Source: a virus. From it: a DNA stretch of 64,000 bases. Made by a program: the position numbers and the translations under genes. The notes under the pieces are model-generated. The model made no database searches, was not told the origin of the DNA, and worked only from the letters and a program-made list of their open reading frames with translations. Shown one piece after another: positions 1 to 64,000 of the stretch. How positions within the stretch are numbered: the stretch's first letter is position 1; every line of letters begins with the position of its first letter. Where the stretch lies: positions 8,256 to 72,255 of the IMG/VR virus record IMGVR_UViG_3300004369_000010; one strand, written 5' to 3'.

Positions 1-43
1 TCAAAAAGCATCAACGATGTTTCGTCGCTAACTTGAATATGCA

Positions 44-322
44 TTACTCATACCTTACTTTATATTCAGAACCATCAATGAATACCGTGTTTTTAGATCG
101 ATGCCACACCTCTTCAATATCCGAATATGGCAACTCCTTTTGTTTATTAGCTGACGCTCCCTCTTTCGCCACGACGATATTCACACTCTGACCCGCGTCA
201 ATCCACTCCTGCTGGGAAATAAAGGATGCCAGTTTGCCAACTTTAAAAACCTTTACCTTAAGACCCCGCTTCAAGCGGCTGGCTTGGACATCATCTAGTT
301 CGTACTTTTTTCCCATCATCAC
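44..322 (-). CDS. hypothetical protein, last gene of the tail-fibre operon in this window
   Basis: 92-aa ORF; its start overlaps the stop of 319..1224. Confidence 0.6.
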   Translation of the reverse strand: MMMGKKYELDDVQASRLKRGLKVKVFKVGKLASFISQQEWIDAGQSVNIVVAKEGASANKQKELPYSDIEEVWHRSKNTVFIDGSEYKVRYE

Positions 323-1224
323 AAACTTTCAATCCAAATATTATTTAGACCGCCACCCAAAGTCGTGTATCGTGGACTTAATGAACCAGCGCCAATACCG
401 TGGTAAATGCCGGTTGTTGAAGTGATGCTGTCCGTATATGTGGAGTACAGCGACCAGGTGTTGGACGATACAGATCCAAAGTAAACCTCAATGGAGGATC
501 CGCGAGCAACAACCCGCAAATCACCCACACTTCGATTAACGGTCGCAACATTCGTCCAGCTTGTACTGCCGTTACGATACTGGAGCGACCATCGCGTTGT
601 ATAGTTATCTACGCTAAATCCAGGTGAGTGCGATTCTGGAGTTCCTCCGGAACAAGAGTAATAACTTTGCCGTGTTTGCAAAAGGCATTGCGAATTGCAA
701 TGTGTGTCCGAACATGTTGAACCACAATTCGCGCTGTATTTTCCACCCCAAAAGTTCTGATAGTCATAAGACGGGTTTGCTCCGGAATAAATAGTATGAC
801 CTGTATAGATGTCCGCACATTCACAAAAATTCTTGTTGCTGTGAGTTGAATAGCCAGACAAAACGCAATAAGCCGCACTCGCAGGAGTGTGAGAACCCGG
901 ATACGAATAAGTAGATGACACATAGTCGCCGAAGCCTAAACGCCACATTTTCGTAGTTGACTGTCGACGAAAATAAATACATCCGCCGTCCGACCTATCG
1001 CAAGCAACTTTTATTTCAACATCAGGTGTACCCACCTGAAACATCCCTCTAGGGCTAGCAGTGTTAGAAGTAGCACAACTAAAACCAGATCCTGAACTGG
1101 TAAATGACGGTGTTCCAGAATCGGATTCAGCCAAATCTGGACTAAGTGATGAACCGCTTGACTTGATCACATAAAATGGGTGACGACCGCCCGTTCTTAG
1201 TGTCCCTCCCAGTCCAACTGTCAC
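319..1224 (-). CDS. putative tail-tip/receptor-binding protein with Cys-rich insert
   Basis: Ser/Gly/Thr-rich beta-type sequence; lectin-like C-terminus (LRVVARGSSIEVYF...HGIG); position in fibre cluster. Confidence 0.55.
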   Translation of the reverse strand: MTVGLGGTLRTGGRHPFYVIKSSGSSLSPDLAESDSGTPSFTSSGSGFSCATSNTASPRGMFQVGTPDVEIKVACDRSDGGCIYFRRQSTTKMWRLGFGDYVSSTYSYPGSHTPASAAYCVLSGYSTHSNKNFCECADIYTGHTIYSGANPSYDYQNFWGGKYSANCGSTCSDTHCNSQCLLQTRQSYYSCSGGTPESHSPGFSVDNYTTRWSLQYRNGSTSWTNVATVNRSVGDLRVVARGSSIEVYFGSVSSNTWSLYSTYTDSITSTTGIYHGIGAGSLSPRYTTLGGGLNNIWIESL

Positions 1225-2258
1225 GAGAATCCCCTGCCAGACAAGAACCCGAACCAGGTTGTACCACCGTTATAGGTCGTCAAAGTCCAAACATTTGTCT
1301 TGTTAGCGGCGGTGTCCTCGTTTGGTCGAACGGAATTAGGCCACTTTACTGATGCCGGGAATGTCAGAACACGACCAGCAGTTCCGTCATTGCGGACAAT
1401 TAAAGTCAATGTAAAAACTTCGGTCGTCGGACCAGAACCACCCCATGTTGGGTAAAGGAGATTTAGGGTGACATTAGTTCCGAGGGTGAAGGCTTCAACA
1501 TTGTAGGAATCACCGAGAGAGAATGTTGAAGTAGAAATTGTTCCCGAATCACGCCCTTCCTCAGAATACTTTTTAAGAAGCGGCGAGTTTGCCCATGAGA
1601 CACCATAAGTTTGAGTGCTGTCGGCAACTAAGACAGTTCTGTTTGAGCCAACCCCAAGGCGTGCTACCGTATCGTTTGATTGACCGACAAGAAGATCACC
1701 CTTGGCGTTGATGGTTGAGAGCGGAACATTTCCCGAGAGGCTGACGGTCTTCCAGGCTACGCCCGTACTGGTCGTTGAGTCCGCTTGGAGAACCTGACCA
1801 TCGGATCCAATTCCCTGAACTGTTGGTGTAGAAGGTGAGGAGGCAACAATCAGGTCACCTTTGGCTGTCAGGATGTTCTTCGGAATCAAGCCGGTAGTAT
1901 CAACCTCCGGTAGAGCGTGAACATGGTCAATGCGTGCCGTGGCATCAACCACCCCGGCACTGTTCGCCTGCCCATAGGCCAGAGTTGCCATCTGTCCAGT
2001 TGAACCAAACTGGCCGACCGCAACCCACGAGCCAGTGTTATCTGTACCGTTGAAGTAATAGAGCGTTGACGTGTCGGTCTTGAAGAAGAATGATCTAGCG
2101 TGTTCCGAAGCAGGGGCTGGTAGCGATGTGCCAGATGTGAAGATGGCACCCTTCGTCTCAATACTGGCATGGCTAGAATCCAGTTGTTGACGGGTGAAAG
2201 CATCAGAGTCTTCGCTCCATCGATAGATGCCGAAACGGTTTGTCTGTGTAACAGTCAT
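1221..2258 (-). CDS. tail fibre protein
   Basis: two AKGDL(I/L)V...G...VL.ADS...GV.W fibre repeats; C-terminal TFPASVKWP...TTYNGGTTWFG domain typical of phage fibres. Confidence 0.75.
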   Translation of the reverse strand: MTVTQTNRFGIYRWSEDSDAFTRQQLDSSHASIETKGAIFTSGTSLPAPASEHARSFFFKTDTSTLYYFNGTDNTGSWVAVGQFGSTGQMATLAYGQANSAGVVDATARIDHVHALPEVDTTGLIPKNILTAKGDLIVASSPSTPTVQGIGSDGQVLQADSTTSTGVAWKTVSLSGNVPLSTINAKGDLLVGQSNDTVARLGVGSNRTVLVADSTQTYGVSWANSPLLKKYSEEGRDSGTISTSTFSLGDSYNVEAFTLGTNVTLNLLYPTWGGSGPTTEVFTLTLIVRNDGTAGRVLTFPASVKWPNSVRPNEDTAANKTNVWTLTTYNGGTTWFGFLSGRGFS

Positions 2259-2290
2259 TGCTTGCGCCCTTATTCTTAGTTTGTGTGAAC

Positions 2291-2587
2291 TTACGGGTTG
2301 TTATGAAACAGGTCTCTCAAACCGCTTTTTGCCAAATATTCCCGATCCATTTGTGAGATGTCTTTAATATTACTATCTACCAGTTCGTAAGAGGCATAGA
2401 GAACTCCGTTGACATCTTCCGGTTCTGCGAATATGGCACGTTTACCAGGACTTTCAGGTACTGGCGTAGAGAGAACCTCGCGCCAACCTTTAGGAAGCGG
2501 AGAACCTGGCTCCCAACCCGGCTGCGCCAAGGCCACATCTCCCTTATAGCGAGGAAATTTTCCATCAGGATCCATATAAAGATTCAC
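2291..2587 (-). CDS. small protein, possible fibre assembly chaperone
   Basis: 98-aa ORF between fibre genes; function inferred from position only. Confidence 0.45.
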   Translation of the reverse strand: MNLYMDPDGKFPRYKGDVALAQPGWEPGSPLPKGWREVLSTPVPESPGKRAIFAEPEDVNGVLYASYELVDSNIKDISQMDREYLAKSGLRDLFHNNP

Positions 2588-4161
2588 TTGATAAATCCCA
2601 TCTCATGATTGAACGGCACATCTGTCTTACTAGGAGTACTTAAATTCACTGTCGTGAAATCGTCAGTTGAATCTGCAGTGAAAACAGTTGGATTATCTGG
2701 CGTTTCTGAAGTAGGGCCAGCAAACACGATAGAACTTTCGGCGTAATCCACTATCAAAGACTCTGTTTGAACGCTTCCACCATTAAAATTTCCAAAACTT
2801 AACTCGTGCGTTGACTCCAATGATCCGTCAAACGGAAAAGCCAGTGAGACGAAAATTTCTTCTGCTGTGGTACCCCAAAAACCGTCGGCATCAAACAGAG
2901 TAGCAACTATAAAGAAACTATCTTCACTTGCCCATTTGACACTAAACGACGTTATCTGCAGATCTGTTTCAACACTTTCATGTTCATATCTAAAACTTAT
3001 TCGTCTTTGCCAAATTATTTCCCCCAAATGATCCACTCTGACCAGAACGATTGAAGCCGTATAAAGTTCGTCATCTAGTTCGTAAAAAGGAAAAATCGCG
3101 CTTCCATCCGAAGGCACCTCAATAGCCCTTGGATAGGGCATCATTTCATAATTACTTGTTGAAAGAATTTTAGCTGACCCATAGTTGAAGGCCAGCGCCG
3201 CTATATAACTCAACGAGGTGCCGCCACCATCAAACGGTCGCCATCCCCATGCAACATACTGTCGATCCCAACTGGGTCGCGAAGAAACAACATGGGCAGG
3301 AGTTGATATTCCGCCCGACTCGGCTGAGCCTGTCCAAATTTTCCATGGAAATGTTGAGTCCACTGTTCCGCCAGCCAGGTAACGGATCACCCAAACCTGT
3401 GGTTCGGACGCAGAAGAGTCCTGGAACGCAATCGGATAACTGACATTCCCCGAATCGTAACCAGCCATCTGTCCCTGCACAAAAAAAGTAGCAGACGAAC
3501 TGTAAGACAAACGCCTATGCCATATCAGAGTTCCTGACTGATTATATTTACGTAAATATATATGTTGGTTGCCATCGAATGTTGTGTTGCCAGAAAGACC
3601 CCAAAACACATAGGTTTGCCAATTGTCAAAATAGACCTGATTGTCAAAAAAGTCATTGCTACCGATATAGATTTTTTTCGCCCAGTTAAATGTCGGTGGA
3701 CTAACCAAACCGTAGTACTCGTAACTTGACAATGAATTTGATGCTCCACCGAACTCATCAATTAGTTCAGCGACATACACATGTTCTGACTGGGATCCAC
3801 CTAAAATTCTTTGCGTAGGTTCCGCTCCAGTCGCGTCATTCCATCGATAATATGGATTCTTTAACGTGGAGAACTCAGTAAATGTATATGGGAATATCCC
3901 ACCTGGCTCCCCCGAGTACCCTCCAAGTAAGCTAGTGTAATCAAGGTAAACAGACCAATTATTGCTGGATGTGGTGGAATCAGTGACCCCAGATATAACC
4001 AGTCCGTAATAATCTTTTCCTGCGAACTGGATTGGGCCAACCTGAGCAACAGATAGAAACGGTACAGATGTAGATATGTCCGTCCGATGAAACAGCGAAT
4101 AGTAGTAATCAATTTTTCCCTGAACTGCTTCGCAGGCTACATAATATTGGATATTAGGCAT
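2584..4161 (-). CDS. putative beta-propeller virion/receptor-binding protein
   Basis: 525 aa, aromatic-rich; blade-like motifs KYNQSGTLIWHRRL and RVDHLGEIIWQRRI. Confidence 0.5.
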   Translation of the reverse strand: MPNIQYYVACEAVQGKIDYYYSLFHRTDISTSVPFLSVAQVGPIQFAGKDYYGLVISGVTDSTTSSNNWSVYLDYTSLLGGYSGEPGGIFPYTFTEFSTLKNPYYRWNDATGAEPTQRILGGSQSEHVYVAELIDEFGGASNSLSSYEYYGLVSPPTFNWAKKIYIGSNDFFDNQVYFDNWQTYVFWGLSGNTTFDGNQHIYLRKYNQSGTLIWHRRLSYSSSATFFVQGQMAGYDSGNVSYPIAFQDSSASEPQVWVIRYLAGGTVDSTFPWKIWTGSAESGGISTPAHVVSSRPSWDRQYVAWGWRPFDGGGTSLSYIAALAFNYGSAKILSTSNYEMMPYPRAIEVPSDGSAIFPFYELDDELYTASIVLVRVDHLGEIIWQRRISFRYEHESVETDLQITSFSVKWASEDSFFIVATLFDADGFWGTTAEEIFVSLAFPFDGSLESTHELSFGNFNGGSVQTESLIVDYAESSIVFAGPTSETPDNPTVFTADSTDDFTTVNLSTPSKTDVPFNHEMGFIK

Positions 4162-4164
4162 TGA

Positions 4165-4905
4165 TTACCCCAGATCGCCTACAAGAATATAAAAATCATT
4201 GTCCGCATAATAAATGGCAGTTGCAGCCGCATACCTTCCCGACATGGATTTATAGCCGCTCTTTGACCCCACCCCTGCACTTCCTGCTGCCTGGAAGATA
4301 ATGTCATTTGAGCCAACTATGAGCATAAACATGAACTGCATTCCATCTTGTAAACCCGAATCAGTGGCAATGTCGGGAAGTGTGATAGTCACATCACCAG
4401 CCAGGGTGTCAACATAAATGAGTTTTCCTGCGTCACCTGAGCTCAAGGTGAAACTAGATGATTCCGTTTGCGTCGGCAGGGGTGACTCAAACGAAAAAGG
4501 ATCTGCCCATTCAACACCCGTGGCTTCAGATGAGTTCGCAAACAATGCTTGCCCATCCGTTCCAATAGGCACCCGAGCCACCGTGTCGTTGGCGGTACCA
4601 ACGAGTAAATCACCCTTCGCATCCACATTCAACGAAATTGTGAACGACGAGGTTGACTCTGAGACTGAAATCCCTGAGCCACCCGTAATTTCGCCGATAG
4701 CCGTCCACAGCGTTCCGTCAAAGTATCGGATCACATTGTCATCTTTTGTGTAGCACACCATACCTTCAGAGGGTGTCGCTAACTCGGCATCACGTGTCGT
4801 GGTGTTATCAAACACCATTACACTCTGCTCCATCAAATATTGCATGAGGTCAGCAGCATAAAATGCCTCCTCATCTACCCATGATCGATAACCGGCTCCA
4901 GCCAT
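4165..4905 (-). CDS. minor tail/fibre protein
   Basis: N-terminal MAGAGYRSW...YLMEQSVMVF...RDA...PSEGMVCY module seen in actinophage minor tail proteins, plus one AKGDLLVG fibre repeat. Confidence 0.7.
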   Translation of the reverse strand: MAGAGYRSWVDEEAFYAADLMQYLMEQSVMVFDNTTTRDAELATPSEGMVCYTKDDNVIRYFDGTLWTAIGEITGGSGISVSESTSSFTISLNVDAKGDLLVGTANDTVARVPIGTDGQALFANSSEATGVEWADPFSFESPLPTQTESSSFTLSSGDAGKLIYVDTLAGDVTITLPDIATDSGLQDGMQFMFMLIVGSNDIIFQAAGSAGVGSKSGYKSMSGRYAAATAIYYADNDFYILVGDLG

Positions 4906-4914
4906 AATTACTCC

Positions 4915-6396
4915 TTACAACAAGCTGCTTGACAACAGACCATCTGTAGAACTTCCCAAGATAAAGAGACTGTCGGTACCCTCGGCATTGCATTCGTGCT
5001 CAATTTTAAAACCAGCCGGTTTGGTGTACTGCAACGCATCAATAATTTCCTGAGATGATTCCCCATCCACACCACCAGGGGTTTCACTTGTCTTGGTAAA
5101 AACCTTAATCAGGAAAGGAACGCCTTGATGCTTGGGGTAGATTGTCACCGTCTTGCTGTCAGTCAAATAAAACTTTACGGTTTCTTCTAACGCTTCAAGA
5201 GTTCCCGCCCTTATCCCATAATACTGATTTGTTATCTGCCAGCGAAGAAACTCAATACGGTTGGTGATATCAATACGGAATGCCTCAATCTCAATCCACG
5301 ACTGATCTATTAGCCCGACCTCTCCAACCGTGTCACTTTCATCTGCCTCAACTTGCTCCCATTCAAGCGTTGATGTACCTATATCCTGACTCGTTATCTC
5401 AAACTGACCGTCAAAAGTTCCTGCGTCACGAACCAAAACCGTCTGACCAACCTCAAACGCGGTGACATCCCCATCAAGTACGGCAGTAACAATGTTTGAT
5501 GCCCTATCAATAGTTATGACATCCAAATTGATTTGCGGCGTGGGATCAATGTCCTCCATGAGTGCCAACCAATTGCTAGGAAGGTTGCCCCATGGTGTTG
5601 TTCGAATCGTTGGATCTACATATTGAGTCCCCGTAAACTGAGATAGCCATGGAAGAAAGCGGGGTTCGCAGACATTCCCATCAATAAGCGCACTTAAAGA
5701 CGTTTCATCTGCGACATCTCGTCCACCTTCAATATCCCTATACCGATAATGGACGTATTGACCGTAACCAAGTCCAGCGCCCGTTAGCCCTATTTCCATC
5801 ATCCGATACATCGGAAACGACGGGTAGACTTGCGCTAAATCAAAATCGTTAAAAACTGACGGTACGAGTGGCACACACTCACGCAGAAACCTGTTATTAG
5901 TAAACCCATACTCGGGCATTAATACCGGAATCGTCAATAAAATCGGCAACCCATTGTGCGCACTGATTGTTATCGTTACAGCAATAGCATAGGTTTCAGC
6001 AGTGTCGGGGATATCCAATGGTTCGGCCCTAACAATACGCCAAACTCCAGCCGCCACCAGATTAGATCGCGAAGTGGAGTCCTCCCCATCTAAAGCGAGC
6101 GTGACTTCAACAACAGCATCGGCTTCAGCCTTTATCCGACAGTGAAAATCCATGTTATCGTTAGCATCAATAAGACGTGTTTCACTTGGATTAAAGGTCA
6201 GAACAATATCAGTATAATCTGTTGGTTGAATACGAAGTGAGTTATAACCAGACGCCACTTTTGAGTCAAAATCAACGGACAATGTTGCGTTCGTCGCTGA
6301 CCACGACCCGATTGTTGAAGCGAAAGAATGATCCTCTTCCTCAATCAGATTGACCTGTAGTTCACCGGTCTGTAGGAAACTTTCTCCATGTGCCAT
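4915..6396 (-). CDS. baseplate wedge protein (P2 gpI-like) with N-terminal carbohydrate-binding-like domain
   Basis: FLPWLSQFTG, RAGTLEALEETVK and KPAGFKI motifs; follows baseplate J. Confidence 0.7.
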   Translation of the reverse strand: MAHGESFLQTGELQVNLIEEEDHSFASTIGSWSATNATLSVDFDSKVASGYNSLRIQPTDYTDIVLTFNPSETRLIDANDNMDFHCRIKAEADAVVEVTLALDGEDSTSRSNLVAAGVWRIVRAEPLDIPDTAETYAIAVTITISAHNGLPILLTIPVLMPEYGFTNNRFLRECVPLVPSVFNDFDLAQVYPSFPMYRMMEIGLTGAGLGYGQYVHYRYRDIEGGRDVADETSLSALIDGNVCEPRFLPWLSQFTGTQYVDPTIRTTPWGNLPSNWLALMEDIDPTPQINLDVITIDRASNIVTAVLDGDVTAFEVGQTVLVRDAGTFDGQFEITSQDIGTSTLEWEQVEADESDTVGEVGLIDQSWIEIEAFRIDITNRIEFLRWQITNQYYGIRAGTLEALEETVKFYLTDSKTVTIYPKHQGVPFLIKVFTKTSETPGGVDGESSQEIIDALQYTKPAGFKIEHECNAEGTDSLFILGSSTDGLLSSSLL

Positions 6397-6398
6397 GA

Positions 6399-7832
6399 CT
6401 ACACCGCCGACACCGTTACTGTTGCTTGTGGCAACACACCCCTATAGAGGAATGTTATGTCTCCGCCAACTCCTTGATAGGCAAGTAGTTCATCTGCATC
6501 CAGAGACATAGTCGTACTCTCCACATAGGCCACACCCTCGACTTGCGAAACCTGGTTTGTTACCGAACTTAAACGCACGGTGCCCCCCCAGTCCCAGAAC
6601 TGTGGAGAGAGATAGTTAGTAATCGCAGTATCAACGGCGGTTCGCACATCCAATTCCGAATAACCCGCCGTAAGACCAAAGGTAATTGACACATCAATTG
6701 GAACAATCAGAGCATTGACAATACCCAATTGGATACCCGCAACCATTTTAGAACTGACCCCAACCTGAATTTCATCCCGCACACTCGCCGAAATATCTGT
6801 CCCCTCAGACGATGTCACAGCGATTGTTACTGCCCCTAGTTCGTCAGCTGTTGTGTACTTCAACCCTTCCAGTAGTTCAACGGTGAAAGGAGATGATGAT
6901 GTTTCGCCACTTGATGCCCCAACAGTATTCGTAAAATACACTGCCGAACCGGGGTAAGGCTCTACTGAATCCACCTCAAAGATGCCGTTAAAATAATCTG
7001 GCGTCGCTCCATAGATACGAATAACATCACCTGCGTTGGCAGGCGGATCAACGGAAGTCAAATTTGGTGTAAGGGATGCCCCAATCAGACCGCCTGATTC
7101 AAAAATCTGGATTCCATCTAGTTCGTCAACTTCAACTAAATCAAGTGTTTTTGCTCGGTACGCCTCAGCGTGATTTGTCAAGACATATGAATTAATCTGT
7201 GTAGCTGTTGCAAGTCCGGATGACAGACTTTGAATAAAGGCTACGCCACGAGTGAAATATTCCGCATCTGATTCACCGACAACTCCTTGCGTTAATGAGC
7301 CAGAGAATGTTACGGAAAAAACTTTGTTTGATGCACTCAAAATGATGAGACTGTCGCCATCAGCGATAGCCGGTTTTTCGCCTGTTTCAATGGCAATAAT
7401 TGATACTGGGTCAGATGTAGTTGATCCAACATCAATTTGACCACCAACAGTAGTTTCAAATATATGCTGTATGGATCCTGTTTCTGTTGTTTCCGTGTAC
7501 GCAACTTGTGTGCCGATAGGAATACTTAAACCCGTATCATCAATTGATGTAAAAATAACTGAACCGCTTGCATAGTCATTCTCTACGCGGTTGAAGCCCA
7601 TCAAGCCAAGAACGCCTTCCATTAAACCATTAGGAAGTCGATTAATTGCACCTGTTACCAATCCAGTCACATACGACATGGCTTGAAGCATTGCGTCTTC
7701 AACGGTTCCAGTTCGTGGACTAAACTCTGGTAGAGCCGTTGTGGCGTACTCAACAGCAGCAGTGTAAATGTCCGCTGGTTGAGAATCATTGATTGTCAGG
7801 TCAATGTATTCGCTGAAGTCAGGTGAAGCCAT
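6399..7832 (-). CDS. baseplate J-like protein
   Basis: LPEFSPRTGTVE, IPIGTQVA, GESDAEYFTR and VSQVEGVAYV motifs of the gpJ/gp47 family. Confidence 0.85.
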   Translation of the reverse strand: MASPDFSEYIDLTINDSQPADIYTAAVEYATTALPEFSPRTGTVEDAMLQAMSYVTGLVTGAINRLPNGLMEGVLGLMGFNRVENDYASGSVIFTSIDDTGLSIPIGTQVAYTETTETGSIQHIFETTVGGQIDVGSTTSDPVSIIAIETGEKPAIADGDSLIILSASNKVFSVTFSGSLTQGVVGESDAEYFTRGVAFIQSLSSGLATATQINSYVLTNHAEAYRAKTLDLVEVDELDGIQIFESGGLIGASLTPNLTSVDPPANAGDVIRIYGATPDYFNGIFEVDSVEPYPGSAVYFTNTVGASSGETSSSPFTVELLEGLKYTTADELGAVTIAVTSSEGTDISASVRDEIQVGVSSKMVAGIQLGIVNALIVPIDVSITFGLTAGYSELDVRTAVDTAITNYLSPQFWDWGGTVRLSSVTNQVSQVEGVAYVESTTMSLDADELLAYQGVGGDITFLYRGVLPQATVTVSAV

Positions 7833-7834
7833 TA

Positions 7835-8131
7835 TCAGGTCCTTCTTGCAAAAGATATTGCTATGCCTACTTGCCCGGCATCGTCTTGATTTATGTCAAC
7901 TGATGTGAGAGCTATTTCAGGGATGAAAGCCCCTGCGGTAAAGGCAAGTTGCTTTTTGCCTTCTTCGCTGAAAACTGGATCTGCAGCACCATAGTCTGGA
8001 GTAAGTGGCAATTCACCAGGCCTGATTTGGCATGTCAACGCCAATAGTTGAGCGTAATACTCGTCCGTGTCAGTACTGACAGTTTCTACCCTGCCAGCCT
8101 TAAAACTGATGGGTATACGCATTGAGTCCAT
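7835..8131 (-). CDS. baseplate wedge/sheath initiator (gp25/gpW-like)
   Basis: RPGELPLTPDYG motif; 98 aa; upstream of gpJ. Confidence 0.8.
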   Translation of the reverse strand: MDSMRIPISFKAGRVETVSTDTDEYYAQLLALTCQIRPGELPLTPDYGAADPVFSEEGKKQLAFTAGAFIPEIALTSVDINQDDAGQVGIAISFARRT

Positions 8132-8157
8132 TATCTAATTTTGCCATGCCTGAGAGG

Positions 8158-8589
8158 TCAAGACAGAATGGATCCTAAAACAATAATTTCATCCAAACTG
8201 CTATTCAAAAAGCCACAAAGTACCTGGGTTCCAATTGGTGGAGTCACCATCTGAACATCAACCAAAACTACGAAGTCGTTAGTTTCATCACTCACAGATT
8301 TAACGAAAGTACTGGTCGTGTAGGTGACTGGAGTAGAATTACCTCCAGAAACCGTCACGACGGCACTACCTGTCGTCTCAACAGTTTCAGTTACAGCGGC
8401 AGCTCGGGTTACATCAACTTGGAGAGTGTTTGAAATTACCAGACAAGGTCCGTAGCTGAAACCTGGCGTAAGTTGCGGTATTTCCACATAAACCTGGTTT
8501 CCTTCCACATTAGTTACCGTACCTAGGTATAGGCCATTTTTCTCCAACTCAACGGAGGCTGTTTTCTGTGGCGAGATGTAATTAAACAT
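8158..8589 (-). CDS. baseplate spike (gpV-like OB fold)
   Basis: GLYLGTVTNV...VYVEIP and PPIGTQVLCGF...IIVLG motifs; position between hub and gp25. Confidence 0.7.
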   Translation of the reverse strand: MFNYISPQKTASVELEKNGLYLGTVTNVEGNQVYVEIPQLTPGFSYGPCLVISNTLQVDVTRAAAVTETVETTGSAVVTVSGGNSTPVTYTTSTFVKSVSDETNDFVVLVDVQMVTPPIGTQVLCGFLNSSLDEIIVLGSILS

Positions 8590-8597
8590 TCAGTTCA

Positions 8598-10142
8598 CTA
8601 CCTGTAGTTGACATTGCCTAGACGGGGGAAATTAAGTTCTAAAGTTTGTGTCGGCTGTTTCGTAATCTGGCTTCTAACTCGAACTAACACCATGTATTGA
8701 GCTGAACCAGATCCATACTCCGACCTAAATTGATCAAACAGTTTGTTTGCTTGCGCCACTGTAGTTGCCTTGTAAATGCGTGAGGCATCAACTCTGGCCC
8801 TGGCAATAAAGGACTCCCTCGCCACCACCCCAAGATTTAGCGTATTGGCATAGTTAGTTATGGAACGAGTTACACCAGCGGGTAAACCGGCAGTCAAAGC
8901 AGTCGCTACACCCAATTCTGTATTATTTCGCAGCAGAACCCTTACATGATTCAGCGCTTTATAGCGGACATTGCTGTTACCACCAGGAAGAGAGTTTCGG
9001 TAATTTTCAATGGCCGTATTTTGTCCAGCTACTGTTTTGATATTGAACCAAATTTGTGATGCCTTCTGAACAACTTCATCCCCAGCGGCTTTCACTTTGG
9101 CAGCAAATGTGTCAGCATTAGTGAATTCGCTTCGTGGATAGTTCCTATTAACATAGTCGCGGATTTTATTGGCTATATCAATAGGTAGATTTGACGGCGT
9201 CGTATTGTTTGACCTATTATTTCCACCGCCTGTTCCGGTTGTTTGCGTCTCTTCAGGTTTGATCGGCGTTCGGAAAGTTATTTGAACAGGATCCGGTTTA
9301 CCTTCACTAAACTCAACTGCTGTAATCAAATAAAAAGCCTCAAAATCAGGAATACCAACCAAACACAAAGTCATACCTGGCCTCAAAAGTCGACCATTAG
9401 TACGCTCAACAACCATCGTCCCATCAGCGTCCATAGGATCGTCATCCGAGCGACGGACATTTGGAATATCCAGCAAAACATATTTATTAGATGCACCAGG
9501 AAATGTTTCCTCGGACGGCACAGGCCACCCGTACGGCACAAAAGCCGACGTCCCAAACTTATAGTTTGGGTCACCCCACTTCCCCATCAAAAATTGCTGT
9601 GAACAAAAAAACAAAATATTATTAACTTCAAAACAAATAAACTGAGCGTCATTCGCCGAGCGTTGTAGAACATCCCAGACAGATTCATCTGTCTTGCCAC
9701 TACGTCCCTTAACAATAGATTGCTTTTTAGATGTCTCTTCAACCACGATGTCCATGTTGAACCGTTTAGCGACAGTTCGCGCATAATCCGATGCTGATGT
9801 TCCACGATAAGCCTCTGGCGTTTTATCGCGTTTCATCATCTGGACATTTTTATTACGACAGGACAATCGATAGACAGGATGAATTGACTCGCTACGTTGC
9901 ACCTCAACGGCCGCAATTTCAAAAATCAGATCTTGATAGAAAACATCACGTCGAATCTGAAAATAATTTGCACTGGCAAAATTAAAATTCACATCTAAAA
10001 TTTCTAGCGTTAACTCTGATGCACCATCCATTGTTAACGAAACATCAAATGTCAACAACGAATCAGAGATATCTCGCATCTCATTCGTAGCAAGATCACC
10101 AATACGGATAAGTTCACTATCAATGGGTATAAAACTAGGCAT
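8598..10142 (-). CDS. baseplate hub (gpD/gp27-like) with C-terminal extension
   Basis: SLTMDGASELTLEI, ESVWDVLQR, LRPGMTL...YLITAVEF motifs. Confidence 0.75.
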   Translation of the reverse strand: MPSFIPIDSELIRIGDLATNEMRDISDSLLTFDVSLTMDGASELTLEILDVNFNFASANYFQIRRDVFYQDLIFEIAAVEVQRSESIHPVYRLSCRNKNVQMMKRDKTPEAYRGTSASDYARTVAKRFNMDIVVEETSKKQSIVKGRSGKTDESVWDVLQRSANDAQFICFEVNNILFFCSQQFLMGKWGDPNYKFGTSAFVPYGWPVPSEETFPGASNKYVLLDIPNVRRSDDDPMDADGTMVVERTNGRLLRPGMTLCLVGIPDFEAFYLITAVEFSEGKPDPVQITFRTPIKPEETQTTGTGGGNNRSNNTTPSNLPIDIANKIRDYVNRNYPRSEFTNADTFAAKVKAAGDEVVQKASQIWFNIKTVAGQNTAIENYRNSLPGGNSNVRYKALNHVRVLLRNNTELGVATALTAGLPAGVTRSITNYANTLNLGVVARESFIARARVDASRIYKATTVAQANKLFDQFRSEYGSGSAQYMVLVRVRSQITKQPTQTLELNFPRLGNVNYR

Positions 10143-10153
10143 ACGGGATCACC

Positions 10154-10873
10154 TCAGATGCGTGGCTTTCCGAAGGTTTCCCACGTTTCGGTGTACTCCA
10201 TGAAATCCTGTTCCTTGGATTTGCTACTCCCGCTTGACGGATTCTGCTCCTTAACATCTTCGCTGTAAGTAATAGTCGGCAGATCCGCAACGACAATACT
10301 TGGATTGTTATTTTCAATGATCGTCATTGTCATATCCGCCTGAACAATTCGTTGAGCGCTATTACGCCTCAACGAGTCGAAGTTAAGATCTGAAATAGTC
10401 CAAAAGAATGTGGTCGCATCTGTTGTAGTGCGACCTATCGGGTTACCCAAAAACCGGTCAAAATTATAAAACCAGACAGGACGTCCAGACGACGCAATAA
10501 TCTGAAGTGTTGCGATATCGTTTTCAATATCCAATTGAAGACCATCAAAAGGCACAGCCAACAAGAACTGCAATGTTACCTGTCGGGCTTTATACCGAGT
10601 GAAGGCGACAATAGGTGTTTTTCCAGCGCGCTCAATCTGAGCAATTTCCGGTGCTAAATCTGAGTATGAAACTTGCTGAGGTGGGAACGGAAACTCAAAT
10701 TCCAGGTTGTCCTGTTCCGTTTTATTTTTAGCAGCAATCATCGCAGGATAACGAACTGCCGACTGTTGAGTTGCGATTGTTCCTGCCGCAACATTTTGAG
10801 GAATCGCATTACTGAGTCGAGCGTTAGAAGGCGTAACCCGAATACTTCTAATTCGTGAAATCTGGTCAGCCAT
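10154..10873 (-). CDS. tail tube initiator (gpU-like)
   Basis: FPFPPQQVSY...IERAGKTPIV...WTISDL...QADMTMTIIE; directly after tape measure. Confidence 0.65.
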   Translation of the reverse strand: MADQISRIRSIRVTPSNARLSNAIPQNVAAGTIATQQSAVRYPAMIAAKNKTEQDNLEFEFPFPPQQVSYSDLAPEIAQIERAGKTPIVAFTRYKARQVTLQFLLAVPFDGLQLDIENDIATLQIIASSGRPVWFYNFDRFLGNPIGRTTTDATTFFWTISDLNFDSLRRNSAQRIVQADMTMTIIENNNPSIVVADLPTITYSEDVKEQNPSSGSSKSKEQDFMEYTETWETFGKPRI

Positions 10874-10875
10874 AA

Positions 10876-13800
10876 TTAGTACCTTTCACGAGCATTTCGT
10901 TGCGCGCGCTGAATGCGGCTCATTACCTCATCCGCTATCTGCGCAGCATCTTGTCCTGGAGCAGCGTTTACCACGATGCTGTAGGAGTCGTTAGTGGTCA
11001 CCATTGAACTCGTACCACCAGATCCGCCCATATACGGAACTGCTGTATCTCCAATAGCATTTGTGTTAGGTACCACGTGCAAGTGTCGTGACCCGCCAGC
11101 ACCGTGGAAGTCGGCAAAACCGCCAGCAGCCTCAACAGCCGACTTATACATGCCAAGATTTTGCCCAACGATATCCAGAGCACGACCAGTTGTGTGATCC
11201 GACGACATTGAACCCAAACCATAATTACGCAAACCAGAGGACACAGTGCGCTTGCCCGAAATGCCTCCCGAGATTGAAGCGTGCGCATTCATGGAATCCA
11301 GAAGGCGGCTTCGCGGAGATGCAGAGTCCCCAAAAAAGATATCACCAACAAAATTCTTTGCTGCGTTCCATCCACCTTCTAAAAACTTGCCACCCTCTTG
11401 ACCAAAGTTCCATATACCACCCAGTGCGCCCTTGAACCAACTTTCGTCTTTACCAAGAGCCGAGACAAGTTCGCTTTTCATGTTATTGATGGCGGTTCTT
11501 ACCTCTTCAAGTTTTGTCAATTGATCCTTCGTTGAGGTATCAATTGACATCAGATAGTCGATCTGCTCTGGCGCAGTCTCCAAAATCGATGCGACAATAT
11601 TAGTCAGGCCAATACTTTCAAACGCCCCAGTAGTCAGACCTACCGCGTCCACCCTCCCACGCCGCGTCCTACTTTGCGCATCAGAGACAATATCGGAAAG
11701 GAACGTACCACTCCTCAATGTGTCAATGATTGACAAGAACCTTTCCTGATCCGTGGCCGAGGTAGAAGTACGCAGAGACTCAAGGGCGGAAGTGAGTTGC
11801 GCTGAATCCAAACCAACGCCAACACCGGCTGCTTGTGCCACAGCATTAGCTACAGTCTGATCAATCAGCGCCCCACCCTGTTGCGCCAATACTTGATTAA
11901 TCAATTCTTGACCACCGGCCATGGCGAATGCTTCACCGTAACCGTATCCGCGAGTTCCGGGTTCAGAAAACGCTAATCCCTCACCAAGCATCTGCTTCAG
12001 TTGGTCATAATTCTTGAGCGGGTCACCCTCCGAATACGCGGCGGAAGCAAACATCGCAGACTCAATAAAGTCAAGCATCGTACCGCGCTCAAAACCGCTA
12101 TCAATCATGGCTCTCAATGCTTCATCAACCGCGGCGCTAGTATTAAGTTTATCTTGTTCGGTTTGAATGATGCCCAACGAGTCAGCAAACGCTTGGTTCA
12201 TCGCCGCATTAAAGTCGTCACCAAAGCGACCCACAGCAATACCCATATCTGCAAGAATGTCCTGCAGACTTCTCAACGGATTACCTAAATCAATTTCCAA
12301 GGACTGCGCAAGTTTTTCAATTTCAGTCGTACTCATACCACTGATCTTGGCCAAATCCCTTGTTCTGCGCTGAGCAAGATCTAAGCGCTTGCCCATTTCC
12401 TGCATATTTTTAGCCATTTTCTCAAAGGCACCACTGCGAAACTTTCCATCATTAGCGAACTCGCCAGAAAGTTCCTGCACCTCAGCGTTGAAACCGTCTA
12501 AAAGTTCCTGTGCTTCAGTGATGTATCCAGAAGAAACAAGATCGTCAACGCCAGCACTAAAACCATCCGCAAAAGCGCGTCCTGCTTCTTTGGTTTTTTC
12601 CTCCATCTCCTTGCCCTTGAGGAAACCAGTAATTCCACCAATAATGCCACCGATTACTGCACCTGCCACCGTACCAATACCCGGAATTATTGAGCCGACG
12701 GCCGCTCCAGTTGCAGCTCCACCAGCCACTCCGACAAGCGTTGAAGCCGCAGTACCGCCATAGCCTTGTGCTGCACTGCCAGCAGCAGAGCTAGTTGCAG
12801 AAAAACCTAAAAGACCAAGTCCGACTGCGGGTATCAACTTGCCACCCGCCGCAGCGTTAGCTGCCGCTCCACCTTTGCGAAGACCCTTGCGACCTGTCTT
12901 TGAACTCAAAGCCAAAAGGCCCGCCATGGTAGCGGCACTCCCAACGGAGCCGCCAAAACCAGGAATTGCGCGAATAAGTGCTAGAAGACTGGTGAAACCT
13001 TCAATCAATAGACCAATCGCATCCAAGAAACCACTAATTGCTGGCATCGCATCAAAAAACACTCGTCGAATCTCACCAAAGAGATTAAAGATGTCACGAA
13101 TCAGATCACCCAATGCCTCACCAAAACGCATTAAGTCGTCTTCACGGTCAACCACCATCTTGGCAAAAGAGTTAAAGTTGTCGGCAATACCCCCGCCAAT
13201 GGCCCGAAAGACGGTGCCAAAGAACTTATTGATAACCGTTGAAGCGTCCTTGAACTTGTTTAGGAACTTATTAAACTTCTCAAAACCGCCACTAACAGCA
13301 GACGAAAAACGCTTCCAGCCATTAATAAAGTTATTCAATACCTCTTCCGTCTTCGGAAGGTACTCATTAAACAACTTCGCTAGAAAACCAGCAATCTTTT
13401 CAGTTGCGCCAACAGTGGCATCAATAAACGGACCCTTAGCAAAACCAACTAGCTGGCCCGTAATCGCCATCATTGTTCGCTTGAAAATAAACGTTATTTG
13501 TTCAAATGCTTCCTGGAGTGGCCCCAACATGTAGCCACCAATATCGCCGAATAGAACCTGAGCCTCTGTAGCAAAACTCTTCAACTGGCCCATCAGGCTT
13601 CCACGAACAGCAGACGCTGCTCCACTCACTCCTGCGGCTTCAGCCAACTCACCTGAGGAAATAATCTTGATTAGTTCCTCGTTAGTTTTCTTTCCGCCCT
13701 TAGTAATTTCCTTGAACGCTTTCTCAAACTCTGGGCCAAGTTCACCAGCGGCTTTAAGAACCGAATCACTTCCAGCACCCTTACCTGACTGCAACAAAGA

Positions 13801-14508
13801 AACTAAATTGGCTGCCGCTAAAAGACCCTTTTCCATGTCGCCAGAGGTAACAGCAAAATCGGCCAGTCCACGAAGGCCAGCAACTGTTTTTCCGGTTACT
13901 TGAGCATTCTTGGAGGCGGCGGCGAAGGCTCCCGTGAGGGCTTCCAACCCAAAGACCGCCAACTGTGAATCTGCCTGCATGGCCCTTAGGCCATTGCTAG
14001 CACTTTTGAAACTTCCGCCGTATCGACCAACCTGCTGAGCGGCCGCAAATTGACGCTGAGCAGCCATAAAGGCTGATACCAAAGTCAGAACGCCAGCTGC
14101 CGCGTTAGCAGATGCAACACCAATACCCCTGACAGACGCATTCCAAGCACGGGCCAGAAGTTGACCAGTCTTCAACAGAAGGTTGACAGAAGAGAGCGCA
14201 ACAGCGAAAGCGGCGGTTTCAATAGCCGAACCAATCATCGCCAACTTGAATGTCTTCCCAAAGACTTTGGCGGCTGTGTTGCCAACCTTCTGTAGGCCGT
14301 TCAGTTTATTTCTGGTCTTGTCATACGACTTTCCAGCACGACGGGTACTCTTGTCGTTATCATCAAAACGCCTTCCTAGATTCTGGAAAGTGTCATGACA
14401 ATCATCTGCCTGCTTGCAGAGTGCCGCCAACTGGGCCTGAACCCTGGCCAGTTCTTTGGTATCCGCCCTAACCCGGATCCGAATAGTGACATTCTCGTTG
14501 TCTGCCAT
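10876..14508 (-). CDS. tape measure protein with C-terminal M15-like peptidase motif
   Basis: 1210 aa, Ala/Gly-rich helical sequence with hydrophobic glycine stretch; SDHTTGRALD...HLHV near C-terminus; follows chaperone. Confidence 0.9.
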   Translation of the reverse strand: MADNENVTIRIRVRADTKELARVQAQLAALCKQADDCHDTFQNLGRRFDDNDKSTRRAGKSYDKTRNKLNGLQKVGNTAAKVFGKTFKLAMIGSAIETAAFAVALSSVNLLLKTGQLLARAWNASVRGIGVASANAAAGVLTLVSAFMAAQRQFAAAQQVGRYGGSFKSASNGLRAMQADSQLAVFGLEALTGAFAAASKNAQVTGKTVAGLRGLADFAVTSGDMEKGLLAAANLVSLLQSGKGAGSDSVLKAAGELGPEFEKAFKEITKGGKKTNEELIKIISSGELAEAAGVSGAASAVRGSLMGQLKSFATEAQVLFGDIGGYMLGPLQEAFEQITFIFKRTMMAITGQLVGFAKGPFIDATVGATEKIAGFLAKLFNEYLPKTEEVLNNFINGWKRFSSAVSGGFEKFNKFLNKFKDASTVINKFFGTVFRAIGGGIADNFNSFAKMVVDREDDLMRFGEALGDLIRDIFNLFGEIRRVFFDAMPAISGFLDAIGLLIEGFTSLLALIRAIPGFGGSVGSAATMAGLLALSSKTGRKGLRKGGAAANAAAGGKLIPAVGLGLLGFSATSSAAGSAAQGYGGTAASTLVGVAGGAATGAAVGSIIPGIGTVAGAVIGGIIGGITGFLKGKEMEEKTKEAGRAFADGFSAGVDDLVSSGYITEAQELLDGFNAEVQELSGEFANDGKFRSGAFEKMAKNMQEMGKRLDLAQRRTRDLAKISGMSTTEIEKLAQSLEIDLGNPLRSLQDILADMGIAVGRFGDDFNAAMNQAFADSLGIIQTEQDKLNTSAAVDEALRAMIDSGFERGTMLDFIESAMFASAAYSEGDPLKNYDQLKQMLGEGLAFSEPGTRGYGYGEAFAMAGGQELINQVLAQQGGALIDQTVANAVAQAAGVGVGLDSAQLTSALESLRTSTSATDQERFLSIIDTLRSGTFLSDIVSDAQSRTRRGRVDAVGLTTGAFESIGLTNIVASILETAPEQIDYLMSIDTSTKDQLTKLEEVRTAINNMKSELVSALGKDESWFKGALGGIWNFGQEGGKFLEGGWNAAKNFVGDIFFGDSASPRSRLLDSMNAHASISGGISGKRTVSSGLRNYGLGSMSSDHTTGRALDIVGQNLGMYKSAVEAAGGFADFHGAGGSRHLHVVPNTNAIGDTAVPYMGGSGGTSSMVTTNDSYSIVVNAAPGQDAAQIADEVMSRIQRAQRNARERY

Positions 14509-14543
14509 TCAAGGACTCCAGGGCGATGATCAAAAAGGACTAC

Positions 14544-14747
14544 CTATTTCTGAGCGGATTTCTTCTCCCGCTCAGCGTTATCCCTCTCAATAACTTTAGC
14601 ACAGGCATACCTGATCAGCCATTCTTCATCACTGCATTCAAGTAACCTAATGGGGTCAGTACCCCATAATTCGCCTAGCCTTGCGGCCGTCTGAATTCTT
14701 GAGTCCTCAACGAGTTCGTCTAGGACCTCTTGGTAGGGTCCACGGTT
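14544..14747 (-). CDS. -1 frameshift extension of tail assembly chaperone (gpGT-like)
   Basis: 67-codon open frame with no ATG/GTG/TTG, overlapping the chaperone 3' end; reads ...PYQEVLDELVEDSRIQTAARLGELWGTDPIRLLECSDEEWLIRYACAKVIERDNAEREKKSAQK. Confidence 0.7.
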   Translation of the reverse strand, partial: NRGPYQEVLDELVEDSRIQTAARLGELWGTDPIRLLECSDEEWLIRYACAKVIERDNAEREKKSAQK

Positions 14748-15241
14748 TCAACGGTGTCGGAATACCCCGCAGCCTCCAAGATCGCCAGAGCGGCGGCCTC
14801 AATATGTGGATCAATACCAAAGAAAGCCCGAACACAATCCGGAGTAGGACGAGTGGTGCCAGTCATCTCCAGGATCGCATCCGAACCAAATGTCAACGGA
14901 ATCCCATCCTCATTGAATGCCTGTTCCTCTTCAACAAAGATCCCGACTGTCGTGTGAGCCACGACAGCGCAAGCAAACTTTGTTGCATCCATACCATTTT
15001 TAGTGTCCTCACCAGCGTTTTTACGCCAGGAACGGATCTGGTGCTGAGTGATATTCGGTGAAACTTCAATTGTGATACCAGGACGTTCCGGTACCTCAAC
15101 AAAAACTCTGGGTCGCTCAACCTTCTTGCTCAAAGAAGTCTTCAACTGATCCAAAACTGACGGCGCAGGATCGGTGGCCTTGGCTGAGGACGACTTTTTA
15201 GGGGTTGACTCGTCGGTCATTTCATAGAGGTTTTCTGCCAT
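14720..15241 (-). CDS. tail assembly chaperone (gpG-like)
   Basis: position between tube and tape measure; ends ...VDPTKRS. Confidence 0.75.
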   Translation of the reverse strand: MAENLYEMTDESTPKKSSSAKATDPAPSVLDQLKTSLSKKVERPRVFVEVPERPGITIEVSPNITQHQIRSWRKNAGEDTKNGMDATKFACAVVAHTTVGIFVEEEQAFNEDGIPLTFGSDAILEMTGTTRPTPDCVRAFFGIDPHIEAAALAILEAAGYSDTVETVDPTKRS

Positions 15242-15261
15242 GGCGAGAACCATAGCATGAC

Positions 15262-15288
15262 AGAGGGGGTGCCAGTGGCACCCCCTCT
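15262..15288. terminator. GC-rich inverted repeat after tail tube gene (terminator/attenuator or RNA stabiliser)
   Basis: AGAGGGGGTGCCA-G-TGGCACCCCCTCT. Confidence 0.5.
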
Positions 15289-15311
15289 CATAACCGGGTT
15301 ATTGCTTTTAA

Positions 15312-15767
15312 TCAGGGAGCGATTGTTGACACGCTGAATGTCAGGGAGTAGGTTGCTGGCGCTCCAGAAGCCGCGTCACCCTCCGGTTCCGTCAAGCCAA
15401 CCAGCAGACACATTGGATAGTTACGAGTCGCTTCTGGAACTTTAATATCGCAGTTGAACTCGTTAATCTCCACGTCGTAGTAGGCGCGGCCCACCATCTG
15501 ACGCAACTGTCGAAGGAATGATGAGTCAACATCCCGGTCGTAGTGGCGTGTAATGGTGATATCGCCAATTTCCGAAGGAGCGCAAAGAACCTCAGGGAAC
15601 AACTTGCCACCCACGTAAATCTTTTCAACAGAAGCAGTGATTTCGCCTCCGCTTACCTGAGCGAAATACAGATTGCCGTTGTCCGAACCTGGGTCGGGAG
15701 GAGTCTCTGTATTTCCTGAAGGTGAAGGATTGATTGAAGCGACAATTTGGCGCTGTGCTAGTTTCAT
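15312..15767 (-). CDS. tail tube protein
   Basis: FAQVSGGEITASVEKIYVGG...GDITITRHYD...PEGDAASG...YSLTF; follows sheath. Confidence 0.85.
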   Translation of the reverse strand: MKLAQRQIVASINPSPSGNTETPPDPGSDNGNLYFAQVSGGEITASVEKIYVGGKLFPEVLCAPSEIGDITITRHYDRDVDSSFLRQLRQMVGRAYYDVEINEFNCDIKVPEATRNYPMCLLVGLTEPEGDAASGAPATYSLTFSVSTIAP

Positions 15768-15780
15768 ATCTGGCTCCTAA

Positions 15781-17229
15781 TCAGACGACTGATGCCGTAA
15801 GGTTGGACTTTGTCACGTCGACCTGAATCTGGTCACCAATGCTGGAAACCCGGATTCCGACCTTCGCACGGACGAGACCGCCAGCCAACTGAGTCAGCGG
15901 GTTAATTGTCTCGTTCACCTGGACTGAATATCCATAGTCAATTCGCTTCCCAGTTGCGTCAAACGCCTCGTAGAGGCCGCCCGCGATGCGAACCGGCTCC
16001 AACATGGCCGTGAGCCGTGCCTCAACCTTGGAGAAAAGCGATGAGCGACCATCAATTGGCGAGAACACCAGATCTTCCAGCACGACCTTTGAGCGATCAA
16101 CAACATAGTTGAGCATTTCCCGTGCAGTAAGGAAGCGATAGTTGTCCTCGTCGCTGGACAGCGATCGAGCACCATAAACTCGGATCTTGCCACTAAACAG
16201 ACGCAGAGCGTTAACTCGCGCCTCATCCAGAAGATCGCCGTTCAATCGGCTGATGGGTGTAACCAAACCGGTAATGAACTTGGATTCGCTCACCTTGCCA
16301 GCGTAAGCAGTCCAAGGGCCAACCTCGTTATGTGCTACCGACCGCTTGGCTGCAACATAACCCTCTGGAGAAATGTTGATGGTTGTTCCAGCATCATTCA
16401 CCATCTTCACCCACGGGTAGAACATTCCGCCATATTCAGTGTTGGAGGAAGAAGCAAGTCCCTGACCATCACCAATCGCAGTTGTAACATCCGCATTCTC
16501 TGCCGATGCGAGCAATGCCATGCGGTTGTTCTCAGCGGCATGGTTAAGCAAAGAGTTCCAAATGGTGGATCCGCTCAAGCCTGGGATAGCAACTGCCCCC
16601 GCACCAAGTTCTTCGCCAAATGCTGAAAGAGCGTTAATGTAACTCGCATCGGTGATGCTGGCTCGATCGTCGTCGCCTGCGCTGAACGCTGTTGCGGTAA
16701 CCACTGCTGGACGAAGGTTCTCTTCATCAACTGCAGTCGCGTACTTTGTGGCTACAGCCGATGCATTGATGACCGCTACCGCTGCTGCCGCTGTCTGACG
16801 CTCACCAGTGTTGTATACCAGATCACCGTTCAAGTAGAACTTGATTTGGAATCCAGTACCGGCGTCCTCAACTGCGACCTCAAGATTCTCTGACCAATCT
16901 CCTGCGCCAACGGCAGTTAAGGTGATGGAAGGATCTGTGTTTGAGTCTACGAGTTCAAGCGTGCCAGCGGTTGCGCTTGCACCAACTGTGCGAGACACAT
17001 AGACCTGCGCTCCACCCTCCTCAAAGAATGTCTGAACCTGCTGGTGAGTGTGTCCATAACTCACATAATCGCCGAAGATGCTTTCATAGTCAGCGATGCT
17101 GGTGACAAGTTTGGCGGTTGATGCTGGACCACGCTCAGTTTGGCCAACGACGAAAAATGTCGCCGTGGGAGCCTGATTAGCTGATGTGGGTCCGGTACGA
17201 ACCGAAGTATTTACGACAATGCCCGGCAT
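15781..17229 (-). CDS. tail sheath protein
   Basis: MPGIVV, FVVGQTERGP, FFEEGG..YVSR, YPWVK, RVYGARSL motifs. Confidence 0.95.
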   Translation of the reverse strand: MPGIVVNTSVRTGPTSANQAPTATFFVVGQTERGPASTAKLVTSIADYESIFGDYVSYGHTHQQVQTFFEEGGAQVYVSRTVGASATAGTLELVDSNTDPSITLTAVGAGDWSENLEVAVEDAGTGFQIKFYLNGDLVYNTGERQTAAAAVAVINASAVATKYATAVDEENLRPAVVTATAFSAGDDDRASITDASYINALSAFGEELGAGAVAIPGLSGSTIWNSLLNHAAENNRMALLASAENADVTTAIGDGQGLASSSNTEYGGMFYPWVKMVNDAGTTINISPEGYVAAKRSVAHNEVGPWTAYAGKVSESKFITGLVTPISRLNGDLLDEARVNALRLFSGKIRVYGARSLSSDEDNYRFLTAREMLNYVVDRSKVVLEDLVFSPIDGRSSLFSKVEARLTAMLEPVRIAGGLYEAFDATGKRIDYGYSVQVNETINPLTQLAGGLVRAKVGIRVSSIGDQIQVDVTKSNLTASVV

Positions 17230-17364
17230 GTGGATTCCTCCGCTCCCAAGAGTTGGTTATCCTGAGACTTCTTAGATTGTACTCAATTACTGTGTAGTTC
17301 TTTTGGAACTAAGCAGTGTCTTGTTGATATTTTCCCTTATTTCATGGCTCCGTAGTGGAACTAC

Positions 17365-17961
17365 CTATTGCAGATCCCTCAACAGGGGTAGAAGTGGATT
17401 AATTTCCGTATCAATCTGCGAAACAGTACCAATTGTGTCAACACGAACAACCTCATTAATTCGTAGGTTGTACGACAAATATGAACCAGCCATCACTCTT
17501 TCACCCTTGAGAAGAGTCAATTCTGAATACTCTTCCCGAATTGATGTTTCATCTACCTGAACATCCAAATCGTCTGCCGCTCCGCAAAGACTTAGGCTTG
17601 GCGAGTCCAGTATTGAGGCGCGAACAACTGTTGTTAGTCGATCCCGCTTGGCTGTACATTGCTCTGAATCATCGTCTTTCACCCACACATAAGTACGCAT
17701 TGAGTAATTGACGAAATACATGGGATCCAATAATCCCGTGTAGTCGTCTCGCTCCAATCCAGTCATGGAGATGGCCACAGTGATGATCGTCGGCCAATGG
17801 TCAATCGCGATTGGCTCATATACCAGGTACTTCAGTGGATCTGGAAGATTCTCGTCATCCAAATTCCATGAATTTCTGTATTTGATTAACCTGCCTGGTA
17901 AATCACTTTGGAGATAGTTATTTACGAAGTTTTTTGCCTTATAGGCCCCTTGCATTGTCAT
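17365..17961 (-). CDS. tail terminator/completion protein
   Basis: position upstream of sheath; WPTIITV motif. Confidence 0.55.
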   Translation of the reverse strand: MTMQGAYKAKNFVNNYLQSDLPGRLIKYRNSWNLDDENLPDPLKYLVYEPIAIDHWPTIITVAISMTGLERDDYTGLLDPMYFVNYSMRTYVWVKDDDSEQCTAKRDRLTTVVRASILDSPSLSLCGAADDLDVQVDETSIREEYSELTLLKGERVMAGSYLSYNLRINEVVRVDTIGTVSQIDTEINPLLPLLRDLQ

Positions 17962-18395
17962 GTCATTCTCCCCCTAACCACATATTTAGCGGCCTTCTCG
18001 GAGATTTCACGCGAAAAGCCTGGAGGATCAAAAACGATCTTTCTTGCTGGCATTTTGGTGGTTCCGTACTGATGAAACTTTGCGTACTCAACATTTGTAC
18101 CGAACTGAGCCCACGAAGGGGTGATCACATTTGGCGCACCCCGCAAAGATGCGAGGCTACTAAATAACTTACCTGTGCGTATCATGAGTGGCCACGCATA
18201 AAAATCACGTCGGGGTTTCCACCCGCCCACAGGAAGACCCCCAGTAGTAAAGTTTTCCGAATTAGCCCGTTCCAACATGCGGCGGGCCTCTGAAAATACA
18301 GGCATAAAATTCTTGGATCGATTCTGCATGGCCTCTAGCCGAGCCAAGGCTTTGCCTGCGTCACAATCAATCTCAACACGAACAGATTTAGCCAT
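17958..18395 (-). CDS. virion morphogenesis protein (Mu gpG/P2 gpS-like)
   Basis: LMIRTGKLFSSL and FGTNVEYAKFHQYGTTKMPARK motifs. Confidence 0.85.
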   Translation of the reverse strand: MAKSVRVEIDCDAGKALARLEAMQNRSKNFMPVFSEARRMLERANSENFTTGGLPVGGWKPRRDFYAWPLMIRTGKLFSSLASLRGAPNVITPSWAQFGTNVEYAKFHQYGTTKMPARKIVFDPPGFSREISEKAAKYVVRGRMT

Positions 18396-19024
18396 CAGGA
18401 AACTCTGACCCTCCTCCATCGGCGGAATGAGGCTATTTCTTCTGGCGTAAAGCCGGTTGTCAAAGGTGCAGTATTGCGTGTCTCCAGATCCCTGATACCC
18501 ACGACATCATCATGCATATTCTGCATTTCTCGTGCTGCTGCACGCAAAATTGCCAATCGCATCATCTTGATAGCAGATCCGTCCAATCCAGCCGAATATA
18601 CGATCTGAACCGTGTCGTTCGCAAAAGTACGATAAATGTCAACACCGTAACGACGAACGATAAAGTCAGTACCTTCAGTCAACGTCACGGGATCTCCGCC
18701 TGGAGTCGGGCCAGTAACAACAATTGAAGAGACGCTATGAACTGGAGAATTTCTCAAATACACCGTGTACGGAGGCTGAAGAAACGAAAGCACATTGCCA
18801 GTCGTATCCAAAGAGTAGTCATAGAAAAACGATGAGTTGGGAATGCCTACATTATTTGATTCAACTTTATAAGACTCGTTAAATGTTTCTATTTCAACAG
18901 GTCGGCGAAGGTAGGCTTCAAGTTCACTTTGCAAGCCCTCCAACACATACCCGGCTGCGTGACCTTGCCGATTGCTGAACTTGATGTCCATATACCGTTC
19001 AAGTTCTTGGCTTGTTACCAGCAT
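18395..19024 (-). CDS. head-tail adaptor
   Basis: LVTSQELERY...ELEAYLRR...PVHSVSSI...VQIVYSAG...FRRWRR pattern. Confidence 0.7.
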   Translation of the reverse strand: MLVTSQELERYMDIKFSNRQGHAAGYVLEGLQSELEAYLRRPVEIETFNESYKVESNNVGIPNSSFFYDYSLDTTGNVLSFLQPPYTVYLRNSPVHSVSSIVVTGPTPGGDPVTLTEGTDFIVRRYGVDIYRTFANDTVQIVYSAGLDGSAIKMMRLAILRAAAREMQNMHDDVVGIRDLETRNTAPLTTGFTPEEIASFRRWRRVRVS

Positions 19025-19097
19025 TTTTTCGTCCTCAGAAAGCAAGATAGGAAGGGCATTTTGCCCTCCCTATCTTACAACTTTGCTAAGTGCCTAA

Positions 19098-20651
19098 TCA
19101 GAAGGTGTTCAGAAAAGCCGTAAATTGCTCGTTACCTGCGGGATCATACAGGGGCCATTGCTCAGCAAGCCAACTATGCGCCTCCGCATGAGTCTTGCCA
19201 TAACGCTTCATATACCAGGCTTTCAGGATGAAGCCAGTTCGGCTACGGCCAGCATGGCAATGAACAAGAACATCACGACCCTCACTCAACCAAGCATCAA
19301 TAGTCTGAAGACAATCCCAAACAACCAGACCCAACTCGTGGTTGTCAACAGAGTTATCAATCAAGTAGATCTCTCGCCTAACAGGAACATGATCAATATG
19401 CCCGAATGTTCGGCACAATGACAAAACAGCCGTATCCGGGCTAACAGTTTTTGCTCCCCCCAAATTTGACGCGTAGACTCCAGTAGCGTCCACCTTGGCA
19501 GGTAGAGCAACAGGCTCTTCCAATGTCTGAGGAACAACGTTTAAGTTGATCAGGCTTCTAGCAATATCACTTAACTTGGCGTAATTATATGCAAGCCGCG
19601 AAGGACGCTTATCCCCCTTTTCATTGAATGGAGAATCAACATGACCATTCAGATATGTCGTGAAACGAGAAGGGATCGCTTGAATCCCGTACAGCGATCC
19701 AGCCAGCGCGCCAGCAACACACGCTACAGTATCGGTATCTCCGCCCAAGTTAATTGCTGACACGACTGCATTTTCAAATCTTTCACTGAGCGGTATACCA
19801 AATTCGGAATTTTTTACAGCCCAGTACGCTTGCGCAAGACAAACCCACGCTGAACCATTTGAACCTTCAAGCAAGGCTGAATTGGGTTCATCAGGTGAAT
19901 AATCTTCTAGGATTGAATACGCAAAGGTGATCGGATCACAATCAACCGATTCCTCAATGTAGTCGTATGTTTTAGATTGGGTCATTGCATCAATTGCGGC
20001 TTCCATCATTCCGTATGCTGAAACCGCATCTCCAACAATTGCTGATCGAATCATGGTCGCAGCAAGACCGGCACACAGCGCTCCGCGGACGTCATAATGA
20101 GTCAAGCGCGCTTGGCGAAACGCAACAGAAAATGTGTCTGCAGCGCTGTAACGGGAACCCCAAATTCCAATTGGGCTTACTCGCATCACCGATCCGTTGC
20201 CTCCACTTGCACCACGCTTTGCGTGACCTATGGCAGCAGCGTCTATATAGTTGTGTCCACTGTACAAAGCGCTGGCTGTAGTCGTTCCAACATCGCGCGC
20301 TGTTTTCGCCCAATGAACAAACCGGTTAAATATGTCATCAGGGCTGTAGGAAAGATTATTGGCAATCAATGATTCGGCAATACACAATGCCATCTGCGTA
20401 TCATCAGTGAACTCGGCGGGTTTCCAGCCGAAACCGCCACCGCCAACCATCTGCCCAATACCACCGTGTTTTCCTAATCCGGGGAATTTGTCATATTGGT
20501 TTGCTGGACCAAACTCAAACGGTGCGCCCAGAGCATCGCCAACAGCTTGACCCACTAAAGCGCCTATCGCAAAGGGCTTGTACTCATGTAGGTCATCATT
20601 AGTAATTCGTTTTGGGGATGGGGATTTAAATGTAGTTTCAAGTAATGTCAT
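19098..20651 (-). CDS. ADP-ribosylglycohydrolase (DraG/ARH family) fused to dual-specificity (CX5R) phosphatase
   Basis: GDALGAPFEF, TDDTQMA, GNGSVMR and GGDTDT motifs; C-terminal VHCHAGRSRTG. Confidence 0.9.
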   Translation of the reverse strand: MTLLETTFKSPSPKRITNDDLHEYKPFAIGALVGQAVGDALGAPFEFGPANQYDKFPGLGKHGGIGQMVGGGGFGWKPAEFTDDTQMALCIAESLIANNLSYSPDDIFNRFVHWAKTARDVGTTTASALYSGHNYIDAAAIGHAKRGASGGNGSVMRVSPIGIWGSRYSAADTFSVAFRQARLTHYDVRGALCAGLAATMIRSAIVGDAVSAYGMMEAAIDAMTQSKTYDYIEESVDCDPITFAYSILEDYSPDEPNSALLEGSNGSAWVCLAQAYWAVKNSEFGIPLSERFENAVVSAINLGGDTDTVACVAGALAGSLYGIQAIPSRFTTYLNGHVDSPFNEKGDKRPSRLAYNYAKLSDIARSLINLNVVPQTLEEPVALPAKVDATGVYASNLGGAKTVSPDTAVLSLCRTFGHIDHVPVRREIYLIDNSVDNHELGLVVWDCLQTIDAWLSEGRDVLVHCHAGRSRTGFILKAWYMKRYGKTHAEAHSWLAEQWPLYDPAGNEQFTAFLNTF

Positions 20652-20690
20652 GTCAACATGATAGTTGCGAGGACAGGCTTTGACAACTTT

Positions 20691-21767
20691 TTAGAGATAA
20701 TTATCAAACACATTTGACCAGGTAGAAGCCATATTTTTGACATCCAGCTCATTTTTTACGATTTCCAGTTGCTCTTTGGCTTCCTTGGATCGCACACCTA
20801 TATGGCACAACTCCTCCAGGTGTTCCGTCCACTCTTCTTTTGTTGACGCGAGTCTGCCGATTCCGTACTCGTCCTTTAGGCGTCTATATTCTCCGACATC
20901 TGACGCAACAAAGGGGATTCCAGCTGATGCGTATTCAATCCCTTTAATCCATGACTTGGCCCAGTTGAAAGGAATGTCGTTCAGCGGAGCTAAACCAATG
21001 TCAAACTGAAACGACAGTTTCGCGTATTTCTGGGGATGATGCATGGGTGTTTTGCTAACTTTGTCCCGAGGTATGCCAACTCGATCAGCGAACCAAACTG
21101 CTGAGTCAACATGGCCAGAGTGGTGACAGCGAAATCCCTTACTACCTAGAACACCCTGAAGAAGTTCCAGGTCGCCTGAACGGTGAGAAGTTGATCCGAC
21201 CCAACCGACAACAGGTTTTTTATTACGGAAATATCGCTTATCGAAATCAGCGACCGTTACACAATTATGAACTAGATGAACATTTTTGCAATTGAATTCA
21301 TTTTTCATCTTGTTGAACAAAAAAGGAGTAGACGATATTACCCCGTCACCCAATTGAATTATTTTTTTGTAATGTTCAATATTTTCGTCTTTATTGAAGT
21401 CGGGGTGCGTCAGTTTGTATGCATGGTTATCCTCATGTAAACCCCAGTACCAGTCATCAATATCGTTAAGAATTACTGGTCCATTTGGATTTCTGTTCTC
21501 CAGCTTTTCTACGAGCGCACCAAACATCAACCGCTGTAACACAATAATGTCGCAGTCGTAATGGGTGTTACCGAACCAGTCAATAACGCCCATTCCCTTG
21601 TCTTTATGATGCACTAGCAAACCCGTTACAGACGGATGCTTAAGGTGTGGCCTATTTTGTTGTAGTCGAACCCAATTAGACCCACCTGGAACTGGACCCT
21701 GATCCGTTGTAAGCGTGCGCGACCAATCAGTTGAAGCGATACCAATTTTTACTCTTTTGCCCATCAA
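20691..21767 (-). CDS. GT-B glycosyltransferase
   Basis: DIDDW, VGWVGSTSH..DL, DIGLAPL...FNWAKSWIKGIEYASAGIPFVASDVGEY. Confidence 0.85.
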   Translation of the reverse strand: MMGKRVKIGIASTDWSRTLTTDQGPVPGGSNWVRLQQNRPHLKHPSVTGLLVHHKDKGMGVIDWFGNTHYDCDIIVLQRLMFGALVEKLENRNPNGPVILNDIDDWYWGLHEDNHAYKLTHPDFNKDENIEHYKKIIQLGDGVISSTPFLFNKMKNEFNCKNVHLVHNCVTVADFDKRYFRNKKPVVGWVGSTSHRSGDLELLQGVLGSKGFRCHHSGHVDSAVWFADRVGIPRDKVSKTPMHHPQKYAKLSFQFDIGLAPLNDIPFNWAKSWIKGIEYASAGIPFVASDVGEYRRLKDEYGIGRLASTKEEWTEHLEELCHIGVRSKEAKEQLEIVKNELDVKNMASTWSNVFDNYL

Positions 21768-21829
21768 TTAATCTCCAAGCGTTACCAACGCTGAGACTAT
21801 AGCAAATCCATGTCAAACGGTATTTGGTG

Positions 21830-22000
21830 TTAGTTATTGTTATTGCCCTGGCGGCCACGCAAGCGACGACCAACTCCGCGTGAGCCACGAGCCAAAGCCC
21901 TCAACATTGCCGCCAAAGCACGACGCCACCACGACGGTCGACGACCATCACGTGCATCTGGGCTAATTTCCTCATCAGGCAAGTTATTAGGGGTGGGCAT
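21830..22000 (-). CDS. small Arg-rich protein (56 aa, below ORF-track cutoff)
   Basis: MPTPNNLPDEEISPDARDGRRPSWWRRALAAMLRALARGSRGVGRRLRGRQGNNNN; GGAGA upstream; fills the gap. Confidence 0.6.
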   Translation of the reverse strand: MPTPNNLPDEEISPDARDGRRPSWWRRALAAMLRALARGSRGVGRRLRGRQGNNNN

Positions 22001-22051
22001 TTCTTCTCCGTCCGACTGAACAAGAATAGCATCTCAGCACCAACAAGAATT

Positions 22052-22612
22052 TTACCGATCTGGATTGGGTGGCCTTTCAATGAATCCCGCCTGCTCGGTA
22101 AGGCTGGCTGGGGCTTCAACCGGAACCCATGCTTGTGAGTACTTGTGTTGGGCAACTTTCCGGTTCTTAATGAGAGTGCCATCAATCATTAGATCAATTT
22201 CATCATTCCTCATGACAAGCATCCTCTTTAAATCGGTTTCCGCATAGCGGCCCGACATAATGATGTCCCTAAAAATGCGAGACATCCTTTTCGCCTGAGT
22301 TGCCCCCTTGGCCCTATTCAGGCGGAGATGCAGAAGCATCGCATCAATATCGCCACAGTCTTCATAGATCACTGGAACTAAGCCCTTGTATGTTTTTCTA
22401 ATGGACTTTATTGAACCCGCAATCTCCCAGCGATAGTGACCATCAATGATGACACCCTTGGACTTCTGAACCACAATAGGTTGCAGCCATCCATAGTCGT
22501 CCATGGAGCGTGCGAGTACCTCCAAGTCGGGGGCCAACACATATGATGCCCGCCACGAAGCAGGCTTTAAAGTTGAGCCATCAACCCACACAATATTTTC
22601 ATTCGGCTTCAC
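22052..22612 (-). CDS. ParB/Srx-like protein (IbrB-like)
   Basis: GWLQPIVV...IIDGHYRW...LNRAKG. Confidence 0.85.
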   Translation of the reverse strand: MKPNENIVWVDGSTLKPASWRASYVLAPDLEVLARSMDDYGWLQPIVVQKSKGVIIDGHYRWEIAGSIKSIRKTYKGLVPVIYEDCGDIDAMLLHLRLNRAKGATQAKRMSRIFRDIIMSGRYAETDLKRMLVMRNDEIDLMIDGTLIKNRKVAQHKYSQAWVPVEAPASLTEQAGFIERPPNPDR

Positions 22613-22614
22613 AT

Positions 22615-23778
22615 TTACCTCAAATCATCAACGGAATCAAGGGCATCCAAACTAGCCATTTCCTGTGCCTCTTCCATCTGAATCGTATACGCACGAGTCT
22701 TCGGCCCAATCGGATTGACAGAAGTGATATTAAACTCGTTTAACAAAATATTTCTAATCAGCCAATGTATCGGATACGAATTCGGATCCTTGGCATGCTT
22801 CTTCCTAAACTCCGCTGCGAATGCCATAGCCCGTTTCTTTAAGCCAGGCGTTAGCACATTATCGTCAATGCACAGACGTACGCCCTTCCACCCATCACGA
22901 GCGTACATCTTGATCATTTGTTCAACGTCAAACTCCGCCCAGCATCTCCTCTGCGCATCAATTTGCGGAAAGCATTCGTACAGTCGGTCATAAAACTCAG
23001 GCTCCGTAGCAACAACATCACCAATACGGCGAATGGCAACAGCGTGCAAAGGAATACCCACTCTGGTATTTGAGCCAGTAATCGCTGCGAGGTCATAGTA
23101 CTCGCAGTATGAGGCGTTGTGTTCTTCCGTGATGAACTTGAGAACATCGTCAGTCGTCCAGTCATAAATCACCTTCGCAAATCTCAGCGGAATTGACTTC
23201 TTCATACGAAACGGTACATTGATGTAGTTCTCATGCAACTTTTGAACACACGACCGATATCGGATCATTGACTCATTTGCTCTAACGCCAGTAATAAACG
23301 CCGTTCTACCCTTCTTGCCCTGCATTGTGTAATAGTCAATTGATTCGGGAATTGCTTGGGACGGATTTAAACCGAAATGTTCAGCCGTAATCGCCCAATG
23401 TGGCATATCTCGATAAAGACGCCCCTCTTTTGCTCGTTTCGGAGACCAGAGAAGACAATACTCCCTCCTACCCAGCACCCAGATTTCTTGGCCCTGAGGA
23501 AGGCAATACCACTCCATATCAACCCAGTCGTAGTTTCGCACCTCCTCAATAAATGACAACACCGCTGGAGAAACCATCTCTTCATCACGGAAAATAACCT
23601 TCACAGGTCCGAGGTTCCGTTCCTCGTGAATTTCCTTGGCTAGGTACAAGATCGCTGTTGAATCTTTGCCTCCAGAAAACTGCACGCAAACGGTATCAAA
23701 TGTGTCGTAAACATGGCGCATTCGCTCGCGCGCCGCATCAACACAGTTGATATCAAGAAACATACGTTGCCGAGTCAT
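22615..23778 (-). CDS. PAPS-reductase/PP-loop family protein (IbrA-like)
   Basis: FSGGKDS PP-loop, GVRANESMIR, IYDWTTDDV. Confidence 0.85.
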   Translation of the reverse strand: MTRQRMFLDINCVDAARERMRHVYDTFDTVCVQFSGGKDSTAILYLAKEIHEERNLGPVKVIFRDEEMVSPAVLSFIEEVRNYDWVDMEWYCLPQGQEIWVLGRREYCLLWSPKRAKEGRLYRDMPHWAITAEHFGLNPSQAIPESIDYYTMQGKKGRTAFITGVRANESMIRYRSCVQKLHENYINVPFRMKKSIPLRFAKVIYDWTTDDVLKFITEEHNASYCEYYDLAAITGSNTRVGIPLHAVAIRRIGDVVATEPEFYDRLYECFPQIDAQRRCWAEFDVEQMIKMYARDGWKGVRLCIDDNVLTPGLKKRAMAFAAEFRKKHAKDPNSYPIHWLIRNILLNEFNITSVNPIGPKTRAYTIQMEEAQEMASLDALDSVDDLR

Positions 23779-24326
23779 AAGGCTTCTTTGGGCATCAAAT
23801 TTTTGTGGATTTTACGTAGCCGCTCTAGACGCTCAACACGAATGTTTTTCTTGATGTTAATATGCGATCCCGGTTTTGCTCCGAGCATCTCAGCAATTTC
23901 TGTTTTTTTGAAACCAATATCAACTAGATCCTTCACAAGTTGCTTGGCTTCGCCTGCTGGAACCCACGAATACGGGTGCGGATCAATTGCAGCAACACCA
24001 AGTATGCGGTCACTTGTATTTTTACGAATCTGGTCGCACTTGCCCTGTCGAATTCGTAGAAGCCTAGATACAGCAACTCCTGAGCGTTCAGAAATCGTTC
24101 GTAACCCGATCTTCTTTTGCCCCAAAAACAGTAAGTGAATTCTGGCATTCCTAGCATTTACCATTCGTACGGGTCGAGCCTCAATGCCTAATTTTTCTCT
24201 ACGCCGTTCGCGAGACATGTTCAATTCATACACTCGGTGCGCCTCTTTGCACTCATTACACCTACATCCACTTGCATAGGTTGAATGTCTGCCATGAGTG
24301 ACAGGCTTCCGACTATTTGCTGTCAT
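23775..24326 (-). CDS. zinc-ribbon plus HTH DNA-binding protein
   Basis: HG..STY..GCRCNECKEA followed by HTH-like segments (LRTISERSGVAVSRL; KTEIAEMLG). Confidence 0.7.
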   Translation of the reverse strand: MTANSRKPVTHGRHSTYASGCRCNECKEAHRVYELNMSRERRREKLGIEARPVRMVNARNARIHLLFLGQKKIGLRTISERSGVAVSRLLRIRQGKCDQIRKNTSDRILGVAAIDPHPYSWVPAGEAKQLVKDLVDIGFKKTEIAEMLGAKPGSHINIKKNIRVERLERLRKIHKNLMPKEAL

Positions 24327-24335
24327 ATTTAATCC

Positions 24336-25106
24336 TCAGAAGTCAGCGTGCGCGTCAATAAAATTCATAAGCCGTTGCGCTGTTGTATCACCATCAATTG
24401 ATGGCTCCGTTCTCAACCAACGAATAAACGAATACCATTTAGCCTGCTGGTCAGCATCATCAAAAACCAAAGAGTATTGAACGACGGCTTTAGTTGATCC
24501 AGACGCACCAATACCAGTGCTTCCCGTCGCCGCAACAGAACGAGCGTCAACATTCATTGATGGAACAATCTTCGCCCCATCTTCAGTCTGCTCTACAGCA
24601 ATGTTTTGAATTGGTGCGGAATCTGGGTTAACAATCACGGGCGCTACATATCCCGACTCTTCAAGCGAGTCCAATCTGCTTGCCTGAATATCCAACGCTG
24701 CTAGCTCAAACTCATCCCACTGAAGATCAACGAGCAGATCTGAATACGACTCAACTACCGTACCCAGCATGTCGTTCAGAAGTTGAGGGTCGGTATAACC
24801 CAACTCAGTCGTGCGATTATCTGCCAGAGCAAAAGCTACAGCCTCCTGTTCGGACGAATCAAAAATAACAGCAGCTATCTTTGACCATCCCAACTGCCTT
24901 GCAGCCCGCACCTGATGATTGCCCGCAATGACCGTATAGGTCCCATCAGTATTATCCCGAACTACAATTGGTCGAAGTTGTCCGAATTGCTCATAGGACG
25001 CAACAATTGCATCAACATTGCCCTTTCGAGGGTTGCCCTCAAGATGAACCAGTTTGTTTAAATCTATTGTTAACGCCTCTAGCGATTTATCAATTTTTTC
25101 CGTCAT
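24336..25106 (-). CDS. ParB N-terminal domain protein
   Basis: NPRKGNVDAIVASYEQFGQLRPIVV...VIAGNH...ALADNRT. Confidence 0.85.
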   Translation of the reverse strand: MTEKIDKSLEALTIDLNKLVHLEGNPRKGNVDAIVASYEQFGQLRPIVVRDNTDGTYTVIAGNHQVRAARQLGWSKIAAVIFDSSEQEAVAFALADNRTTELGYTDPQLLNDMLGTVVESYSDLLVDLQWDEFELAALDIQASRLDSLEESGYVAPVIVNPDSAPIQNIAVEQTEDGAKIVPSMNVDARSVAATGSTGIGASGSTKAVVQYSLVFDDADQQAKWYSFIRWLRTEPSIDGDTTAQRLMNFIDAHADF

Positions 25107-25107
25107 G

Positions 25108-25575
25108 TCATACTCCTAGTTCCATGTCCGAAACTTCAACAATGTCAACTTTAGCGCTGAACAGAAACTCTCGCACCCTGTTCCAATCCTTGTAGGACGA
25201 GTCCGAAAAGCACACCACTTTACGAACGCCAGAACTCGCAATTTGTTTAGCACATCCAAAACATGGAGGTCCGTTGACTATCAATGTCGCCCCTGCTCTT
25301 TGGGCAGGATCAGTCCACAATAGAGCATTAGCCTCTGCGTGCTGAGCGATGCAATTATCGTAAACACTACCGTTAGCCGAATTCATACTTAACCTTGGGC
25401 AGAAACCTTCCGAGCAATGGCCCATCCCTGGGGGCGAACCGTTATAGCCGAAACCAATTACTCGCCCAGTTTCTTCCAAAACAACAGCGGCATATTGCTT
25501 TTTGGAACAGGTTGAAAACTGATGGGCCATCACCGGCAACACCTTCAACCAATTCCGTTCACGACGCAAAATCAT
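25108..25575 (-). CDS. dCMP deaminase
   Basis: GYNGSPPG, HAEANAL, PCFGC. Confidence 0.9.
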   Translation of the reverse strand: MILRRERNWLKVLPVMAHQFSTCSKKQYAAVVLEETGRVIGFGYNGSPPGMGHCSEGFCPRLSMNSANGSVYDNCIAQHAEANALLWTDPAQRAGATLIVNGPPCFGCAKQIASSGVRKVVCFSDSSYKDWNRVREFLFSAKVDIVEVSDMELGV

Positions 25576-25916
25576 GAACTTACTTGCTGTCTCACATTTG
25601 CCGCCAATGTCCGCAACGCATCAATACTCGTCCTCAATGAAGACAACTTCTCGCGTTTTGCTTTCACCAAGGCCTCGGACACCTTCCAAGCAAAAATTTC
25701 GCTCTCTAACTTATAATCCGACCAGGCTTCCCGTTCCCGAATTGACCCCTTCGCCGACAAGTACTCTTTCGCCCAAGCCGACTTATAGGTCGCTTCCTTG
25801 TTCGCTGCATCCTGTGCAAGAACCTCAAAGGTTTCGGTTTCATCTTCTAACATGCCCGTCAAGCGAAGAATTTCTTCTTCAATCTCAACTTGGCTAATAG
25901 GTGCGGATCGACGCAT
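25572..25916 (-). CDS. helical protein, possibly UvsY-like recombination mediator
   Basis: coiled-coil pattern near recombination genes; family call is weak. Confidence 0.4.
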   Translation of the reverse strand: MRRSAPISQVEIEEEILRLTGMLEDETETFEVLAQDAANKEATYKSAWAKEYLSAKGSIREREAWSDYKLESEIFAWKVSEALVKAKREKLSSLRTSIDALRTLAANVRQQVSS

Positions 25917-25935
25917 ACTTCTCCCTCAAACTTAG

Positions 25936-26163
25936 TTAGTTGATAATTTTAAAAATTGTTGACCACAACATTGGCCACTCAGTTGAATGTCTCACCAAGA
26001 TTCGTCGATGCCACGTTGGGTTAGAACCCTCTTCTAGAACCCTCATACGAAGTTCATCAATCAGCAACTCTAATTCGTTGACCTTCTCCCGAGTCATACA
26101 AAGTTCTTCCTCCAACCGCATCCGCGACACTTGAAGGTCACCAATAATTGCATCATGTTCCAT
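25936..26163 (-). CDS. hypothetical protein
   Basis: ATG at 26163 with GAGGA upstream; overlaps the RuvC-like stop. Confidence 0.55.
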   Translation of the reverse strand: MEHDAIIGDLQVSRMRLEEELCMTREKVNELELLIDELRMRVLEEGSNPTWHRRILVRHSTEWPMLWSTIFKIIN

Positions 26164-26680
26164 AGCGTTCCTCCACAACCGACCAGTCAACTTTGTCCAA
26201 GGCCAACCTGTTACCACTTGGCCACTGAAACCGTTCCGTTCCCATTAAGCATCGCCCCATTTCCTCCAAAATCCAGGCATCACACATATCATCTGCACCG
26301 GAACCTGACCAAACAATTCCCGTTCTGGCTGATACAGCAGAAAGCACCTCGGCCTTACTTGAGTTCCCCTTCCCCGTAGCAAACTTCGCCCTAGCCGTAG
26401 GGGCCACCTCGGTAAACGGGATCCCTGCACGCCACAAACTCACCCTCACAACACCACCAAGTTCTCCGATGGAATGCGCTTGACTATTGCGACTGGAAAA
26501 AGAGTAACCCTCCACGACAACTGCTGGATTCTCGGCCTGCCTTACGACACCTAATATTTCTTCGGACATGATATGAAGCCGTTCAGCTCCCTTTTTGTTA
26601 GTTGAGATACAGGTAGTTGTATCGTTACCCGAAATGCCCGTTGATGTCAACGACAAATCCAAACCAAAAACTGTAATCAC
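26153..26680 (-). CDS. ruvC: RuvC-like Holliday junction resolvase
   Basis: GLDLSLTSTG, VVVEG, KFATGKGNSSKAEV, DDMCDA. Confidence 0.85.
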   Translation of the reverse strand: MITVFGLDLSLTSTGISGNDTTTCISTNKKGAERLHIMSEEILGVVRQAENPAVVVEGYSFSSRNSQAHSIGELGGVVRVSLWRAGIPFTEVAPTARAKFATGKGNSSKAEVLSAVSARTGIVWSGSGADDMCDAWILEEMGRCLMGTERFQWPSGNRLALDKVDWSVVEERYGT

Positions 26681-27399
26681 TACGAATCCTTCAAAAAGTT
26701 CAGAACATGTTTGGGGCGACGACGCCTATTGAATGCCCAAACTTCTTTCCATCTTTGGGGTCCCGTAATTACATGAAGTTGCCCATATCGCTCTCTTTCG
26801 CTAATTAGTGGAGTCTTCTCAATTTCACCAACGCTGAACCGAGTCTCAGAAGGATGGTAAAACTTCACCTGATAAATAGGTGAGTCTTGAGATATCCGCA
26901 CCCACTGGTTAAACTCAACCCTAAACGCATACGATGTTCCGCGAAACCACTCGTAAATATTGAACTGACCTCGAATGGGTTCTGGATTGGTCTGACCCTG
27001 GGCGGATTGAACCGTCATCACAACATCAGGATCATCCGAAATAAATATCCAAAACGGCAACAAACCTAACTGAACAATCCCATGTTCAATGTCTGCGGTA
27101 TTCAGCACTCTGCCCAAAGAGGCTGAAGGGAGGGAGCAGTTTTCCTCATCAAACTCCACATACATATGCCCGTGATCGTCTTGCACCACCCTAAAGCGCA
27201 AATCGTAATTAACCGAAATGTTAAACGCTGACAATACATAGTCATTGAATGCTGGACATCGCCGCGCATCCCCATCAACAGGGATCGTTTCTCTCACGGG
27301 GTGAAAAGCGGGATGAGCCGCCAATGTGGCCCCAATGTCTGTTGAGCCTCCCGCTGCACAGTAACCGACCCTAATCATCGCCTTGTTCTTCCCAGCCAT
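26680..27399 (-). CDS. hypothetical phage protein
   Basis: 239-aa ORF coupled to neighbours; RCPAFND and GQFNIYEWFR motifs. Confidence 0.6.
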   Translation of the reverse strand: MAGKNKAMIRVGYCAAGGSTDIGATLAAHPAFHPVRETIPVDGDARRCPAFNDYVLSAFNISVNYDLRFRVVQDDHGHMYVEFDEENCSLPSASLGRVLNTADIEHGIVQLGLLPFWIFISDDPDVVMTVQSAQGQTNPEPIRGQFNIYEWFRGTSYAFRVEFNQWVRISQDSPIYQVKFYHPSETRFSVGEIEKTPLISERERYGQLHVITGPQRWKEVWAFNRRRRPKHVLNFLKDS

Positions 27400-27721
27400 G
27401 AATAGACAGCCCTAGTTCAAATGCCAATGCTGGATGATCACCTATCCGTCTATGGCACGGCCTACACACCGCCAACAGGTTGCGTTCATCAAGAATTGAT
27501 CCACCTTGTGAACGTCGTTTGAGTTCATGAATATCTACCGACGGTTGAGCTACATATGTCACCAAGCCGTCATACTTGGCAAATATTGGACACGCCTGAC
27601 ACATAGGGCGCTCCTTGAGGAGACGCTCTACCAACGGACGACGTTCCCGATACTTTTTTTCTGTCTTCTTGGAGCGAGGTCGCAAGGGACCTGATCGTCT
27701 TAATCCCTTTTTCCGCTCCAC
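27371..27721 (-). CDS. HNH endonuclease
   Basis: CQAC...DIHELKRRSQGG....NLLAVCRPCH. Confidence 0.85.
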   Translation of the reverse strand: MERKKGLRRSGPLRPRSKKTEKKYRERRPLVERLLKERPMCQACPIFAKYDGLVTYVAQPSVDIHELKRRSQGGSILDERNLLAVCRPCHRRIGDHPALAFELGLSIHGWEEQGDD

Positions 27722-27724
27722 TTT

Positions 27725-27922
27725 TTAGGATTCCGTTGGTGAACTAGCTTCTGGCGAACCACGACGCTTGTTGCGCCATTCCTTCATATAGGTTCGCTGA
27801 TATTCCTTATTGCCCTCAATGCACGGTTGACAGCGACAACCGCGTACATAACCTGTTCGGTTGTGTACAAGCTTTCTCGCTGTTTTCACTTCAGTGCTTT
27901 CGGGGTTTGTGGCGGTGTTCAA
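27725..27922 (-). CDS. small zinc-ribbon protein
   Basis: HNRTGYVRGCRCQPC. Confidence 0.6.
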   Translation of the reverse strand: MNTATNPESTEVKTARKLVHNRTGYVRGCRCQPCIEGNKEYQRTYMKEWRNKRRGSPEASSPTES

Positions 27923-28422
27923 CTGAAATCCTCCGGTGTGATATTTTCAAAGTCCCAGTGGCCATCTAGCGTAGACCAAAGAGCCCTGTCAATGACGGTG
28001 TCTTCCAGATCATACTCGTACATGAGTTCTTTGTGTCGCCGAATCGCCCTTTGGAGGGTGAGCAATTTTGTCATTGCATCATCTTCAATTTCAACACCTG
28101 TGTCAATCATCAAAGTTACTTGATTTAGCCGATTTTCAACATGGAAACGAAAACGATCAATTTTCTTTTTCCTCATTTCGTAACTAGCCAATGATTCGGT
28201 GAGTAGGATACTGCCCCCGTCAATGGCGGAGTATCGTTCCGTATCCATCTCCGCATCAGCCTCAATTCGCTCCAACTGCCCATCCAGGTTCTCAATTAGA
28301 GCAAGAAGCGCCTGTTGCCATCTGTGCCAGTTTGTTTTCTGCAACAAAAACGCTCGACTATCTCTCGTTGCCCTGTTCTTGACTTCTTCGGCAACCAATT
28401 TGGCAAAAGCGTCATCATTCAT
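27919..28422 (-). CDS. hypothetical coiled-coil protein
   Basis: ATG at 28422 just after the exonuclease stop. Confidence 0.6.
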   Translation of the reverse strand: MNDDAFAKLVAEEVKNRATRDSRAFLLQKTNWHRWQQALLALIENLDGQLERIEADAEMDTERYSAIDGGSILLTESLASYEMRKKKIDRFRFHVENRLNQVTLMIDTGVEIEDDAMTKLLTLQRAIRRHKELMYEYDLEDTVIDRALWSTLDGHWDFENITPEDFS

Positions 28423-28429
28423 GGCTGGC

Positions 28430-29197
28430 TCACTTACCCCACGCTGGGCATGCTGATTTGAACGCACACCAATTGCAAAGCGTTGATTTGACTGGCTCAA
28501 AATTTCCTGTCTCACAGCGATGATCTATTCCTTCTTTTGTTTTAAGAATTACCTGTGTGGCATCTTCTATTCGTTTTGTTGTGACTTGCCTAGATAATAC
28601 GACCGGCTTTTTAAGGTATATGAGATCAAGTCGTTTTGCTTCACCTATACCCATGCTTAGCATCAGCGCGGCATAAACCGAAAGTTGGAAAAACTTATCC
28701 TCTTCCCACTTAGCCGCTGGAACCTTGCCCGTTTTGTAGTCGGAAATAACAATTTTCCCATCAGTTTCATCAACTGTAAACCTATCAATGAAACCCTTGA
28801 GTTGAACTCCTTCTACCGACCCATTAAGTTCAAACTCAATGCCGTCTAATTCTGTTTCAGTAGGCTTTTCTACTTTCCACAAGTTTTCAATACAAAACCA
28901 AGCGTTCCACCGAAAATTGTTAAAAGCAGTCGGATGGACATAGCCTTCTACCTCCATTACATACTTGTCATCCCAGATTTTTCTAGCAATGTTTCGTGCC
29001 GTCTGCTGATCGCGCATATCTGGATCAGTTGCATATAAAACTTCTAGCACTTCATGAACGAAATTTCCAAGCAAACTTGCCTCGCTGGGCGGCTCTGGAA
29101 GTCGATCAATACGCGAATATTTAAACCGCAATGGACACTGTTTGAAGGTGTTGATAGACGACGGCGACAAATATTCAGGCGCTTTAAGTGCTGACAC
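28430..29197 (-). CDS. Cas4/RecB-like PD-(D/E)XK exonuclease
   Basis: LSPSSINTFKQCP, GNFVHEVLE, GFIDR, DYKTG, QLSVY, CNWCAFKSAC. Confidence 0.9.
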   Translation of the reverse strand: MSALKAPEYLSPSSINTFKQCPLRFKYSRIDRLPEPPSEASLLGNFVHEVLEVLYATDPDMRDQQTARNIARKIWDDKYVMEVEGYVHPTAFNNFRWNAWFCIENLWKVEKPTETELDGIEFELNGSVEGVQLKGFIDRFTVDETDGKIVISDYKTGKVPAAKWEEDKFFQLSVYAALMLSMGIGEAKRLDLIYLKKPVVLSRQVTTKRIEDATQVILKTKEGIDHRCETGNFEPVKSTLCNWCAFKSACPAWGK

Positions 29198-29883
29198 TAC
29201 TCAGACACCTCTTCATTTTCAATGATTTCCATTCCACCCAGAATCAACCGAGTCGTTTCAATCGTAACCGCCTCCAAGTCCGTCAATGTCCACTCGCCAA
29301 CATTCTTCGGCACTGGACGGCCTCCGCTGTATGACAACCAAAATTGCTTAAGTTTGGGTTTGTCATCATCGGGAAGTTCGTTTCGGAGTTCCATAAACCG
29401 CTCGTATGCGCTGGTGACAGCAGGATCCACGGGGAGAGGAGCAGATTCCATCGCTAACTCAATTTCCATCGCTTCAATATCCCGAGCCAAATAAAGACCT
29501 ACACCGAACTGTTGGAGGGCTTTCTTCGTAGCATCCGAAACAGCGCCCTTGAACTCGTCACCCAAATCAACGATCTCATTGTCTTTACGAGAACGCTTGA
29601 TTTTTTGCCCACCAAAACCATCATGAATGACATGACGACCATCAATATGCGCGCTAACACGAACATGAGCAACAACCCAGTCGGGATCTGACTGATCTCG
29701 TTCGCAACGAAGAATCTCGCTTGACCACCCACCGACACCAAGAACACGGTTCATTCGATTCGTTACTTCCGCAATTGGAAGGTATGTAAGTGATGCTCCA
29801 CCCTTACTGACCGTGCGCTCCATCTCCTGAGGAAACGGCTCACTCAAACGCTCATACACCTGATCCATGACTTTTCCTTTCAC
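29197..29883 (-). CDS. Rad52/Sak-like single-strand annealing protein
   Basis: LTYL...VTNRMNRVLG..GWS and KGAVSDATKKALQQFGVGLYL. Confidence 0.85.
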   Translation of the reverse strand: MKGKVMDQVYERLSEPFPQEMERTVSKGGASLTYLPIAEVTNRMNRVLGVGGWSSEILRCERDQSDPDWVVAHVRVSAHIDGRHVIHDGFGGQKIKRSRKDNEIVDLGDEFKGAVSDATKKALQQFGVGLYLARDIEAMEIELAMESAPLPVDPAVTSAYERFMELRNELPDDDKPKLKQFWLSYSGGRPVPKNVGEWTLTDLEAVTIETTRLILGGMEIIENEEVSE

Positions 29884-30383
29884 TTAGCCTTCCGCAGGCT
29901 GATTTTGGGTACAGATTCGCCAGACTCACAATAATCATCGGCATCTACGCCAATTTCTCGCAACGTTGTTACTTTCCAATACGAAATTCCTGCGAACTGA
30001 AGTAGTTTCGTAATCATCTCTTTTGTTGACAACTTGATTTCTCCAGTATCAAGATCAACAGCCATACGCTCAATGCGCTCTGCGACAACCTCGGCAATCT
30101 CAGCATGACGCCAAGCTTTTCGTGACTTGTCATAAATCTTTTCAACGACGGATCCATCTTCTCCAACAATCGGATCTCTGTCCGCCAGTAGTTGAATCAG
30201 AATCTTTTCCATTTCGCCATACGCCTCAGCCAGGTCAGATTTCAGGTGGCTGATTGCGATCAGAAGTTCACAAGCTGCTTTTTCGCTTAATGATTCGTCT
30301 TCTTTAAGGGCTGAAACTCGATCATAAAAGTCAAGCACTTGCTTATTGAAATCAATAACCCAATCGGGTAGGTTTTCTTGCAA
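29880..30383 (-). CDS. hypothetical protein of recombination module
   Basis: 167 aa; WKVTTLREIGVDADDYCE. Confidence 0.6.
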   Translation of the reverse strand: MQENLPDWVIDFNKQVLDFYDRVSALKEDESLSEKAACELLIAISHLKSDLAEAYGEMEKILIQLLADRDPIVGEDGSVVEKIYDKSRKAWRHAEIAEVVAERIERMAVDLDTGEIKLSTKEMITKLLQFAGISYWKVTTLREIGVDADDYCESGESVPKISLRKAK

Positions 30384-30423
30384 CAGTATCTCCTGACCTA
30401 AACGGGTAGTAACCCCGGTTTTG

Positions 30424-31728
30424 TCAGACGATAATAGCCGCCCGCTTTCTCTGAGGCAACCCTAGACCAGCAAGAAAAGTAAAGGCACTAACCGCCGAGT
30501 CAACTTGGTCATCATGATTAGCGGCTTCTGGGAAGGAAGCAAACTCATCCATCCATTCCGTCAACCAATGCCCTCTAACGACTCGCACATTTCCGTTCGC
30601 AACCGCTGCCGCAAAAGGACGCGCCCTGGTTAGCTTGTCTCCAGTGGATCGGATACCACTGAAATCGTACCCTGGTACGACATAACGGGCGTATTGGTCG
30701 CAAAGCGCCTTACCAGATGATCCTGGTTCCTGTTCCATTCGAATAGAAACAGCCGGTCCATCTTCGTAGGCGGTTTGGGCTATTAGTTGTTCAACTTTGT
30801 CACCTTTAGCACGTATTTTTTTTACATCTAAGATATAAGCAATTCCTTGGTCAAACAGCATGAGGGTCCCGACAGTCCAGTCAGGATCAGGATTGCTCTG
30901 AGAAGGTTCAGTGGCCGCCAAGTCCCAAAACCGTACAATTCGGGCAGAAGAACTGATCTGGGGAACCTCGTGACCGTCAATGATGATAAAAGACTCCCGC
31001 TCGAAGAGCGATCCAAGTGTCGTTGACCACCAATCACCTTCCTCTAGACGGCGGCGCTCAACCGGATCCAAGGCTTGCAGGGACTGTCGATAGGATTCAG
31101 CGTCAATACCTGGGTTGTCGGTCAGTTTAGAGGGTACAAAAATTCTGCCGGTGGAATGTCCTTCCACGATGAAGCGTTGTCGAACCCAGTTGGGGGCTGG
31201 GTTTGAGGCAGCCCTCATGCGCAGTGGCACCTTGGCTAACGGTCCGGATGCTGGACGGCGAAGTCGAGAGAATAGGTAACGATAATCGTTCTCCCGTATT
31301 TCTGTAACTTCATCCATGCCTATGAATTGAAATTCAGCACCCTTATATCGAAGATAGTCCTGGCTGTTGTTCAAATATCCGAATGAAATACGAGCTCCCG
31401 ATGGAAACATGGCTGTATAATTATTCGCGTTCCATCTAATATCATCATACTGAGCAACCCACGACTGAAAGCGATCCATGATCGCTCCAGGGAGTGCCAG
31501 GTCTGCATAAGTGCGACGGAAAAGAATAGCCGAATAACCAGGCGTGTCAACAAACTGCAATGCCGCCATAAGGAGAGCACTTGACTTGCCACCACCAGCG
31601 GCACCCCCAAACAAAGCCTCCAAAGAATTTGTCCTCAGAAACACTTTTTGAGTGACGGATGCTTCCTCTGGACAAAATAAAGGTTTCTTGGGTTCCAGAA
31701 ATTCTAAAACCTGTTTCCAGTCAGCCAT
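30424..31728 (-). CDS. terL: terminase large subunit
   Basis: Walker A FGGAAGGGKS, Walker B FIGMDE, ASNP coupling motif, RFWDLAA, EQEPG, HDDQVDS. Confidence 0.95.
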   Translation of the reverse strand: MADWKQVLEFLEPKKPLFCPEEASVTQKVFLRTNSLEALFGGAAGGGKSSALLMAALQFVDTPGYSAILFRRTYADLALPGAIMDRFQSWVAQYDDIRWNANNYTAMFPSGARISFGYLNNSQDYLRYKGAEFQFIGMDEVTEIRENDYRYLFSRLRRPASGPLAKVPLRMRAASNPAPNWVRQRFIVEGHSTGRIFVPSKLTDNPGIDAESYRQSLQALDPVERRRLEEGDWWSTTLGSLFERESFIIIDGHEVPQISSSARIVRFWDLAATEPSQSNPDPDWTVGTLMLFDQGIAYILDVKKIRAKGDKVEQLIAQTAYEDGPAVSIRMEQEPGSSGKALCDQYARYVVPGYDFSGIRSTGDKLTRARPFAAAVANGNVRVVRGHWLTEWMDEFASFPEAANHDDQVDSAVSAFTFLAGLGLPQRKRAAIIV

Positions 31729-31784
31729 AAGCCCTCCGGTTTACACAATTAGGTTAGTATAAATCTAGAAAGATGAGGTAGACG

Positions 31785-31985
31785 TTGAAACGACTGGCAA
31801 ATCGGACACGAAAAACAGCTTTTTGGATCAAAAATCGCAATTGGCGAGGTATAACCGCCAATATCATGATGCTTTCATTTATAATTTTTACATCGGTTGG
31901 TGCGGCTTTGCTGTTGCCTGCCGCAGGTTTTATAACCGCAGGCATTGCTTGTGGCATGTTCGGCTACCTACTGGGGTCTGATTAA
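31785..31985 (+). CDS. small two-TM membrane protein preceding portal
   Basis: two hydrophobic segments; ends 2 nt before the portal ATG. Confidence 0.6.
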   Translation: MKRLANRTRKTAFWIKNRNWRGITANIMMLSFIIFTSVGAALLLPAAGFITAGIACGMFGYLLGSD

Positions 31986-31987
31986 AG

Positions 31988-34228
31988 ATGGCATGGAACT
32001 CTCGGCAGACCAAGAACCTCGGTAGCGACACCAGTTCAAAAGCGATGCCACTAGGTCCTGGAGCGCCAGTATCCGTAAACACGGGTCTAGCAGGTCGTGC
32101 CTATCGTGACTCCTGGGATATTGAACGCGCATATCGCGAGGGTATGCAAAAGGTTGTCTGGGTAAATCGATGCATTGATGCAATCGCTGGAAACCAAGCC
32201 CGACTTCCAATGATCCTCCGTAAGGACAACAGCCCAAACGGTCAAGTAATAGATCGCAAACATGCCCTACTAGACATCTTCAACTCAAAAGCCAATATTG
32301 GCGAAAACGCTTTCGTCTTCCGATACAGAGTTTCCAGCCAGTTACTTATGTCATCTCGTGGCGTTTTTATTGAAAAAGTCTACGGACGCGATGGTGGAAT
32401 CATCGCACTAAACCTGCTACCACCACAGCACACATCGCCAATCCCAGATCCAAAGCGTTTCGTTGCTGGATACCAGGTTGATCTCCCCTCTGGACACAAG
32501 CAAATCGTCAAAGCCGAAGATGTGGTGTGGATTCGTCGTCCACACCCGTTAGATCCGTACCTATCTCTTACGCCCATGGAATCAGCGGGTATTGCAATTG
32601 AGATTGAAAACCTGGCTCGGATCTACAACCGAAACTTCCTTCTCAACGATGGTCGGCCTGGAGGACTACTCGTTCTCCGAGGTGAAATTGACGACGACGA
32701 TAAAGACGAACTCAAGAGCCGTTTTAGAGGAAACCTCAATCGGGCTGGTTCCGTATCGGTTATCTCATCAGACGACGGCGCTGATTTCATTGACACCGCT
32801 TCCAACCCCAGAGATGCCGCCTATGTACAAATGCGTCAACTCACCAAGGAAGAAATCCTCGCAGCTTTCGGTGTACCCGAATCGGTAATTGGCAACGCAT
32901 CTGGTCGAACATTCTCAAACGCCAATGAAGAAATGCGTGTCTTTTGGATGGAAACCATGATGCCCCATCTGGAGCCAATCGCGCGAGCCTATGATGAACT
33001 TGACCCCAAGTACTACATTGATTTCGATACCAGTGATGTTCCAATCCTGATCATGGCCAAACAGGAGCGGGAACGCTACCTCATGGACGAATTCAACAAT
33101 GGTCTAATTTCAGCAAACGAATATCGTGAAGGTAGCGGGCGCAAAACGCTTGACTCCGAAATTGCCGATCAACTACTCAATAGCCCACAATTGGTTCCAA
33201 TTGCCAACACAGAAAAACCTTTCAGTATTGAAGAGCAAACCCCCATTGCTGAGGCAGGAGCAATACCTGGCGGGCCAGATCAAATGCCCCCCAGAGGAGA
33301 ACAAGCACCTCCCCCTGGCCCTGGCGGTGAACCAGGTGGCCCAGGAACAGCGCCTGGCGGTAGCCCCACCTCACCAGCCGCCGAAACACCCGCTACCGCA
33401 ATTGAACCAGTTCCCGAAGGTCAACTATCTGCTGGCTACGGTGGCATAGAAACCAAAACTGCTGATACAGCGGCTTACTACGATGAATGGGACACGAAGG
33501 CCGAACAAAGCGTAGATCGTTGGACAGAGATCCTGGATGCGTCACTTGAACGAATCTTTCAGCGTCAGCAACGGGTAGTTCTTGAAAAGGCTTTTGGCGC
33601 AAAAGCACGCAAGGCGATGAAGGACAACTCACTCACTGTTGAAACAGTCTTTGACATTGACGCATGGAATCGTCAGTTGCGAGATGACATCACGCCAGTG
33701 ATCAACGGAATCATCGCTGATGCGTCCGAAAATGTTTCGTTAGAAGCCAAAATGGACTCAACGCCCGATCCAGTTGAAGCGGCTGAATATGTTGAGTCTC
33801 AAATGACTCGCATGGAAAAAGTGAACGAAACCACCAAGGAAGAAATCTCTGCAGCTCTTCTCGTCGCTATGGCGCTCGGCGCAGAGGAAGACGAACAGAG
33901 GAACAGTCTTCTTCGAGCAGCGCTAGCAGCAATCTTCGCCAACCTTCTCGGTAAGAGGCGCCGCATTATTGCCGAACACGAATCATCAACGGCTTTCAAT
34001 GCTGGAACATATCTTGCTGGTCGGCAAATTGGCTCTTTGTCAAAGCGTTGGGTTAGCCGACGAGATGAACGTGTACGCGACGCTCACCGTGTTCTAAACG
34101 GCCAAAAGGTTGGATTGACAGAAACCTTCAATGTTGGTGGTTTTCCTCTCCGCTTTCCTGGTGATCCCTTGGCTCCGCCGTCGCTCACCATCAACTGCCG
34201 TTGCCGTCTACGGTTCACTAATGACTAA
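31988..34228 (+). CDS. portal protein (HK97-like) fused to MuF minor head domain
   Basis: VNRCIDAIA, FLLNDGRPGG, ILAAFGVP, ISANEYRE; Pro/Gly linker; C-terminal KRWVSRRDERVRDAH...FPGDP...INCRC. Confidence 0.9.
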   Translation: MAWNSRQTKNLGSDTSSKAMPLGPGAPVSVNTGLAGRAYRDSWDIERAYREGMQKVVWVNRCIDAIAGNQARLPMILRKDNSPNGQVIDRKHALLDIFNSKANIGENAFVFRYRVSSQLLMSSRGVFIEKVYGRDGGIIALNLLPPQHTSPIPDPKRFVAGYQVDLPSGHKQIVKAEDVVWIRRPHPLDPYLSLTPMESAGIAIEIENLARIYNRNFLLNDGRPGGLLVLRGEIDDDDKDELKSRFRGNLNRAGSVSVISSDDGADFIDTASNPRDAAYVQMRQLTKEEILAAFGVPESVIGNASGRTFSNANEEMRVFWMETMMPHLEPIARAYDELDPKYYIDFDTSDVPILIMAKQERERYLMDEFNNGLISANEYREGSGRKTLDSEIADQLLNSPQLVPIANTEKPFSIEEQTPIAEAGAIPGGPDQMPPRGEQAPPPGPGGEPGGPGTAPGGSPTSPAAETPATAIEPVPEGQLSAGYGGIETKTADTAAYYDEWDTKAEQSVDRWTEILDASLERIFQRQQRVVLEKAFGAKARKAMKDNSLTVETVFDIDAWNRQLRDDITPVINGIIADASENVSLEAKMDSTPDPVEAAEYVESQMTRMEKVNETTKEEISAALLVAMALGAEEDEQRNSLLRAALAAIFANLLGKRRRIIAEHESSTAFNAGTYLAGRQIGSLSKRWVSRRDERVRDAHRVLNGQKVGLTETFNVGGFPLRFPGDPLAPPSLTINCRCRLRFTND

Positions 34229-36153
34229 TGGCCCCACGCAGACCTCTTCGTATAGAGCCGTACAATAACGATGCGGTAGATGCCGACAATGACGGCATCG
34301 TCCAAGAAGACACAGCCTGGGAACGCCCAGCAGGAACTCGCCTCCTTGATGCGCTAGGTCAAGCAATCCGCAACGGGATGACTTCCCAAAGTCGCCCATC
34401 GGGAATACGAGTCGTTGACCGAGACGGTAATCCTGTGGCCTACAAGCCACGAGCAACCCCGGTTGGCAAAACACCCAAACCTAGAAGTCCGCTTGGCCCC
34501 ACATTGGGTGATAGGCAAAGAACTCTGGGAGAAATGATCCCGTCACTAGGACAAACCATCGGCACTCTTGAAGATCGACGCAAGCCGAAACCAATCAGAG
34601 TCAGTCAGGAAGATGCCAAACCGCGTCAGGCTGAACCCCCAAGAAAGTTCACTGTTCCAACATTTACCGCGCCTCTGCTTGGCGAGCAACTCATGTCCAA
34701 ACCTGGATTCACATCGAAAGATCTGTTTGATAAGGACACTGGACGGTACATCAAGGAACGACGCAAACTTCATCGTTCAATTGTTGGGTTTTATCTGCAG
34801 AAGGCAAAGCCCAGATCTCCAGAATCGCAAGAAGAAAAAACTGTTTGGTTTTTGGGTGGTGGCGCTGGTTCAGGTAAATCTAGCGCGATCAAGAGCGGCG
34901 CTATTGGTGTCCCGTCCGACCTGCTTCGCGTAGATCCAGACGAAATAAAAGATTTCATTCCCGAATATCGCACATGGCTATCTGGTGGCGACGGACGAGC
35001 GGCAGAGTTCGTCCACGAAGAATCAAAACACATTTTTGAGCACACCGTTCACGGTTTGGTGCAGCTCAACGCCGACTTTGTGTATGACACAACCGGTAAT
35101 GGTTCTTACGACAAAATGGCAAAGAAGGTTCAAGACCTTCGGCGCAACGGCCATGTCATCAAAGCCCGATATATGACCATCAGCATTGACGAAGCGATTC
35201 GACGCGCAGAACTCCGTGAACAAACGACTGGCCGTCGTGTTCCACGACATCAAATCATTCACAACCACCAAGAAGTATCCACCAATGTGATTCGTGGTAT
35301 TGCTGACGGACTATTTGATGAACTTGAGTTATACGATAACGACGGATCGCAACCAACAAAGATCCTTGAAGTTAAGAATGGCAAAGTCAAGATCCTTGAC
35401 CCGCAAGCCGTTGACCGATTCATGGCGAAATCCCCTTCGTTGAGTCGATCCCCTGGCAAGACTCCAGCAGGAGTTCATGAAGATCTTGAAAAAGGAAAGT
35501 CAGCTTCCAATGTTCTGGGACAAACTTCCAGGGTCGATGCCAGAACCGCGTGGGCTGGATACCTTGCAGATGACTACAAAGAAATGAACTATGTGCTTCG
35601 TGAAGGTGGAGACGGTCTATCCGACGAGGAATACAACGAGGTAGCACAGAAAATCAACGATTTTGATGAGTACTTTGACCACGCAAGTTTTTCACTGATC
35701 CAGCCTGTGAAGGTGTACAGAGGAACTCAGGAATACCTTTCGGATGACATTGATGTTTCTGAACTTGCCCCTGGTGAGGTGTACAAACTTTTATCCGCTC
35801 CTGAGATCGGAACCAAGTTTCGCGAAGATGCCTACTCCTCGGCTACTGAAAGTCTTGATATTGCCGAAGACTTTGCACTCGGGAAGGCCGATGTGGAATC
35901 CCTGAGCTATTCGGAAGGGCCATCTATTCCCGTTGTGATGGAAATTAATATTCCTCCCGGTCTCAGGATGCTTCCAGGAACCACATATGAGAAAGAAGTG
36001 ATCCTTGAGCGGGAAACACGGTTCAAAGTTGTTGACTACATCACGCAATACACAGAAAGTGGCGATTCCTATCAGTTGTTGAAAGTTGTTGCAATTCCTC
36101 CTCGCAAAAAGCAACAGCCACTAGAACTAGCGGAGATTGATGATGACTACTAA
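34228..36153 (+). CDS. Zeta-toxin-like P-loop kinase fused to VIP2-like (R-S-E) ADP-ribosyltransferase
   Basis: GGGAGSGKSS, VDPDEIK, VHEES, YDTT, RREQTTGRRVP-like kinase motifs; YKEMNYVLR, VYRG, YSSAT, EKEVIL ART motifs. Confidence 0.85.
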   Translation: MAPRRPLRIEPYNNDAVDADNDGIVQEDTAWERPAGTRLLDALGQAIRNGMTSQSRPSGIRVVDRDGNPVAYKPRATPVGKTPKPRSPLGPTLGDRQRTLGEMIPSLGQTIGTLEDRRKPKPIRVSQEDAKPRQAEPPRKFTVPTFTAPLLGEQLMSKPGFTSKDLFDKDTGRYIKERRKLHRSIVGFYLQKAKPRSPESQEEKTVWFLGGGAGSGKSSAIKSGAIGVPSDLLRVDPDEIKDFIPEYRTWLSGGDGRAAEFVHEESKHIFEHTVHGLVQLNADFVYDTTGNGSYDKMAKKVQDLRRNGHVIKARYMTISIDEAIRRAELREQTTGRRVPRHQIIHNHQEVSTNVIRGIADGLFDELELYDNDGSQPTKILEVKNGKVKILDPQAVDRFMAKSPSLSRSPGKTPAGVHEDLEKGKSASNVLGQTSRVDARTAWAGYLADDYKEMNYVLREGGDGLSDEEYNEVAQKINDFDEYFDHASFSLIQPVKVYRGTQEYLSDDIDVSELAPGEVYKLLSAPEIGTKFREDAYSSATESLDIAEDFALGKADVESLSYSEGPSIPVVMEINIPPGLRMLPGTTYEKEVILERETRFKVVDYITQYTESGDSYQLLKVVAIPPRKKQQPLELAEIDDDY

Positions 36154-36424
36154 AAAAGATCCGCGCCAACCGCACCGCTATCATTTTTCACTAAGTGAAC
36201 TAAAGCGCGATCGATCATCGGCGCCCTCATTTCAGCAACCGGTATCACAGGACAGATTCCTTGACATGATGAAAGGCGACACGCCTATTACTCCAGGTAG
36301 TCAAGAAGAAACAGATATAAATCAAGCAAAAAACGGCGAAGTTATATTAGATAACATATGGACGCCTGGCGATACTTACACCACAGAAGAATGGCGAAAA
36401 AATTTGGATGATTCCCTTGACTAA
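36137..36424 (+). CDS. small protein coupled to effector (possible immunity protein)
   Basis: overlaps the effector stop; GGAGA RBS upstream. Confidence 0.5.
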   Translation: MMMTTKKDPRQPHRYHFSLSELKRDRSSAPSFQQPVSQDRFLDMMKGDTPITPGSQEETDINQAKNGEVILDNIWTPGDTYTTEEWRKNLDDSLD

Positions 36425-36521
36425 CTAAAAACTTCGGTTAGTATGCATATCGCCACCCCCGCAGCTCGGGTCGCTCTAGGCTGCTGGAGGTGGCACTTCA
36501 CTCTCTAACCGAAAGTTAATT

Positions 36522-36977
36522 ATGAAACAGTTACTAGCAAGCATCGGCTTCGTATCTATTATGGGAATTTCAGCGTGTGGTGGCGATACCGTATATGTAA
36601 TTCAGGAACCCACAACAACAGTTCCCAAAAGCACAACAACAGTCACTGAAGCGCCAGCAGAAACTCGACCCCCTGTGAGTTTGCCGTCTGGAGGCGGACA
36701 CAACTCCAGTTACGATCCTGACGCCTACGACGACGCAATCTGGAGTGAAGCCAACGACTTCTGGTGGTTGTTCTCCACGGAACAACTCCTTCAGATGGGT
36801 TTGATTATCTGTGAAGAGTTTGACCGAGGGCAAACACTTGATCAGGTGACTGCCAGCATGGTTGAAATCCTCATCAATACCGGAACTGCTGACCTGATGG
36901 AAGGCACAGCCGTCATGATGGCCTCCGCGTTGTTCCACCTATGTCCCGAGCATAGTTGGTGGGTTTCCACCATCTAG
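36522..36977 (+). CDS. lipoprotein with DUF732-like domain
   Basis: lipobox ISAC; Thr/Pro linker; LLQMGLIICEEFDRG...FHLCPEH. Confidence 0.75.
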   Translation: MKQLLASIGFVSIMGISACGGDTVYVIQEPTTTVPKSTTTVTEAPAETRPPVSLPSGGGHNSSYDPDAYDDAIWSEANDFWWLFSTEQLLQMGLIICEEFDRGQTLDQVTASMVEILINTGTADLMEGTAVMMASALFHLCPEHSWWVSTI

Positions 36978-37038
36978 TAATGCTTGACATGATCAGTGAA
37001 ATGTTGGATCATGTACGCACATAACTGAAGGGACGCTC

Positions 37039-37674
37039 ATGACATTGACCTATGGGTCACTTTTCTCGGGAGTTGGCGGCTTTGACCTCGGCTTTGACCA
37101 GGCTGGCTACGAATGCCAATGGCAAGCCGAGTGGGATAAACACTGCCAACAAACACTCGCACACCATTGGCCCAACACCAAACTTTATGGCGATGTGCGT
37201 GAAATCTCCGGGAAAGAACTCACCCCCGTTGATGTGATCACCTACGGATCGCCATGCCAGGATCTTTCCGTCGCAGGAAAACGAGCCGGTATTGAGGGCG
37301 GTCGATCCTCAATGTTCTTTGAAGCCACACGAATCATCCAAGAAATGCGAGATGCAACACATGGAACCTATCCAAGAATCACTATTTGGGAAAATGTCCC
37401 CGGAGCTCTCAGTTCCAACAAAGGAGAAGACTTCCGGGCCGTCCTCCAAAAATTGGATGACATCGGGGCATTGGCGCAATGGTGGAGTGTCCTGGACGCA
37501 CAATACTTCGGAGTCCCCCAAAGGCGTCGACGAGTGTTCGTCGTCTCTGTCTTTGATCCTGCAGTCGCAGAACGAGCCGGGTCTGGAGAAATATTCCCTC
37601 TCGGGGAAGGCCGCCGAAGGAATCTTAAGAAGAGCAACAAGACGAGGGAAGACTCTTCCTCCCCTCTTGGATGA
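37039..37674 (+). CDS. C5-cytosine methyltransferase, N-terminal part (motifs I-VIII)
   Basis: SLFSGVGG, GSPCQDLS, WENVPG, PQRRRRVF. Confidence 0.9.
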   Translation: MTLTYGSLFSGVGGFDLGFDQAGYECQWQAEWDKHCQQTLAHHWPNTKLYGDVREISGKELTPVDVITYGSPCQDLSVAGKRAGIEGGRSSMFFEATRIIQEMRDATHGTYPRITIWENVPGALSSNKGEDFRAVLQKLDDIGALAQWWSVLDAQYFGVPQRRRRVFVVSVFDPAVAERAGSGEIFPLGEGRRRNLKKSNKTREDSSSPLG

Positions 37675-37720
37675 GGCGCTAAGAAATGTGGTGGACAAAG
37701 CGGCGGAGAGCCCAAAGTGA
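37361..37720 (+). CDS. overlapping alternative-frame MTase subunit (M.EcoHK31I beta-like)
   Basis: KMSP...KNWMTSG...NTSESP...LSLIL...KYSLSGKAAEGILRRATRRGKTLPPLL; similarity to EcoHK31I beta recalled from memory, not aligned. Confidence 0.65.
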   Translation: MEPIQESLFGKMSPELSVPTKEKTSGPSSKNWMTSGHWRNGGVSWTHNTSESPKGVDECSSSLSLILQSQNEPGLEKYSLSGKAAEGILRRATRRGKTLPPLLDEALRNVVDKAAESPK

Positions 37721-38600
37721 CTCTGATTTTGAAACTTGGATAGAGGGTGGGGTGTGTCCAACATTGAACGCATTTGATAACACTGGAGACAGCCGAGCCA
37801 CCGTGCTTATCTTCACCGCCCAACGAGTCGGTGAACCTCCCCGAATTTATGAAGATGTCACCCCTGCTTTGCTAAGCCGAATGGGAACTGGAGGGAATAA
37901 CACTCCAATGATTGTTTTTAGTCATACGCAAGGTTTGGATGCTCAGCCGTCAGAAGTGGCTAGCCCAACACTTCGAAGCAATGGAGGTGGCATGGCTGTG
38001 GCCTACAACTTTGATGAATTTAACTTCACTGGTGGTGAAGAAGTTCATCACTCAATCCGTTCTGGGACACGACAGTCAACGGGTGTGGTTGTTTATCCTG
38101 ATCCTGCTGGTTCCGGGATTGTTGACAATGATGGGATTACTGTGGTTGCTCCCATTCAGGATGGCCGTGATATAGATAAACATCAGAACGGTTTGGGTGT
38201 GGGTGGCGTTGGCGATCCTATGTACACCTTGGATACTACTGGCGGTCAGGCTGTTGCTATTGGGCATGATCCGATTGTGTTCACTCAGAATCAGCGTGAT
38301 GAGGTTCGTGATTTGAACGGGGTTGCTGGCGGTTTGCAGGCATCTCAGGGTTCGCATCAAACTAATTATGTTGCAACTCAGGATGGTTCGGATCAAGCGG
38401 TTCGTACCACTGTGGTAAGAAGGTTGACTCCGGTTGAGTGTGAGCGTCTGATGGGTTGGCCTGATAATCACACTTTGTATCGTGCCGACGGTAAAACGAA
38501 TAGTGATTCCACCCGATACAAGATGTGCGGTAATGGTGTTGCAACACCGGTTGCCCAATGGATCGCTGAGCAGATTAAACCGTTATTGGAGGAAAACTGA
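37686..38600 (+). CDS. C5-cytosine methyltransferase, TRD and motifs IX-X
   Basis: repeated PTL modules; VRRLTPVECERLMGWPD, RYKMCGNGV. Confidence 0.9.
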   Translation: MWWTKRRRAQSDSDFETWIEGGVCPTLNAFDNTGDSRATVLIFTAQRVGEPPRIYEDVTPALLSRMGTGGNNTPMIVFSHTQGLDAQPSEVASPTLRSNGGGMAVAYNFDEFNFTGGEEVHHSIRSGTRQSTGVVVYPDPAGSGIVDNDGITVVAPIQDGRDIDKHQNGLGVGGVGDPMYTLDTTGGQAVAIGHDPIVFTQNQRDEVRDLNGVAGGLQASQGSHQTNYVATQDGSDQAVRTTVVRRLTPVECERLMGWPDNHTLYRADGKTNSDSTRYKMCGNGVATPVAQWIAEQIKPLLEEN

Positions 38601-38680
38601 TGGGCGGCTGGGGATATCTATTGACCTTACCTGTTCTACTTGCACTCATTCTTGTAGTCGGCTCTCTACACGATGATTAG
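38600..38680 (+). CDS. 26-aa membrane peptide
   Basis: MGGWGYLLTLPVLLALILVVGSLHDD; TGATG coupling; GGAGG upstream. Confidence 0.45.
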   Translation: MGGWGYLLTLPVLLALILVVGSLHDD

Positions 38681-38768
38681 ATAAATCTAACCGACCGGGA
38701 GTTCTGTTATATAAAACTTTAAACAACCAACAACGAAACCCCCAAAAAAAAATTTTTGAGAGGACCCT

Positions 38769-38942
38769 ATGCACGAATTAGTATTTCAACCAACAAACAA
38801 CATCAACAACCTCATTGAAACATTAAAAAACAGCGAACAAACAATCTGCCACCAAGCAGCAAACATGCTCCAACAACTACAAACAGAACTAGCTCACACA
38901 CAACACCAATACAAACAACTACAACAAAAACTCACTCAATGA
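38769..38942 (+). CDS. 57-aa Gln/Thr-rich coiled-coil protein
   Basis: GAGAGGA RBS; ATGA overlap with next gene. Confidence 0.5.
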   Translation: MHELVFQPTNNINNLIETLKNSEQTICHQAANMLQQLQTELAHTQHQYKQLQQKLTQ

Positions 38943-39715
38943 CCAGTTACCACGAAGCCACACAGCACTACACCCTACGATCCAACAACGCCCACAACGA
39001 ACTACAACGCTGGCTCAACCTCCCCAACAAACAACCCGTCATCAACACCCTCCAAAACCACAACAGCGAAATCTTCGAAAACCTCCAACCCAAAGACATA
39101 CAACACGTCGTACAACACACCGAAAACGCCCTCGGACCATCATCCAGACGCATCGGAGAAACAGTCACACCCATCCGAGACTGGAACCCCAACTATGCGT
39201 TCAACCACGTACTACACCACGTAACCGCACAACTACAACACCTACCCACCTGGCAAGAATTCCGAAACTACGCCTCCCAAGACCCCCACACCCGCACCAT
39301 GCTCTGGGAACCAGCCCAACAAATCAGCCAACACGCCCACACCGCAGGCTGGACCACCACACACATCAAAAACGCCATGCAATGGCGCATCGGCAACGCC
39401 TACTACTCATTCATCCGAGAAGCCTACATCGTCGCCCAACTCAACAACGCAGGACTCACCCCCAAATACCACCCACTCGTCGACTCCCTCTTCAAAGTAG
39501 ACCTCTGGGTCAACAACACCAACATCAACCTCTACATCGGCAACCACATCTACCGACACAACCAAACCGGACGCAAAACCACCTCCACACAACTCCTCAA
39601 CGACGCCACACCCCCCTACAAAAACATAGACATCCAACTACCCACACAACACACCTACGGCAACGTACACCTACCAAAACAAGACGCCATCAACACCCTC
39701 CTCAACCAACTCTAA
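38939..39715 (+). CDS. putative PD-(D/E)XK (restriction-like) nuclease
   Basis: WRIGNAYYSFIRE...HPLVDSLFKVDLW; family assignment tentative. Confidence 0.45.
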   Translation: MTSYHEATQHYTLRSNNAHNELQRWLNLPNKQPVINTLQNHNSEIFENLQPKDIQHVVQHTENALGPSSRRIGETVTPIRDWNPNYAFNHVLHHVTAQLQHLPTWQEFRNYASQDPHTRTMLWEPAQQISQHAHTAGWTTTHIKNAMQWRIGNAYYSFIREAYIVAQLNNAGLTPKYHPLVDSLFKVDLWVNNTNINLYIGNHIYRHNQTGRKTTSTQLLNDATPPYKNIDIQLPTQHTYGNVHLPKQDAINTLLNQL

Positions 39716-39753
39716 AAAACAGCGGCCAACAAACAAAAACACCCCAACACACA

Positions 39754-40038
39754 ATGGCAAACCACAACTACATCACCCAACTCCTAGAAAAAATACAACA
39801 ACAAGAAAAAACAATCCAACAACAACACAACAGACTCACCACCCAAGAAAAAACCATACTCAACCTCATGCAAGAAATACAAGAAGCCGAAACAACAACA
39901 AAACAACTCACACACCACACACAACAACTCATCGACCACATCATCAAAACCAAACCCCCCATCCCCACACAAACCCTCCACAACCTCCAACAAACACTCA
40001 CCGAAACAGAAACAATCCCCATCTACCAACACCCCTAA
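39754..40038 (+). CDS. Gln/Thr-rich coiled-coil protein
   Basis: MANHNYITQLLEKIQQQEKTIQ... Confidence 0.5.
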   Translation: MANHNYITQLLEKIQQQEKTIQQQHNRLTTQEKTILNLMQEIQEAETTTKQLTHHTQQLIDHIIKTKPPIPTQTLHNLQQTLTETETIPIYQHP

Positions 40039-40041
40039 ACA

Positions 40042-40137
40042 ATGACCAACAAAACCATCGACATCGCCCTCACCATCATCAGCGCCACCATCACACTCGC
40101 CATCCTCGTCACCATCGCAATCACCGGACGAGACTAA
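40042..40137 (+). CDS. 31-aa membrane peptide
   Basis: MTNKTIDIALTIISATITLAILVTIAITGRD. Confidence 0.4.
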   Translation: MTNKTIDIALTIISATITLAILVTIAITGRD

Positions 40138-40265
40138 ACACACCCCACCCCAAACCAGATAAATCTAAACAGAATAAGCCCATAAGGGGCTGTAATTACT
40201 CCCCCCCATAGGTTGACGGCGGGTCGGAAGTCCCGTGACGTCGTTGGGTTGTTGGCTGCTGTTGT

Positions 40266-40352
40266 GTCGATGTTCCTGTCGATGTTCCTGTCGATGCTGC
40301 CTGTCGATGCTGCTGCTTGTTGCTGCTGCCCGTGTTGTGGCTGCCCGTGTTG
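40266..40352. repeat. short tandem (iteron-like) repeats
   Basis: GTCGATGTTCCT x2, then GTCGATGCTGC x2, then GCTGCCCGTGTTG x2. Confidence 0.7.
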
Positions 40353-40417
40353 TGTTGGTTGGTGTGTGGTTCGGGGGCGTGTTTGGGGAGGGTGTTTTTG
40401 GGTAGGGGTTGGTTGTG

Positions 40418-40446
40418 AGTGTATCCGCTCAGATGCGTCATGTCAA
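40418..40446 (-). promoter_or_regulatory. sigmaA-type promoter firing into non-coding skewed region
   Basis: TTGACA-N17-TACACT on minus strand. Confidence 0.65.
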
Positions 40447-40482
40447 CTCGTTGGGGTGTGACATTGTTGACATGACTGGGGG

Positions 40483-40511
40483 TTGACATGGCTAGGGTGG
40501 TTTTGTAGTAT
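40483..40511 (+). promoter_or_regulatory. sigmaA-type promoter
   Basis: TTGACA-N17-TAGTAT. Confidence 0.75.
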
Positions 40512-40559
40512 CAATGTTGTTGGGAGAGAGGCTCCCCGAGAGGCAGAAAGGACAGTGCC

Positions 40560-40841
40560 ATGAAGGTCAATCTCAGAGAGTGGAAGGAGGGCGAGTTGAT
40601 GGTCGGGTATCAGCAGTTTGAGAAGGACCTGGCCGACCTTGCTCGCCACGTGGAGCATTACCAGGGTCTCATCAAGGAGTGGGGCATTGAGCAGGTGGTC
40701 GCCCACTTCGCAGGCCTGGGCGCGGCCTCAGGGACCATCGGGTCGGAGTTCCATCGCATGGTGGCCGACGCAAATCGCCTGGTGGGAACCAAGTTCCTGG
40801 TCGGAGTCCTCCGAAACCAGGAAGAGCAGGCCGAGGCCTGA
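40560..40841 (+). CDS. hypothetical protein
   Basis: GAAAGGA RBS; own promoter; hairpin after stop. Confidence 0.65.
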   Translation: MKVNLREWKEGELMVGYQQFEKDLADLARHVEHYQGLIKEWGIEQVVAHFAGLGAASGTIGSEFHRMVADANRLVGTKFLVGVLRNQEEQAEA

Positions 40842-40908
40842 GCGACCGAGGGGGTCGGCCCGAAAGGGTCGGCCCTCGTCAGTTCCCCCCCAAAAAACCC
40901 AACAGGAG

Positions 40909-40937
40909 TTGACATGGACTGTGGGGTGGGGTACAGT
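40909..40937 (+). promoter_or_regulatory. sigmaA-type promoter
   Basis: TTGACA-N17-TACAGT. Confidence 0.75.
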
Positions 40938-40985
40938 GAAACACATCGGGAACACAAGGTTCCCACCGACACAAGGAGGCAACCA

Positions 40986-41153
40986 ATGAGCGGAACAGCA
41001 GACGGATGGCGTGACCCCGCACGAGACCACGCCCTCGCATTCACCCTGAAATGGGCAGAGCGAACAGGCAAAGACCCGCATGGGACAGAAGCCGAAGAAG
41101 TGTACGAGCAAGCGTTCCTGGATGCTTGTGACGCAATGGACGCAAGCCGATGA
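40986..41153 (+). CDS. hypothetical protein
   Basis: AAGGAGG RBS before ATG at 40986. Confidence 0.6.
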   Translation: MSGTADGWRDPARDHALAFTLKWAERTGKDPHGTEAEEVYEQAFLDACDAMDASR

Positions 41154-41320
41154 GATACGACATCAAACAGAACTACGACACCGGTCTCTACCATGTCGTG
41201 GACACAGCCTGTGGCAACGCCCCCCTGTGGGGTGAAGAGTACGCCGACCGAAGCGAAGCCGTGAAGCGAGCCAAGCAGTTGGATCGGACAGCATTACCGA
41301 TTCCGAGAAGGAGTCGTTGA
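41150..41320 (+). CDS. hypothetical 56-aa protein
   Basis: ATGA overlap; MRYDIKQNYDTGLYHVVDTACGNAP... Confidence 0.55.
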   Translation: MRYDIKQNYDTGLYHVVDTACGNAPLWGEEYADRSEAVKRAKQLDRTALPIPRRSR

Positions 41321-41530
41321 GTCTCACAGCGTAAGGGCGACACGTCGTCAGGCACTGGCGTCAAACCATGGAGCGGCTCTCATACCGTCCCTGTACCCCT
41401 CAGAGCGGGGTCTCCTAATGCCAGAAGCGTCACCCTCCGCCTCTCACCCTATGCCTCGGGGTGAAGACGGCGACATGACGACACCACCTCCATGGGACGC
41501 ACCCCTCGCCGCAAGGCGGGGGGTGTTCTC
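41321..41530 (+). ncRNA. candidate structured non-coding RNA ending in terminator hairpin
   Basis: long-range pairing GCGTC..CCATGGAG / CTCCATGG-GACGC; GTCGTCA/TGACGAC; TCACCC/GGGTGA; GCAA-tetraloop hairpin at 41500-41525. Confidence 0.45.
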
Positions 41531-41532
41531 AT

Positions 41533-41784
41533 TCACAGACCGAAACGACGGAACAGATCAGCCCTCTCCGGAAGCCACCGAAACAAGTGACCCGTCAGAT
41601 ACGCCCAGAACAACACCAAGCCAGGACGCCCCAACCGCCGAAGCGACATCCGATGGAACGACGCCGACATCGTCGGCTGCCCAACCCGGATCGCAACCAG
41701 ATCGTAGATGGCGATGTAGACAGCCAACCCACCCCAAGCCAACAAGCCCACATCGACAGGGGCGGGACTCTTACCTTGCGTCAT
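41533..41784 (-). CDS. small membrane protein
   Basis: two TM segments; AWGGLAVYIAIYD...WAYLTGHLF. Confidence 0.6.
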   Translation of the reverse strand: MTQGKSPAPVDVGLLAWGGLAVYIAIYDLVAIRVGQPTMSASFHRMSLRRLGRPGLVLFWAYLTGHLFRWLPERADLFRRFGL

Positions 41785-41929
41785 GCGTGCGAAGAGGATG
41801 GCCCGGAGGGAGCAGCTGACGTTTCTTCCCGGCTTTCGTACCGGCAACAGTTTCGACTTCACCGGTTTGCGGGTTGACCCGAGTGCGGCCACCACCGGAG
41901 CCGCCATTGCCTTTCCTGCTCTTACCCAT
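41771..41929 (-). CDS. 52-aa basic protein
   Basis: MGKSRKGNGGSGGGRTRVNPQTGEVETVAGTKAGKKRQLLPPGHPLRTHDAR. Confidence 0.45.
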   Translation of the reverse strand: MGKSRKGNGGSGGGRTRVNPQTGEVETVAGTKAGKKRQLLPPGHPLRTHDAR

Positions 41930-41968
41930 GCCTCCCAGTATGACGCATCACATCAGGAGTCCCGTGGA

Positions 41969-42298
41969 TCATCGATTGTCTCCATCGCCGCTGATCGTCC
42001 CAGCAGCTTGTCGAGCAGCTAGTTTCGACAAGTTGAATCGAGCGATGTCGTTGAGATCGACACCGAGTTGTTCGGCAAGTTGAGCGCAATACCAGAGAAC
42101 ATCACCGATCTCAGCGCAGATGCGGGTTTGTTGATCCTCATCGAAGACGCTGTTGTTGTCTCGGATCGTTTTCTTGACTTTCCCAGCGACCTCTCCAGCC
42201 TCGGACACCAAGCCAAGTGCCAGATAGTAGATGCCTTCGTTCCCTTTCGGGTAGTGGGCTGTTGTGTTTGACGCGCTTTGGTACACACTGAAGTCCAT
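41969..42298 (-). CDS. mazG: MazG-like nucleotide pyrophosphohydrolase
   Basis: LGLVSEAGEVAGKVKK...EIGDVLWY...NLSKLAAR...GDGDNR. Confidence 0.9.
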   Translation of the reverse strand: MDFSVYQSASNTTAHYPKGNEGIYYLALGLVSEAGEVAGKVKKTIRDNNSVFDEDQQTRICAEIGDVLWYCAQLAEQLGVDLNDIARFNLSKLAARQAAGTISGDGDNR

Positions 42299-42315
42299 AT
42301 TGATCCTTTTGACAG

Positions 42316-42390
42316 TCCCCAGACAGGGAGTTGAACCCTGAAAGCGGGTGTTTATAAGACACCCCGCCCCAACCGGGAGCACCCCTGGGG
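42316..42390 (-). tRNA. tRNA-Ile(UAU), atypical, no encoded CCA
   Basis: acceptor CCCCAGG/TCTGGGG; D stem GCTC/GGGC; anticodon arm GGTGT-CTTATAA-ACACC; T arm CAGGG-TTCAACT-CCCTG. Confidence 0.7.
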
Positions 42391-42396
42391 GCGGGT

Positions 42397-43050
42397 CTAC
42401 TGTAGCCCAAATCTCCAGTTGAGGAAAACGCCTGCTTCATCAGACAAGCCCATTGACAGGGCGAGATGGGCGGCGTCAGGGTCATCCCAGTCGGTGGTGT
42501 CGTCAAGTAGTGCTCCGGTGAGTACCTCAACATATTCGTTGTTTCTGAGCGTTTCTGGGCCTTCTGAGTGAAGAAGTGTGCCCCAAATCAACGACTTTCG
42601 GGATTTAGCAGTAAATGGCAAGCCGCAGATGTGAAGTCCATCACCCCCATCTTCAACATGAACCACCGACACACACTCGGTCACCCGCCCCTTCTTGTCC
42701 TCCAAATACGCTTCAGCCAGATCCTTCCCTTTTGAGAACTCCGGATCGCTCGACATCCAGCCCTCCGCCAAAATACTGAACGCATCACACCCCCAACCTT
42801 TGCGCATCACAGCAGCAGCAGTCCCGATGCGCCACACCTTCTCCTCTTCATCAGTTGAATCCCCCCACGCTTCATCGAGCTGAGCAACAACCTTCAAATA
42901 GTCGCCCCTCCAGCCCATCACGTTGATTGACAGTTGCTCCCCGATCCCAAACTCGGACAACAAATGCTCTTTTGCTGATTTGCCGACAGCCACAGCCAGG
43001 GAAACCTTGGCAACAGAGTCCGGATAGATGCCTTCCACACGACGCACCAT
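42397..43050 (-). CDS. hypothetical protein
   Basis: 217-aa ORF with GAAAGG RBS. Confidence 0.65.
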   Translation of the reverse strand: MVRRVEGIYPDSVAKVSLAVAVGKSAKEHLLSEFGIGEQLSINVMGWRGDYLKVVAQLDEAWGDSTDEEEKVWRIGTAAAVMRKGWGCDAFSILAEGWMSSDPEFSKGKDLAEAYLEDKKGRVTECVSVVHVEDGGDGLHICGLPFTAKSRKSLIWGTLLHSEGPETLRNNEYVEVLTGALLDDTTDWDDPDAAHLALSMGLSDEAGVFLNWRFGLQ

Positions 43051-43117
43051 ACCCTTTCAGATGGATTTACAGTGGACTTCCACTATCGAGTCCGTAGAAG
43101 TGACTAAGGTGTACCTC

Positions 43118-43366
43118 ATGGTTGACAAGAACACCCCCAAGAAGAAGGCTGCTCCGAAGAAGGCAGCCGCCAAGAAGAAAGCCGCTCCAAAGAAAGTAGC
43201 CCCCAAGAAGGCTGAGTTCAAGGAGAACGCCAAAGATGGAGACGGCGATGGTCTCGTTCAGGACGGAACAATCCATGAACGCCCCTCCTCCAATGTGATT
43301 CGAACCAATGATGTGAAGAAGGCTTCGCTTCGAACACGTATGGCGAAGTGGTTCAAGCGCGGCTGA
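43118..43366 (+). CDS. histone H1-like Lys/Ala-rich protein with DxDxDG motif
   Basis: KKKAAPKKAAAKKKAAPKK repeats, then DGDGDGLVQDGTIHERP; TAAGGT 7 nt upstream suggests leaderless start. Confidence 0.7.
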   Translation: MVDKNTPKKKAAPKKAAAKKKAAPKKVAPKKAEFKENAKDGDGDGLVQDGTIHERPSSNVIRTNDVKKASLRTRMAKWFKRG

Positions 43367-43793
43367 GAATCAAACGGATCTCGTCAGCTGACAGCAGCAC
43401 AACCGCATAGGACAGGTTGAGAGTCCCGTCGTCGTCTTCTAACACAACATCAACAGCTTCTGGAGAAACTCCGAATGTCGATACCAACGCGGCTTTGATC
43501 ACCGCGGCTTCTCGTTCGGACATCGCCACCTGATGTGCGAGTTGATCCAGAATTGAGGAATACTCATCGAATTGGTCGTTGTCAACCTGTTCATTGAGAT
43601 TTTTTTGATGTTTTTCGGCGAGAACACAGCCCGTACACGCCATTTCTTCAGTTGAAGCAGCTCTTTTGCGTCGTTCAATGTGGCCGCAGTCAAGTCGATG
43701 CTCGTATTCAACTCGACCCCATGATCCCGTGCGGCTGATCTCAACAACGCGGCGTCGAGGAGCAGCTTTTCGACTTATTGGCTCGCCAGCCAC
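43353..43793 (-). CDS. hypothetical zinc-binding protein
   Basis: LDCGH...ACTGC; GTG start assumed. Confidence 0.5.
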   Translation of the reverse strand: MAGEPISRKAAPRRRVVEISRTGSWGRVEYEHRLDCGHIERRKRAASTEEMACTGCVLAEKHQKNLNEQVDNDQFDEYSSILDQLAHQVAMSEREAAVIKAALVSTFGVSPEAVDVVLEDDDGTLNLSYAVVLLSADEIRLILSRA

Positions 43794-44146
43794 GCTTTGC
43801 CTTCTCGAACAGCGTCCGCAAGTCCCGCTCCCCAAGGGAATGCGAGTTGGATCGCCCACTTCTTTCCCATCCATCCTGGCAGCTCATTGTTCCCTTCGAT
43901 AAACGGGGGTAGTTCAGCTGCGAGTTGTTCAGCTGCTTGTTGGATGCGTTGTTGCTCAGCGATCCAGCTTTTGAGGAGGGGGGTGGGTTCTGTGTCCGGT
44001 AGCGAGTTTGCTATTTCGTTGGCGATCTCTTTCGGTGGGAACAGCATTTGTCCTTCCTCCGAGGTCGGATCTACACCGGCTTGCTCCATAGCCATCAGGT
44101 TGAACAGGACTTCCATAACTTCATTCATAGTGTCTACCTTAGTCAA
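43775..44146 (-). CDS. hypothetical protein
   Basis: 123-aa ORF overlapping the next gene. Confidence 0.55.
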   Translation of the reverse strand: MTKVDTMNEVMEVLFNLMAMEQAGVDPTSEEGQMLFPPKEIANEIANSLPDTEPTPLLKSWIAEQQRIQQAAEQLAAELPPFIEGNNELPGWMGKKWAIQLAFPWGAGLADAVREGKAWLASQ

Positions 44147-44165
44147 AAAAGTTTGAGGGTAATGC

Positions 44166-44194
44166 TTGACACCGGATGTCGTTCTTCATATGTT
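44166..44194 (+). promoter_or_regulatory. sigmaA-type promoter, leaderless
   Basis: TTGACA-N17-TATGTT-N6-ATG. Confidence 0.7.
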
Positions 44195-44200
44195 GAGGTC

Positions 44201-44461
44201 ATGACCTACTACCACACATCACATCCGCCGATTTACTACAAGATACGAACAGTTGTTCGTTGCGTCTTTTGGGGTTCCGTTGGTGCTGGCTTGATGGCCT
44301 TCGCCTCCTGGTTCTCCCAGTTGGATGACAAGCCTGCTTGTCCGATCACTCTGAACAGCGACTTCACATATGAGGCATCCCAGTCGTTTGAGGTTGCCTC
44401 GTGTGACCCCGGCAGGAATGTTGTTCTGGTGGATAACACCAGGTGGGAATGGGAAATCTAA
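44201..44461 (+). CDS. small membrane-anchored protein
   Basis: leaderless ATG; one TM segment. Confidence 0.55.
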   Translation: MTYYHTSHPPIYYKIRTVVRCVFWGSVGAGLMAFASWFSQLDDKPACPITLNSDFTYEASQSFEVASCDPGRNVVLVDNTRWEWEI

Positions 44462-44537
44462 AAAGTTTTCTTTCTGAGTTGTATTCTTACACCTAACGCA
44501 TTACTATCTTTCCCATACCTACTATCAAAGGAATGGA

Positions 44538-44711
44538 ATGACGCTCAACCAGAACGACATCAACAAAGAAGCAAAGAAACTCATCGACGAAGCACTTGCC
44601 GACTACTCCGGTGTGAACTTCGTAGAGGCAGGAGACATCACGAACCTTCTCCTTGACCTCCGACTTCTATTCGCCGAGGAGGTGACAACAGTTGGAAACA
44701 CAGACGCTTGA
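44538..44711 (+). CDS. hypothetical 57-aa protein
   Basis: AAAGGA RBS; MTLNQNDINKEAKKLIDEALAD... Confidence 0.55.
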   Translation: MTLNQNDINKEAKKLIDEALADYSGVNFVEAGDITNLLLDLRLLFAEEVTTVGNTDA

Positions 44712-44928
44712 TTACGGCGGGTTCCTACGACTCGTCGCCGACATCCACGGACAACTCCGCCACGAGGTCGGCCCGGACATTCGATACGGACAAACACTCT
44801 TCAATGTCCTCACCAAGGTACGACCTGACATCGCAGAAGAACTGAGGGGAACGAAACTAGACCCCTTCCACAAGACGGGCGAACACATCCTGCCCGAAAC
44901 ATACAAGTTCATCCATGATCTCTGGTAG
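44692..44928 (+). CDS. hypothetical protein
   Basis: GGAGG RBS; RYGQTLFNVL...DPFH motif. Confidence 0.6.
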   Translation: METQTLDYGGFLRLVADIHGQLRHEVGPDIRYGQTLFNVLTKVRPDIAEELRGTKLDPFHKTGEHILPETYKFIHDLW

Positions 44929-44947
44929 GTAGTAGGTACCCCAGAAA

Positions 44948-44990
44948 AGAAGAACCCCCCGTCGAACCCTTGCCGACGGGGGGTTTCTTC
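44948..44990. terminator. bidirectional intrinsic terminator
   Basis: GAAGAACCCCCCGTCG...CGACGGGGGGTTTCTTC between convergent genes. Confidence 0.7.
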
Positions 44991-45005
44991 ATCTCCGACA
45001 AGAGA

Positions 45006-45440
45006 TCAGAACGGCTCCGAGTCCTCCAGAACCTGACTCGGACGACCCTTCGTCGGAACTCGACGAGCCTGACCGCCTTCGGCTGCCCGACGACTACGAA
45101 CAATTGACTCCAAAGCCCTGGTCGAGATCGCAACATCATCGGCGACAAGTTCAACAACCGACCGGTTCTGGCCTTCCTTGTCCTGATAGGTACGCTGCTC
45201 CAAGCGGCCAGTCACAATGACTCGAATGCCCTTCTCCAGAACATTCGCCGCCTCCTCAGCAAGGTTTCGCCAAGCAACCACATTGAAAAACGAGGTTTTC
45301 TCCTGCTTTTCACCGGACTGATCCGTCCAATAGTGATTACAAGCGATACTGAACGACAACTTTGCCGCTCCAGTCGACGTGAACTTCAAATCGGGGTCCT
45401 GAGTGACATTCCCGGTAAGTGTGGTGGGACTAGCTGACAT
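45006..45440 (-). CDS. ssb: single-stranded DNA-binding protein
   Basis: TGNVTQDPDLKFT..G, VVAWRNLAE, VTGRLEQR, acidic EPF tail. Confidence 0.95.
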   Translation of the reverse strand: MSASPTTLTGNVTQDPDLKFTSTGAAKLSFSIACNHYWTDQSGEKQEKTSFFNVVAWRNLAEEAANVLEKGIRVIVTGRLEQRTYQDKEGQNRSVVELVADDVAISTRALESIVRSRRAAEGGQARRVPTKGRPSQVLEDSEPF

Positions 45441-45548
45441 TATCTACGGATCCTCCGTGTTTCATGCCCCAACGGGACTGCTGGGGTCTGAGGGACAGAC
45501 TAGCCGATGTTCCACCCCGGCAGCAACAGTTCTGGTAGATTTCTCAAC

Positions 45549-45770
45549 ATGGACGCAGACCTTGAAGCCGAGATTCGACTGTGGGCGATCACCAAAATCG
45601 CTGAAGTTCTCACAGATTTGGCTGACGACCCTGATGAAGACGAACCCATCGACCGGGAAGAACTATTTGACCAGTTGAAGTCCGTCGGCGAAATGATCTT
45701 TGATGCGTTGAACATCGAAATCTTGTCATCCGACGGGCGGCGGGCAACAGCCACATTCGGTGATGACTAA
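45549..45770 (+). CDS. acidic hypothetical protein
   Basis: TAGATT-N7-ATG leaderless start. Confidence 0.55.
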   Translation: MDADLEAEIRLWAITKIAEVLTDLADDPDEDEPIDREELFDQLKSVGEMIFDALNIEILSSDGRRATATFGDD

Positions 45771-45823
45771 CCGGAAATGCCCTGAATGCGACGGGGTATA
45801 CGACCCCGATCATGAGGATCACA

Positions 45824-46222
45824 TCACAGTAGAGGGTCGCCCGCTCCAGACCTGCCTTCGCCTCGAACAACCTGCTCGATCGCCTTCGATGCCGCCAGAC
45901 CAGACTTCTCGATAGTGTCCTGAACGAACTCATCCCAAGCTTCGGTCATCTGAATCTTCGTCATAATGTCGTCGTCAAAAGTCCCGTGCTTCTCAAAGAG
46001 GTAGTTGTCGACTTCGTTTCGTTCGAGAACGATCAAGGATGCGAACTTCTCAACGTTGTCGACGGCGACCAGGAGATCGACGAGGGCCATGTCTCCGAAC
46101 TTCTTGTGGAACTCTCGTACGAGACCGGCTGCTGCTTGTCGACGGAATACGGCTTCCGGGTCAATAGCCGCATACACCAAAGCGTTGATTTGTTCCGGTG
46201 TCAAAGCCTCATCGTCATCCAT
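45824..46222 (-). CDS. hypothetical protein
   Basis: AGGGG RBS before ATG at 46222. Confidence 0.6.
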   Translation of the reverse strand: MDDDEALTPEQINALVYAAIDPEAVFRRQAAAGLVREFHKKFGDMALVDLLVAVDNVEKFASLIVLERNEVDNYLFEKHGTFDDDIMTKIQMTEAWDEFVQDTIEKSGLAASKAIEQVVRGEGRSGAGDPLL

Positions 46223-46290
46223 TATTGCCCCTAAACGACAAAGTGGGGTGGTTTCCCACCCCAACATTGTAGTTCAGTTTTGTTGTTCGG

Positions 46291-47319
46291 TCAGACGAGT
46301 GACAGTACCGCTTCCTGAGCGGTGATTTTGGTTCGTGTGACCCAACTGTTGTCATCCAAAGAGGCCATAGCCCGATCCTTCGGGTCGGCTTCCCGGTGAT
46401 GATCCAGGTATTCGCCAATAGCGTTGTAGATCGCCCAACCGTTGTAGCCGAAACCACCAGCGTTCTTATCTGACGAGTAAATCGCTCGAATCAGCAAGTT
46501 CTGGTCATCTCGGTTCTTTTTCTGACGCTCGGTCTCACCCTTCTTCGCAGGGAACACCTTGTTGAGGACTGTGTCCAACTGGGGGGATGATGCCGGTACA
46601 GGCACACGGAGCATCTGCTCGGCCATCACCTTGAATGACTTCGCCCATTCCGTGGAAATGTGAAGAACTTCCTGAGCGTCATCAAATGCTGAGTCAATGT
46701 TCTTGGTGTGGCGTGCCACGAACACACGTTCGGCGTTGTGGAGACCCAGTCGGACTGTGTTGTTACACACCGCCCTGATGTCTGTGTTGGCGTAACGAAC
46801 CGGCCATACGCCGTCGTGACCCGTGGACACAACGAGGTAACGGGCGATCCGGTCGTTCACGCCGGTCGGGTCAATGACGAGGGGGCCGAGATCAAGGGTC
46901 ATGAAGAACCGCTTGCCATCTAGGAGCACACCGGCTGTGTCAACGACGGCATCTCCAGCGGATGCTCCGACGACGGCGAGAGCACGCTCGGCGACCTCCA
47001 TGTTCTGTTTCACGGTGTATCGGGTTCCGACCGTTGCCAATCCGTCGAATGTTCCGTCGGTGTTGGCTCGGATGGTGGCCCGACTGTCGTCAATCAGGAC
47101 GGGTGTGCCGTCGGGGTTGCGGAGAATGTTGCCGTCTTCATCGCAGGCGACGACCCGGACGATCCGGACCTCGTAGTCGGCTTCGGCGGCCTTCAGCATC
47201 TCCTCGGCGGTTGCCAACCCTTTCAGGGGTGTTCCTAGGCGATGCCAGGGAACTCCTCCGGTGGCGGCGTAGGCGAACTTGGCTGTGCCGTCGGCCTTTA
47301 TTTCTAGTTCGTGACTCAT
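46291..47319 (-). CDS. DUF932/DUF945-family phage protein
   Basis: MSHELE...PWHRLG, VGTRYTVKQN, TAGVLLDGK, GHDG, RAVCNNT, RHT, WAIYNAIGEYLDH. Confidence 0.85.
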   Translation of the reverse strand: MSHELEIKADGTAKFAYAATGGVPWHRLGTPLKGLATAEEMLKAAEADYEVRIVRVVACDEDGNILRNPDGTPVLIDDSRATIRANTDGTFDGLATVGTRYTVKQNMEVAERALAVVGASAGDAVVDTAGVLLDGKRFFMTLDLGPLVIDPTGVNDRIARYLVVSTGHDGVWPVRYANTDIRAVCNNTVRLGLHNAERVFVARHTKNIDSAFDDAQEVLHISTEWAKSFKVMAEQMLRVPVPASSPQLDTVLNKVFPAKKGETERQKKNRDDQNLLIRAIYSSDKNAGGFGYNGWAIYNAIGEYLDHHREADPKDRAMASLDDNSWVTRTKITAQEAVLSLV

Positions 47320-47424
47320 GTGTCCTCCTTCAGAGGTCTAGTAGGTAAATCTATCGGAGCCGAGTGTACCCTCTCCTCTCCCCTAAATCAAACCAGAAAG
47401 TCAGAAAGATTTCTGAGAAAACAG

Positions 47425-47453
47425 TTGACATGGATACACAGGGTGGGTATGCT
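47425..47453 (+). promoter_or_regulatory. sigmaA-type promoter, leaderless
   Basis: TTGACA-N17-TATGCT-N6-ATG with A/T-rich upstream element. Confidence 0.75.
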
Positions 47454-47459
47454 CCACTC

Positions 47460-48737
47460 ATGGATCAAATCACCTCCATCAACAACGCCATCAGCGCGCA
47501 GGCAAACCGAGTGGATGCCATCCGTCGTGCCCTACAGCCCCTGCCTGGCAAACTTCACCAACTAGATGTCAACAACATCACACGCTCTGCATTTGAAGAC
47601 AAATGCGGGAAAGCAGCGGTTGCCATCGAATCCGGAAAAGTCATCCCGGCACATCTCCTCCAGCAGACAGCCAACGTGATCGCACCCATCATTGAATGGA
47701 CTGGCAAAATGAGCGAATACGGCAAAGGCGACCTCAAAGCCAACCCCGACGGGATGACAACCAGCATCCTCAGAAGCAAGCGCCTGGATAGATCGTCAGA
47801 CAACTACTACGACAACATCTTCCACGCAATCTCAACAAACCTTGCCGAAACGGGACTGTTGAGCCACGATGTCACATTCATCAACAGCGACATCATCGAC
47901 CTCCTGCTCCATGCGTCATCTTCCCTGGAGCCTGAAGCGATTCACTATGAAGACCTCATCGCACCCAGCGGGTTCTGCTACCTAGAGAAGCCGATCATTG
48001 TCGGTGACTACCATCCTGATACCGGCGAGTTCGACACTTCCATCACGTTTGGATGGCGAGCATTCGCTTGGTGTGTCACGGAAGGCGGCCTGAACTTCTA
48101 CATCTACTCCGACTGGGGTTGCTACCGATACCTGTATCTTCCCAGCACCGAGGATCACGACCCCGTGGCCCCTTCGCTTCGACTGTCCGAGGTCGCTGCT
48201 TGGCGCGATGACGACATCTTCATCTGCGACGTACAGCGATGGGACCTTGACAAGCCGTGGAGTGCTTCACGTATGACTGCTGACGAACAGCAGGAGGCTC
48301 TAATTTTTTCGGGCAGTTCCGGTGTTGTTGTGAACCCGCACGTTGAACTGTTTCGCAAGTTCTTCTTGACCATGATGCGTTTCTGTTGGCAGGAACTTCT
48401 TGTATCGGAAAGAGCAACTGTGACCCGCCAGATTCGCCGTGCCGCCGTCCGAGACCTCGGCAAGGACTTCACGATGAACGTCCTTCGTTTGCGTCGCATC
48501 AAGAAGAAGAAGTCAGGCGAAGACGACGAACCCGGTGAAGGCCATCGGCTTGACCATCGAATCGTCGTCCGAGGGCATTGGGTGAACCAGTACTACTCAA
48601 GTCGTGGACCTTGCCTTCTGGAAGACGGCACCACGAACCCTGCCTCGCATCAACGCATCTGGAAAGATCCGTACGTGAAAGGTCCGGAAGACGCACCCTT
48701 CGTCCGCAAACATAAGATCAATGCCCTTGTCCGCTAG
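47460..48737 (+). CDS. conserved phage protein of unknown function
   Basis: C-terminal HRIVVRGHWVNQYY...IWKDPYVKGPEDAP motif. Confidence 0.7.
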   Translation: MDQITSINNAISAQANRVDAIRRALQPLPGKLHQLDVNNITRSAFEDKCGKAAVAIESGKVIPAHLLQQTANVIAPIIEWTGKMSEYGKGDLKANPDGMTTSILRSKRLDRSSDNYYDNIFHAISTNLAETGLLSHDVTFINSDIIDLLLHASSSLEPEAIHYEDLIAPSGFCYLEKPIIVGDYHPDTGEFDTSITFGWRAFAWCVTEGGLNFYIYSDWGCYRYLYLPSTEDHDPVAPSLRLSEVAAWRDDDIFICDVQRWDLDKPWSASRMTADEQQEALIFSGSSGVVVNPHVELFRKFFLTMMRFCWQELLVSERATVTRQIRRAAVRDLGKDFTMNVLRLRRIKKKKSGEDDEPGEGHRLDHRIVVRGHWVNQYYSSRGPCLLEDGTTNPASHQRIWKDPYVKGPEDAPFVRKHKINALVR

Positions 48738-48795
48738 CGAACTAACTGGTCGTGCTAGGTTCCGTTCACCGCTCCACGGCGGTCCCCACCACGGC

Positions 48796-48824
48796 AAGAG
48801 CCTCCGGTTCATCCGGGGGCTTTT
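48796..48824 (+). terminator. intrinsic terminator
   Basis: AAGAGCCTCCGG-TTCAT-CCGGGGGCTTTT. Confidence 0.6.
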
Positions 48825-48836
48825 GCTTATAAGGCC

Positions 48837-49253
48837 ATGACTACTCGCATCGTTCTTCCTCCCGAAAACGCTCGATCTACTTCGCTAAGTTCAACAGACT
48901 TCTCTCGAATCGCTCGGGCCATCAAAGTCGCTCGACTTTCTCGTCTTCGTGTACGGGTTGGAGCCGTTGTCGCATCTGGCAAGCATCTGAGCGGGGCTTG
49001 TAACCGTGAACGCAACGACCCTCGATTCGGCTACCTAGATGCGTCGGTCCATGCGGAGATCGGTGCGTTGCGGCGGATGAGTTCAGCTGCTGGTGGGACG
49101 ATCTATGTGGCTCGACTTGGGAAGAATGGTCGACTGCTGTCCTCCTTTCCGTGTCCTCGTTGTGTACCAGCCCTGGTGTCCCATCGGATTCGGAGGATTG
49201 TTTGGTGGGATGGCTCTCGGTGGGTTTCCACTAAAATCTCACAAATCCAATAG
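48837..49253 (+). CDS. zinc-dependent deaminase (CDA/dCMP deaminase fold)
   Basis: VGAVV, HAEIGAL, IYVAR, PCPRC. Confidence 0.8.
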   Translation: MTTRIVLPPENARSTSLSSTDFSRIARAIKVARLSRLRVRVGAVVASGKHLSGACNRERNDPRFGYLDASVHAEIGALRRMSSAAGGTIYVARLGKNGRLLSSFPCPRCVPALVSHRIRRIVWWDGSRWVSTKISQIQ

Positions 49254-49366
49254 TGCTTTGACCTGGTGTTTTATTGTGTTAGGCGGCTACTGGCTTGCCC
49301 TTTTGTAACACAATGGTAAACTAGATACACCTCAAAAGCGGTGGGGACCGCAGCTTGGAGATACCC

Positions 49367-50023
49367 ATGTACATCAAAGGCTTATTTGCGTTCATACTTA
49401 CAGCCACCGGCATCGTCGGTGCGGGCAAAGTCGCAACCGAGGTTGTTGACACCGTCGGCCCAAAGGTATCCGTGGAATCAGTTGTTCGACGGGTTGATCC
49501 GCCCGCAGCACCGGTTCGACAGGAGCAGCCGCCCGCATCAACATCGACAACGACAACGACCACTCTCCCCGATCTGTCACATGTTGACTTCACGGGACTG
49601 CTGGCCCTAGAAGCTCAGGCTGCGTCGCTTGAGCCGCGGATCGAATACGGCAAGTGCGGCGAATGGCGGGAGTTGGCCCTCATGGTGGGTTGGCCCGTCG
49701 AAGAATGGCCGACTTTGTCCCATGTTCTGTATCGAGAAAGTCGATGCTCTGTTGGCAGCCATAATCGAACCGATCCGATGTCGGGCAGCCGTGGGCTTCT
49801 TCAGATCAACGGGTTCTGGTGTCGACCGTCCCGCTACAGTCCCGCAGGGTGGCTTCAGGAGCGGGGTATCTTGTCGAACTGCGATGACCTGTACGATCCG
49901 GTGATCAACCTCCGGGCTGGGCTTGCTATCTGGCTCTATGGCGAGGACAAGCACGGGTGCGGTTGGCGTGGCCCGTGGGCGACACCCTGCGACAAGTACA
50001 CAAAGATTCAGCCACATCCCTGA
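49367..50023 (+). CDS. secreted lytic transglycosylase (SLT/lysozyme-like)
   Basis: signal/TM segment, Thr linker, RESRC, GLLQIN, LYDPVINLRAG, PW. Confidence 0.8.
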   Translation: MYIKGLFAFILTATGIVGAGKVATEVVDTVGPKVSVESVVRRVDPPAAPVRQEQPPASTSTTTTTTLPDLSHVDFTGLLALEAQAASLEPRIEYGKCGEWRELALMVGWPVEEWPTLSHVLYRESRCSVGSHNRTDPMSGSRGLLQINGFWCRPSRYSPAGWLQERGILSNCDDLYDPVINLRAGLAIWLYGEDKHGCGWRGPWATPCDKYTKIQPHP

Positions 50024-50043
50024 CGGACTGTTCCGTAGATAGC

Positions 50044-50082
50044 GAAGAACCCCACCGAAGGGGGAGTACGGTGGGGTTCTTC
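50044..50082. terminator. intrinsic terminator
   Basis: GAAGAACCCCACCG...CGGTGGGGTTCTTC. Confidence 0.65.
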
Positions 50083-50305
50083 TGTTTGTGAGGTTCAGCC
50101 GTTCGCTACAGCGTGGCTGGCTTCATCGCTCGGGAATGGCCCCTCGCTCGGCTCGCCTCACGCTCTAGTTACTCACCTCTTTTATTCGTCGACTAAACAG
50201 GTCGACGGCCTCACAAATCTTGTGAGATTTTGTTTGCTAGCCAGATGACGACGTTGGCGAACAGTAGTCCGCTGGCGGCTCCGATCAGCATAGCGAGTGT
50301 TGTGT

Positions 50306-50569
50306 TCATGGTTTCACCTCCCAAGTTCTCCATGATCGTCCCCATCGGGGGCTTGTCGTTCGCAAGTATGCCGCCCAGACCGGATGCTTTTCGTACAGCA
50401 TCTCGGGCAGGATGACATGAACCCACTTATCAAGTGTTCTGACGAAGCGGCACGGTGAACCGAACCAGAATCGACTGGTCGGCTTGCTCTGTCCCACGGT
50501 GAATGCCTGGACGAATGCCCAGTCAATGTCCCACGGGTCAATGCCTATGGTGTCAGCCAATTTCCTCAC
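50306..50569 (-). CDS. hypothetical protein
   Basis: leaderless GTG 7 nt after TTGACA-N17-TACTAT (50577-50605). Confidence 0.5.
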   Translation of the reverse strand: MRKLADTIGIDPWDIDWAFVQAFTVGQSKPTSRFWFGSPCRFVRTLDKWVHVILPEMLYEKHPVWAAYLRTTSPRWGRSWRTWEVKP

Positions 50570-50640
50570 GACTAAGATAGTACCCAGGTGTGATCGTAAT
50601 GTCAACTTTCTAAATGTGACATTTTTCACCGCCTACCGTG

Positions 50641-50670
50641 TTGACATTGCTGTTCGGCTATGCCTACAAT
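50641..50670 (+). promoter_or_regulatory. sigmaA-type promoter, leaderless, divergent from the 50605 promoter
   Basis: TTGACA-N18-TACAAT-N6-ATG. Confidence 0.75.
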
Positions 50671-50676
50671 GTAGAC

Positions 50677-50850
50677 ATGACAACGGAACATTGGACAGAC
50701 ACACTCAACTACGATGACAAAGTCAGGGTCACCTGCTACCAGTGCTACCAGGACTACACGGTCACCGTCAGCCAGTACGAAGACAACTACCGCAAGTACG
50801 GCAACCGGTTCTACTGCTCCAGCACTTGTATCATGGGCGACTTCTACTAA
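50677..50850 (+). CDS. small zinc-finger protein
   Basis: CYQC...FYCSSTC. Confidence 0.6.
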   Translation: MTTEHWTDTLNYDDKVRVTCYQCYQDYTVTVSQYEDNYRKYGNRFYCSSTCIMGDFY

Positions 50851-50871
50851 CCAGGGGGCAACCCCTGGTTA
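50848..50871. terminator. hairpin overlapping the stop codons of two convergent genes
   Basis: TAACCAGGGG-GCAA-CCCCTGGTTA. Confidence 0.65.
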
Positions 50872-52812
50872 CAGTCGATCCATAAACAAATCAAACACAT
50901 CCTGACCCGACCCATCGGTCGGCATCTCACCCTCAATAGCGGCCGTGACAACACCACGCTTTCTCTCAATGATGTTGTAAATCTGTTCGTCAATAGTCTC
51001 GGCACACAACAAGTAAGTCGCCGTCACCGAACCCTTCTGACCCAACCGATGACACCGTGAATAAGTCTGATCGACATCGGACGGGGTCCACGGAAGCTCC
51101 ACGAACAACACATCCTCAGCAGCCGTCAAAGTATGCCCAGTCTTCGCCGCTTGGATTGACAAAACCATCGCAGGCGCATCTTCGACCGGTTCATTCTGGA
51201 AACGGGACTTCTGAGCCTCCACATCCGACACATCCATGCCACCTTGGATCTTCAGATTTCCGTACTTTGATGCGAGATCATCGACGATCTCTCGGTGATG
51301 AGCGGCGATAACAACCTTCTTCCCCGCCTCCAAATGCGACTCAACCCACTCGGTGACCGCAGGCATCTTTGCCCTGGCAGCCAACTTGCGAAGAACACCG
51401 ATGCGAACAAGGTGCTCATTCCTTTCCGCCCGCATCTTTGCCCGAACAGCAGCAGACTTCGGTGACTCGCCCAGTTCGATGGCGATCTCCGCGGCTCGTT
51501 CCGCCAAATACTTCACGATGTCGTCTTCAGCCTTCCGGTACTCCTTCATCCCCGCAGAAGTCCCGTCAACAATCACTTTGGCGTGTCGAACGGGCGGCAG
51601 TTCCTCCAAAACTTGCTCCTTTGTTCGACGGATGTAGCAGTTGCCGCGGAGTCGATCATTGAGTTCGTCTAGATTTGAGTGGCCGCTGATGTTCCATTGA
51701 CCGAATCGATCCCTGAACGCTGCGCAATACCGTCGATAAAACCCCCATTTTCCTCCAAATTCACCCAATTTGCCCAAAATGTCCAGCTGCGGTGCGTACT
51801 CAGCTGGTCGATTCGTTACCGGTGTACCGGTGAGACAGAGAACAATGCTCTCCTTGGCTGCTGAGCGAGACATCTTGATGGCTGCTTTGGTTCGCTGCGC
51901 ATCGGGGCTTTTACAGTAGTGGGACTCGTCGAAGATGTACGACCTGAAGCCGCGGAGCTGGTTCTCCCATGCTTTGATGTTTGAGTAGCCGACAACAAGG
52001 ACATCAAAGCCTCCCTCTGGGAAGTCCTTTCGGTTCTTCACGGTGGCAACTTTGCGGTGCGGCAACCACTTTTCGTACTCTTTCGCCCAGTTCAGCACCA
52101 AAGTTGGGGGGCAAACCACTACGGCAGGGTACGGATCAGCATTTTCACCAAATTTGTCTAAATTCGACTTGACAAATTCCAGCGTCGCAATAGCCTGCAG
52201 CGTCTTCCCCAAACCCATGTCATCGGCAATGAAGCATCGACGAGCAGCTGAAGCGTACTGAACGCCCGCTTTCTGGTAGCCGAGCAGCGGGACTCCCGAG
52301 ACTTCGATGTCCGGTGCGTCGGTTTTGCGGCTGGATTCGACAAGAGCAGCTGTTTTTTGTTGGTTTTCCTTGACAAGCTGACGTGTTTCTGCTGCTATGG
52401 GCAGCCCGAATTGATCCGCCCAGTTGACAGCTTCGCCCAAACTGGAGATCGGCGCGACCCAAGCCATCGACTTTTTGTCCCAAGTGACCGCCGGTATCGA
52501 CTTCACGGCCCGAACCATCACCGGATCCCAGCTGAACTCCAGTTGGATGGTAGCCCCGCCCGGTTTGATGGTTAGTCCTTTGCGTTCTTCGGGGATGTCG
52601 AACTCAATGCGGGCTATCTCTGGCTGGATCCACCAATTCAGCTGGAGTGCGAGTTGCTGCGCCGCTTTACATTGTTTGAAGGGGATACGCCAGACTTTGG
52701 CCGATGGATCCCACTTTGCTCCCCGTATCTCTTTGATAGCGGTCACGGTGTCTTTGTCGTAGTCGAAGGTAGCGACGAGTGTGTCGTCGCCGAGTAGTAG
52801 TTGTCCGTTCAT
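50869..52812 (-). CDS. SNF2-family helicase with two HARP-like domains (SMARCAL1-like)
   Basis: ADDMGLGKT, DESH, LTGTP, IRRTK, QTYSRCHRLGQ; two N-terminal F.YD..V..K.I....WD...W..P repeats. Confidence 0.9.
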   Translation of the reverse strand: MNGQLLLGDDTLVATFDYDKDTVTAIKEIRGAKWDPSAKVWRIPFKQCKAAQQLALQLNWWIQPEIARIEFDIPEERKGLTIKPGGATIQLEFSWDPVMVRAVKSIPAVTWDKKSMAWVAPISSLGEAVNWADQFGLPIAAETRQLVKENQQKTAALVESSRKTDAPDIEVSGVPLLGYQKAGVQYASAARRCFIADDMGLGKTLQAIATLEFVKSNLDKFGENADPYPAVVVCPPTLVLNWAKEYEKWLPHRKVATVKNRKDFPEGGFDVLVVGYSNIKAWENQLRGFRSYIFDESHYCKSPDAQRTKAAIKMSRSAAKESIVLCLTGTPVTNRPAEYAPQLDILGKLGEFGGKWGFYRRYCAAFRDRFGQWNISGHSNLDELNDRLRGNCYIRRTKEQVLEELPPVRHAKVIVDGTSAGMKEYRKAEDDIVKYLAERAAEIAIELGESPKSAAVRAKMRAERNEHLVRIGVLRKLAARAKMPAVTEWVESHLEAGKKVVIAAHHREIVDDLASKYGNLKIQGGMDVSDVEAQKSRFQNEPVEDAPAMVLSIQAAKTGHTLTAAEDVLFVELPWTPSDVDQTYSRCHRLGQKGSVTATYLLCAETIDEQIYNIIERKRGVVTAAIEGEMPTDGSGQDVFDLFMDRL

Positions 52813-52860
52813 GCCGGTCAGTCTACCCCGAAAAAAAATCTCAAAAATCTCCCCCGGTGA

Positions 52861-52903
52861 GTTGACATGGCTAGTTTTATGCGATACCTTTATGTATGTC
52901 AAC
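52861..52903 (+). promoter_or_regulatory. promoter bracketed by GTTGACAT-N27-ATGTCAAC inverted repeat
   Basis: TTGACA-N17-TACCTT. Confidence 0.7.
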
Positions 52904-52938
52904 GGGAACGAGAGTTCCCCCGTCAATAGGGAGGTTCA

Positions 52939-53238
52939 ATGTCAAAGACAAAGAACAAGTCCGAAGCGTGGGTATGCGTGGACTGCTACTTCGCTCACCA
53001 CTACGGCGTGGATAGTGTGGAGAACCCGGATCCCCGGTGGAATTCCGCAGCATTCACCGAGTCAATGACTAAGGGTGAATACACCGACTGGTCATGCCCG
53101 GATCACAACTACACCGAGTCTTGGTGCTACGAGTGCGATAGCGATGACGATGGAACGACAACGTTCTCTAAGTCGTCTTGCGATACTTGCCACTCCATCA
53201 TCGCCGGTAGTCGTCACCGGCTTTGCTACTGGAACTAA
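52939..53238 (+). CDS. Cys-rich hypothetical protein
   Basis: GGAGG RBS; CVDC, CYEC, FSKSSCDTC. Confidence 0.65.
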   Translation: MSKTKNKSEAWVCVDCYFAHHYGVDSVENPDPRWNSAAFTESMTKGEYTDWSCPDHNYTESWCYECDSDDDGTTTFSKSSCDTCHSIIAGSRHRLCYWN

Positions 53239-53301
53239 TCAGTTACGGGGGGTTACCTACGGGTGACCCCCCGTGCTACACCCCTACACTAAGGTCGAAC
53301 T

Positions 53302-53523
53302 ATGACAACTAAATCAGTAAAGAACTCACCTACATTCTTATCAACCGGTGAACAAGTCAACGCTCCGAAGGCTACCGCTATCACTTACCGTGACCGTGGA
53401 GTTCGCACACTTGACGACATCACACTCAACCGGGCAAGGTTCGTCGCCCACTTCATCAACGACAACTGTCAATGCCGTGACTGCTCCCGTCGACGAGAAC
53501 TACTGACCGACTTACTACTGTAA
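53302..53523 (+). CDS. hypothetical protein
   Basis: 73 aa; CQCRDC. Confidence 0.5.
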   Translation: MTTKSVKNSPTFLSTGEQVNAPKATAITYRDRGVRTLDDITLNRARFVAHFINDNCQCRDCSRRRELLTDLLL

Positions 53524-53533
53524 ACTCCACGGA

Positions 53534-53827
53534 ATGGCCCGAGTATCGCCGTTCCGACTACTACTACCCCGAAGAACGAGTCGTGCTACGCAAGTGGCAC
53601 GACTCTCTCTTTGTAACGACTGCCCCCACTACGCCCCAACAAGTCAACGTTGCGGAGTGTGCGGGTGCTTTATGAAACTCAAAGTGTCGATCCCCGAAGC
53701 CGAGTGTCCTATTGGCAAGTGGGGGGAAGCCGAGTCGCTCAGAACAACTGGCCGTTTTCGTATTGCGGCACTCTTCGACTCTCAAAGCAAATCCGATGAG
53801 CGTACTGACGGAGATCAACGGGACTGA
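53534..53827 (+). CDS. Cys-rich small protein (DUF6171-like)
   Basis: RLSLCNDCPHY....RCGVCGCFMKLKV.....ECPIGKW. Confidence 0.6.
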   Translation: MARVSPFRLLLPRRTSRATQVARLSLCNDCPHYAPTSQRCGVCGCFMKLKVSIPEAECPIGKWGEAESLRTTGRFRIAALFDSQSKSDERTDGDQRD

Positions 53828-53942
53828 TGATCCGGGCGGGCCGCCCGTTCTTGCCGTTTTCGGCCCAGCAGCTGATTTTTCGAACTACTCCAGCTGAGTC
53901 GATTCGAAGCTGCTCGCCGCAGATCTCACATTTTGCGTACAC
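53739..53942 (-). CDS. small zinc-binding protein
   Basis: CEICG...HRIC; overlaps the tail of the convergent gene. Confidence 0.45.
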   Translation of the reverse strand: MYAKCEICGEQLRIDSAGVVRKISCWAENGKNGRPARIISPVDLRQYAHRICFESRRVPQYENGQLF

Positions 53943-54203
53943 ATCGACAGGGTATCAGGAGTCCCGTGTGAAGTTGCCGCTACTTCTCACGGTGGTGGAA
54001 GACAAAGCTGCTGCCGACATTTTTGTGGTGTGCGGGGTTTTTGACGGGTTGTCGTTGTGTTGTCGACGAGCTGGTGCTGCGGGTTGTCGATGAGCTCGTT
54101 CTTTTCTTCGGGTTGCGGGGGTAGTGCCGAGAGTGAGGGGTTCGGGAATAGCAAAACCCCCTCCGCTGGGGAGGGGGTCGTCGCTAGGGGGTGGGGGAGG
54201 TGA

Positions 54204-54506
54204 TTAGGGGAGGTCAACCCCGACGATGATCGCGTAGTAGGTGGCGATTAGTCGGCGGTCGGCGGTGTGGCTGTCCTCGCCCATCAGCATTTTGAGGGCG
54301 TGTCGAATAAAGCGGTAGGGGGGAACCGGCAGGTCTCGCCCTCTCGCTCTGAATTCGTCCATCTGGGCGAGGATGTTAGTGGCAAGGTCGGCAGCCAGGT
54401 CTAGGCACTCCTGGGCGGTGGCCTCGCTGGTGCTTTCGGCGTGTCGCTTTTCGGCCTCCGCTAGTTTTGCGAATACCGGCGGTTCGCCGTTTACTTTGAT
54501 TTCCAT
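54204..54506 (-). CDS. hypothetical protein
   Basis: AAGGAGG RBS; promoter TTGACA-N17-TACACT at 54545-54573. Confidence 0.65.
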   Translation of the reverse strand: MEIKVNGEPPVFAKLAEAEKRHAESTSEATAQECLDLAADLATNILAQMDEFRARGRDLPVPPYRFIRHALKMLMGEDSHTADRRLIATYYAIIVGVDLP

Positions 54507-54652
54507 AGGAACCTCCTTAGGTTCGATTAGTAGGTACAAGGGAGAGTGTAACCCCTCCCCCGTACCGTGTCAACTTTTTCGGTTAGATTTTTCTGATTTC
54601 TTTGTGGCGATCATCCCGGACATAGGAACGATCACCCCCACGACCGACGAGG

Positions 54653-55012
54653 TCATCCGTACCGTCTCATGGATGCCTGGTATGCCTCTTCGCCCACCTG
54701 ATCGCAATAGATGCCGAAGTTCCGGTATTCGTTCACGATGCGGCCCTTATTGTCGCCCTTCGTGATGATCCGGTTCTGGCTCACAATGTAGGTGTCATCC
54801 CAATTTAGGACGATGTCGACACACCGACCGGTTCCGCACGGCAGGCGCAACCCGACGGTCTCGTCGTTCTCGTCGTAGATGGCGAACGCTTGCCCGCCCG
54901 AAATGGCATAGATGGTCATCTTGCCGATTTGCTGCGCGATGACATTCGGATCACACGGGCGACCCTCTGCCTTCTCGCTCATCAATTTGATCTTGCTAAT
55001 ACTTGCGGTCAT
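54653..55012 (-). CDS. hypothetical protein
   Basis: GAAAGG RBS; IAQQIG...ISGG...DDTYIV...IYCDQVGE. Confidence 0.65.
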   Translation of the reverse strand: MTASISKIKLMSEKAEGRPCDPNVIAQQIGKMTIYAISGGQAFAIYDENDETVGLRLPCGTGRCVDIVLNWDDTYIVSQNRIITKGDNKGRIVNEYRNFGIYCDQVGEEAYQASMRRYG

Positions 55013-55028
55013 CGTTTCCCTTTCGTTC

Positions 55029-55070
55029 GATGTGTACGAGGTGTGTATGGATGTGTACGAGGTGTGTATG
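55029..55070. repeat. perfect 21-bp tandem duplication
   Basis: GATGTGTACGAGGTGTGTATG x2. Confidence 0.9.
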
Positions 55071-55161
55071 GGGGAGCCGTCCGGTTTCCCTTGCCCGGCT
55101 CCCCCCGCCATAATGGCGGCGGTGTTTCCATAACCTCCTCCTTCCTTCCTAACTACTAGAG

Positions 55162-55190
55162 ATCGTACTGACTAAATTTATCCATGTCAA
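55162..55190 (-). promoter_or_regulatory. sigmaA-type promoter
   Basis: TTGACA-N17-TACGAT. Confidence 0.7.
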
Positions 55191-55404
55191 CCTCAAAGGT
55201 GGATTTTTTCAGAAATCTTTTTTTTTAGATTTATTCGATCACAGGTTGCTTTTGCTACACCTATCGGTTAGAGTCATCCATACCTACTACAGAAAAGGAG
55301 AAAGCAATGACCGCCACCTGCCAAGAATGCGGCCAGACATTTGATCTTCTGAACGAAGAAGAGGCCAACGAATTCCATTACGGTCACGACTGCGAGGAGG
55401 AGCA

Positions 55405-55623
55405 ATGACCACTAACTACCGACACCTCGTCAATACGGGGTACATCGACAGGGCCGATGCCGTAGCGATGATGTACCCCGAACGGGCCAAAGCACTACAT
55501 CCCATCCCCTACCCGTGGGAGGACTGGTGTCAGGCCACCGACAAAGAGGCCGACACCGACTGCCGCCTCGTTACCGGCAAAGGGCAGCACTACTGCTACC
55601 CCTGCTGGCTAAAGAACGTCTAG
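55405..55623 (+). CDS. hypothetical protein
   Basis: GGAGGAG RBS. Confidence 0.55.
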   Translation: MTTNYRHLVNTGYIDRADAVAMMYPERAKALHPIPYPWEDWCQATDKEADTDCRLVTGKGQHYCYPCWLKNV

Positions 55624-55670
55624 CCAACAGCTAGCAAAGCGTTCCTTGCCTGTCCCCCACTAGCAAGGAC

Positions 55671-55712
55671 AAGGAAGAACCCGTCGACCGAAAGGTTGGC
55701 GGGTTCTTCCTT
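55671..55712. terminator. intrinsic terminator
   Basis: AAGGAAGAACCCGTCGACC-GAAA-GGTTGGCGGGTTCTTCCTT. Confidence 0.7.
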
Positions 55713-56004
55713 TACCCCCATCGACCGGGAAAATCGCTAGTAAGGCAAAGTGAAACAAAATAGGGGTAAGGCACAGTTGGAAGCCCCGCCCGATCCCAGC
55801 TGCGAACCAACGCCGGGGCTTGCGACACGGGCCGAGGAGCGGCGACGGGAGGATCGGGGCTTGCGAGACGACCGCTACTTGCGACGGTGGCGGAAGAGCT
55901 CGTGCCGCTTGGGTCGACACGCGAAGAAGACCCACCCCGTCATCGTTCCCCTCGGTAGGGACGACAGGGCAGGTCTTCTTCGCTGCTATTTCTAGCAGAT
56001 CAAG

Positions 56005-56481
56005 TCAGTACCAGCAAACGAGGCCGTCACACTCTGTAGCGGCCCACCTCATGTACCACTCGGCGTACACAAGGCTTTCGTAATGATCTTCGTCGGAGAC
56101 GGTCCGTCGGACTTCAGCGACAAGATCAGCGAGTCGAATACATGACTCCGGGGACTTCTCAGTTCCGTCTTCGTTGTCTCCGTAAAACGACTCGTCGTCT
56201 CCCACCGTGGAAGCGTCGGTGTATTCACGCAGTAGCGTGTTTCCGTACTTGCCGCGATACCAGCACGGACAGCCAAACATTCCGTACGCCTGTCGTCCGG
56301 GAGGATTTGCGTTCTTCCACGGACAGCCACCGGCATCCATTGTGATCTGGCAGTCGATGACGAGGTCGGGAGTGCCATCCTCGTTGTAGATGTCGTTGCC
56401 GTCGTTGTCGCGGCGACAGACCTTCACCGCCGTTCCTTTCGTGAGGCAAGGGTAGGTCTTGGGATAGTTGTCAAGTCCCAT
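56005..56481 (-). CDS. hypothetical protein
   Basis: MGLDNY start; CWYRGKY; GAAAGGA RBS. Confidence 0.7.
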   Translation of the reverse strand: MGLDNYPKTYPCLTKGTAVKVCRRDNDGNDIYNEDGTPDLVIDCQITMDAGGCPWKNANPPGRQAYGMFGCPCWYRGKYGNTLLREYTDASTVGDDESFYGDNEDGTEKSPESCIRLADLVAEVRRTVSDEDHYESLVYAEWYMRWAATECDGLVCWY

Positions 56482-56499
56482 AAGGGTTCCTTTCTTTAG

Positions 56500-56724
56500 T
56501 TAGTGCCGGTTTCGGCAGGTTTCGCAGGGTTCGGTTTGGCCATAATCCTCAAGGAATTTGATCCATTCGGTGAGGTCAGCCTTCGTCATTCGATGCCAGG
56601 TGTCGCAGGCTCCGTAGAGAACACGAGCCTTCGGGTTCGCTTCCAGTTCGGCGGTTGCCGAGTATCCAATGTGCTTGCCGCACGATACTTGTCCACCGTT
56701 GCTTGTCCAGTATGTAGTTGCCAT
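56500..56724 (-). CDS. small zinc-binding protein
   Basis: CGKH...CETC; GGAAGGGAG RBS. Confidence 0.6.
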   Translation of the reverse strand: MATTYWTSNGGQVSCGKHIGYSATAELEANPKARVLYGACDTWHRMTKADLTEWIKFLEDYGQTEPCETCRNRH

Positions 56725-56743
56725 GTCTGTAACTCCCTTCCGT

Positions 56744-56786
56744 GTTGACATGAGTTGAGTGTACCACTTTCACAGGGTATGTCAAC
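56744..56786 (-). promoter_or_regulatory. promoter bracketed by GTTGACAT-N27-ATGTCAAC inverted repeat
   Basis: TTGACA-N16-TACACT. Confidence 0.65.
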
Positions 56787-56913
56787 GCCAGATCAAAGAT
56801 TTCTCATAAATCTTTCTGACACACGAATCGACGATCAAACCCATCCCAACGAACTCGTAAAGCTCCTGGTCAGAGGCTTATTTCAGAAATTTCTAAATTT
56901 CTTTGCTTTTGAG

Positions 56914-56956
56914 GTTGACATGGGTTTGACCATCCCCTAGATTTGTCTATGTCAAC
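56914..56956 (+). promoter_or_regulatory. promoter bracketed by GTTGACAT-N27-ATGTCAAC inverted repeat
   Basis: TTGACA-N17-TAGATT. Confidence 0.7.
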
Positions 56957-56983
56957 AACGACAGGTTCCGGAAGGAGAACAAC

Positions 56984-57391
56984 ATGAAGAACCTCACGCA
57001 AGTCACCATCAACCTCATCAAGGCTCGCGAAGCCCTGGAGGCCGCCAAGCAAGCCGAAGCAGTCGCACAGGCCGAACTCAAGGAAGCCTACGCACAGAAG
57101 GGCATCACCTTCAATGTCGTCGACGGCCTCAAGGTTGCCCTGGAGCGCAAGGCTCGCAAGAACTACGACACCGAGGCTCTGTTCGGAATGGTGTCGGCAG
57201 AAGTGTTTGAGGCAGTCACCAAGACAGCCATTGACGGAACGCTCCTCAAGAGTGCCGTCAAGATGGGTCTCGTCACAAACGAGGTTGCCAACGCCGTTAC
57301 ACAGGCCACCGAGTACGAATCGGTGCGAGTCACCGATGTCGCCACCGGCAAGGCAGAAACAGCAACCGACAGCGACAGCGTCGCCGTCTGA
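56984..57391 (+). CDS. hypothetical protein (coiled-coil N-terminus)
   Basis: AAGGAG RBS. Confidence 0.7.
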   Translation: MKNLTQVTINLIKAREALEAAKQAEAVAQAELKEAYAQKGITFNVVDGLKVALERKARKNYDTEALFGMVSAEVFEAVTKTAIDGTLLKSAVKMGLVTNEVANAVTQATEYESVRVTDVATGKAETATDSDSVAV

Positions 57392-57472
57392 TAAATGTTG
57401 GCGGTGAGGTTGCGTACCTAGTAACCTCACCGCTACACTTCAACACACCTACTACAAATGGAAGGAACAGCA

Positions 57473-58192
57473 ATGACAACATCAACCGCAAACCTCACAG
57501 GATGCTGGAAGGACTTCGCCGACGCTCTCGCAGCAGGCATCGACCGCATCATTCTCTTCGGCCCTCCTGGGACTGGCAAGACCTACGCAGGACTCCACTA
57601 CGGAAACATCAGCGCAGGCGCACACCGACTGATCTGCTCGGAAGACATGACCAACGCAGATGTCACCGGACACTACAAGCCGAACGGTGACGCTTGGAAG
57701 TGGAACACCGGAGCCGTCATCAAGGCATGGGAAGGCGACGGCATCAACGGCGGTCGCGTCGTCGCAGACGAAATCGACAAGGCTGGAGGCGATGTTCAGT
57801 CAACGCTCCTCGCCATGTTTGACACCGTGGAAAGCGCATCATGGGAAAACCCTGAGAATGGTCGCATCGTCCGTCCCCGTCCTGGCTTCTCGGTCGTCAT
57901 GACCACGAACCTGGAACAGATGGAAGACCTTCCCACCGCACTCAAGGATCGCTTCCCGGTCGCCATTCGCATCAACGAACCGCACCCCGACGCTCTCCTC
58001 ACACTTCCCGAAGATTTGCGTGAGGCCGCACGAAAGAGTGCCGATGCCGACATGGCTCGTCGCTTCTCCATTCGTGCGTTCCAGTCGTTCGCCAAGTTGC
58101 GCGAAAGCATGGAAATCGAACGAGCATCAAAGATGATCTTCGGTCGTCAAGCCGAAGCGATCATGGACGCTCTCAAAGTGGAGGCGATCTAA
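57473..58192 (+). CDS. MoxR/CobS-like AAA+ ATPase
   Basis: GPPGTGKT, ADEIDKA, TTN, ALKDRF. Confidence 0.9.
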   Translation: MTTSTANLTGCWKDFADALAAGIDRIILFGPPGTGKTYAGLHYGNISAGAHRLICSEDMTNADVTGHYKPNGDAWKWNTGAVIKAWEGDGINGGRVVADEIDKAGGDVQSTLLAMFDTVESASWENPENGRIVRPRPGFSVVMTTNLEQMEDLPTALKDRFPVAIRINEPHPDALLTLPEDLREAARKSADADMARRFSIRAFQSFAKLRESMEIERASKMIFGRQAEAIMDALKVEAI

Positions 58193-58193
58193 C

Positions 58194-59597
58194 ATGACGA
58201 ACACTACGGAAGGCAAGGCGAGACCTATCAAGGTCTCGCCCATGCCTGAATTCTTATCTCGCAAAGATCATCGTGGAACCGCATGGACGATCACCGAAGG
58301 ACCCTCCGCACGAGGTGAAGCATCGACTGACATCCAACGATCAAGGATGCGTGTTCCTATGGGAAACGATGCCACGAGTCGTGTCATTCGCGCACACGAG
58401 ATGGTTCACGCCAAAGTGTCACCGTTGGAAGTTCCGAACGATAATCGTTACGGCGCTTCTCCCGAGTCACTTATTTGCGCCGAAGAGTTTCGTGTCAACA
58501 CTCTTGTTGCGCGAGCAGGTTTTGACACCAACGAACTCGTGGACGGATCCGAAACTAAGTCTGGTGAAATCGCTGGACAGAACAACGAATGGAACGGTGC
58601 TATTCGCACACTCACGGCCTATGCCGGTGGCAAGGCCGCATCAGCGTTCCTTCGTGGTGTGAAGAAAACAAATCCCGAGATGGAAGCATCGCTTCGCGAG
58701 TTTCAGAAACTTCTCAAGAAAAAGATGAGAAACTTAGCGAAGCATCGCAAGTTCTCCGACACGACTCCTCGCACCATAGTTCTCCCCGATGGAAGCAACT
58801 ACGACTATCCCGTAGGTTTTGAGTCGTCTATTCGACTCGCTCGTTTCGTTGACTCGTATCTCATCAGCGAGAACGAAAACGGTGAGGACGGACTTCCGCA
58901 GGAAATCCCGGACCCCGAGGAAATCAGAGACACGAGTGGCAAGCGTGGACAGTTCGCCAAACTCGTTCTCAAAGATTTGCCGAAGCCGCGCACGGTGAAT
59001 GGCAACCTCGGTCGCAAGCGACTAGCAACAGATGTTGGTCGTCATCCTCGCCGTATCAACAGAATGTTGACAGACCCCGAGCGTCGTGTGTTCGACAAGT
59101 GGAGCAAGGCAAGTGGTGGCGTAGTCGTCATTGACCAGTCTGGCTCCATGTCATTGTCACACGAAGACATCATGAACATCATTGAGTCGGCTCCCGGATG
59201 TCTCATCATTGGATACTCACACACTCCTGGCACAGAAGATCATCCGAACGCATGGGTGCTAGCGGATCGTGGCAAGGTCGTCGCAGACATGAAAGATGTT
59301 CCCCGAAACATGGGTAACGGTGTTGACGGACCGGTACTACGCTACGCAGCGAACCGTCGCAAGAAGGGCGAAGCGTTTGTCTGGGTGTGCGACGGAGTTG
59401 TCACGGACGGAGCATCGGATTCGATGTTCACAAATCTGGACATTGAGTGTGTGAAACTCGTGAAGCAACACGGTATTCACATGGTGAACGATGTTGAGGA
59501 AGCCGTGAAGCAGTTGCGGAAGGCCGCGAGTGGTCAACGCCTTCACACGAAACTCAATGGTGCTCTCGCCAGGTACGCAACACGGATCATTTCCTAA
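58194..59597 (+). CDS. CobT-like protein: HExxH domain plus VWA (MIDAS) domain
   Basis: RAHEMVH; VVIDQSGSM; VCDG. Confidence 0.8.
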   Translation: MTNTTEGKARPIKVSPMPEFLSRKDHRGTAWTITEGPSARGEASTDIQRSRMRVPMGNDATSRVIRAHEMVHAKVSPLEVPNDNRYGASPESLICAEEFRVNTLVARAGFDTNELVDGSETKSGEIAGQNNEWNGAIRTLTAYAGGKAASAFLRGVKKTNPEMEASLREFQKLLKKKMRNLAKHRKFSDTTPRTIVLPDGSNYDYPVGFESSIRLARFVDSYLISENENGEDGLPQEIPDPEEIRDTSGKRGQFAKLVLKDLPKPRTVNGNLGRKRLATDVGRHPRRINRMLTDPERRVFDKWSKASGGVVVIDQSGSMSLSHEDIMNIIESAPGCLIIGYSHTPGTEDHPNAWVLADRGKVVADMKDVPRNMGNGVDGPVLRYAANRRKKGEAFVWVCDGVVTDGASDSMFTNLDIECVKLVKQHGIHMVNDVEEAVKQLRKAASGQRLHTKLNGALARYATRIIS

Positions 59598-59647
59598 CAG
59601 GTTTGGGGGGCGGTAATCCTTCCTTCCATCCTTCCACCGTCCCCTCC

Positions 59648-59686
59648 AGAAGGGCCGTCGCTCTAACGAGTGGCGGCCCTTCTTTT
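59648..59686. terminator. intrinsic terminator
   Basis: AGAAGGGCCGTCGCTC-TAAC-GAGTGGCGGCCCTTCTTTT. Confidence 0.7.
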
Positions 59687-59691
59687 GTATG

Positions 59692-59943
59692 TCACTTCTT
59701 CTGTAATCGACTGACGGCGATCAGCATTGAGGTCGTCATCAGTACCGCGAATGAGATACCGACACACTCCCGATAAGAGATGAGGTCGGTACGACCGGCG
59801 ATCACCGTGCCAAGCCATAGGAAGAAAGCAAGGAAGGATGTCACCACGGCGACACCGAGCGGGATGGATAGCACAGTTGCCAACGGCGACGGCGACTTGT
59901 CAGGTCGCTCTCTGGGAAGTCTGGGCATTTGCTTCGTGTTCAC
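59692..59943 (-). CDS. small two-TM membrane protein
   Basis: GGAGAAGG RBS; two hydrophobic helices. Confidence 0.55.
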   Translation of the reverse strand: MNTKQMPRLPRERPDKSPSPLATVLSIPLGVAVVTSFLAFFLWLGTVIAGRTDLISYRECVGISFAVLMTTSMLIAVSRLQKK

Positions 59944-60435
59944 ACCTTCTCCTTATCTGGGCGTGTTGTCATGCTAGCGGAAGTCATTGGCTGGAGTTAG
60001 CAAAGACCCGCCGTCAACATACATTGATGAGATCGACGGCAGTACGGCAGCGGGGATCGACGAGATCGACGACAGCAGCGGAGATCGACAGCAGCCAAGC
60101 TCGCAGCCACCCCGGACCCGGAAGTCCCGACCCAATGCGAACACCTGTTCGGGTGGCGGGGCTTGCGCCGAGCAAGCTGGCAAGGTGCTTGAGATGCGGG
60201 GCTGTCAGGTTGCCCCTACTTGCGACGGTGGTGGAAGATGTCGAATAAAAGAGCTCCCCGCCAGCGGAAAGGAAACGCCGACGGGGAGCTCGTGCTGCCA
60301 CGGGCGTACCCCTTGCGGGGTAGGAGGCGACCTGGCGCACCCCACAAGGCTAGCAGTTGGCTGCTGGTCGTGTGGGAGTATGTGAAAGTCACCGACCTCG
60401 TCCGTGTGGATCGAAGCCGGTGACTTTCGTTGGAT

Positions 60436-60675
60436 TTATTTGACTGTGTAGTTGGGGAGTCCGAAGAGGAAGCCAGGACCGTTACCCTCGGGGTCTTGGG
60501 AGATTTCCAGAGGGAACTGGTTTCCTTGCTGATCTACTGCGATCAGGGTTGTCCACACATCGTCGGTGTATTCATCAACTTTGTGTTCGACGGCGACGAT
60601 GGTCAGTCCTACGGCTGAGGCGTAGTACCCCTCAGCGTATTTGAGTTCCATTTCCGTCCTCTTGTTCATGATCAT
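60436..60675 (-). CDS. hypothetical protein
   Basis: SQDPEGNGPGFLF motif; ATGA overlap. Confidence 0.6.
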   Translation of the reverse strand: MIMNKRTEMELKYAEGYYASAVGLTIVAVEHKVDEYTDDVWTTLIAVDQQGNQFPLEISQDPEGNGPGFLFGLPNYTVK

Positions 60676-60860
60676 TTTGTCACCAACCATTCGGCTCTCG
60701 GCATGAGGCTTCCAAGGAAGTCTTCTAGGGCTTCGTCGGTTCCGCATCCAGAACAGATTTCGGTTTTGTTGTCTGTTCGACTGATCGCTCCAGGGTATGC
60801 CCCCCGATCTAGGTCGTTAGGGATGCCACCGCCGCAACGGGGGCAGGTATGGGGTCTCAT
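60672..60860 (-). CDS. small zinc-finger protein
   Basis: CPRCG...AISRTDNKTEICSGCGTDEA. Confidence 0.65.
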   Translation of the reverse strand: MRPHTCPRCGGGIPNDLDRGAYPGAISRTDNKTEICSGCGTDEALEDFLGSLMPRAEWLVTK

Positions 60861-61105
60861 TGTCTGTTTCCTTTCATGAAATCGGTAATGGTGTTGTAGC
60901 CCACGGGGAGAAGGTCAAAGGTGTCTTCCCCGATGATGAGTCCGAGGGTTGATCCGTTGTCCCATTGGACATGAACTGTGTGTAGGTCGTCGATCTTGGT
61001 GATCGTGCCGTGGTCGCCCTTTTTGAGGGTGGTGTACGGGTCGCCGGTTTCGACCAGGTGTACCCGTCTGCCTTCTAGTCCCTCCCAGGGTTTTACTGTT
61101 TTCAT
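60857..61105 (-). CDS. DUF4314-like protein
   Basis: GRRVHLV...DPY..L..G..GTI..IDD..TVHVQWDNGSTLGLI.GED. Confidence 0.8.
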   Translation of the reverse strand: MKTVKPWEGLEGRRVHLVETGDPYTTLKKGDHGTITKIDDLHTVHVQWDNGSTLGLIIGEDTFDLLPVGYNTITDFMKGNRQ

Positions 61106-61281
61106 GCCGTTCTCCTTTCGTGTGGCTACATGGGATTGTACGGATTTACCTGACCGCTATCAACTTATGGGGCTGTGGCGTTTGTCACAAAAAATCCCCT
61201 CACAAAGGTTGGACTTCGCTCCGTTAGGTGTGTATCTTCACAGGTGTCAGATAAATCTGACCATTAGCAAGGAGGTAATAA

Positions 61282-61596
61282 ATGGACGATGTCATGATCG
61301 ACCGCCTCAGCGAAATCGCTGAGGAACACAACCTAGAAGAAGCCGCATTCGTTGGCTTCTGCGATAACCAGCACATCACCGCCGACGAAGCCGAGGACGC
61401 CGTGAAGGACTTTGAGGATGCCTACATCGGTGAGTTCTCATCGGAAGAGGCATTCGCCGAATACTGGGTCATGGACGAAATGGGTGCGACTGTTGAGAGC
61501 ATCGTTCTCCGTCACATCGACTGGTCGGACGTGTGGCATTGCGAACTGCGCCACGACTTCTATGAAGTTGATGGTCACTACTTCCGAAACATCTGA
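61282..61596 (+). CDS. ardA: ArdA-like antirestriction protein (short form)
   Basis: very acidic; FEDAYIGEFSSEEAFAE...HIDWSDVW...DFYEVDGHYFRN. Confidence 0.75.
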   Translation: MDDVMIDRLSEIAEEHNLEEAAFVGFCDNQHITADEAEDAVKDFEDAYIGEFSSEEAFAEYWVMDEMGATVESIVLRHIDWSDVWHCELRHDFYEVDGHYFRNI

Positions 61597-61718
61597 CTTT
61601 TCGGATGGAGAGGATCACACCCTGATCCTCTCCATCCGTTGTCAGGAAGTAACGCCGCACAGGTTGTTACTAAGGTCTCACACAGATAAAGTCACAGGTG
61701 TAACGAAAGGAACCTACT

Positions 61719-61904
61719 ATGAACGACACCTACAGAGTAATCAGAGTTGATGGACACACCATCGACGTCGCAACCAAAGCAGAAGCAATAACAACCGCCT
61801 ACGACACCTTCATCAACAGCGGACTCGGAAGCGAAATCTGGGTCATCAAAGACAACATCGACACACTCGTCACCTGGTTGCCTTTTACAACCGTGACAGC
61901 CTGA
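61719..61904 (+). CDS. hypothetical protein
   Basis: GAAAGGA RBS. Confidence 0.55.
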   Translation: MNDTYRVIRVDGHTIDVATKAEAITTAYDTFINSGLGSEIWVIKDNIDTLVTWLPFTTVTA

Positions 61905-61915
61905 AAGGAACAAAC

Positions 61916-62266
61916 ATGAAAAGCGCACTTTACGAAAAGACACGAGAAGCCCTCAAAGGCGGAAAGATCATCGGAGATGGTCACACCATCTACAGCCCGA
62001 CCTTCTACGCCCCCTACTTCACCGAAGCAGAGTTGGAGGAAGCCGGTCTCGTCCGTCGATACACATCGGACACCTCATCAAGCAAGTCCACTATCTACGA
62101 CCCCGAGAAAGGTGAACCCGTTGATTATGTGGACGGTGTTTACAACCTGACTTTCCTGACTTGGCTTGCCGCCGAACTCGGAGTCACCGACTACCGAGAG
62201 TGCTTCGGGCGAGGCTCGCAGGCTCAGGTGATCGTCTCAGCGATCATGGAAGTAATGGACTTCTAA
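61916..62266 (+). CDS. hypothetical protein
   Basis: GAAAGGA RBS. Confidence 0.6.
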   Translation: MKSALYEKTREALKGGKIIGDGHTIYSPTFYAPYFTEAELEEAGLVRRYTSDTSSSKSTIYDPEKGEPVDYVDGVYNLTFLTWLAAELGVTDYRECFGRGSQAQVIVSAIMEVMDF

Positions 62267-62350
62267 TAAATCTGAAATAAGAGTTGCGACTGTTATGAAA
62301 TGTCGCTACGATCAAACCCAGTAACCACTAAGGCATACAAGGAGGAAGAA

Positions 62351-63112
62351 ATGCCGAACCATTGCTACAACACCACAGAGTTCCGTGGACCCAAAGAAGA
62401 AATCGACCAGATCATCCACATCATCCAGGGTGGCGACCGGCGACCCGAACTCCACGAACAGGAAACCGACACAGAGAAGTTCGGTCTGAAGAACCTCGTC
62501 CCCATGCCCGCAGACTTGGCAACCACCGTCTCGGGAAGTACCTCACTCCCTGATTGGTACATGACGGCTCTTGCTTCTGGCGAAATCACCCAAGAGGAGT
62601 TCGACAAAGCAGAAGCCACCATGAAAGAGCGACGAGACAAGTACGCCACCAACCAAGAAAAGTACGGATACACGAACTGGTACGACTGGGCGTGCGCCGA
62701 AGAAAACTGGGGAACCAAGTGGGGCGACTACGACCACTTCTGCGACTCAGGCGACGAAGCCATTGAGATAACCGGCGGCTGGTACATCTCCTACTCCTAC
62801 AACACAGCATGGGGACCTTTCTCCGATACTTTCTGGACAAAGGTGTCACTCATGTTCCCGAACACGATCATCTCAACTTCCTACGAAGAGTCAGGTATGT
62901 GTTTCATGGGGGCTATCGCAGTCAAGAACGGCGAAATCGTCACCACCTACCAAGAGAACTTCTTTCCCGATTTCCCCGACAGCGACGGTGAGAACTTCGA
63001 CGAACTCTATTGCGAGTACCTGGAAAAAGTAACCGAACGCCGTGAAGGACTTTCCGACATGGTATTTGAGCAACTCATAGATCAACTCAACACAAGAAAG
63101 GCAGGTATCTGA
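62351..63112 (+). CDS. YubB/Api92 ferredoxin-like (DUF1281) protein
   Basis: MPNHCYN, LVPMP, NWYDW...NWGTKW, YNTAWGP, YEESG. Confidence 0.8.
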   Translation: MPNHCYNTTEFRGPKEEIDQIIHIIQGGDRRPELHEQETDTEKFGLKNLVPMPADLATTVSGSTSLPDWYMTALASGEITQEEFDKAEATMKERRDKYATNQEKYGYTNWYDWACAEENWGTKWGDYDHFCDSGDEAIEITGGWYISYSYNTAWGPFSDTFWTKVSLMFPNTIISTSYEESGMCFMGAIAVKNGEIVTTYQENFFPDFPDSDGENFDELYCEYLEKVTERREGLSDMVFEQLIDQLNTRKAGI

Positions 63113-63113
63113 A

Positions 63114-63653
63114 ATGGGATACTACGTACACACAGAAGGAAGCAACTTCCACATCAAGAAGGAAAACTTCGATGCCGCATTTGAGCGTGCTTGCGAACTC
63201 AACAAACACGATGAACTGAAGAGTGGTGGCACAATCGGAGGTGACGGCGTGCGAGCACGCTGGTTCTCTTGGGTTGCCGAAGACTACGACAAGACTTGTA
63301 CGACACTCGCACAAGTATTCGATCAGTTCCGACTGGAACCCGTGTATTACAACGGCGACATCGTGGAGATCACATTTGACTCCAAGATCGGTGACGAGGA
63401 CTTGCTTCTCGCATACATCGCACCTTTCGTAGAGGACGGCTCCTACATTGAGTGGCGAGGAGAAGAGGGTGAGCGTTGGCGACACATCTTCCAGAATGGC
63501 GTGATGAAAACATCACACGCCGTTATCACTTTCCCCGAACCCGAGGAGTTCTCTAAGGTTGATTATCGGATAGTGGACGGAAAGGTCGTCCCCTATGTCA
63601 TCAACTACAACCCCGAGACTCAGACTTTCCGAAGCAGCATGGTGGATAGGTGA
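63114..63653 (+). CDS. hypothetical protein
   Basis: IAPFVEDGSYIEWRGEEGERWR motif. Confidence 0.7.
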   Translation: MGYYVHTEGSNFHIKKENFDAAFERACELNKHDELKSGGTIGGDGVRARWFSWVAEDYDKTCTTLAQVFDQFRLEPVYYNGDIVEITFDSKIGDEDLLLAYIAPFVEDGSYIEWRGEEGERWRHIFQNGVMKTSHAVITFPEPEEFSKVDYRIVDGKVVPYVINYNPETQTFRSSMVDR

Positions 63654-63658
63654 CGTCC

Positions 63659-63823
63659 ATGACTGGCGAACTGTTCACCGACACCTACGAGGACGGTGCG
63701 CCTCGCCTCTCATGGGGCGAGCTGGCACTACTCACTCACACCAAGCAAGTCGAACTGTTCGGCTTCTGCGGGTGCGAGGACAACCAAGCATGGTACGACG
63801 ACTGTCCGAAAGGGGATAACTGA
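63659..63823 (+). CDS. hypothetical 54-aa protein
   Basis: MTGELFTDTYEDG...FGFCGCED...YDDCP. Confidence 0.45.
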   Translation: MTGELFTDTYEDGAPRLSWGELALLTHTKQVELFGFCGCEDNQAWYDDCPKGDN

Positions 63824-64000
63824 TGACGGTGGTGGAAGACCGCTAAATAGTTAGAAACTTTCCAACTGAGGTTGCCATTTGCGTAGCCGCACCATAAAAT
63901 GACCTTTCTCCTACTACCGAAAGGAAACACAATGATTACTGCCACATCCATCTACGACCGCTTCATCCGAGAAGCCCACGAACTCGCCATCAGCCTGACC

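Follow-up and report, generated by a model that had tools for sequence, protein, structure and literature searches.

The window, as the whole 64,000-nt stretch of viral DNA analysed here is called, encodes an effector in which a P-loop kinase and an ADP-ribosyltransferase (ART) share one chain (P0002) and, elsewhere, an ADP-ribosylhydrolase (ARH) fused to a Cys-based phosphatase (P0001). What is new here is a conserved 94-aa ORF whose product is predicted to sit at both active sites of the effector, and an effector leader common to 28 proteins with other C-termini. The proposal developed below is that the kinase-ART effector is injected, that the small-ORF product inhibits it, and that the ARH-phosphatase erases the marks placed by the phage's own ART; taken as a whole, we regard it as evenly poised between right and wrong.

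The window is part of a contractile-tailed phage of ~125-137 kb whose host group is freshwater Actinomycetota. The ORF coordinates of both fusion genes are exact (Table 1); the two genes lie on opposite strands in separate blocks, with 13,577 nt between them, in agreement with the 14 kb or so given in a preliminary description of this DNA, and their G+C is the same as that of neighbouring genes. An integrase was looked for in G000 (the window's own viral record) and in the related genome G001, and none was found. In the phage collection, near-identical searches and protein searches returned no close relatives, the latter matching just the kinase of cyanophage PSS2 plus ARH-only phages; while single-sequence scans over viral contigs also found no relatives, alignment-based scans did.

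Table 1. Features of the window discussed in the text
Feature	Position	Strand	Basis or remark
P0001, ARH-phosphatase fusion, 517 aa	19098..20651	-	Pfam, conservation, AF2, Foldseek
P0001 DraG/Tri1-type ADP-ribosylhydrolase, aa 30-329	19665..20564	-	Pfam
P0001 Cys-based dual-specificity phosphatase, Pfam core aa 449-499	19155..19307	-	Cys465 at 19257..19259
Sigma-A/sigma-70-like promoter, TTGTCA-17 nt-TATCAT	20658..20686	-	ends 6 nt before ATG
Terminator-like hairpin, 15-17 pairs	19044..19076	-	22 nt after ARH-phosphatase stop; -29.2 kcal/mol
P0003, portal protein fused to MuF-like domain, 746 aa	31988..34228	+	Pfam, PHROG
P0002, effector, 641 aa	34228..36153	+	Pfam, conservation, AF2, Foldseek
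P0002 disordered leader, aa 1-150	34228..34677	+	AF2 model
P0002 Zeta/AvrRxo1-type P-loop kinase, aa 193-373	34804..35346	+	Pfam
P0002 R-S-ExE ADP-ribosyltransferase, aa 439-619	35542..36084	+	Pfam
94-aa ORF, candidate structural immunity protein or chaperone	36140..36424	+	overlaps effector gene end

The kinase-ART effector

P0002 matches the Pfam families Zeta_toxin (PF06414; 5e-24, 85.3 bits against a gathering cut-off of 22.3) and ADPrib_exo_Tox (PF03496; 2.2e-12, 47.2 bits against 23.4). In an alignment of 10 relatives, the Walker A motif (G210-K217) and D236/D238 of the kinase, as well as R498, S538, E588 and E590 (EKE loop) of the ART, are invariant or nearly so; the four ART residues are also kept in G001. 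While phmmer found no match to P0002 among PDB sequences, a profile search did, and in it Walker A and the catalytic Asp that follows strand 2 align to zeta (1gvn). The AF2 model (pLDDT 73.9 overall and under 50 for aa 1-60 and 72-150) retrieves AvrRxo1 (2.2e-10) and zeta (2.4e-9) in Foldseek, followed by CDTa, iota, Vip2, Vis and C3; the kinase is about equally like zeta and AvrRxo1. In zeta and PezT, the GTxR motif binds UDP-GlcNAc. At the zeta GTxR site, the alignment shows Thr and Gly kept in P0002, Glu replaced by Asp and Arg by Asn, and because of these last two changes the kinase substrate may differ from that of zeta.

The fusion of kinase and ART arose at least twice and in both orders, P0016 being an ART followed by a Zeta domain. 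A genome scan with the Zeta-ART alignment gave zero loci; a metagenome scan with the same alignment gave four, all too short to reach an ARH-phosphatase. PMC9503650 makes no mention of kinase and ART on one chain (the word "zeta" occurs 0 times), and its supplements, in which viral domain contexts are given, may list Zeta-ART or ARG-phosphatase architectures from phages.

Genomic setting and proposed delivery of the effector

In the window, the P0002 gene adjoins the portal gene and is followed by the small ORF. P0003 matches Phage_portal (2.1e-50) and Phage_Mu_F (1.6e-9) in Pfam and the portal family in PHROG (1.1e-103); its TAA stop overlaps the effector ATG by one shared A (TAATG). P0002 itself has no MuF match in Pfam, MuF sitting on the upstream portal protein, but its homologues P0015 and P0017 are MuF-Zeta fusions, and P0002 matches PHROG 16619, "minor head protein", at 2.3e-26. 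In G003, the gene for the Zeta protein directly precedes that of the major capsid protein. In G001, ~60 kb separate the Zeta-ART and portal genes, and portal adjacency is therefore not conserved.

The effector leader is common to 33 proteins, 28 of which lack a Zeta or ART Pfam domain and have other C-termini; a search of the protein atlas gave no usable match to it. This new leader marks a family of phage effectors that are presumably injected. Delivery of P0002 with the virion, as envisaged in the preliminary description, remains plausible in view of the TAATG overlap, the shared leader and the MuF-Zeta homologues.

A small ORF predicted to reach both active sites

The 94-aa ORF next to the effector gene had been missed in the preliminary description. 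A homologous small ORF occupies the same position in the loci L002 and L070, so that it is conserved in all three loci readable downstream of Zeta-ART; its product has no match among known families. In the complex model of this product with the effector, the ipSAE is 0.66, against 0.11 for the best of three controls; of 80 solved complexes, 58 attain the mark used for such scores, as do 2 of 110 mismatched pairs. Model runs share at least 71% of their contacts, and the partner pLDDT is at least 58. The 94-aa product was preferred to the ARH-phosphatase as the partner to be modelled because an enzyme can reverse a mark with no stable complex. The modelled contacts fall on R498-T502, S537-S540 and E590 of the ART and on residues 213, 237, 288-293 and 336-339 of the kinase. 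The 94-aa product is predicted by this model to bind both effector active sites, and its ORF is a candidate for self-immunity more direct than the ARH-phosphatase; by itself, it might be sufficient for immunity. The ORF that follows the ART gene in G003 was considered as a homologue of the small ORF and rejected as unrelated (hhalign probability 0.07).

The ARH-phosphatase, its promoter and its host origin

P0001 matches ADP_ribosyl_GH (PF03747; 3.7e-63, 214.3 bits against a cut-off of 26.2) and DSPc (PF00782; 1.1e-9, 38.7 bits against 33.5). The ARH metal-binding motifs T82-D83-D84-T85 and D305/D307/T308 are invariant across 12 sequences, as is the phosphatase HCx5R loop (H464-C465...G468..S470-R471-T472). 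With domains above cut-offs and catalytic residues conserved in P0001 and P0002 alike, both fusions named in the preliminary description are real. The AF2 model of P0001 (pLDDT 84.9, pTM 0.86) retrieves the Thermus thermophilus ARH, DraG, Tri1 and ARH3 in Foldseek. Among NCBIfam models, the ARH domain is best matched by Tri1 (4e-35; 121 bits, below the equivalog cut-off of 490), with DraG at 119 bits, below its equivalog cut-off of 337; PADLOC gave no match to P0001. An ExE ART that folds like CDTa, iota, Vip2 and Vis thus coexists with a hydrolase nearest to the arginine-directed DraG and Tri1, and the match in chemistry that had been suggested between ART and ARH stands.

The promoter motif belongs to the minus-strand string TTGTCA-17 nt-TATCAT-GTTGAC-ATG (20686..20649) and, because it ends 6 nt before the ATG, the P0001 mRNA would be leaderless. 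Alone, this promoter is within chance, a scan finding 23 promoter-like sites where shuffled sequence gives 24.8 +/- 5.2; a looser leaderless pattern is likewise in no excess (16 matches against 15.3 +/- 3.7). The layout TTGnnn, 16-18 nt, TAnnnT, 6-8 nt, ATG, however, precedes the start in five of five readable phage ARH-phosphatase genes, namely those of the window, L006 (motif identified by eye), L009, L008 and L007 (which counts only if the start is the in-frame ATG 9 nt past the first TTG), against a background of 16 of the 4039 ATG/GTG sites in the window. It is this comparison across phage copies that, at the level of sequence, lifts the leaderless promoter above chance and upholds the earlier claim of a promoter of its own (TTGTCA...TATCAT-N6-ATG). 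The hairpin is kept in L006 (-30.4 kcal/mol), where both stem arms carry changes and a T run follows.

The ARH-phosphatase fusion is found in at least 512 genome stretches (actinobacterial chromosomes) with no kinase or ART alongside; therefore, no phage kinase is needed to explain it. The bacterial homologues often adjoin an NrtR-like regulator (Nudix plus NrtR_WHD), and further neighbours are ARPP-1 and, weakly, vWA; near the P0001 gene in the window, no Nudix or WYL regulator was found. An ARG-phosphatase fusion has already been described and predicted to be a host system against viral ARTs (PMC9503650). In the tree, the ARH-phosphatase rows from phages or metagenomes, 10 in number, all group in a single clade (SH-aLRT 98), and this clade is nested within the Actinomycetota rows. 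Judged by this phylogeny and distribution, the fusion existed before the phage acquired its copy and is host-derived.

Co-occurrence of effector and proposed eraser

Both genes are present in G000 and G001 (137 kb, 92% complete). For the Zeta-ART clusters P0006/P0160 and the ARH-phosphatase clusters P0163/P0040 alike, contigs with lengths of 122,867 and 30,650 are listed, and these matching lengths suggest a third phage with both genes. In G001, the two genes are ~20 kb apart, only if the genome is circularly permuted. All co-occurrences are within one phage lineage and thus count as about one evolutionary event. G003 (58% complete) encodes a Zeta protein and, separately, an ART, but no ARH-phosphatase in its 86 kb, and its syntenic slot for the latter, from a ParB-like gene to the head-tail adaptor, is empty. 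In G005 and G006, which are fragments without portal or Zeta-ART, the ARH-phosphatase gene sits in the replication region with SLT and DUF932 genes flanking it; among related phages, it occupies two different genomic slots.

Among viral records with an ARH, 21 of 43 also carry a PF03496 ART. In six of six scanned other viral loci, the ARH gene and a portal-linked ART gene are direct neighbours, the ART being a MuF-ART fusion in five of these six. Gene neighbourhoods such as these indicate that an ART and an ARH, as writer and eraser, are a recurrent phage arrangement.

Proposed mechanism and alternatives

P0002, with an ART of the arginine type (ExE), would probably be loaded into the capsid and then injected. 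In the infected cell, newly made effector would be kept inactive by the 94-aa product, whose N-terminal motif is predicted in the NAD pocket of the ART and whose C-terminal half is predicted over the kinase active site. P0001 would be an actinobacterial ARG-phosphatase gene taken up and adapted by the phage, turned into a self-contained cassette by a leaderless host-type promoter and its own terminator, and would most likely constitute a second, enzymatic layer that strips the arginine-linked ADP-ribose placed by the phage's own ART, a role that would match the one that BAH plays alongside Bsi for Bxa. The phosphatase half would have come along with the host gene and probably acts on a phosphate of released or attached ADP-ribose. 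While domains, catalytic motifs, gene order, conservation and the family tree are observed, for packaging, targets, expression timing and all the enzymatic activities of this system we infer what the proposal states.

The captured host ARG-phosphatase could instead be directed outwards, countering ART toxins of host defence or the ARTs of competing phages (superinfection exclusion), and be functionally unconnected with the effector that the phage itself encodes. Viral ARTs are the predicted target of the host family (PMC9503650), DarTG1 is known to be opposed in phages by orphan antitoxin-like enzymes (PMC11825919), and the P0001 gene is an autonomous cassette distant from the effector gene and found in two different slots in related phages. 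This is nevertheless a reading that we consider somewhat improbable: phage ARHs adjoin the phage's own ART in six other lineages, PADLOC does not recognise P0001, and host ART defence is not known for these uncultured hosts.

The preliminary description favoured a full mirror image, in which kinase and ART each place a mark and phosphatase and ARH each erase the matching one, as a dedicated two-by-two pair. The two fusions do occur together in G000, G001 and, by inference, a third phage, and the joining of kinase and ART, at least twice and in either order, would fit such a pair, as would the enzymatic immunity to MuF toxins, which undoes the toxin's own product (for example, the Apk2 hydrolase and BAH; PMC11699363); a small ORF predicted over both active sites would also imply that both activities seem to need neutralising. 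Set against this, host ARH-phosphatase fusions are older and common with no neighbouring kinase, Iyer et al. assign the phosphatase to the processing of released ADP-ribose (PMC9503650), G003 (with its genome 58% complete) has the kinase with no phosphatase, and the kinase's near-equal closeness to zeta and AvrRxo1 is of no help to the mirror. We therefore judge the full mirror unlikely: the writer/eraser idea survives for ART versus ARH, with six other loci and the Bxa precedent (PMC11699363) behind it, while a phosphatase purpose-built for the kinase does not, since the fusion was there before the phage and is carried by many hosts in which neither a kinase nor an ART partners it.

We give still less credence to the idea that kinase and ART jointly place one compound mark, a phosphorylated ADP-ribose, either because the kinase makes a 3'-NADP-like donor, by analogy with AvrRxo1, or because it phosphorylates ADP-ribose already attached; both routes are possible. 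If true, the compound mark would resist plain hydrolases, the ARG-phosphatase fusions of the phage and of hundreds of actinobacterial genomes would be two-step erasers, and the presence of a phosphatase in more than half of host ARG systems would be explained. Least probable of all is a metabolic helper that recycles free ADP-ribose derivatives or feeds NAD salvage in an NrtR-type regulon without acting on proteins: the Nudix plus NrtR_WHD regulators beside bacterial homologues and the known NAD-rebuilding pathways of phages (PMC13464706) speak for it, but DraG and Tri1, the closest relatives to have been characterised, have protein arginine as their target, and a scan of 65 window ORFs found no NAD-salvage gene.

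If the injected effector is indeed controlled by a small inhibitor and by an ARH-phosphatase acting on its ART marks, the phage scheme of a packaged toxin with structural and enzymatic immunity would be extended to a two-enzyme effector, and one small protein would be predicted to inhibit a kinase and an ART simultaneously. Here, the core enzyme of a host system with a predicted role against phage ARTs is found in a phage, and it offers a concrete test case for why ADP-ribosylhydrolases are so often coupled to phosphatases.

Comparison with known systems

With the ARG-centred host systems that include a rhodanese-phosphatase (Iyer et al. 2022, PMC9503650), P0001 shares the fusion of ARG to a Cys-phosphatase, and the Nudix/NrtR regulator, ARPP-1 and, weakly, vWA of those systems also adjoin the bacterial homologues collected here. 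The phage copy differs in lacking the regulator and chaperones and in having a leaderless promoter; in addition, the host systems are defined by the lack of a coupled ART, whereas the phage genome has one. Tre1-Tri1 (of the Serratia T6SS) and DraT-DraG likewise combine an arginine ART with a DraG-type hydrolase; here, by contrast, the genes are non-adjacent and the Tri1 score of 121 bits is far under 490.

Zeta-epsilon, PezAT and AvrRxo1-Arc1 resemble the effector locus in having a P-loop kinase, whose Walker A and catalytic Asp region align to zeta, and a small partner, predicted here over the active site. In P0002, however, the Arg of the zeta GTxR is Asn and the kinase is fused to an ART, and for the small partner no similarity to a family was detected. 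T4 Alt and the MuF polymorphic toxins (Jamet et al. 2017, PMC5576092; Iyer et al. 2017, PMC5512222) carry an ART or a zeta-like kinase as cargo that is tied to a head protein and presumed to be injected, and a small ORF lies downstream of the MuF toxin gene, as here; the leader of P0002 is a different one, not MuF, and no integrase was found in G000 or G001.

For the Bxa/BAH/Bsi system of the Bacteroides prophage PhiBxa, the ART-ARH scheme has been demonstrated experimentally (Alexei et al. 2024, PMC11699363). In both systems, the head module includes an ART effector whose N-terminal carrier is polymorphic, and a small active-site blocker is combined with an ARH that reverses the mark, features predicted here from sequence and model. 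In comparison with Bxa, in which MuF is on the toxin, MuF is here on the portal protein; the phage toxin additionally has a kinase; the ARH, in one chain with a phosphatase, is encoded 13.6 kb off with its own promoter; and the small protein is predicted over two active sites (PMC11699363).

Gene Order and Host of the Phage

The full viral record, of 72,255 bp with the window at 8256-72255, is 49% complete by CheckV, and a major capsid gene is absent from the 72 kb of the record. The gene content of the window was taken from a Pfam scan (65 ORFs) and a PHROG scan (35 ORFs).

Features of the window, by block and strand
Feature	Position	Strand	Context
Large terminase	30424..31728	-	Pfam/PHROG; start of minus-strand block
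Recombination/DNA metabolism (Rad52, PD-(D/E)XK nuclease, HNH, RuvC, dCMP-type deaminase)		-	Beyond terminase
Two ParB-like genes either side of a PAPS-reductase-like gene (PHROG 2302, 5e-74) and an HNH-like ORF	22052..25106	-	Same minus-strand block
Glycosyltransferase	20691..21767	-	Precedes ARH-phosphatase gene in block
ARH-phosphatase (eraser)	19098..20651	-	Between glycosyltransferase and head-tail adaptor
Head-tail adaptor, neck protein, sheath, tube, tape measure, baseplate		-	After ARH-phosphatase gene
Portal-MuF fusion	31988..34228	+	First plus-strand gene
Kinase-ART (effector)	34228..36153	+	After portal-MuF, then two small ORFs and C5 methylase
Effector leader (first ~100-110 residues)	34228..34557	+
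94-aa ORF	36140..36424	+	Overlaps effector's last codons
Lipoprotein-like ORF	36522..36977		Directly after 94-aa ORF; signal peptide ending in Cys, weak DUF732 match
C5 cytosine methylase	37039..37674, 37686..38600		Two ORFs in different frames
Replication region		+	Downstream of C5 methylase
Q/N/H/T-rich ORF, 258 aa	38939..39715
MazG-like ORF	41969..42382
tRNA-Ile (anticodon TAT)	42315..42390	-	Overlaps called start of MazG-like ORF

A host among the Actinomycetota is suggested by the cellular proteins most closely related to the ARH-phosphatase, by the DUF732 lipoprotein and by the leaderless promoters. The set of ParB-like, PAPS-reductase-like and HNH-like genes, also kept in the 86-kb relative G003, may form a DNA-modification module. 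In the related 137-kb record G001, the C5 methylase is a single 410-aa ORF, 59% identical to the first window part; its split in the window is a genuine one or the result of a frameshift. The G+C content steps up near position 40000, from 47.6% (1-40000) to 54.4% (40001-64000), and the stretch 38001-40000, where the Q/N/H/T-rich ORF lies, has a strong A-rich, C-rich skew.

The Effector and Its Leader

Both fusions are built as the preliminary description had them, and the catalytic residues of both are conserved across relatives. In the structure model of the effector, residues 1-150 are disordered, the kinase fold matches AvrRxo1 (E 2.2e-10) and zeta (2.4e-9), and the ART fold resembles CDTa, iota Ia, Vip2, Vis and C3. 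Few proteins have the kinase-ART fusion: 9 of 34 matches by precomputed domains and a tenth by our own domain scan; one of these, P0016, carries the two domains in reverse order. The leader contains, after an E-P-Y motif, an acidic D-x-D-x-D-G stretch and is common to 33 proteins (including P0018-P0036 and P0164-P0174), five of them Zeta or Zeta-ART and 28 with other or unknown C-termini, among them PI3/PI4-kinase-like, RNase T, DUF3626 and DUF7178; it is present twice in longer homologues and in the 1344-aa version of G001. This pattern looks like that of a trafficking leader on exchangeable cargo, and the leader probably tags members of a polymorphic phage effector family for packaging or injection. 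A zeta-like kinase as MuF cargo has an earlier record in PMC5512222.

A Candidate Immunity Protein

G001 and a metagenome contig each have a homologue of the 94-aa ORF at the same position. The modelled complex of its product with the effector reaches an ipSAE of 0.66 (best of three controls, 0.11), on a score whose mark is reached by 58/80 solved complexes and 2/110 mismatched pairs; at least 71% of contacts are shared between the runs, and the pLDDT of the partner is 58 or more. In this model, residues 9-24 of the small protein, including an invariant Arg, Phe and Ser, contact the catalytic Arg, the Ser-x-Ser motif and Glu590 of the ART, while residues 59-91 contact the Walker A loop, the Asp region and loop 288-293 of the kinase. 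The model supports the putative binding of the effector by the 94-aa protein. Zeta-epsilon and ART-immunity complexes have already been solved, and part of the score may therefore reflect likeness to these known structures.

The Eraser: Structure, Transcription and Origin

The eraser models as a single compact body (pTM 0.86), with an ARH part closest to Thermus thermophilus ARH, DraG and Tri1; profile searches concur for DraG/Tri1. The promoter string proposed before its gene is present, and although this string, counted within the window alone, is no more frequent than chance, the layout ends 6-8 nt before the ATG in all five readable phage copies (background, 16 of 4039 ATG/GTG sites), three of which have upstream DNA unalignable to that of the window and two of which occupy a different genomic slot. 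A strong hairpin lies 3' of the stop codon and is conserved, with changes on both stem sides, in the phage locus L006, and the gene thus appears to be a self-contained cassette. TTGACA, 16-18 nt, TAnnnT, 6-7 nt and ATG/GTG also stand directly before replication-region ORFs at 44201, 47460, 50569, 50677 and 56751; these sites may represent a leaderless class of early promoter, and several ORF starts there may have to be shifted to the ATG/GTG of the sites. From the conserved layout and these similar sites, we infer early or constitutive transcription of the eraser by the host polymerase.

The ARH-phosphatase architecture is very common (2371 matches among 8000 scored candidates), with both domains present in all of the best 120 of these matches, and a relative is encoded in at least 512 genome stretches (512/600 candidates). 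The best 80 of these 512 loci are nearly all from Actinomycetota (Ilumatobacteraceae, other Acidimicrobiia, Geodermatophilaceae, Kineococcus); a handful of the MAG labels look doubtful. Neighbour clustering places a divergent gene beside the ARH-phosphatase in 27/80 loci, some cluster members probably being antisense artefacts that arise in high-G+C DNA; the two representatives scanned are both Nudix + NrtR_WHD regulators, and an ARPP-1 gene is nearby in 5/80. These host loci are the ARG-centred system of Iyer et al., predicted in section 3.8 of PMC9503650 to counter viral ARTs, its phosphatase being read there as processing released ADP-ribose. In a 47-row tree, which includes two very long-branched rows (L095, L097) that are probably wrong-frame ORFs, the 10 phage/metagenome copies form one clade (SH-aLRT 98) within freshwater actinobacterial rows. 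Between G001 and the window, identity is 41% for the ARH-phosphatase and 68% for the portal. The resulting picture is of a single capture, then long retention and fast divergence.

A Possible Link between Effector and Eraser

In favour of a link, effector-type and ARH-phosphatase genes occur together in the window's own record and in G001, where the eraser likewise precedes the adaptor gene, in an unchanged slot; contigs of matching length imply a third phage with both. G003 speaks against a link: it encodes a separate ART as well as a Zeta-DUF5824 protein ahead of the capsid gene, but no ARH-phosphatase lies in its 86 kb; the syntenic slot is empty, and the second known slot lies outside that fragment. 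Also against it, all phages carrying both genes are kin; G005 and G006, fragments with an ARH-phosphatase, are uninformative on pairing.

Among four features of G003 (locus L004: 2495..8959, 9773..11977, 12043..13494 and 18433..19560), one protein of 2154 aa weakly matches PI3/PI4-kinases, the Zeta-DUF5824 gene lies immediately upstream of the major capsid gene, and a tyrosine integrase is also encoded; no integrase is seen in the window's record or G001.

More widely, and again in favour of a link, the effector's ART family is present in 21 of the 43 viral records with an ARH (4 of 15 among those at least 90% complete), jumbo phages mostly lacking it, and the ARH adjoins a portal-linked ART gene in all six viral loci examined. 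A head-module cassette of terminase, SPP1-type portal and MuF-ART fusion, with the ARH directly adjoining, recurs in the viral contigs L030, L039, L028, L015, L037 and L041.

Of the mirror-image pair first proposed, the ART-ARH half is probable, while the pairing of kinase and phosphatase is possible but unsupported, and the likeness of the two fusions is at least partly a historical accident. In the Bxa experiments of PMC11699363, which favour a link of effector and eraser, an ARH reverses the mark of a Bacteroides prophage toxin and a small neighbour blocks the toxin itself. Effector, 94-aa protein and eraser would make up a three-part toxin-immunity system, whose scheme is known and whose form is new.
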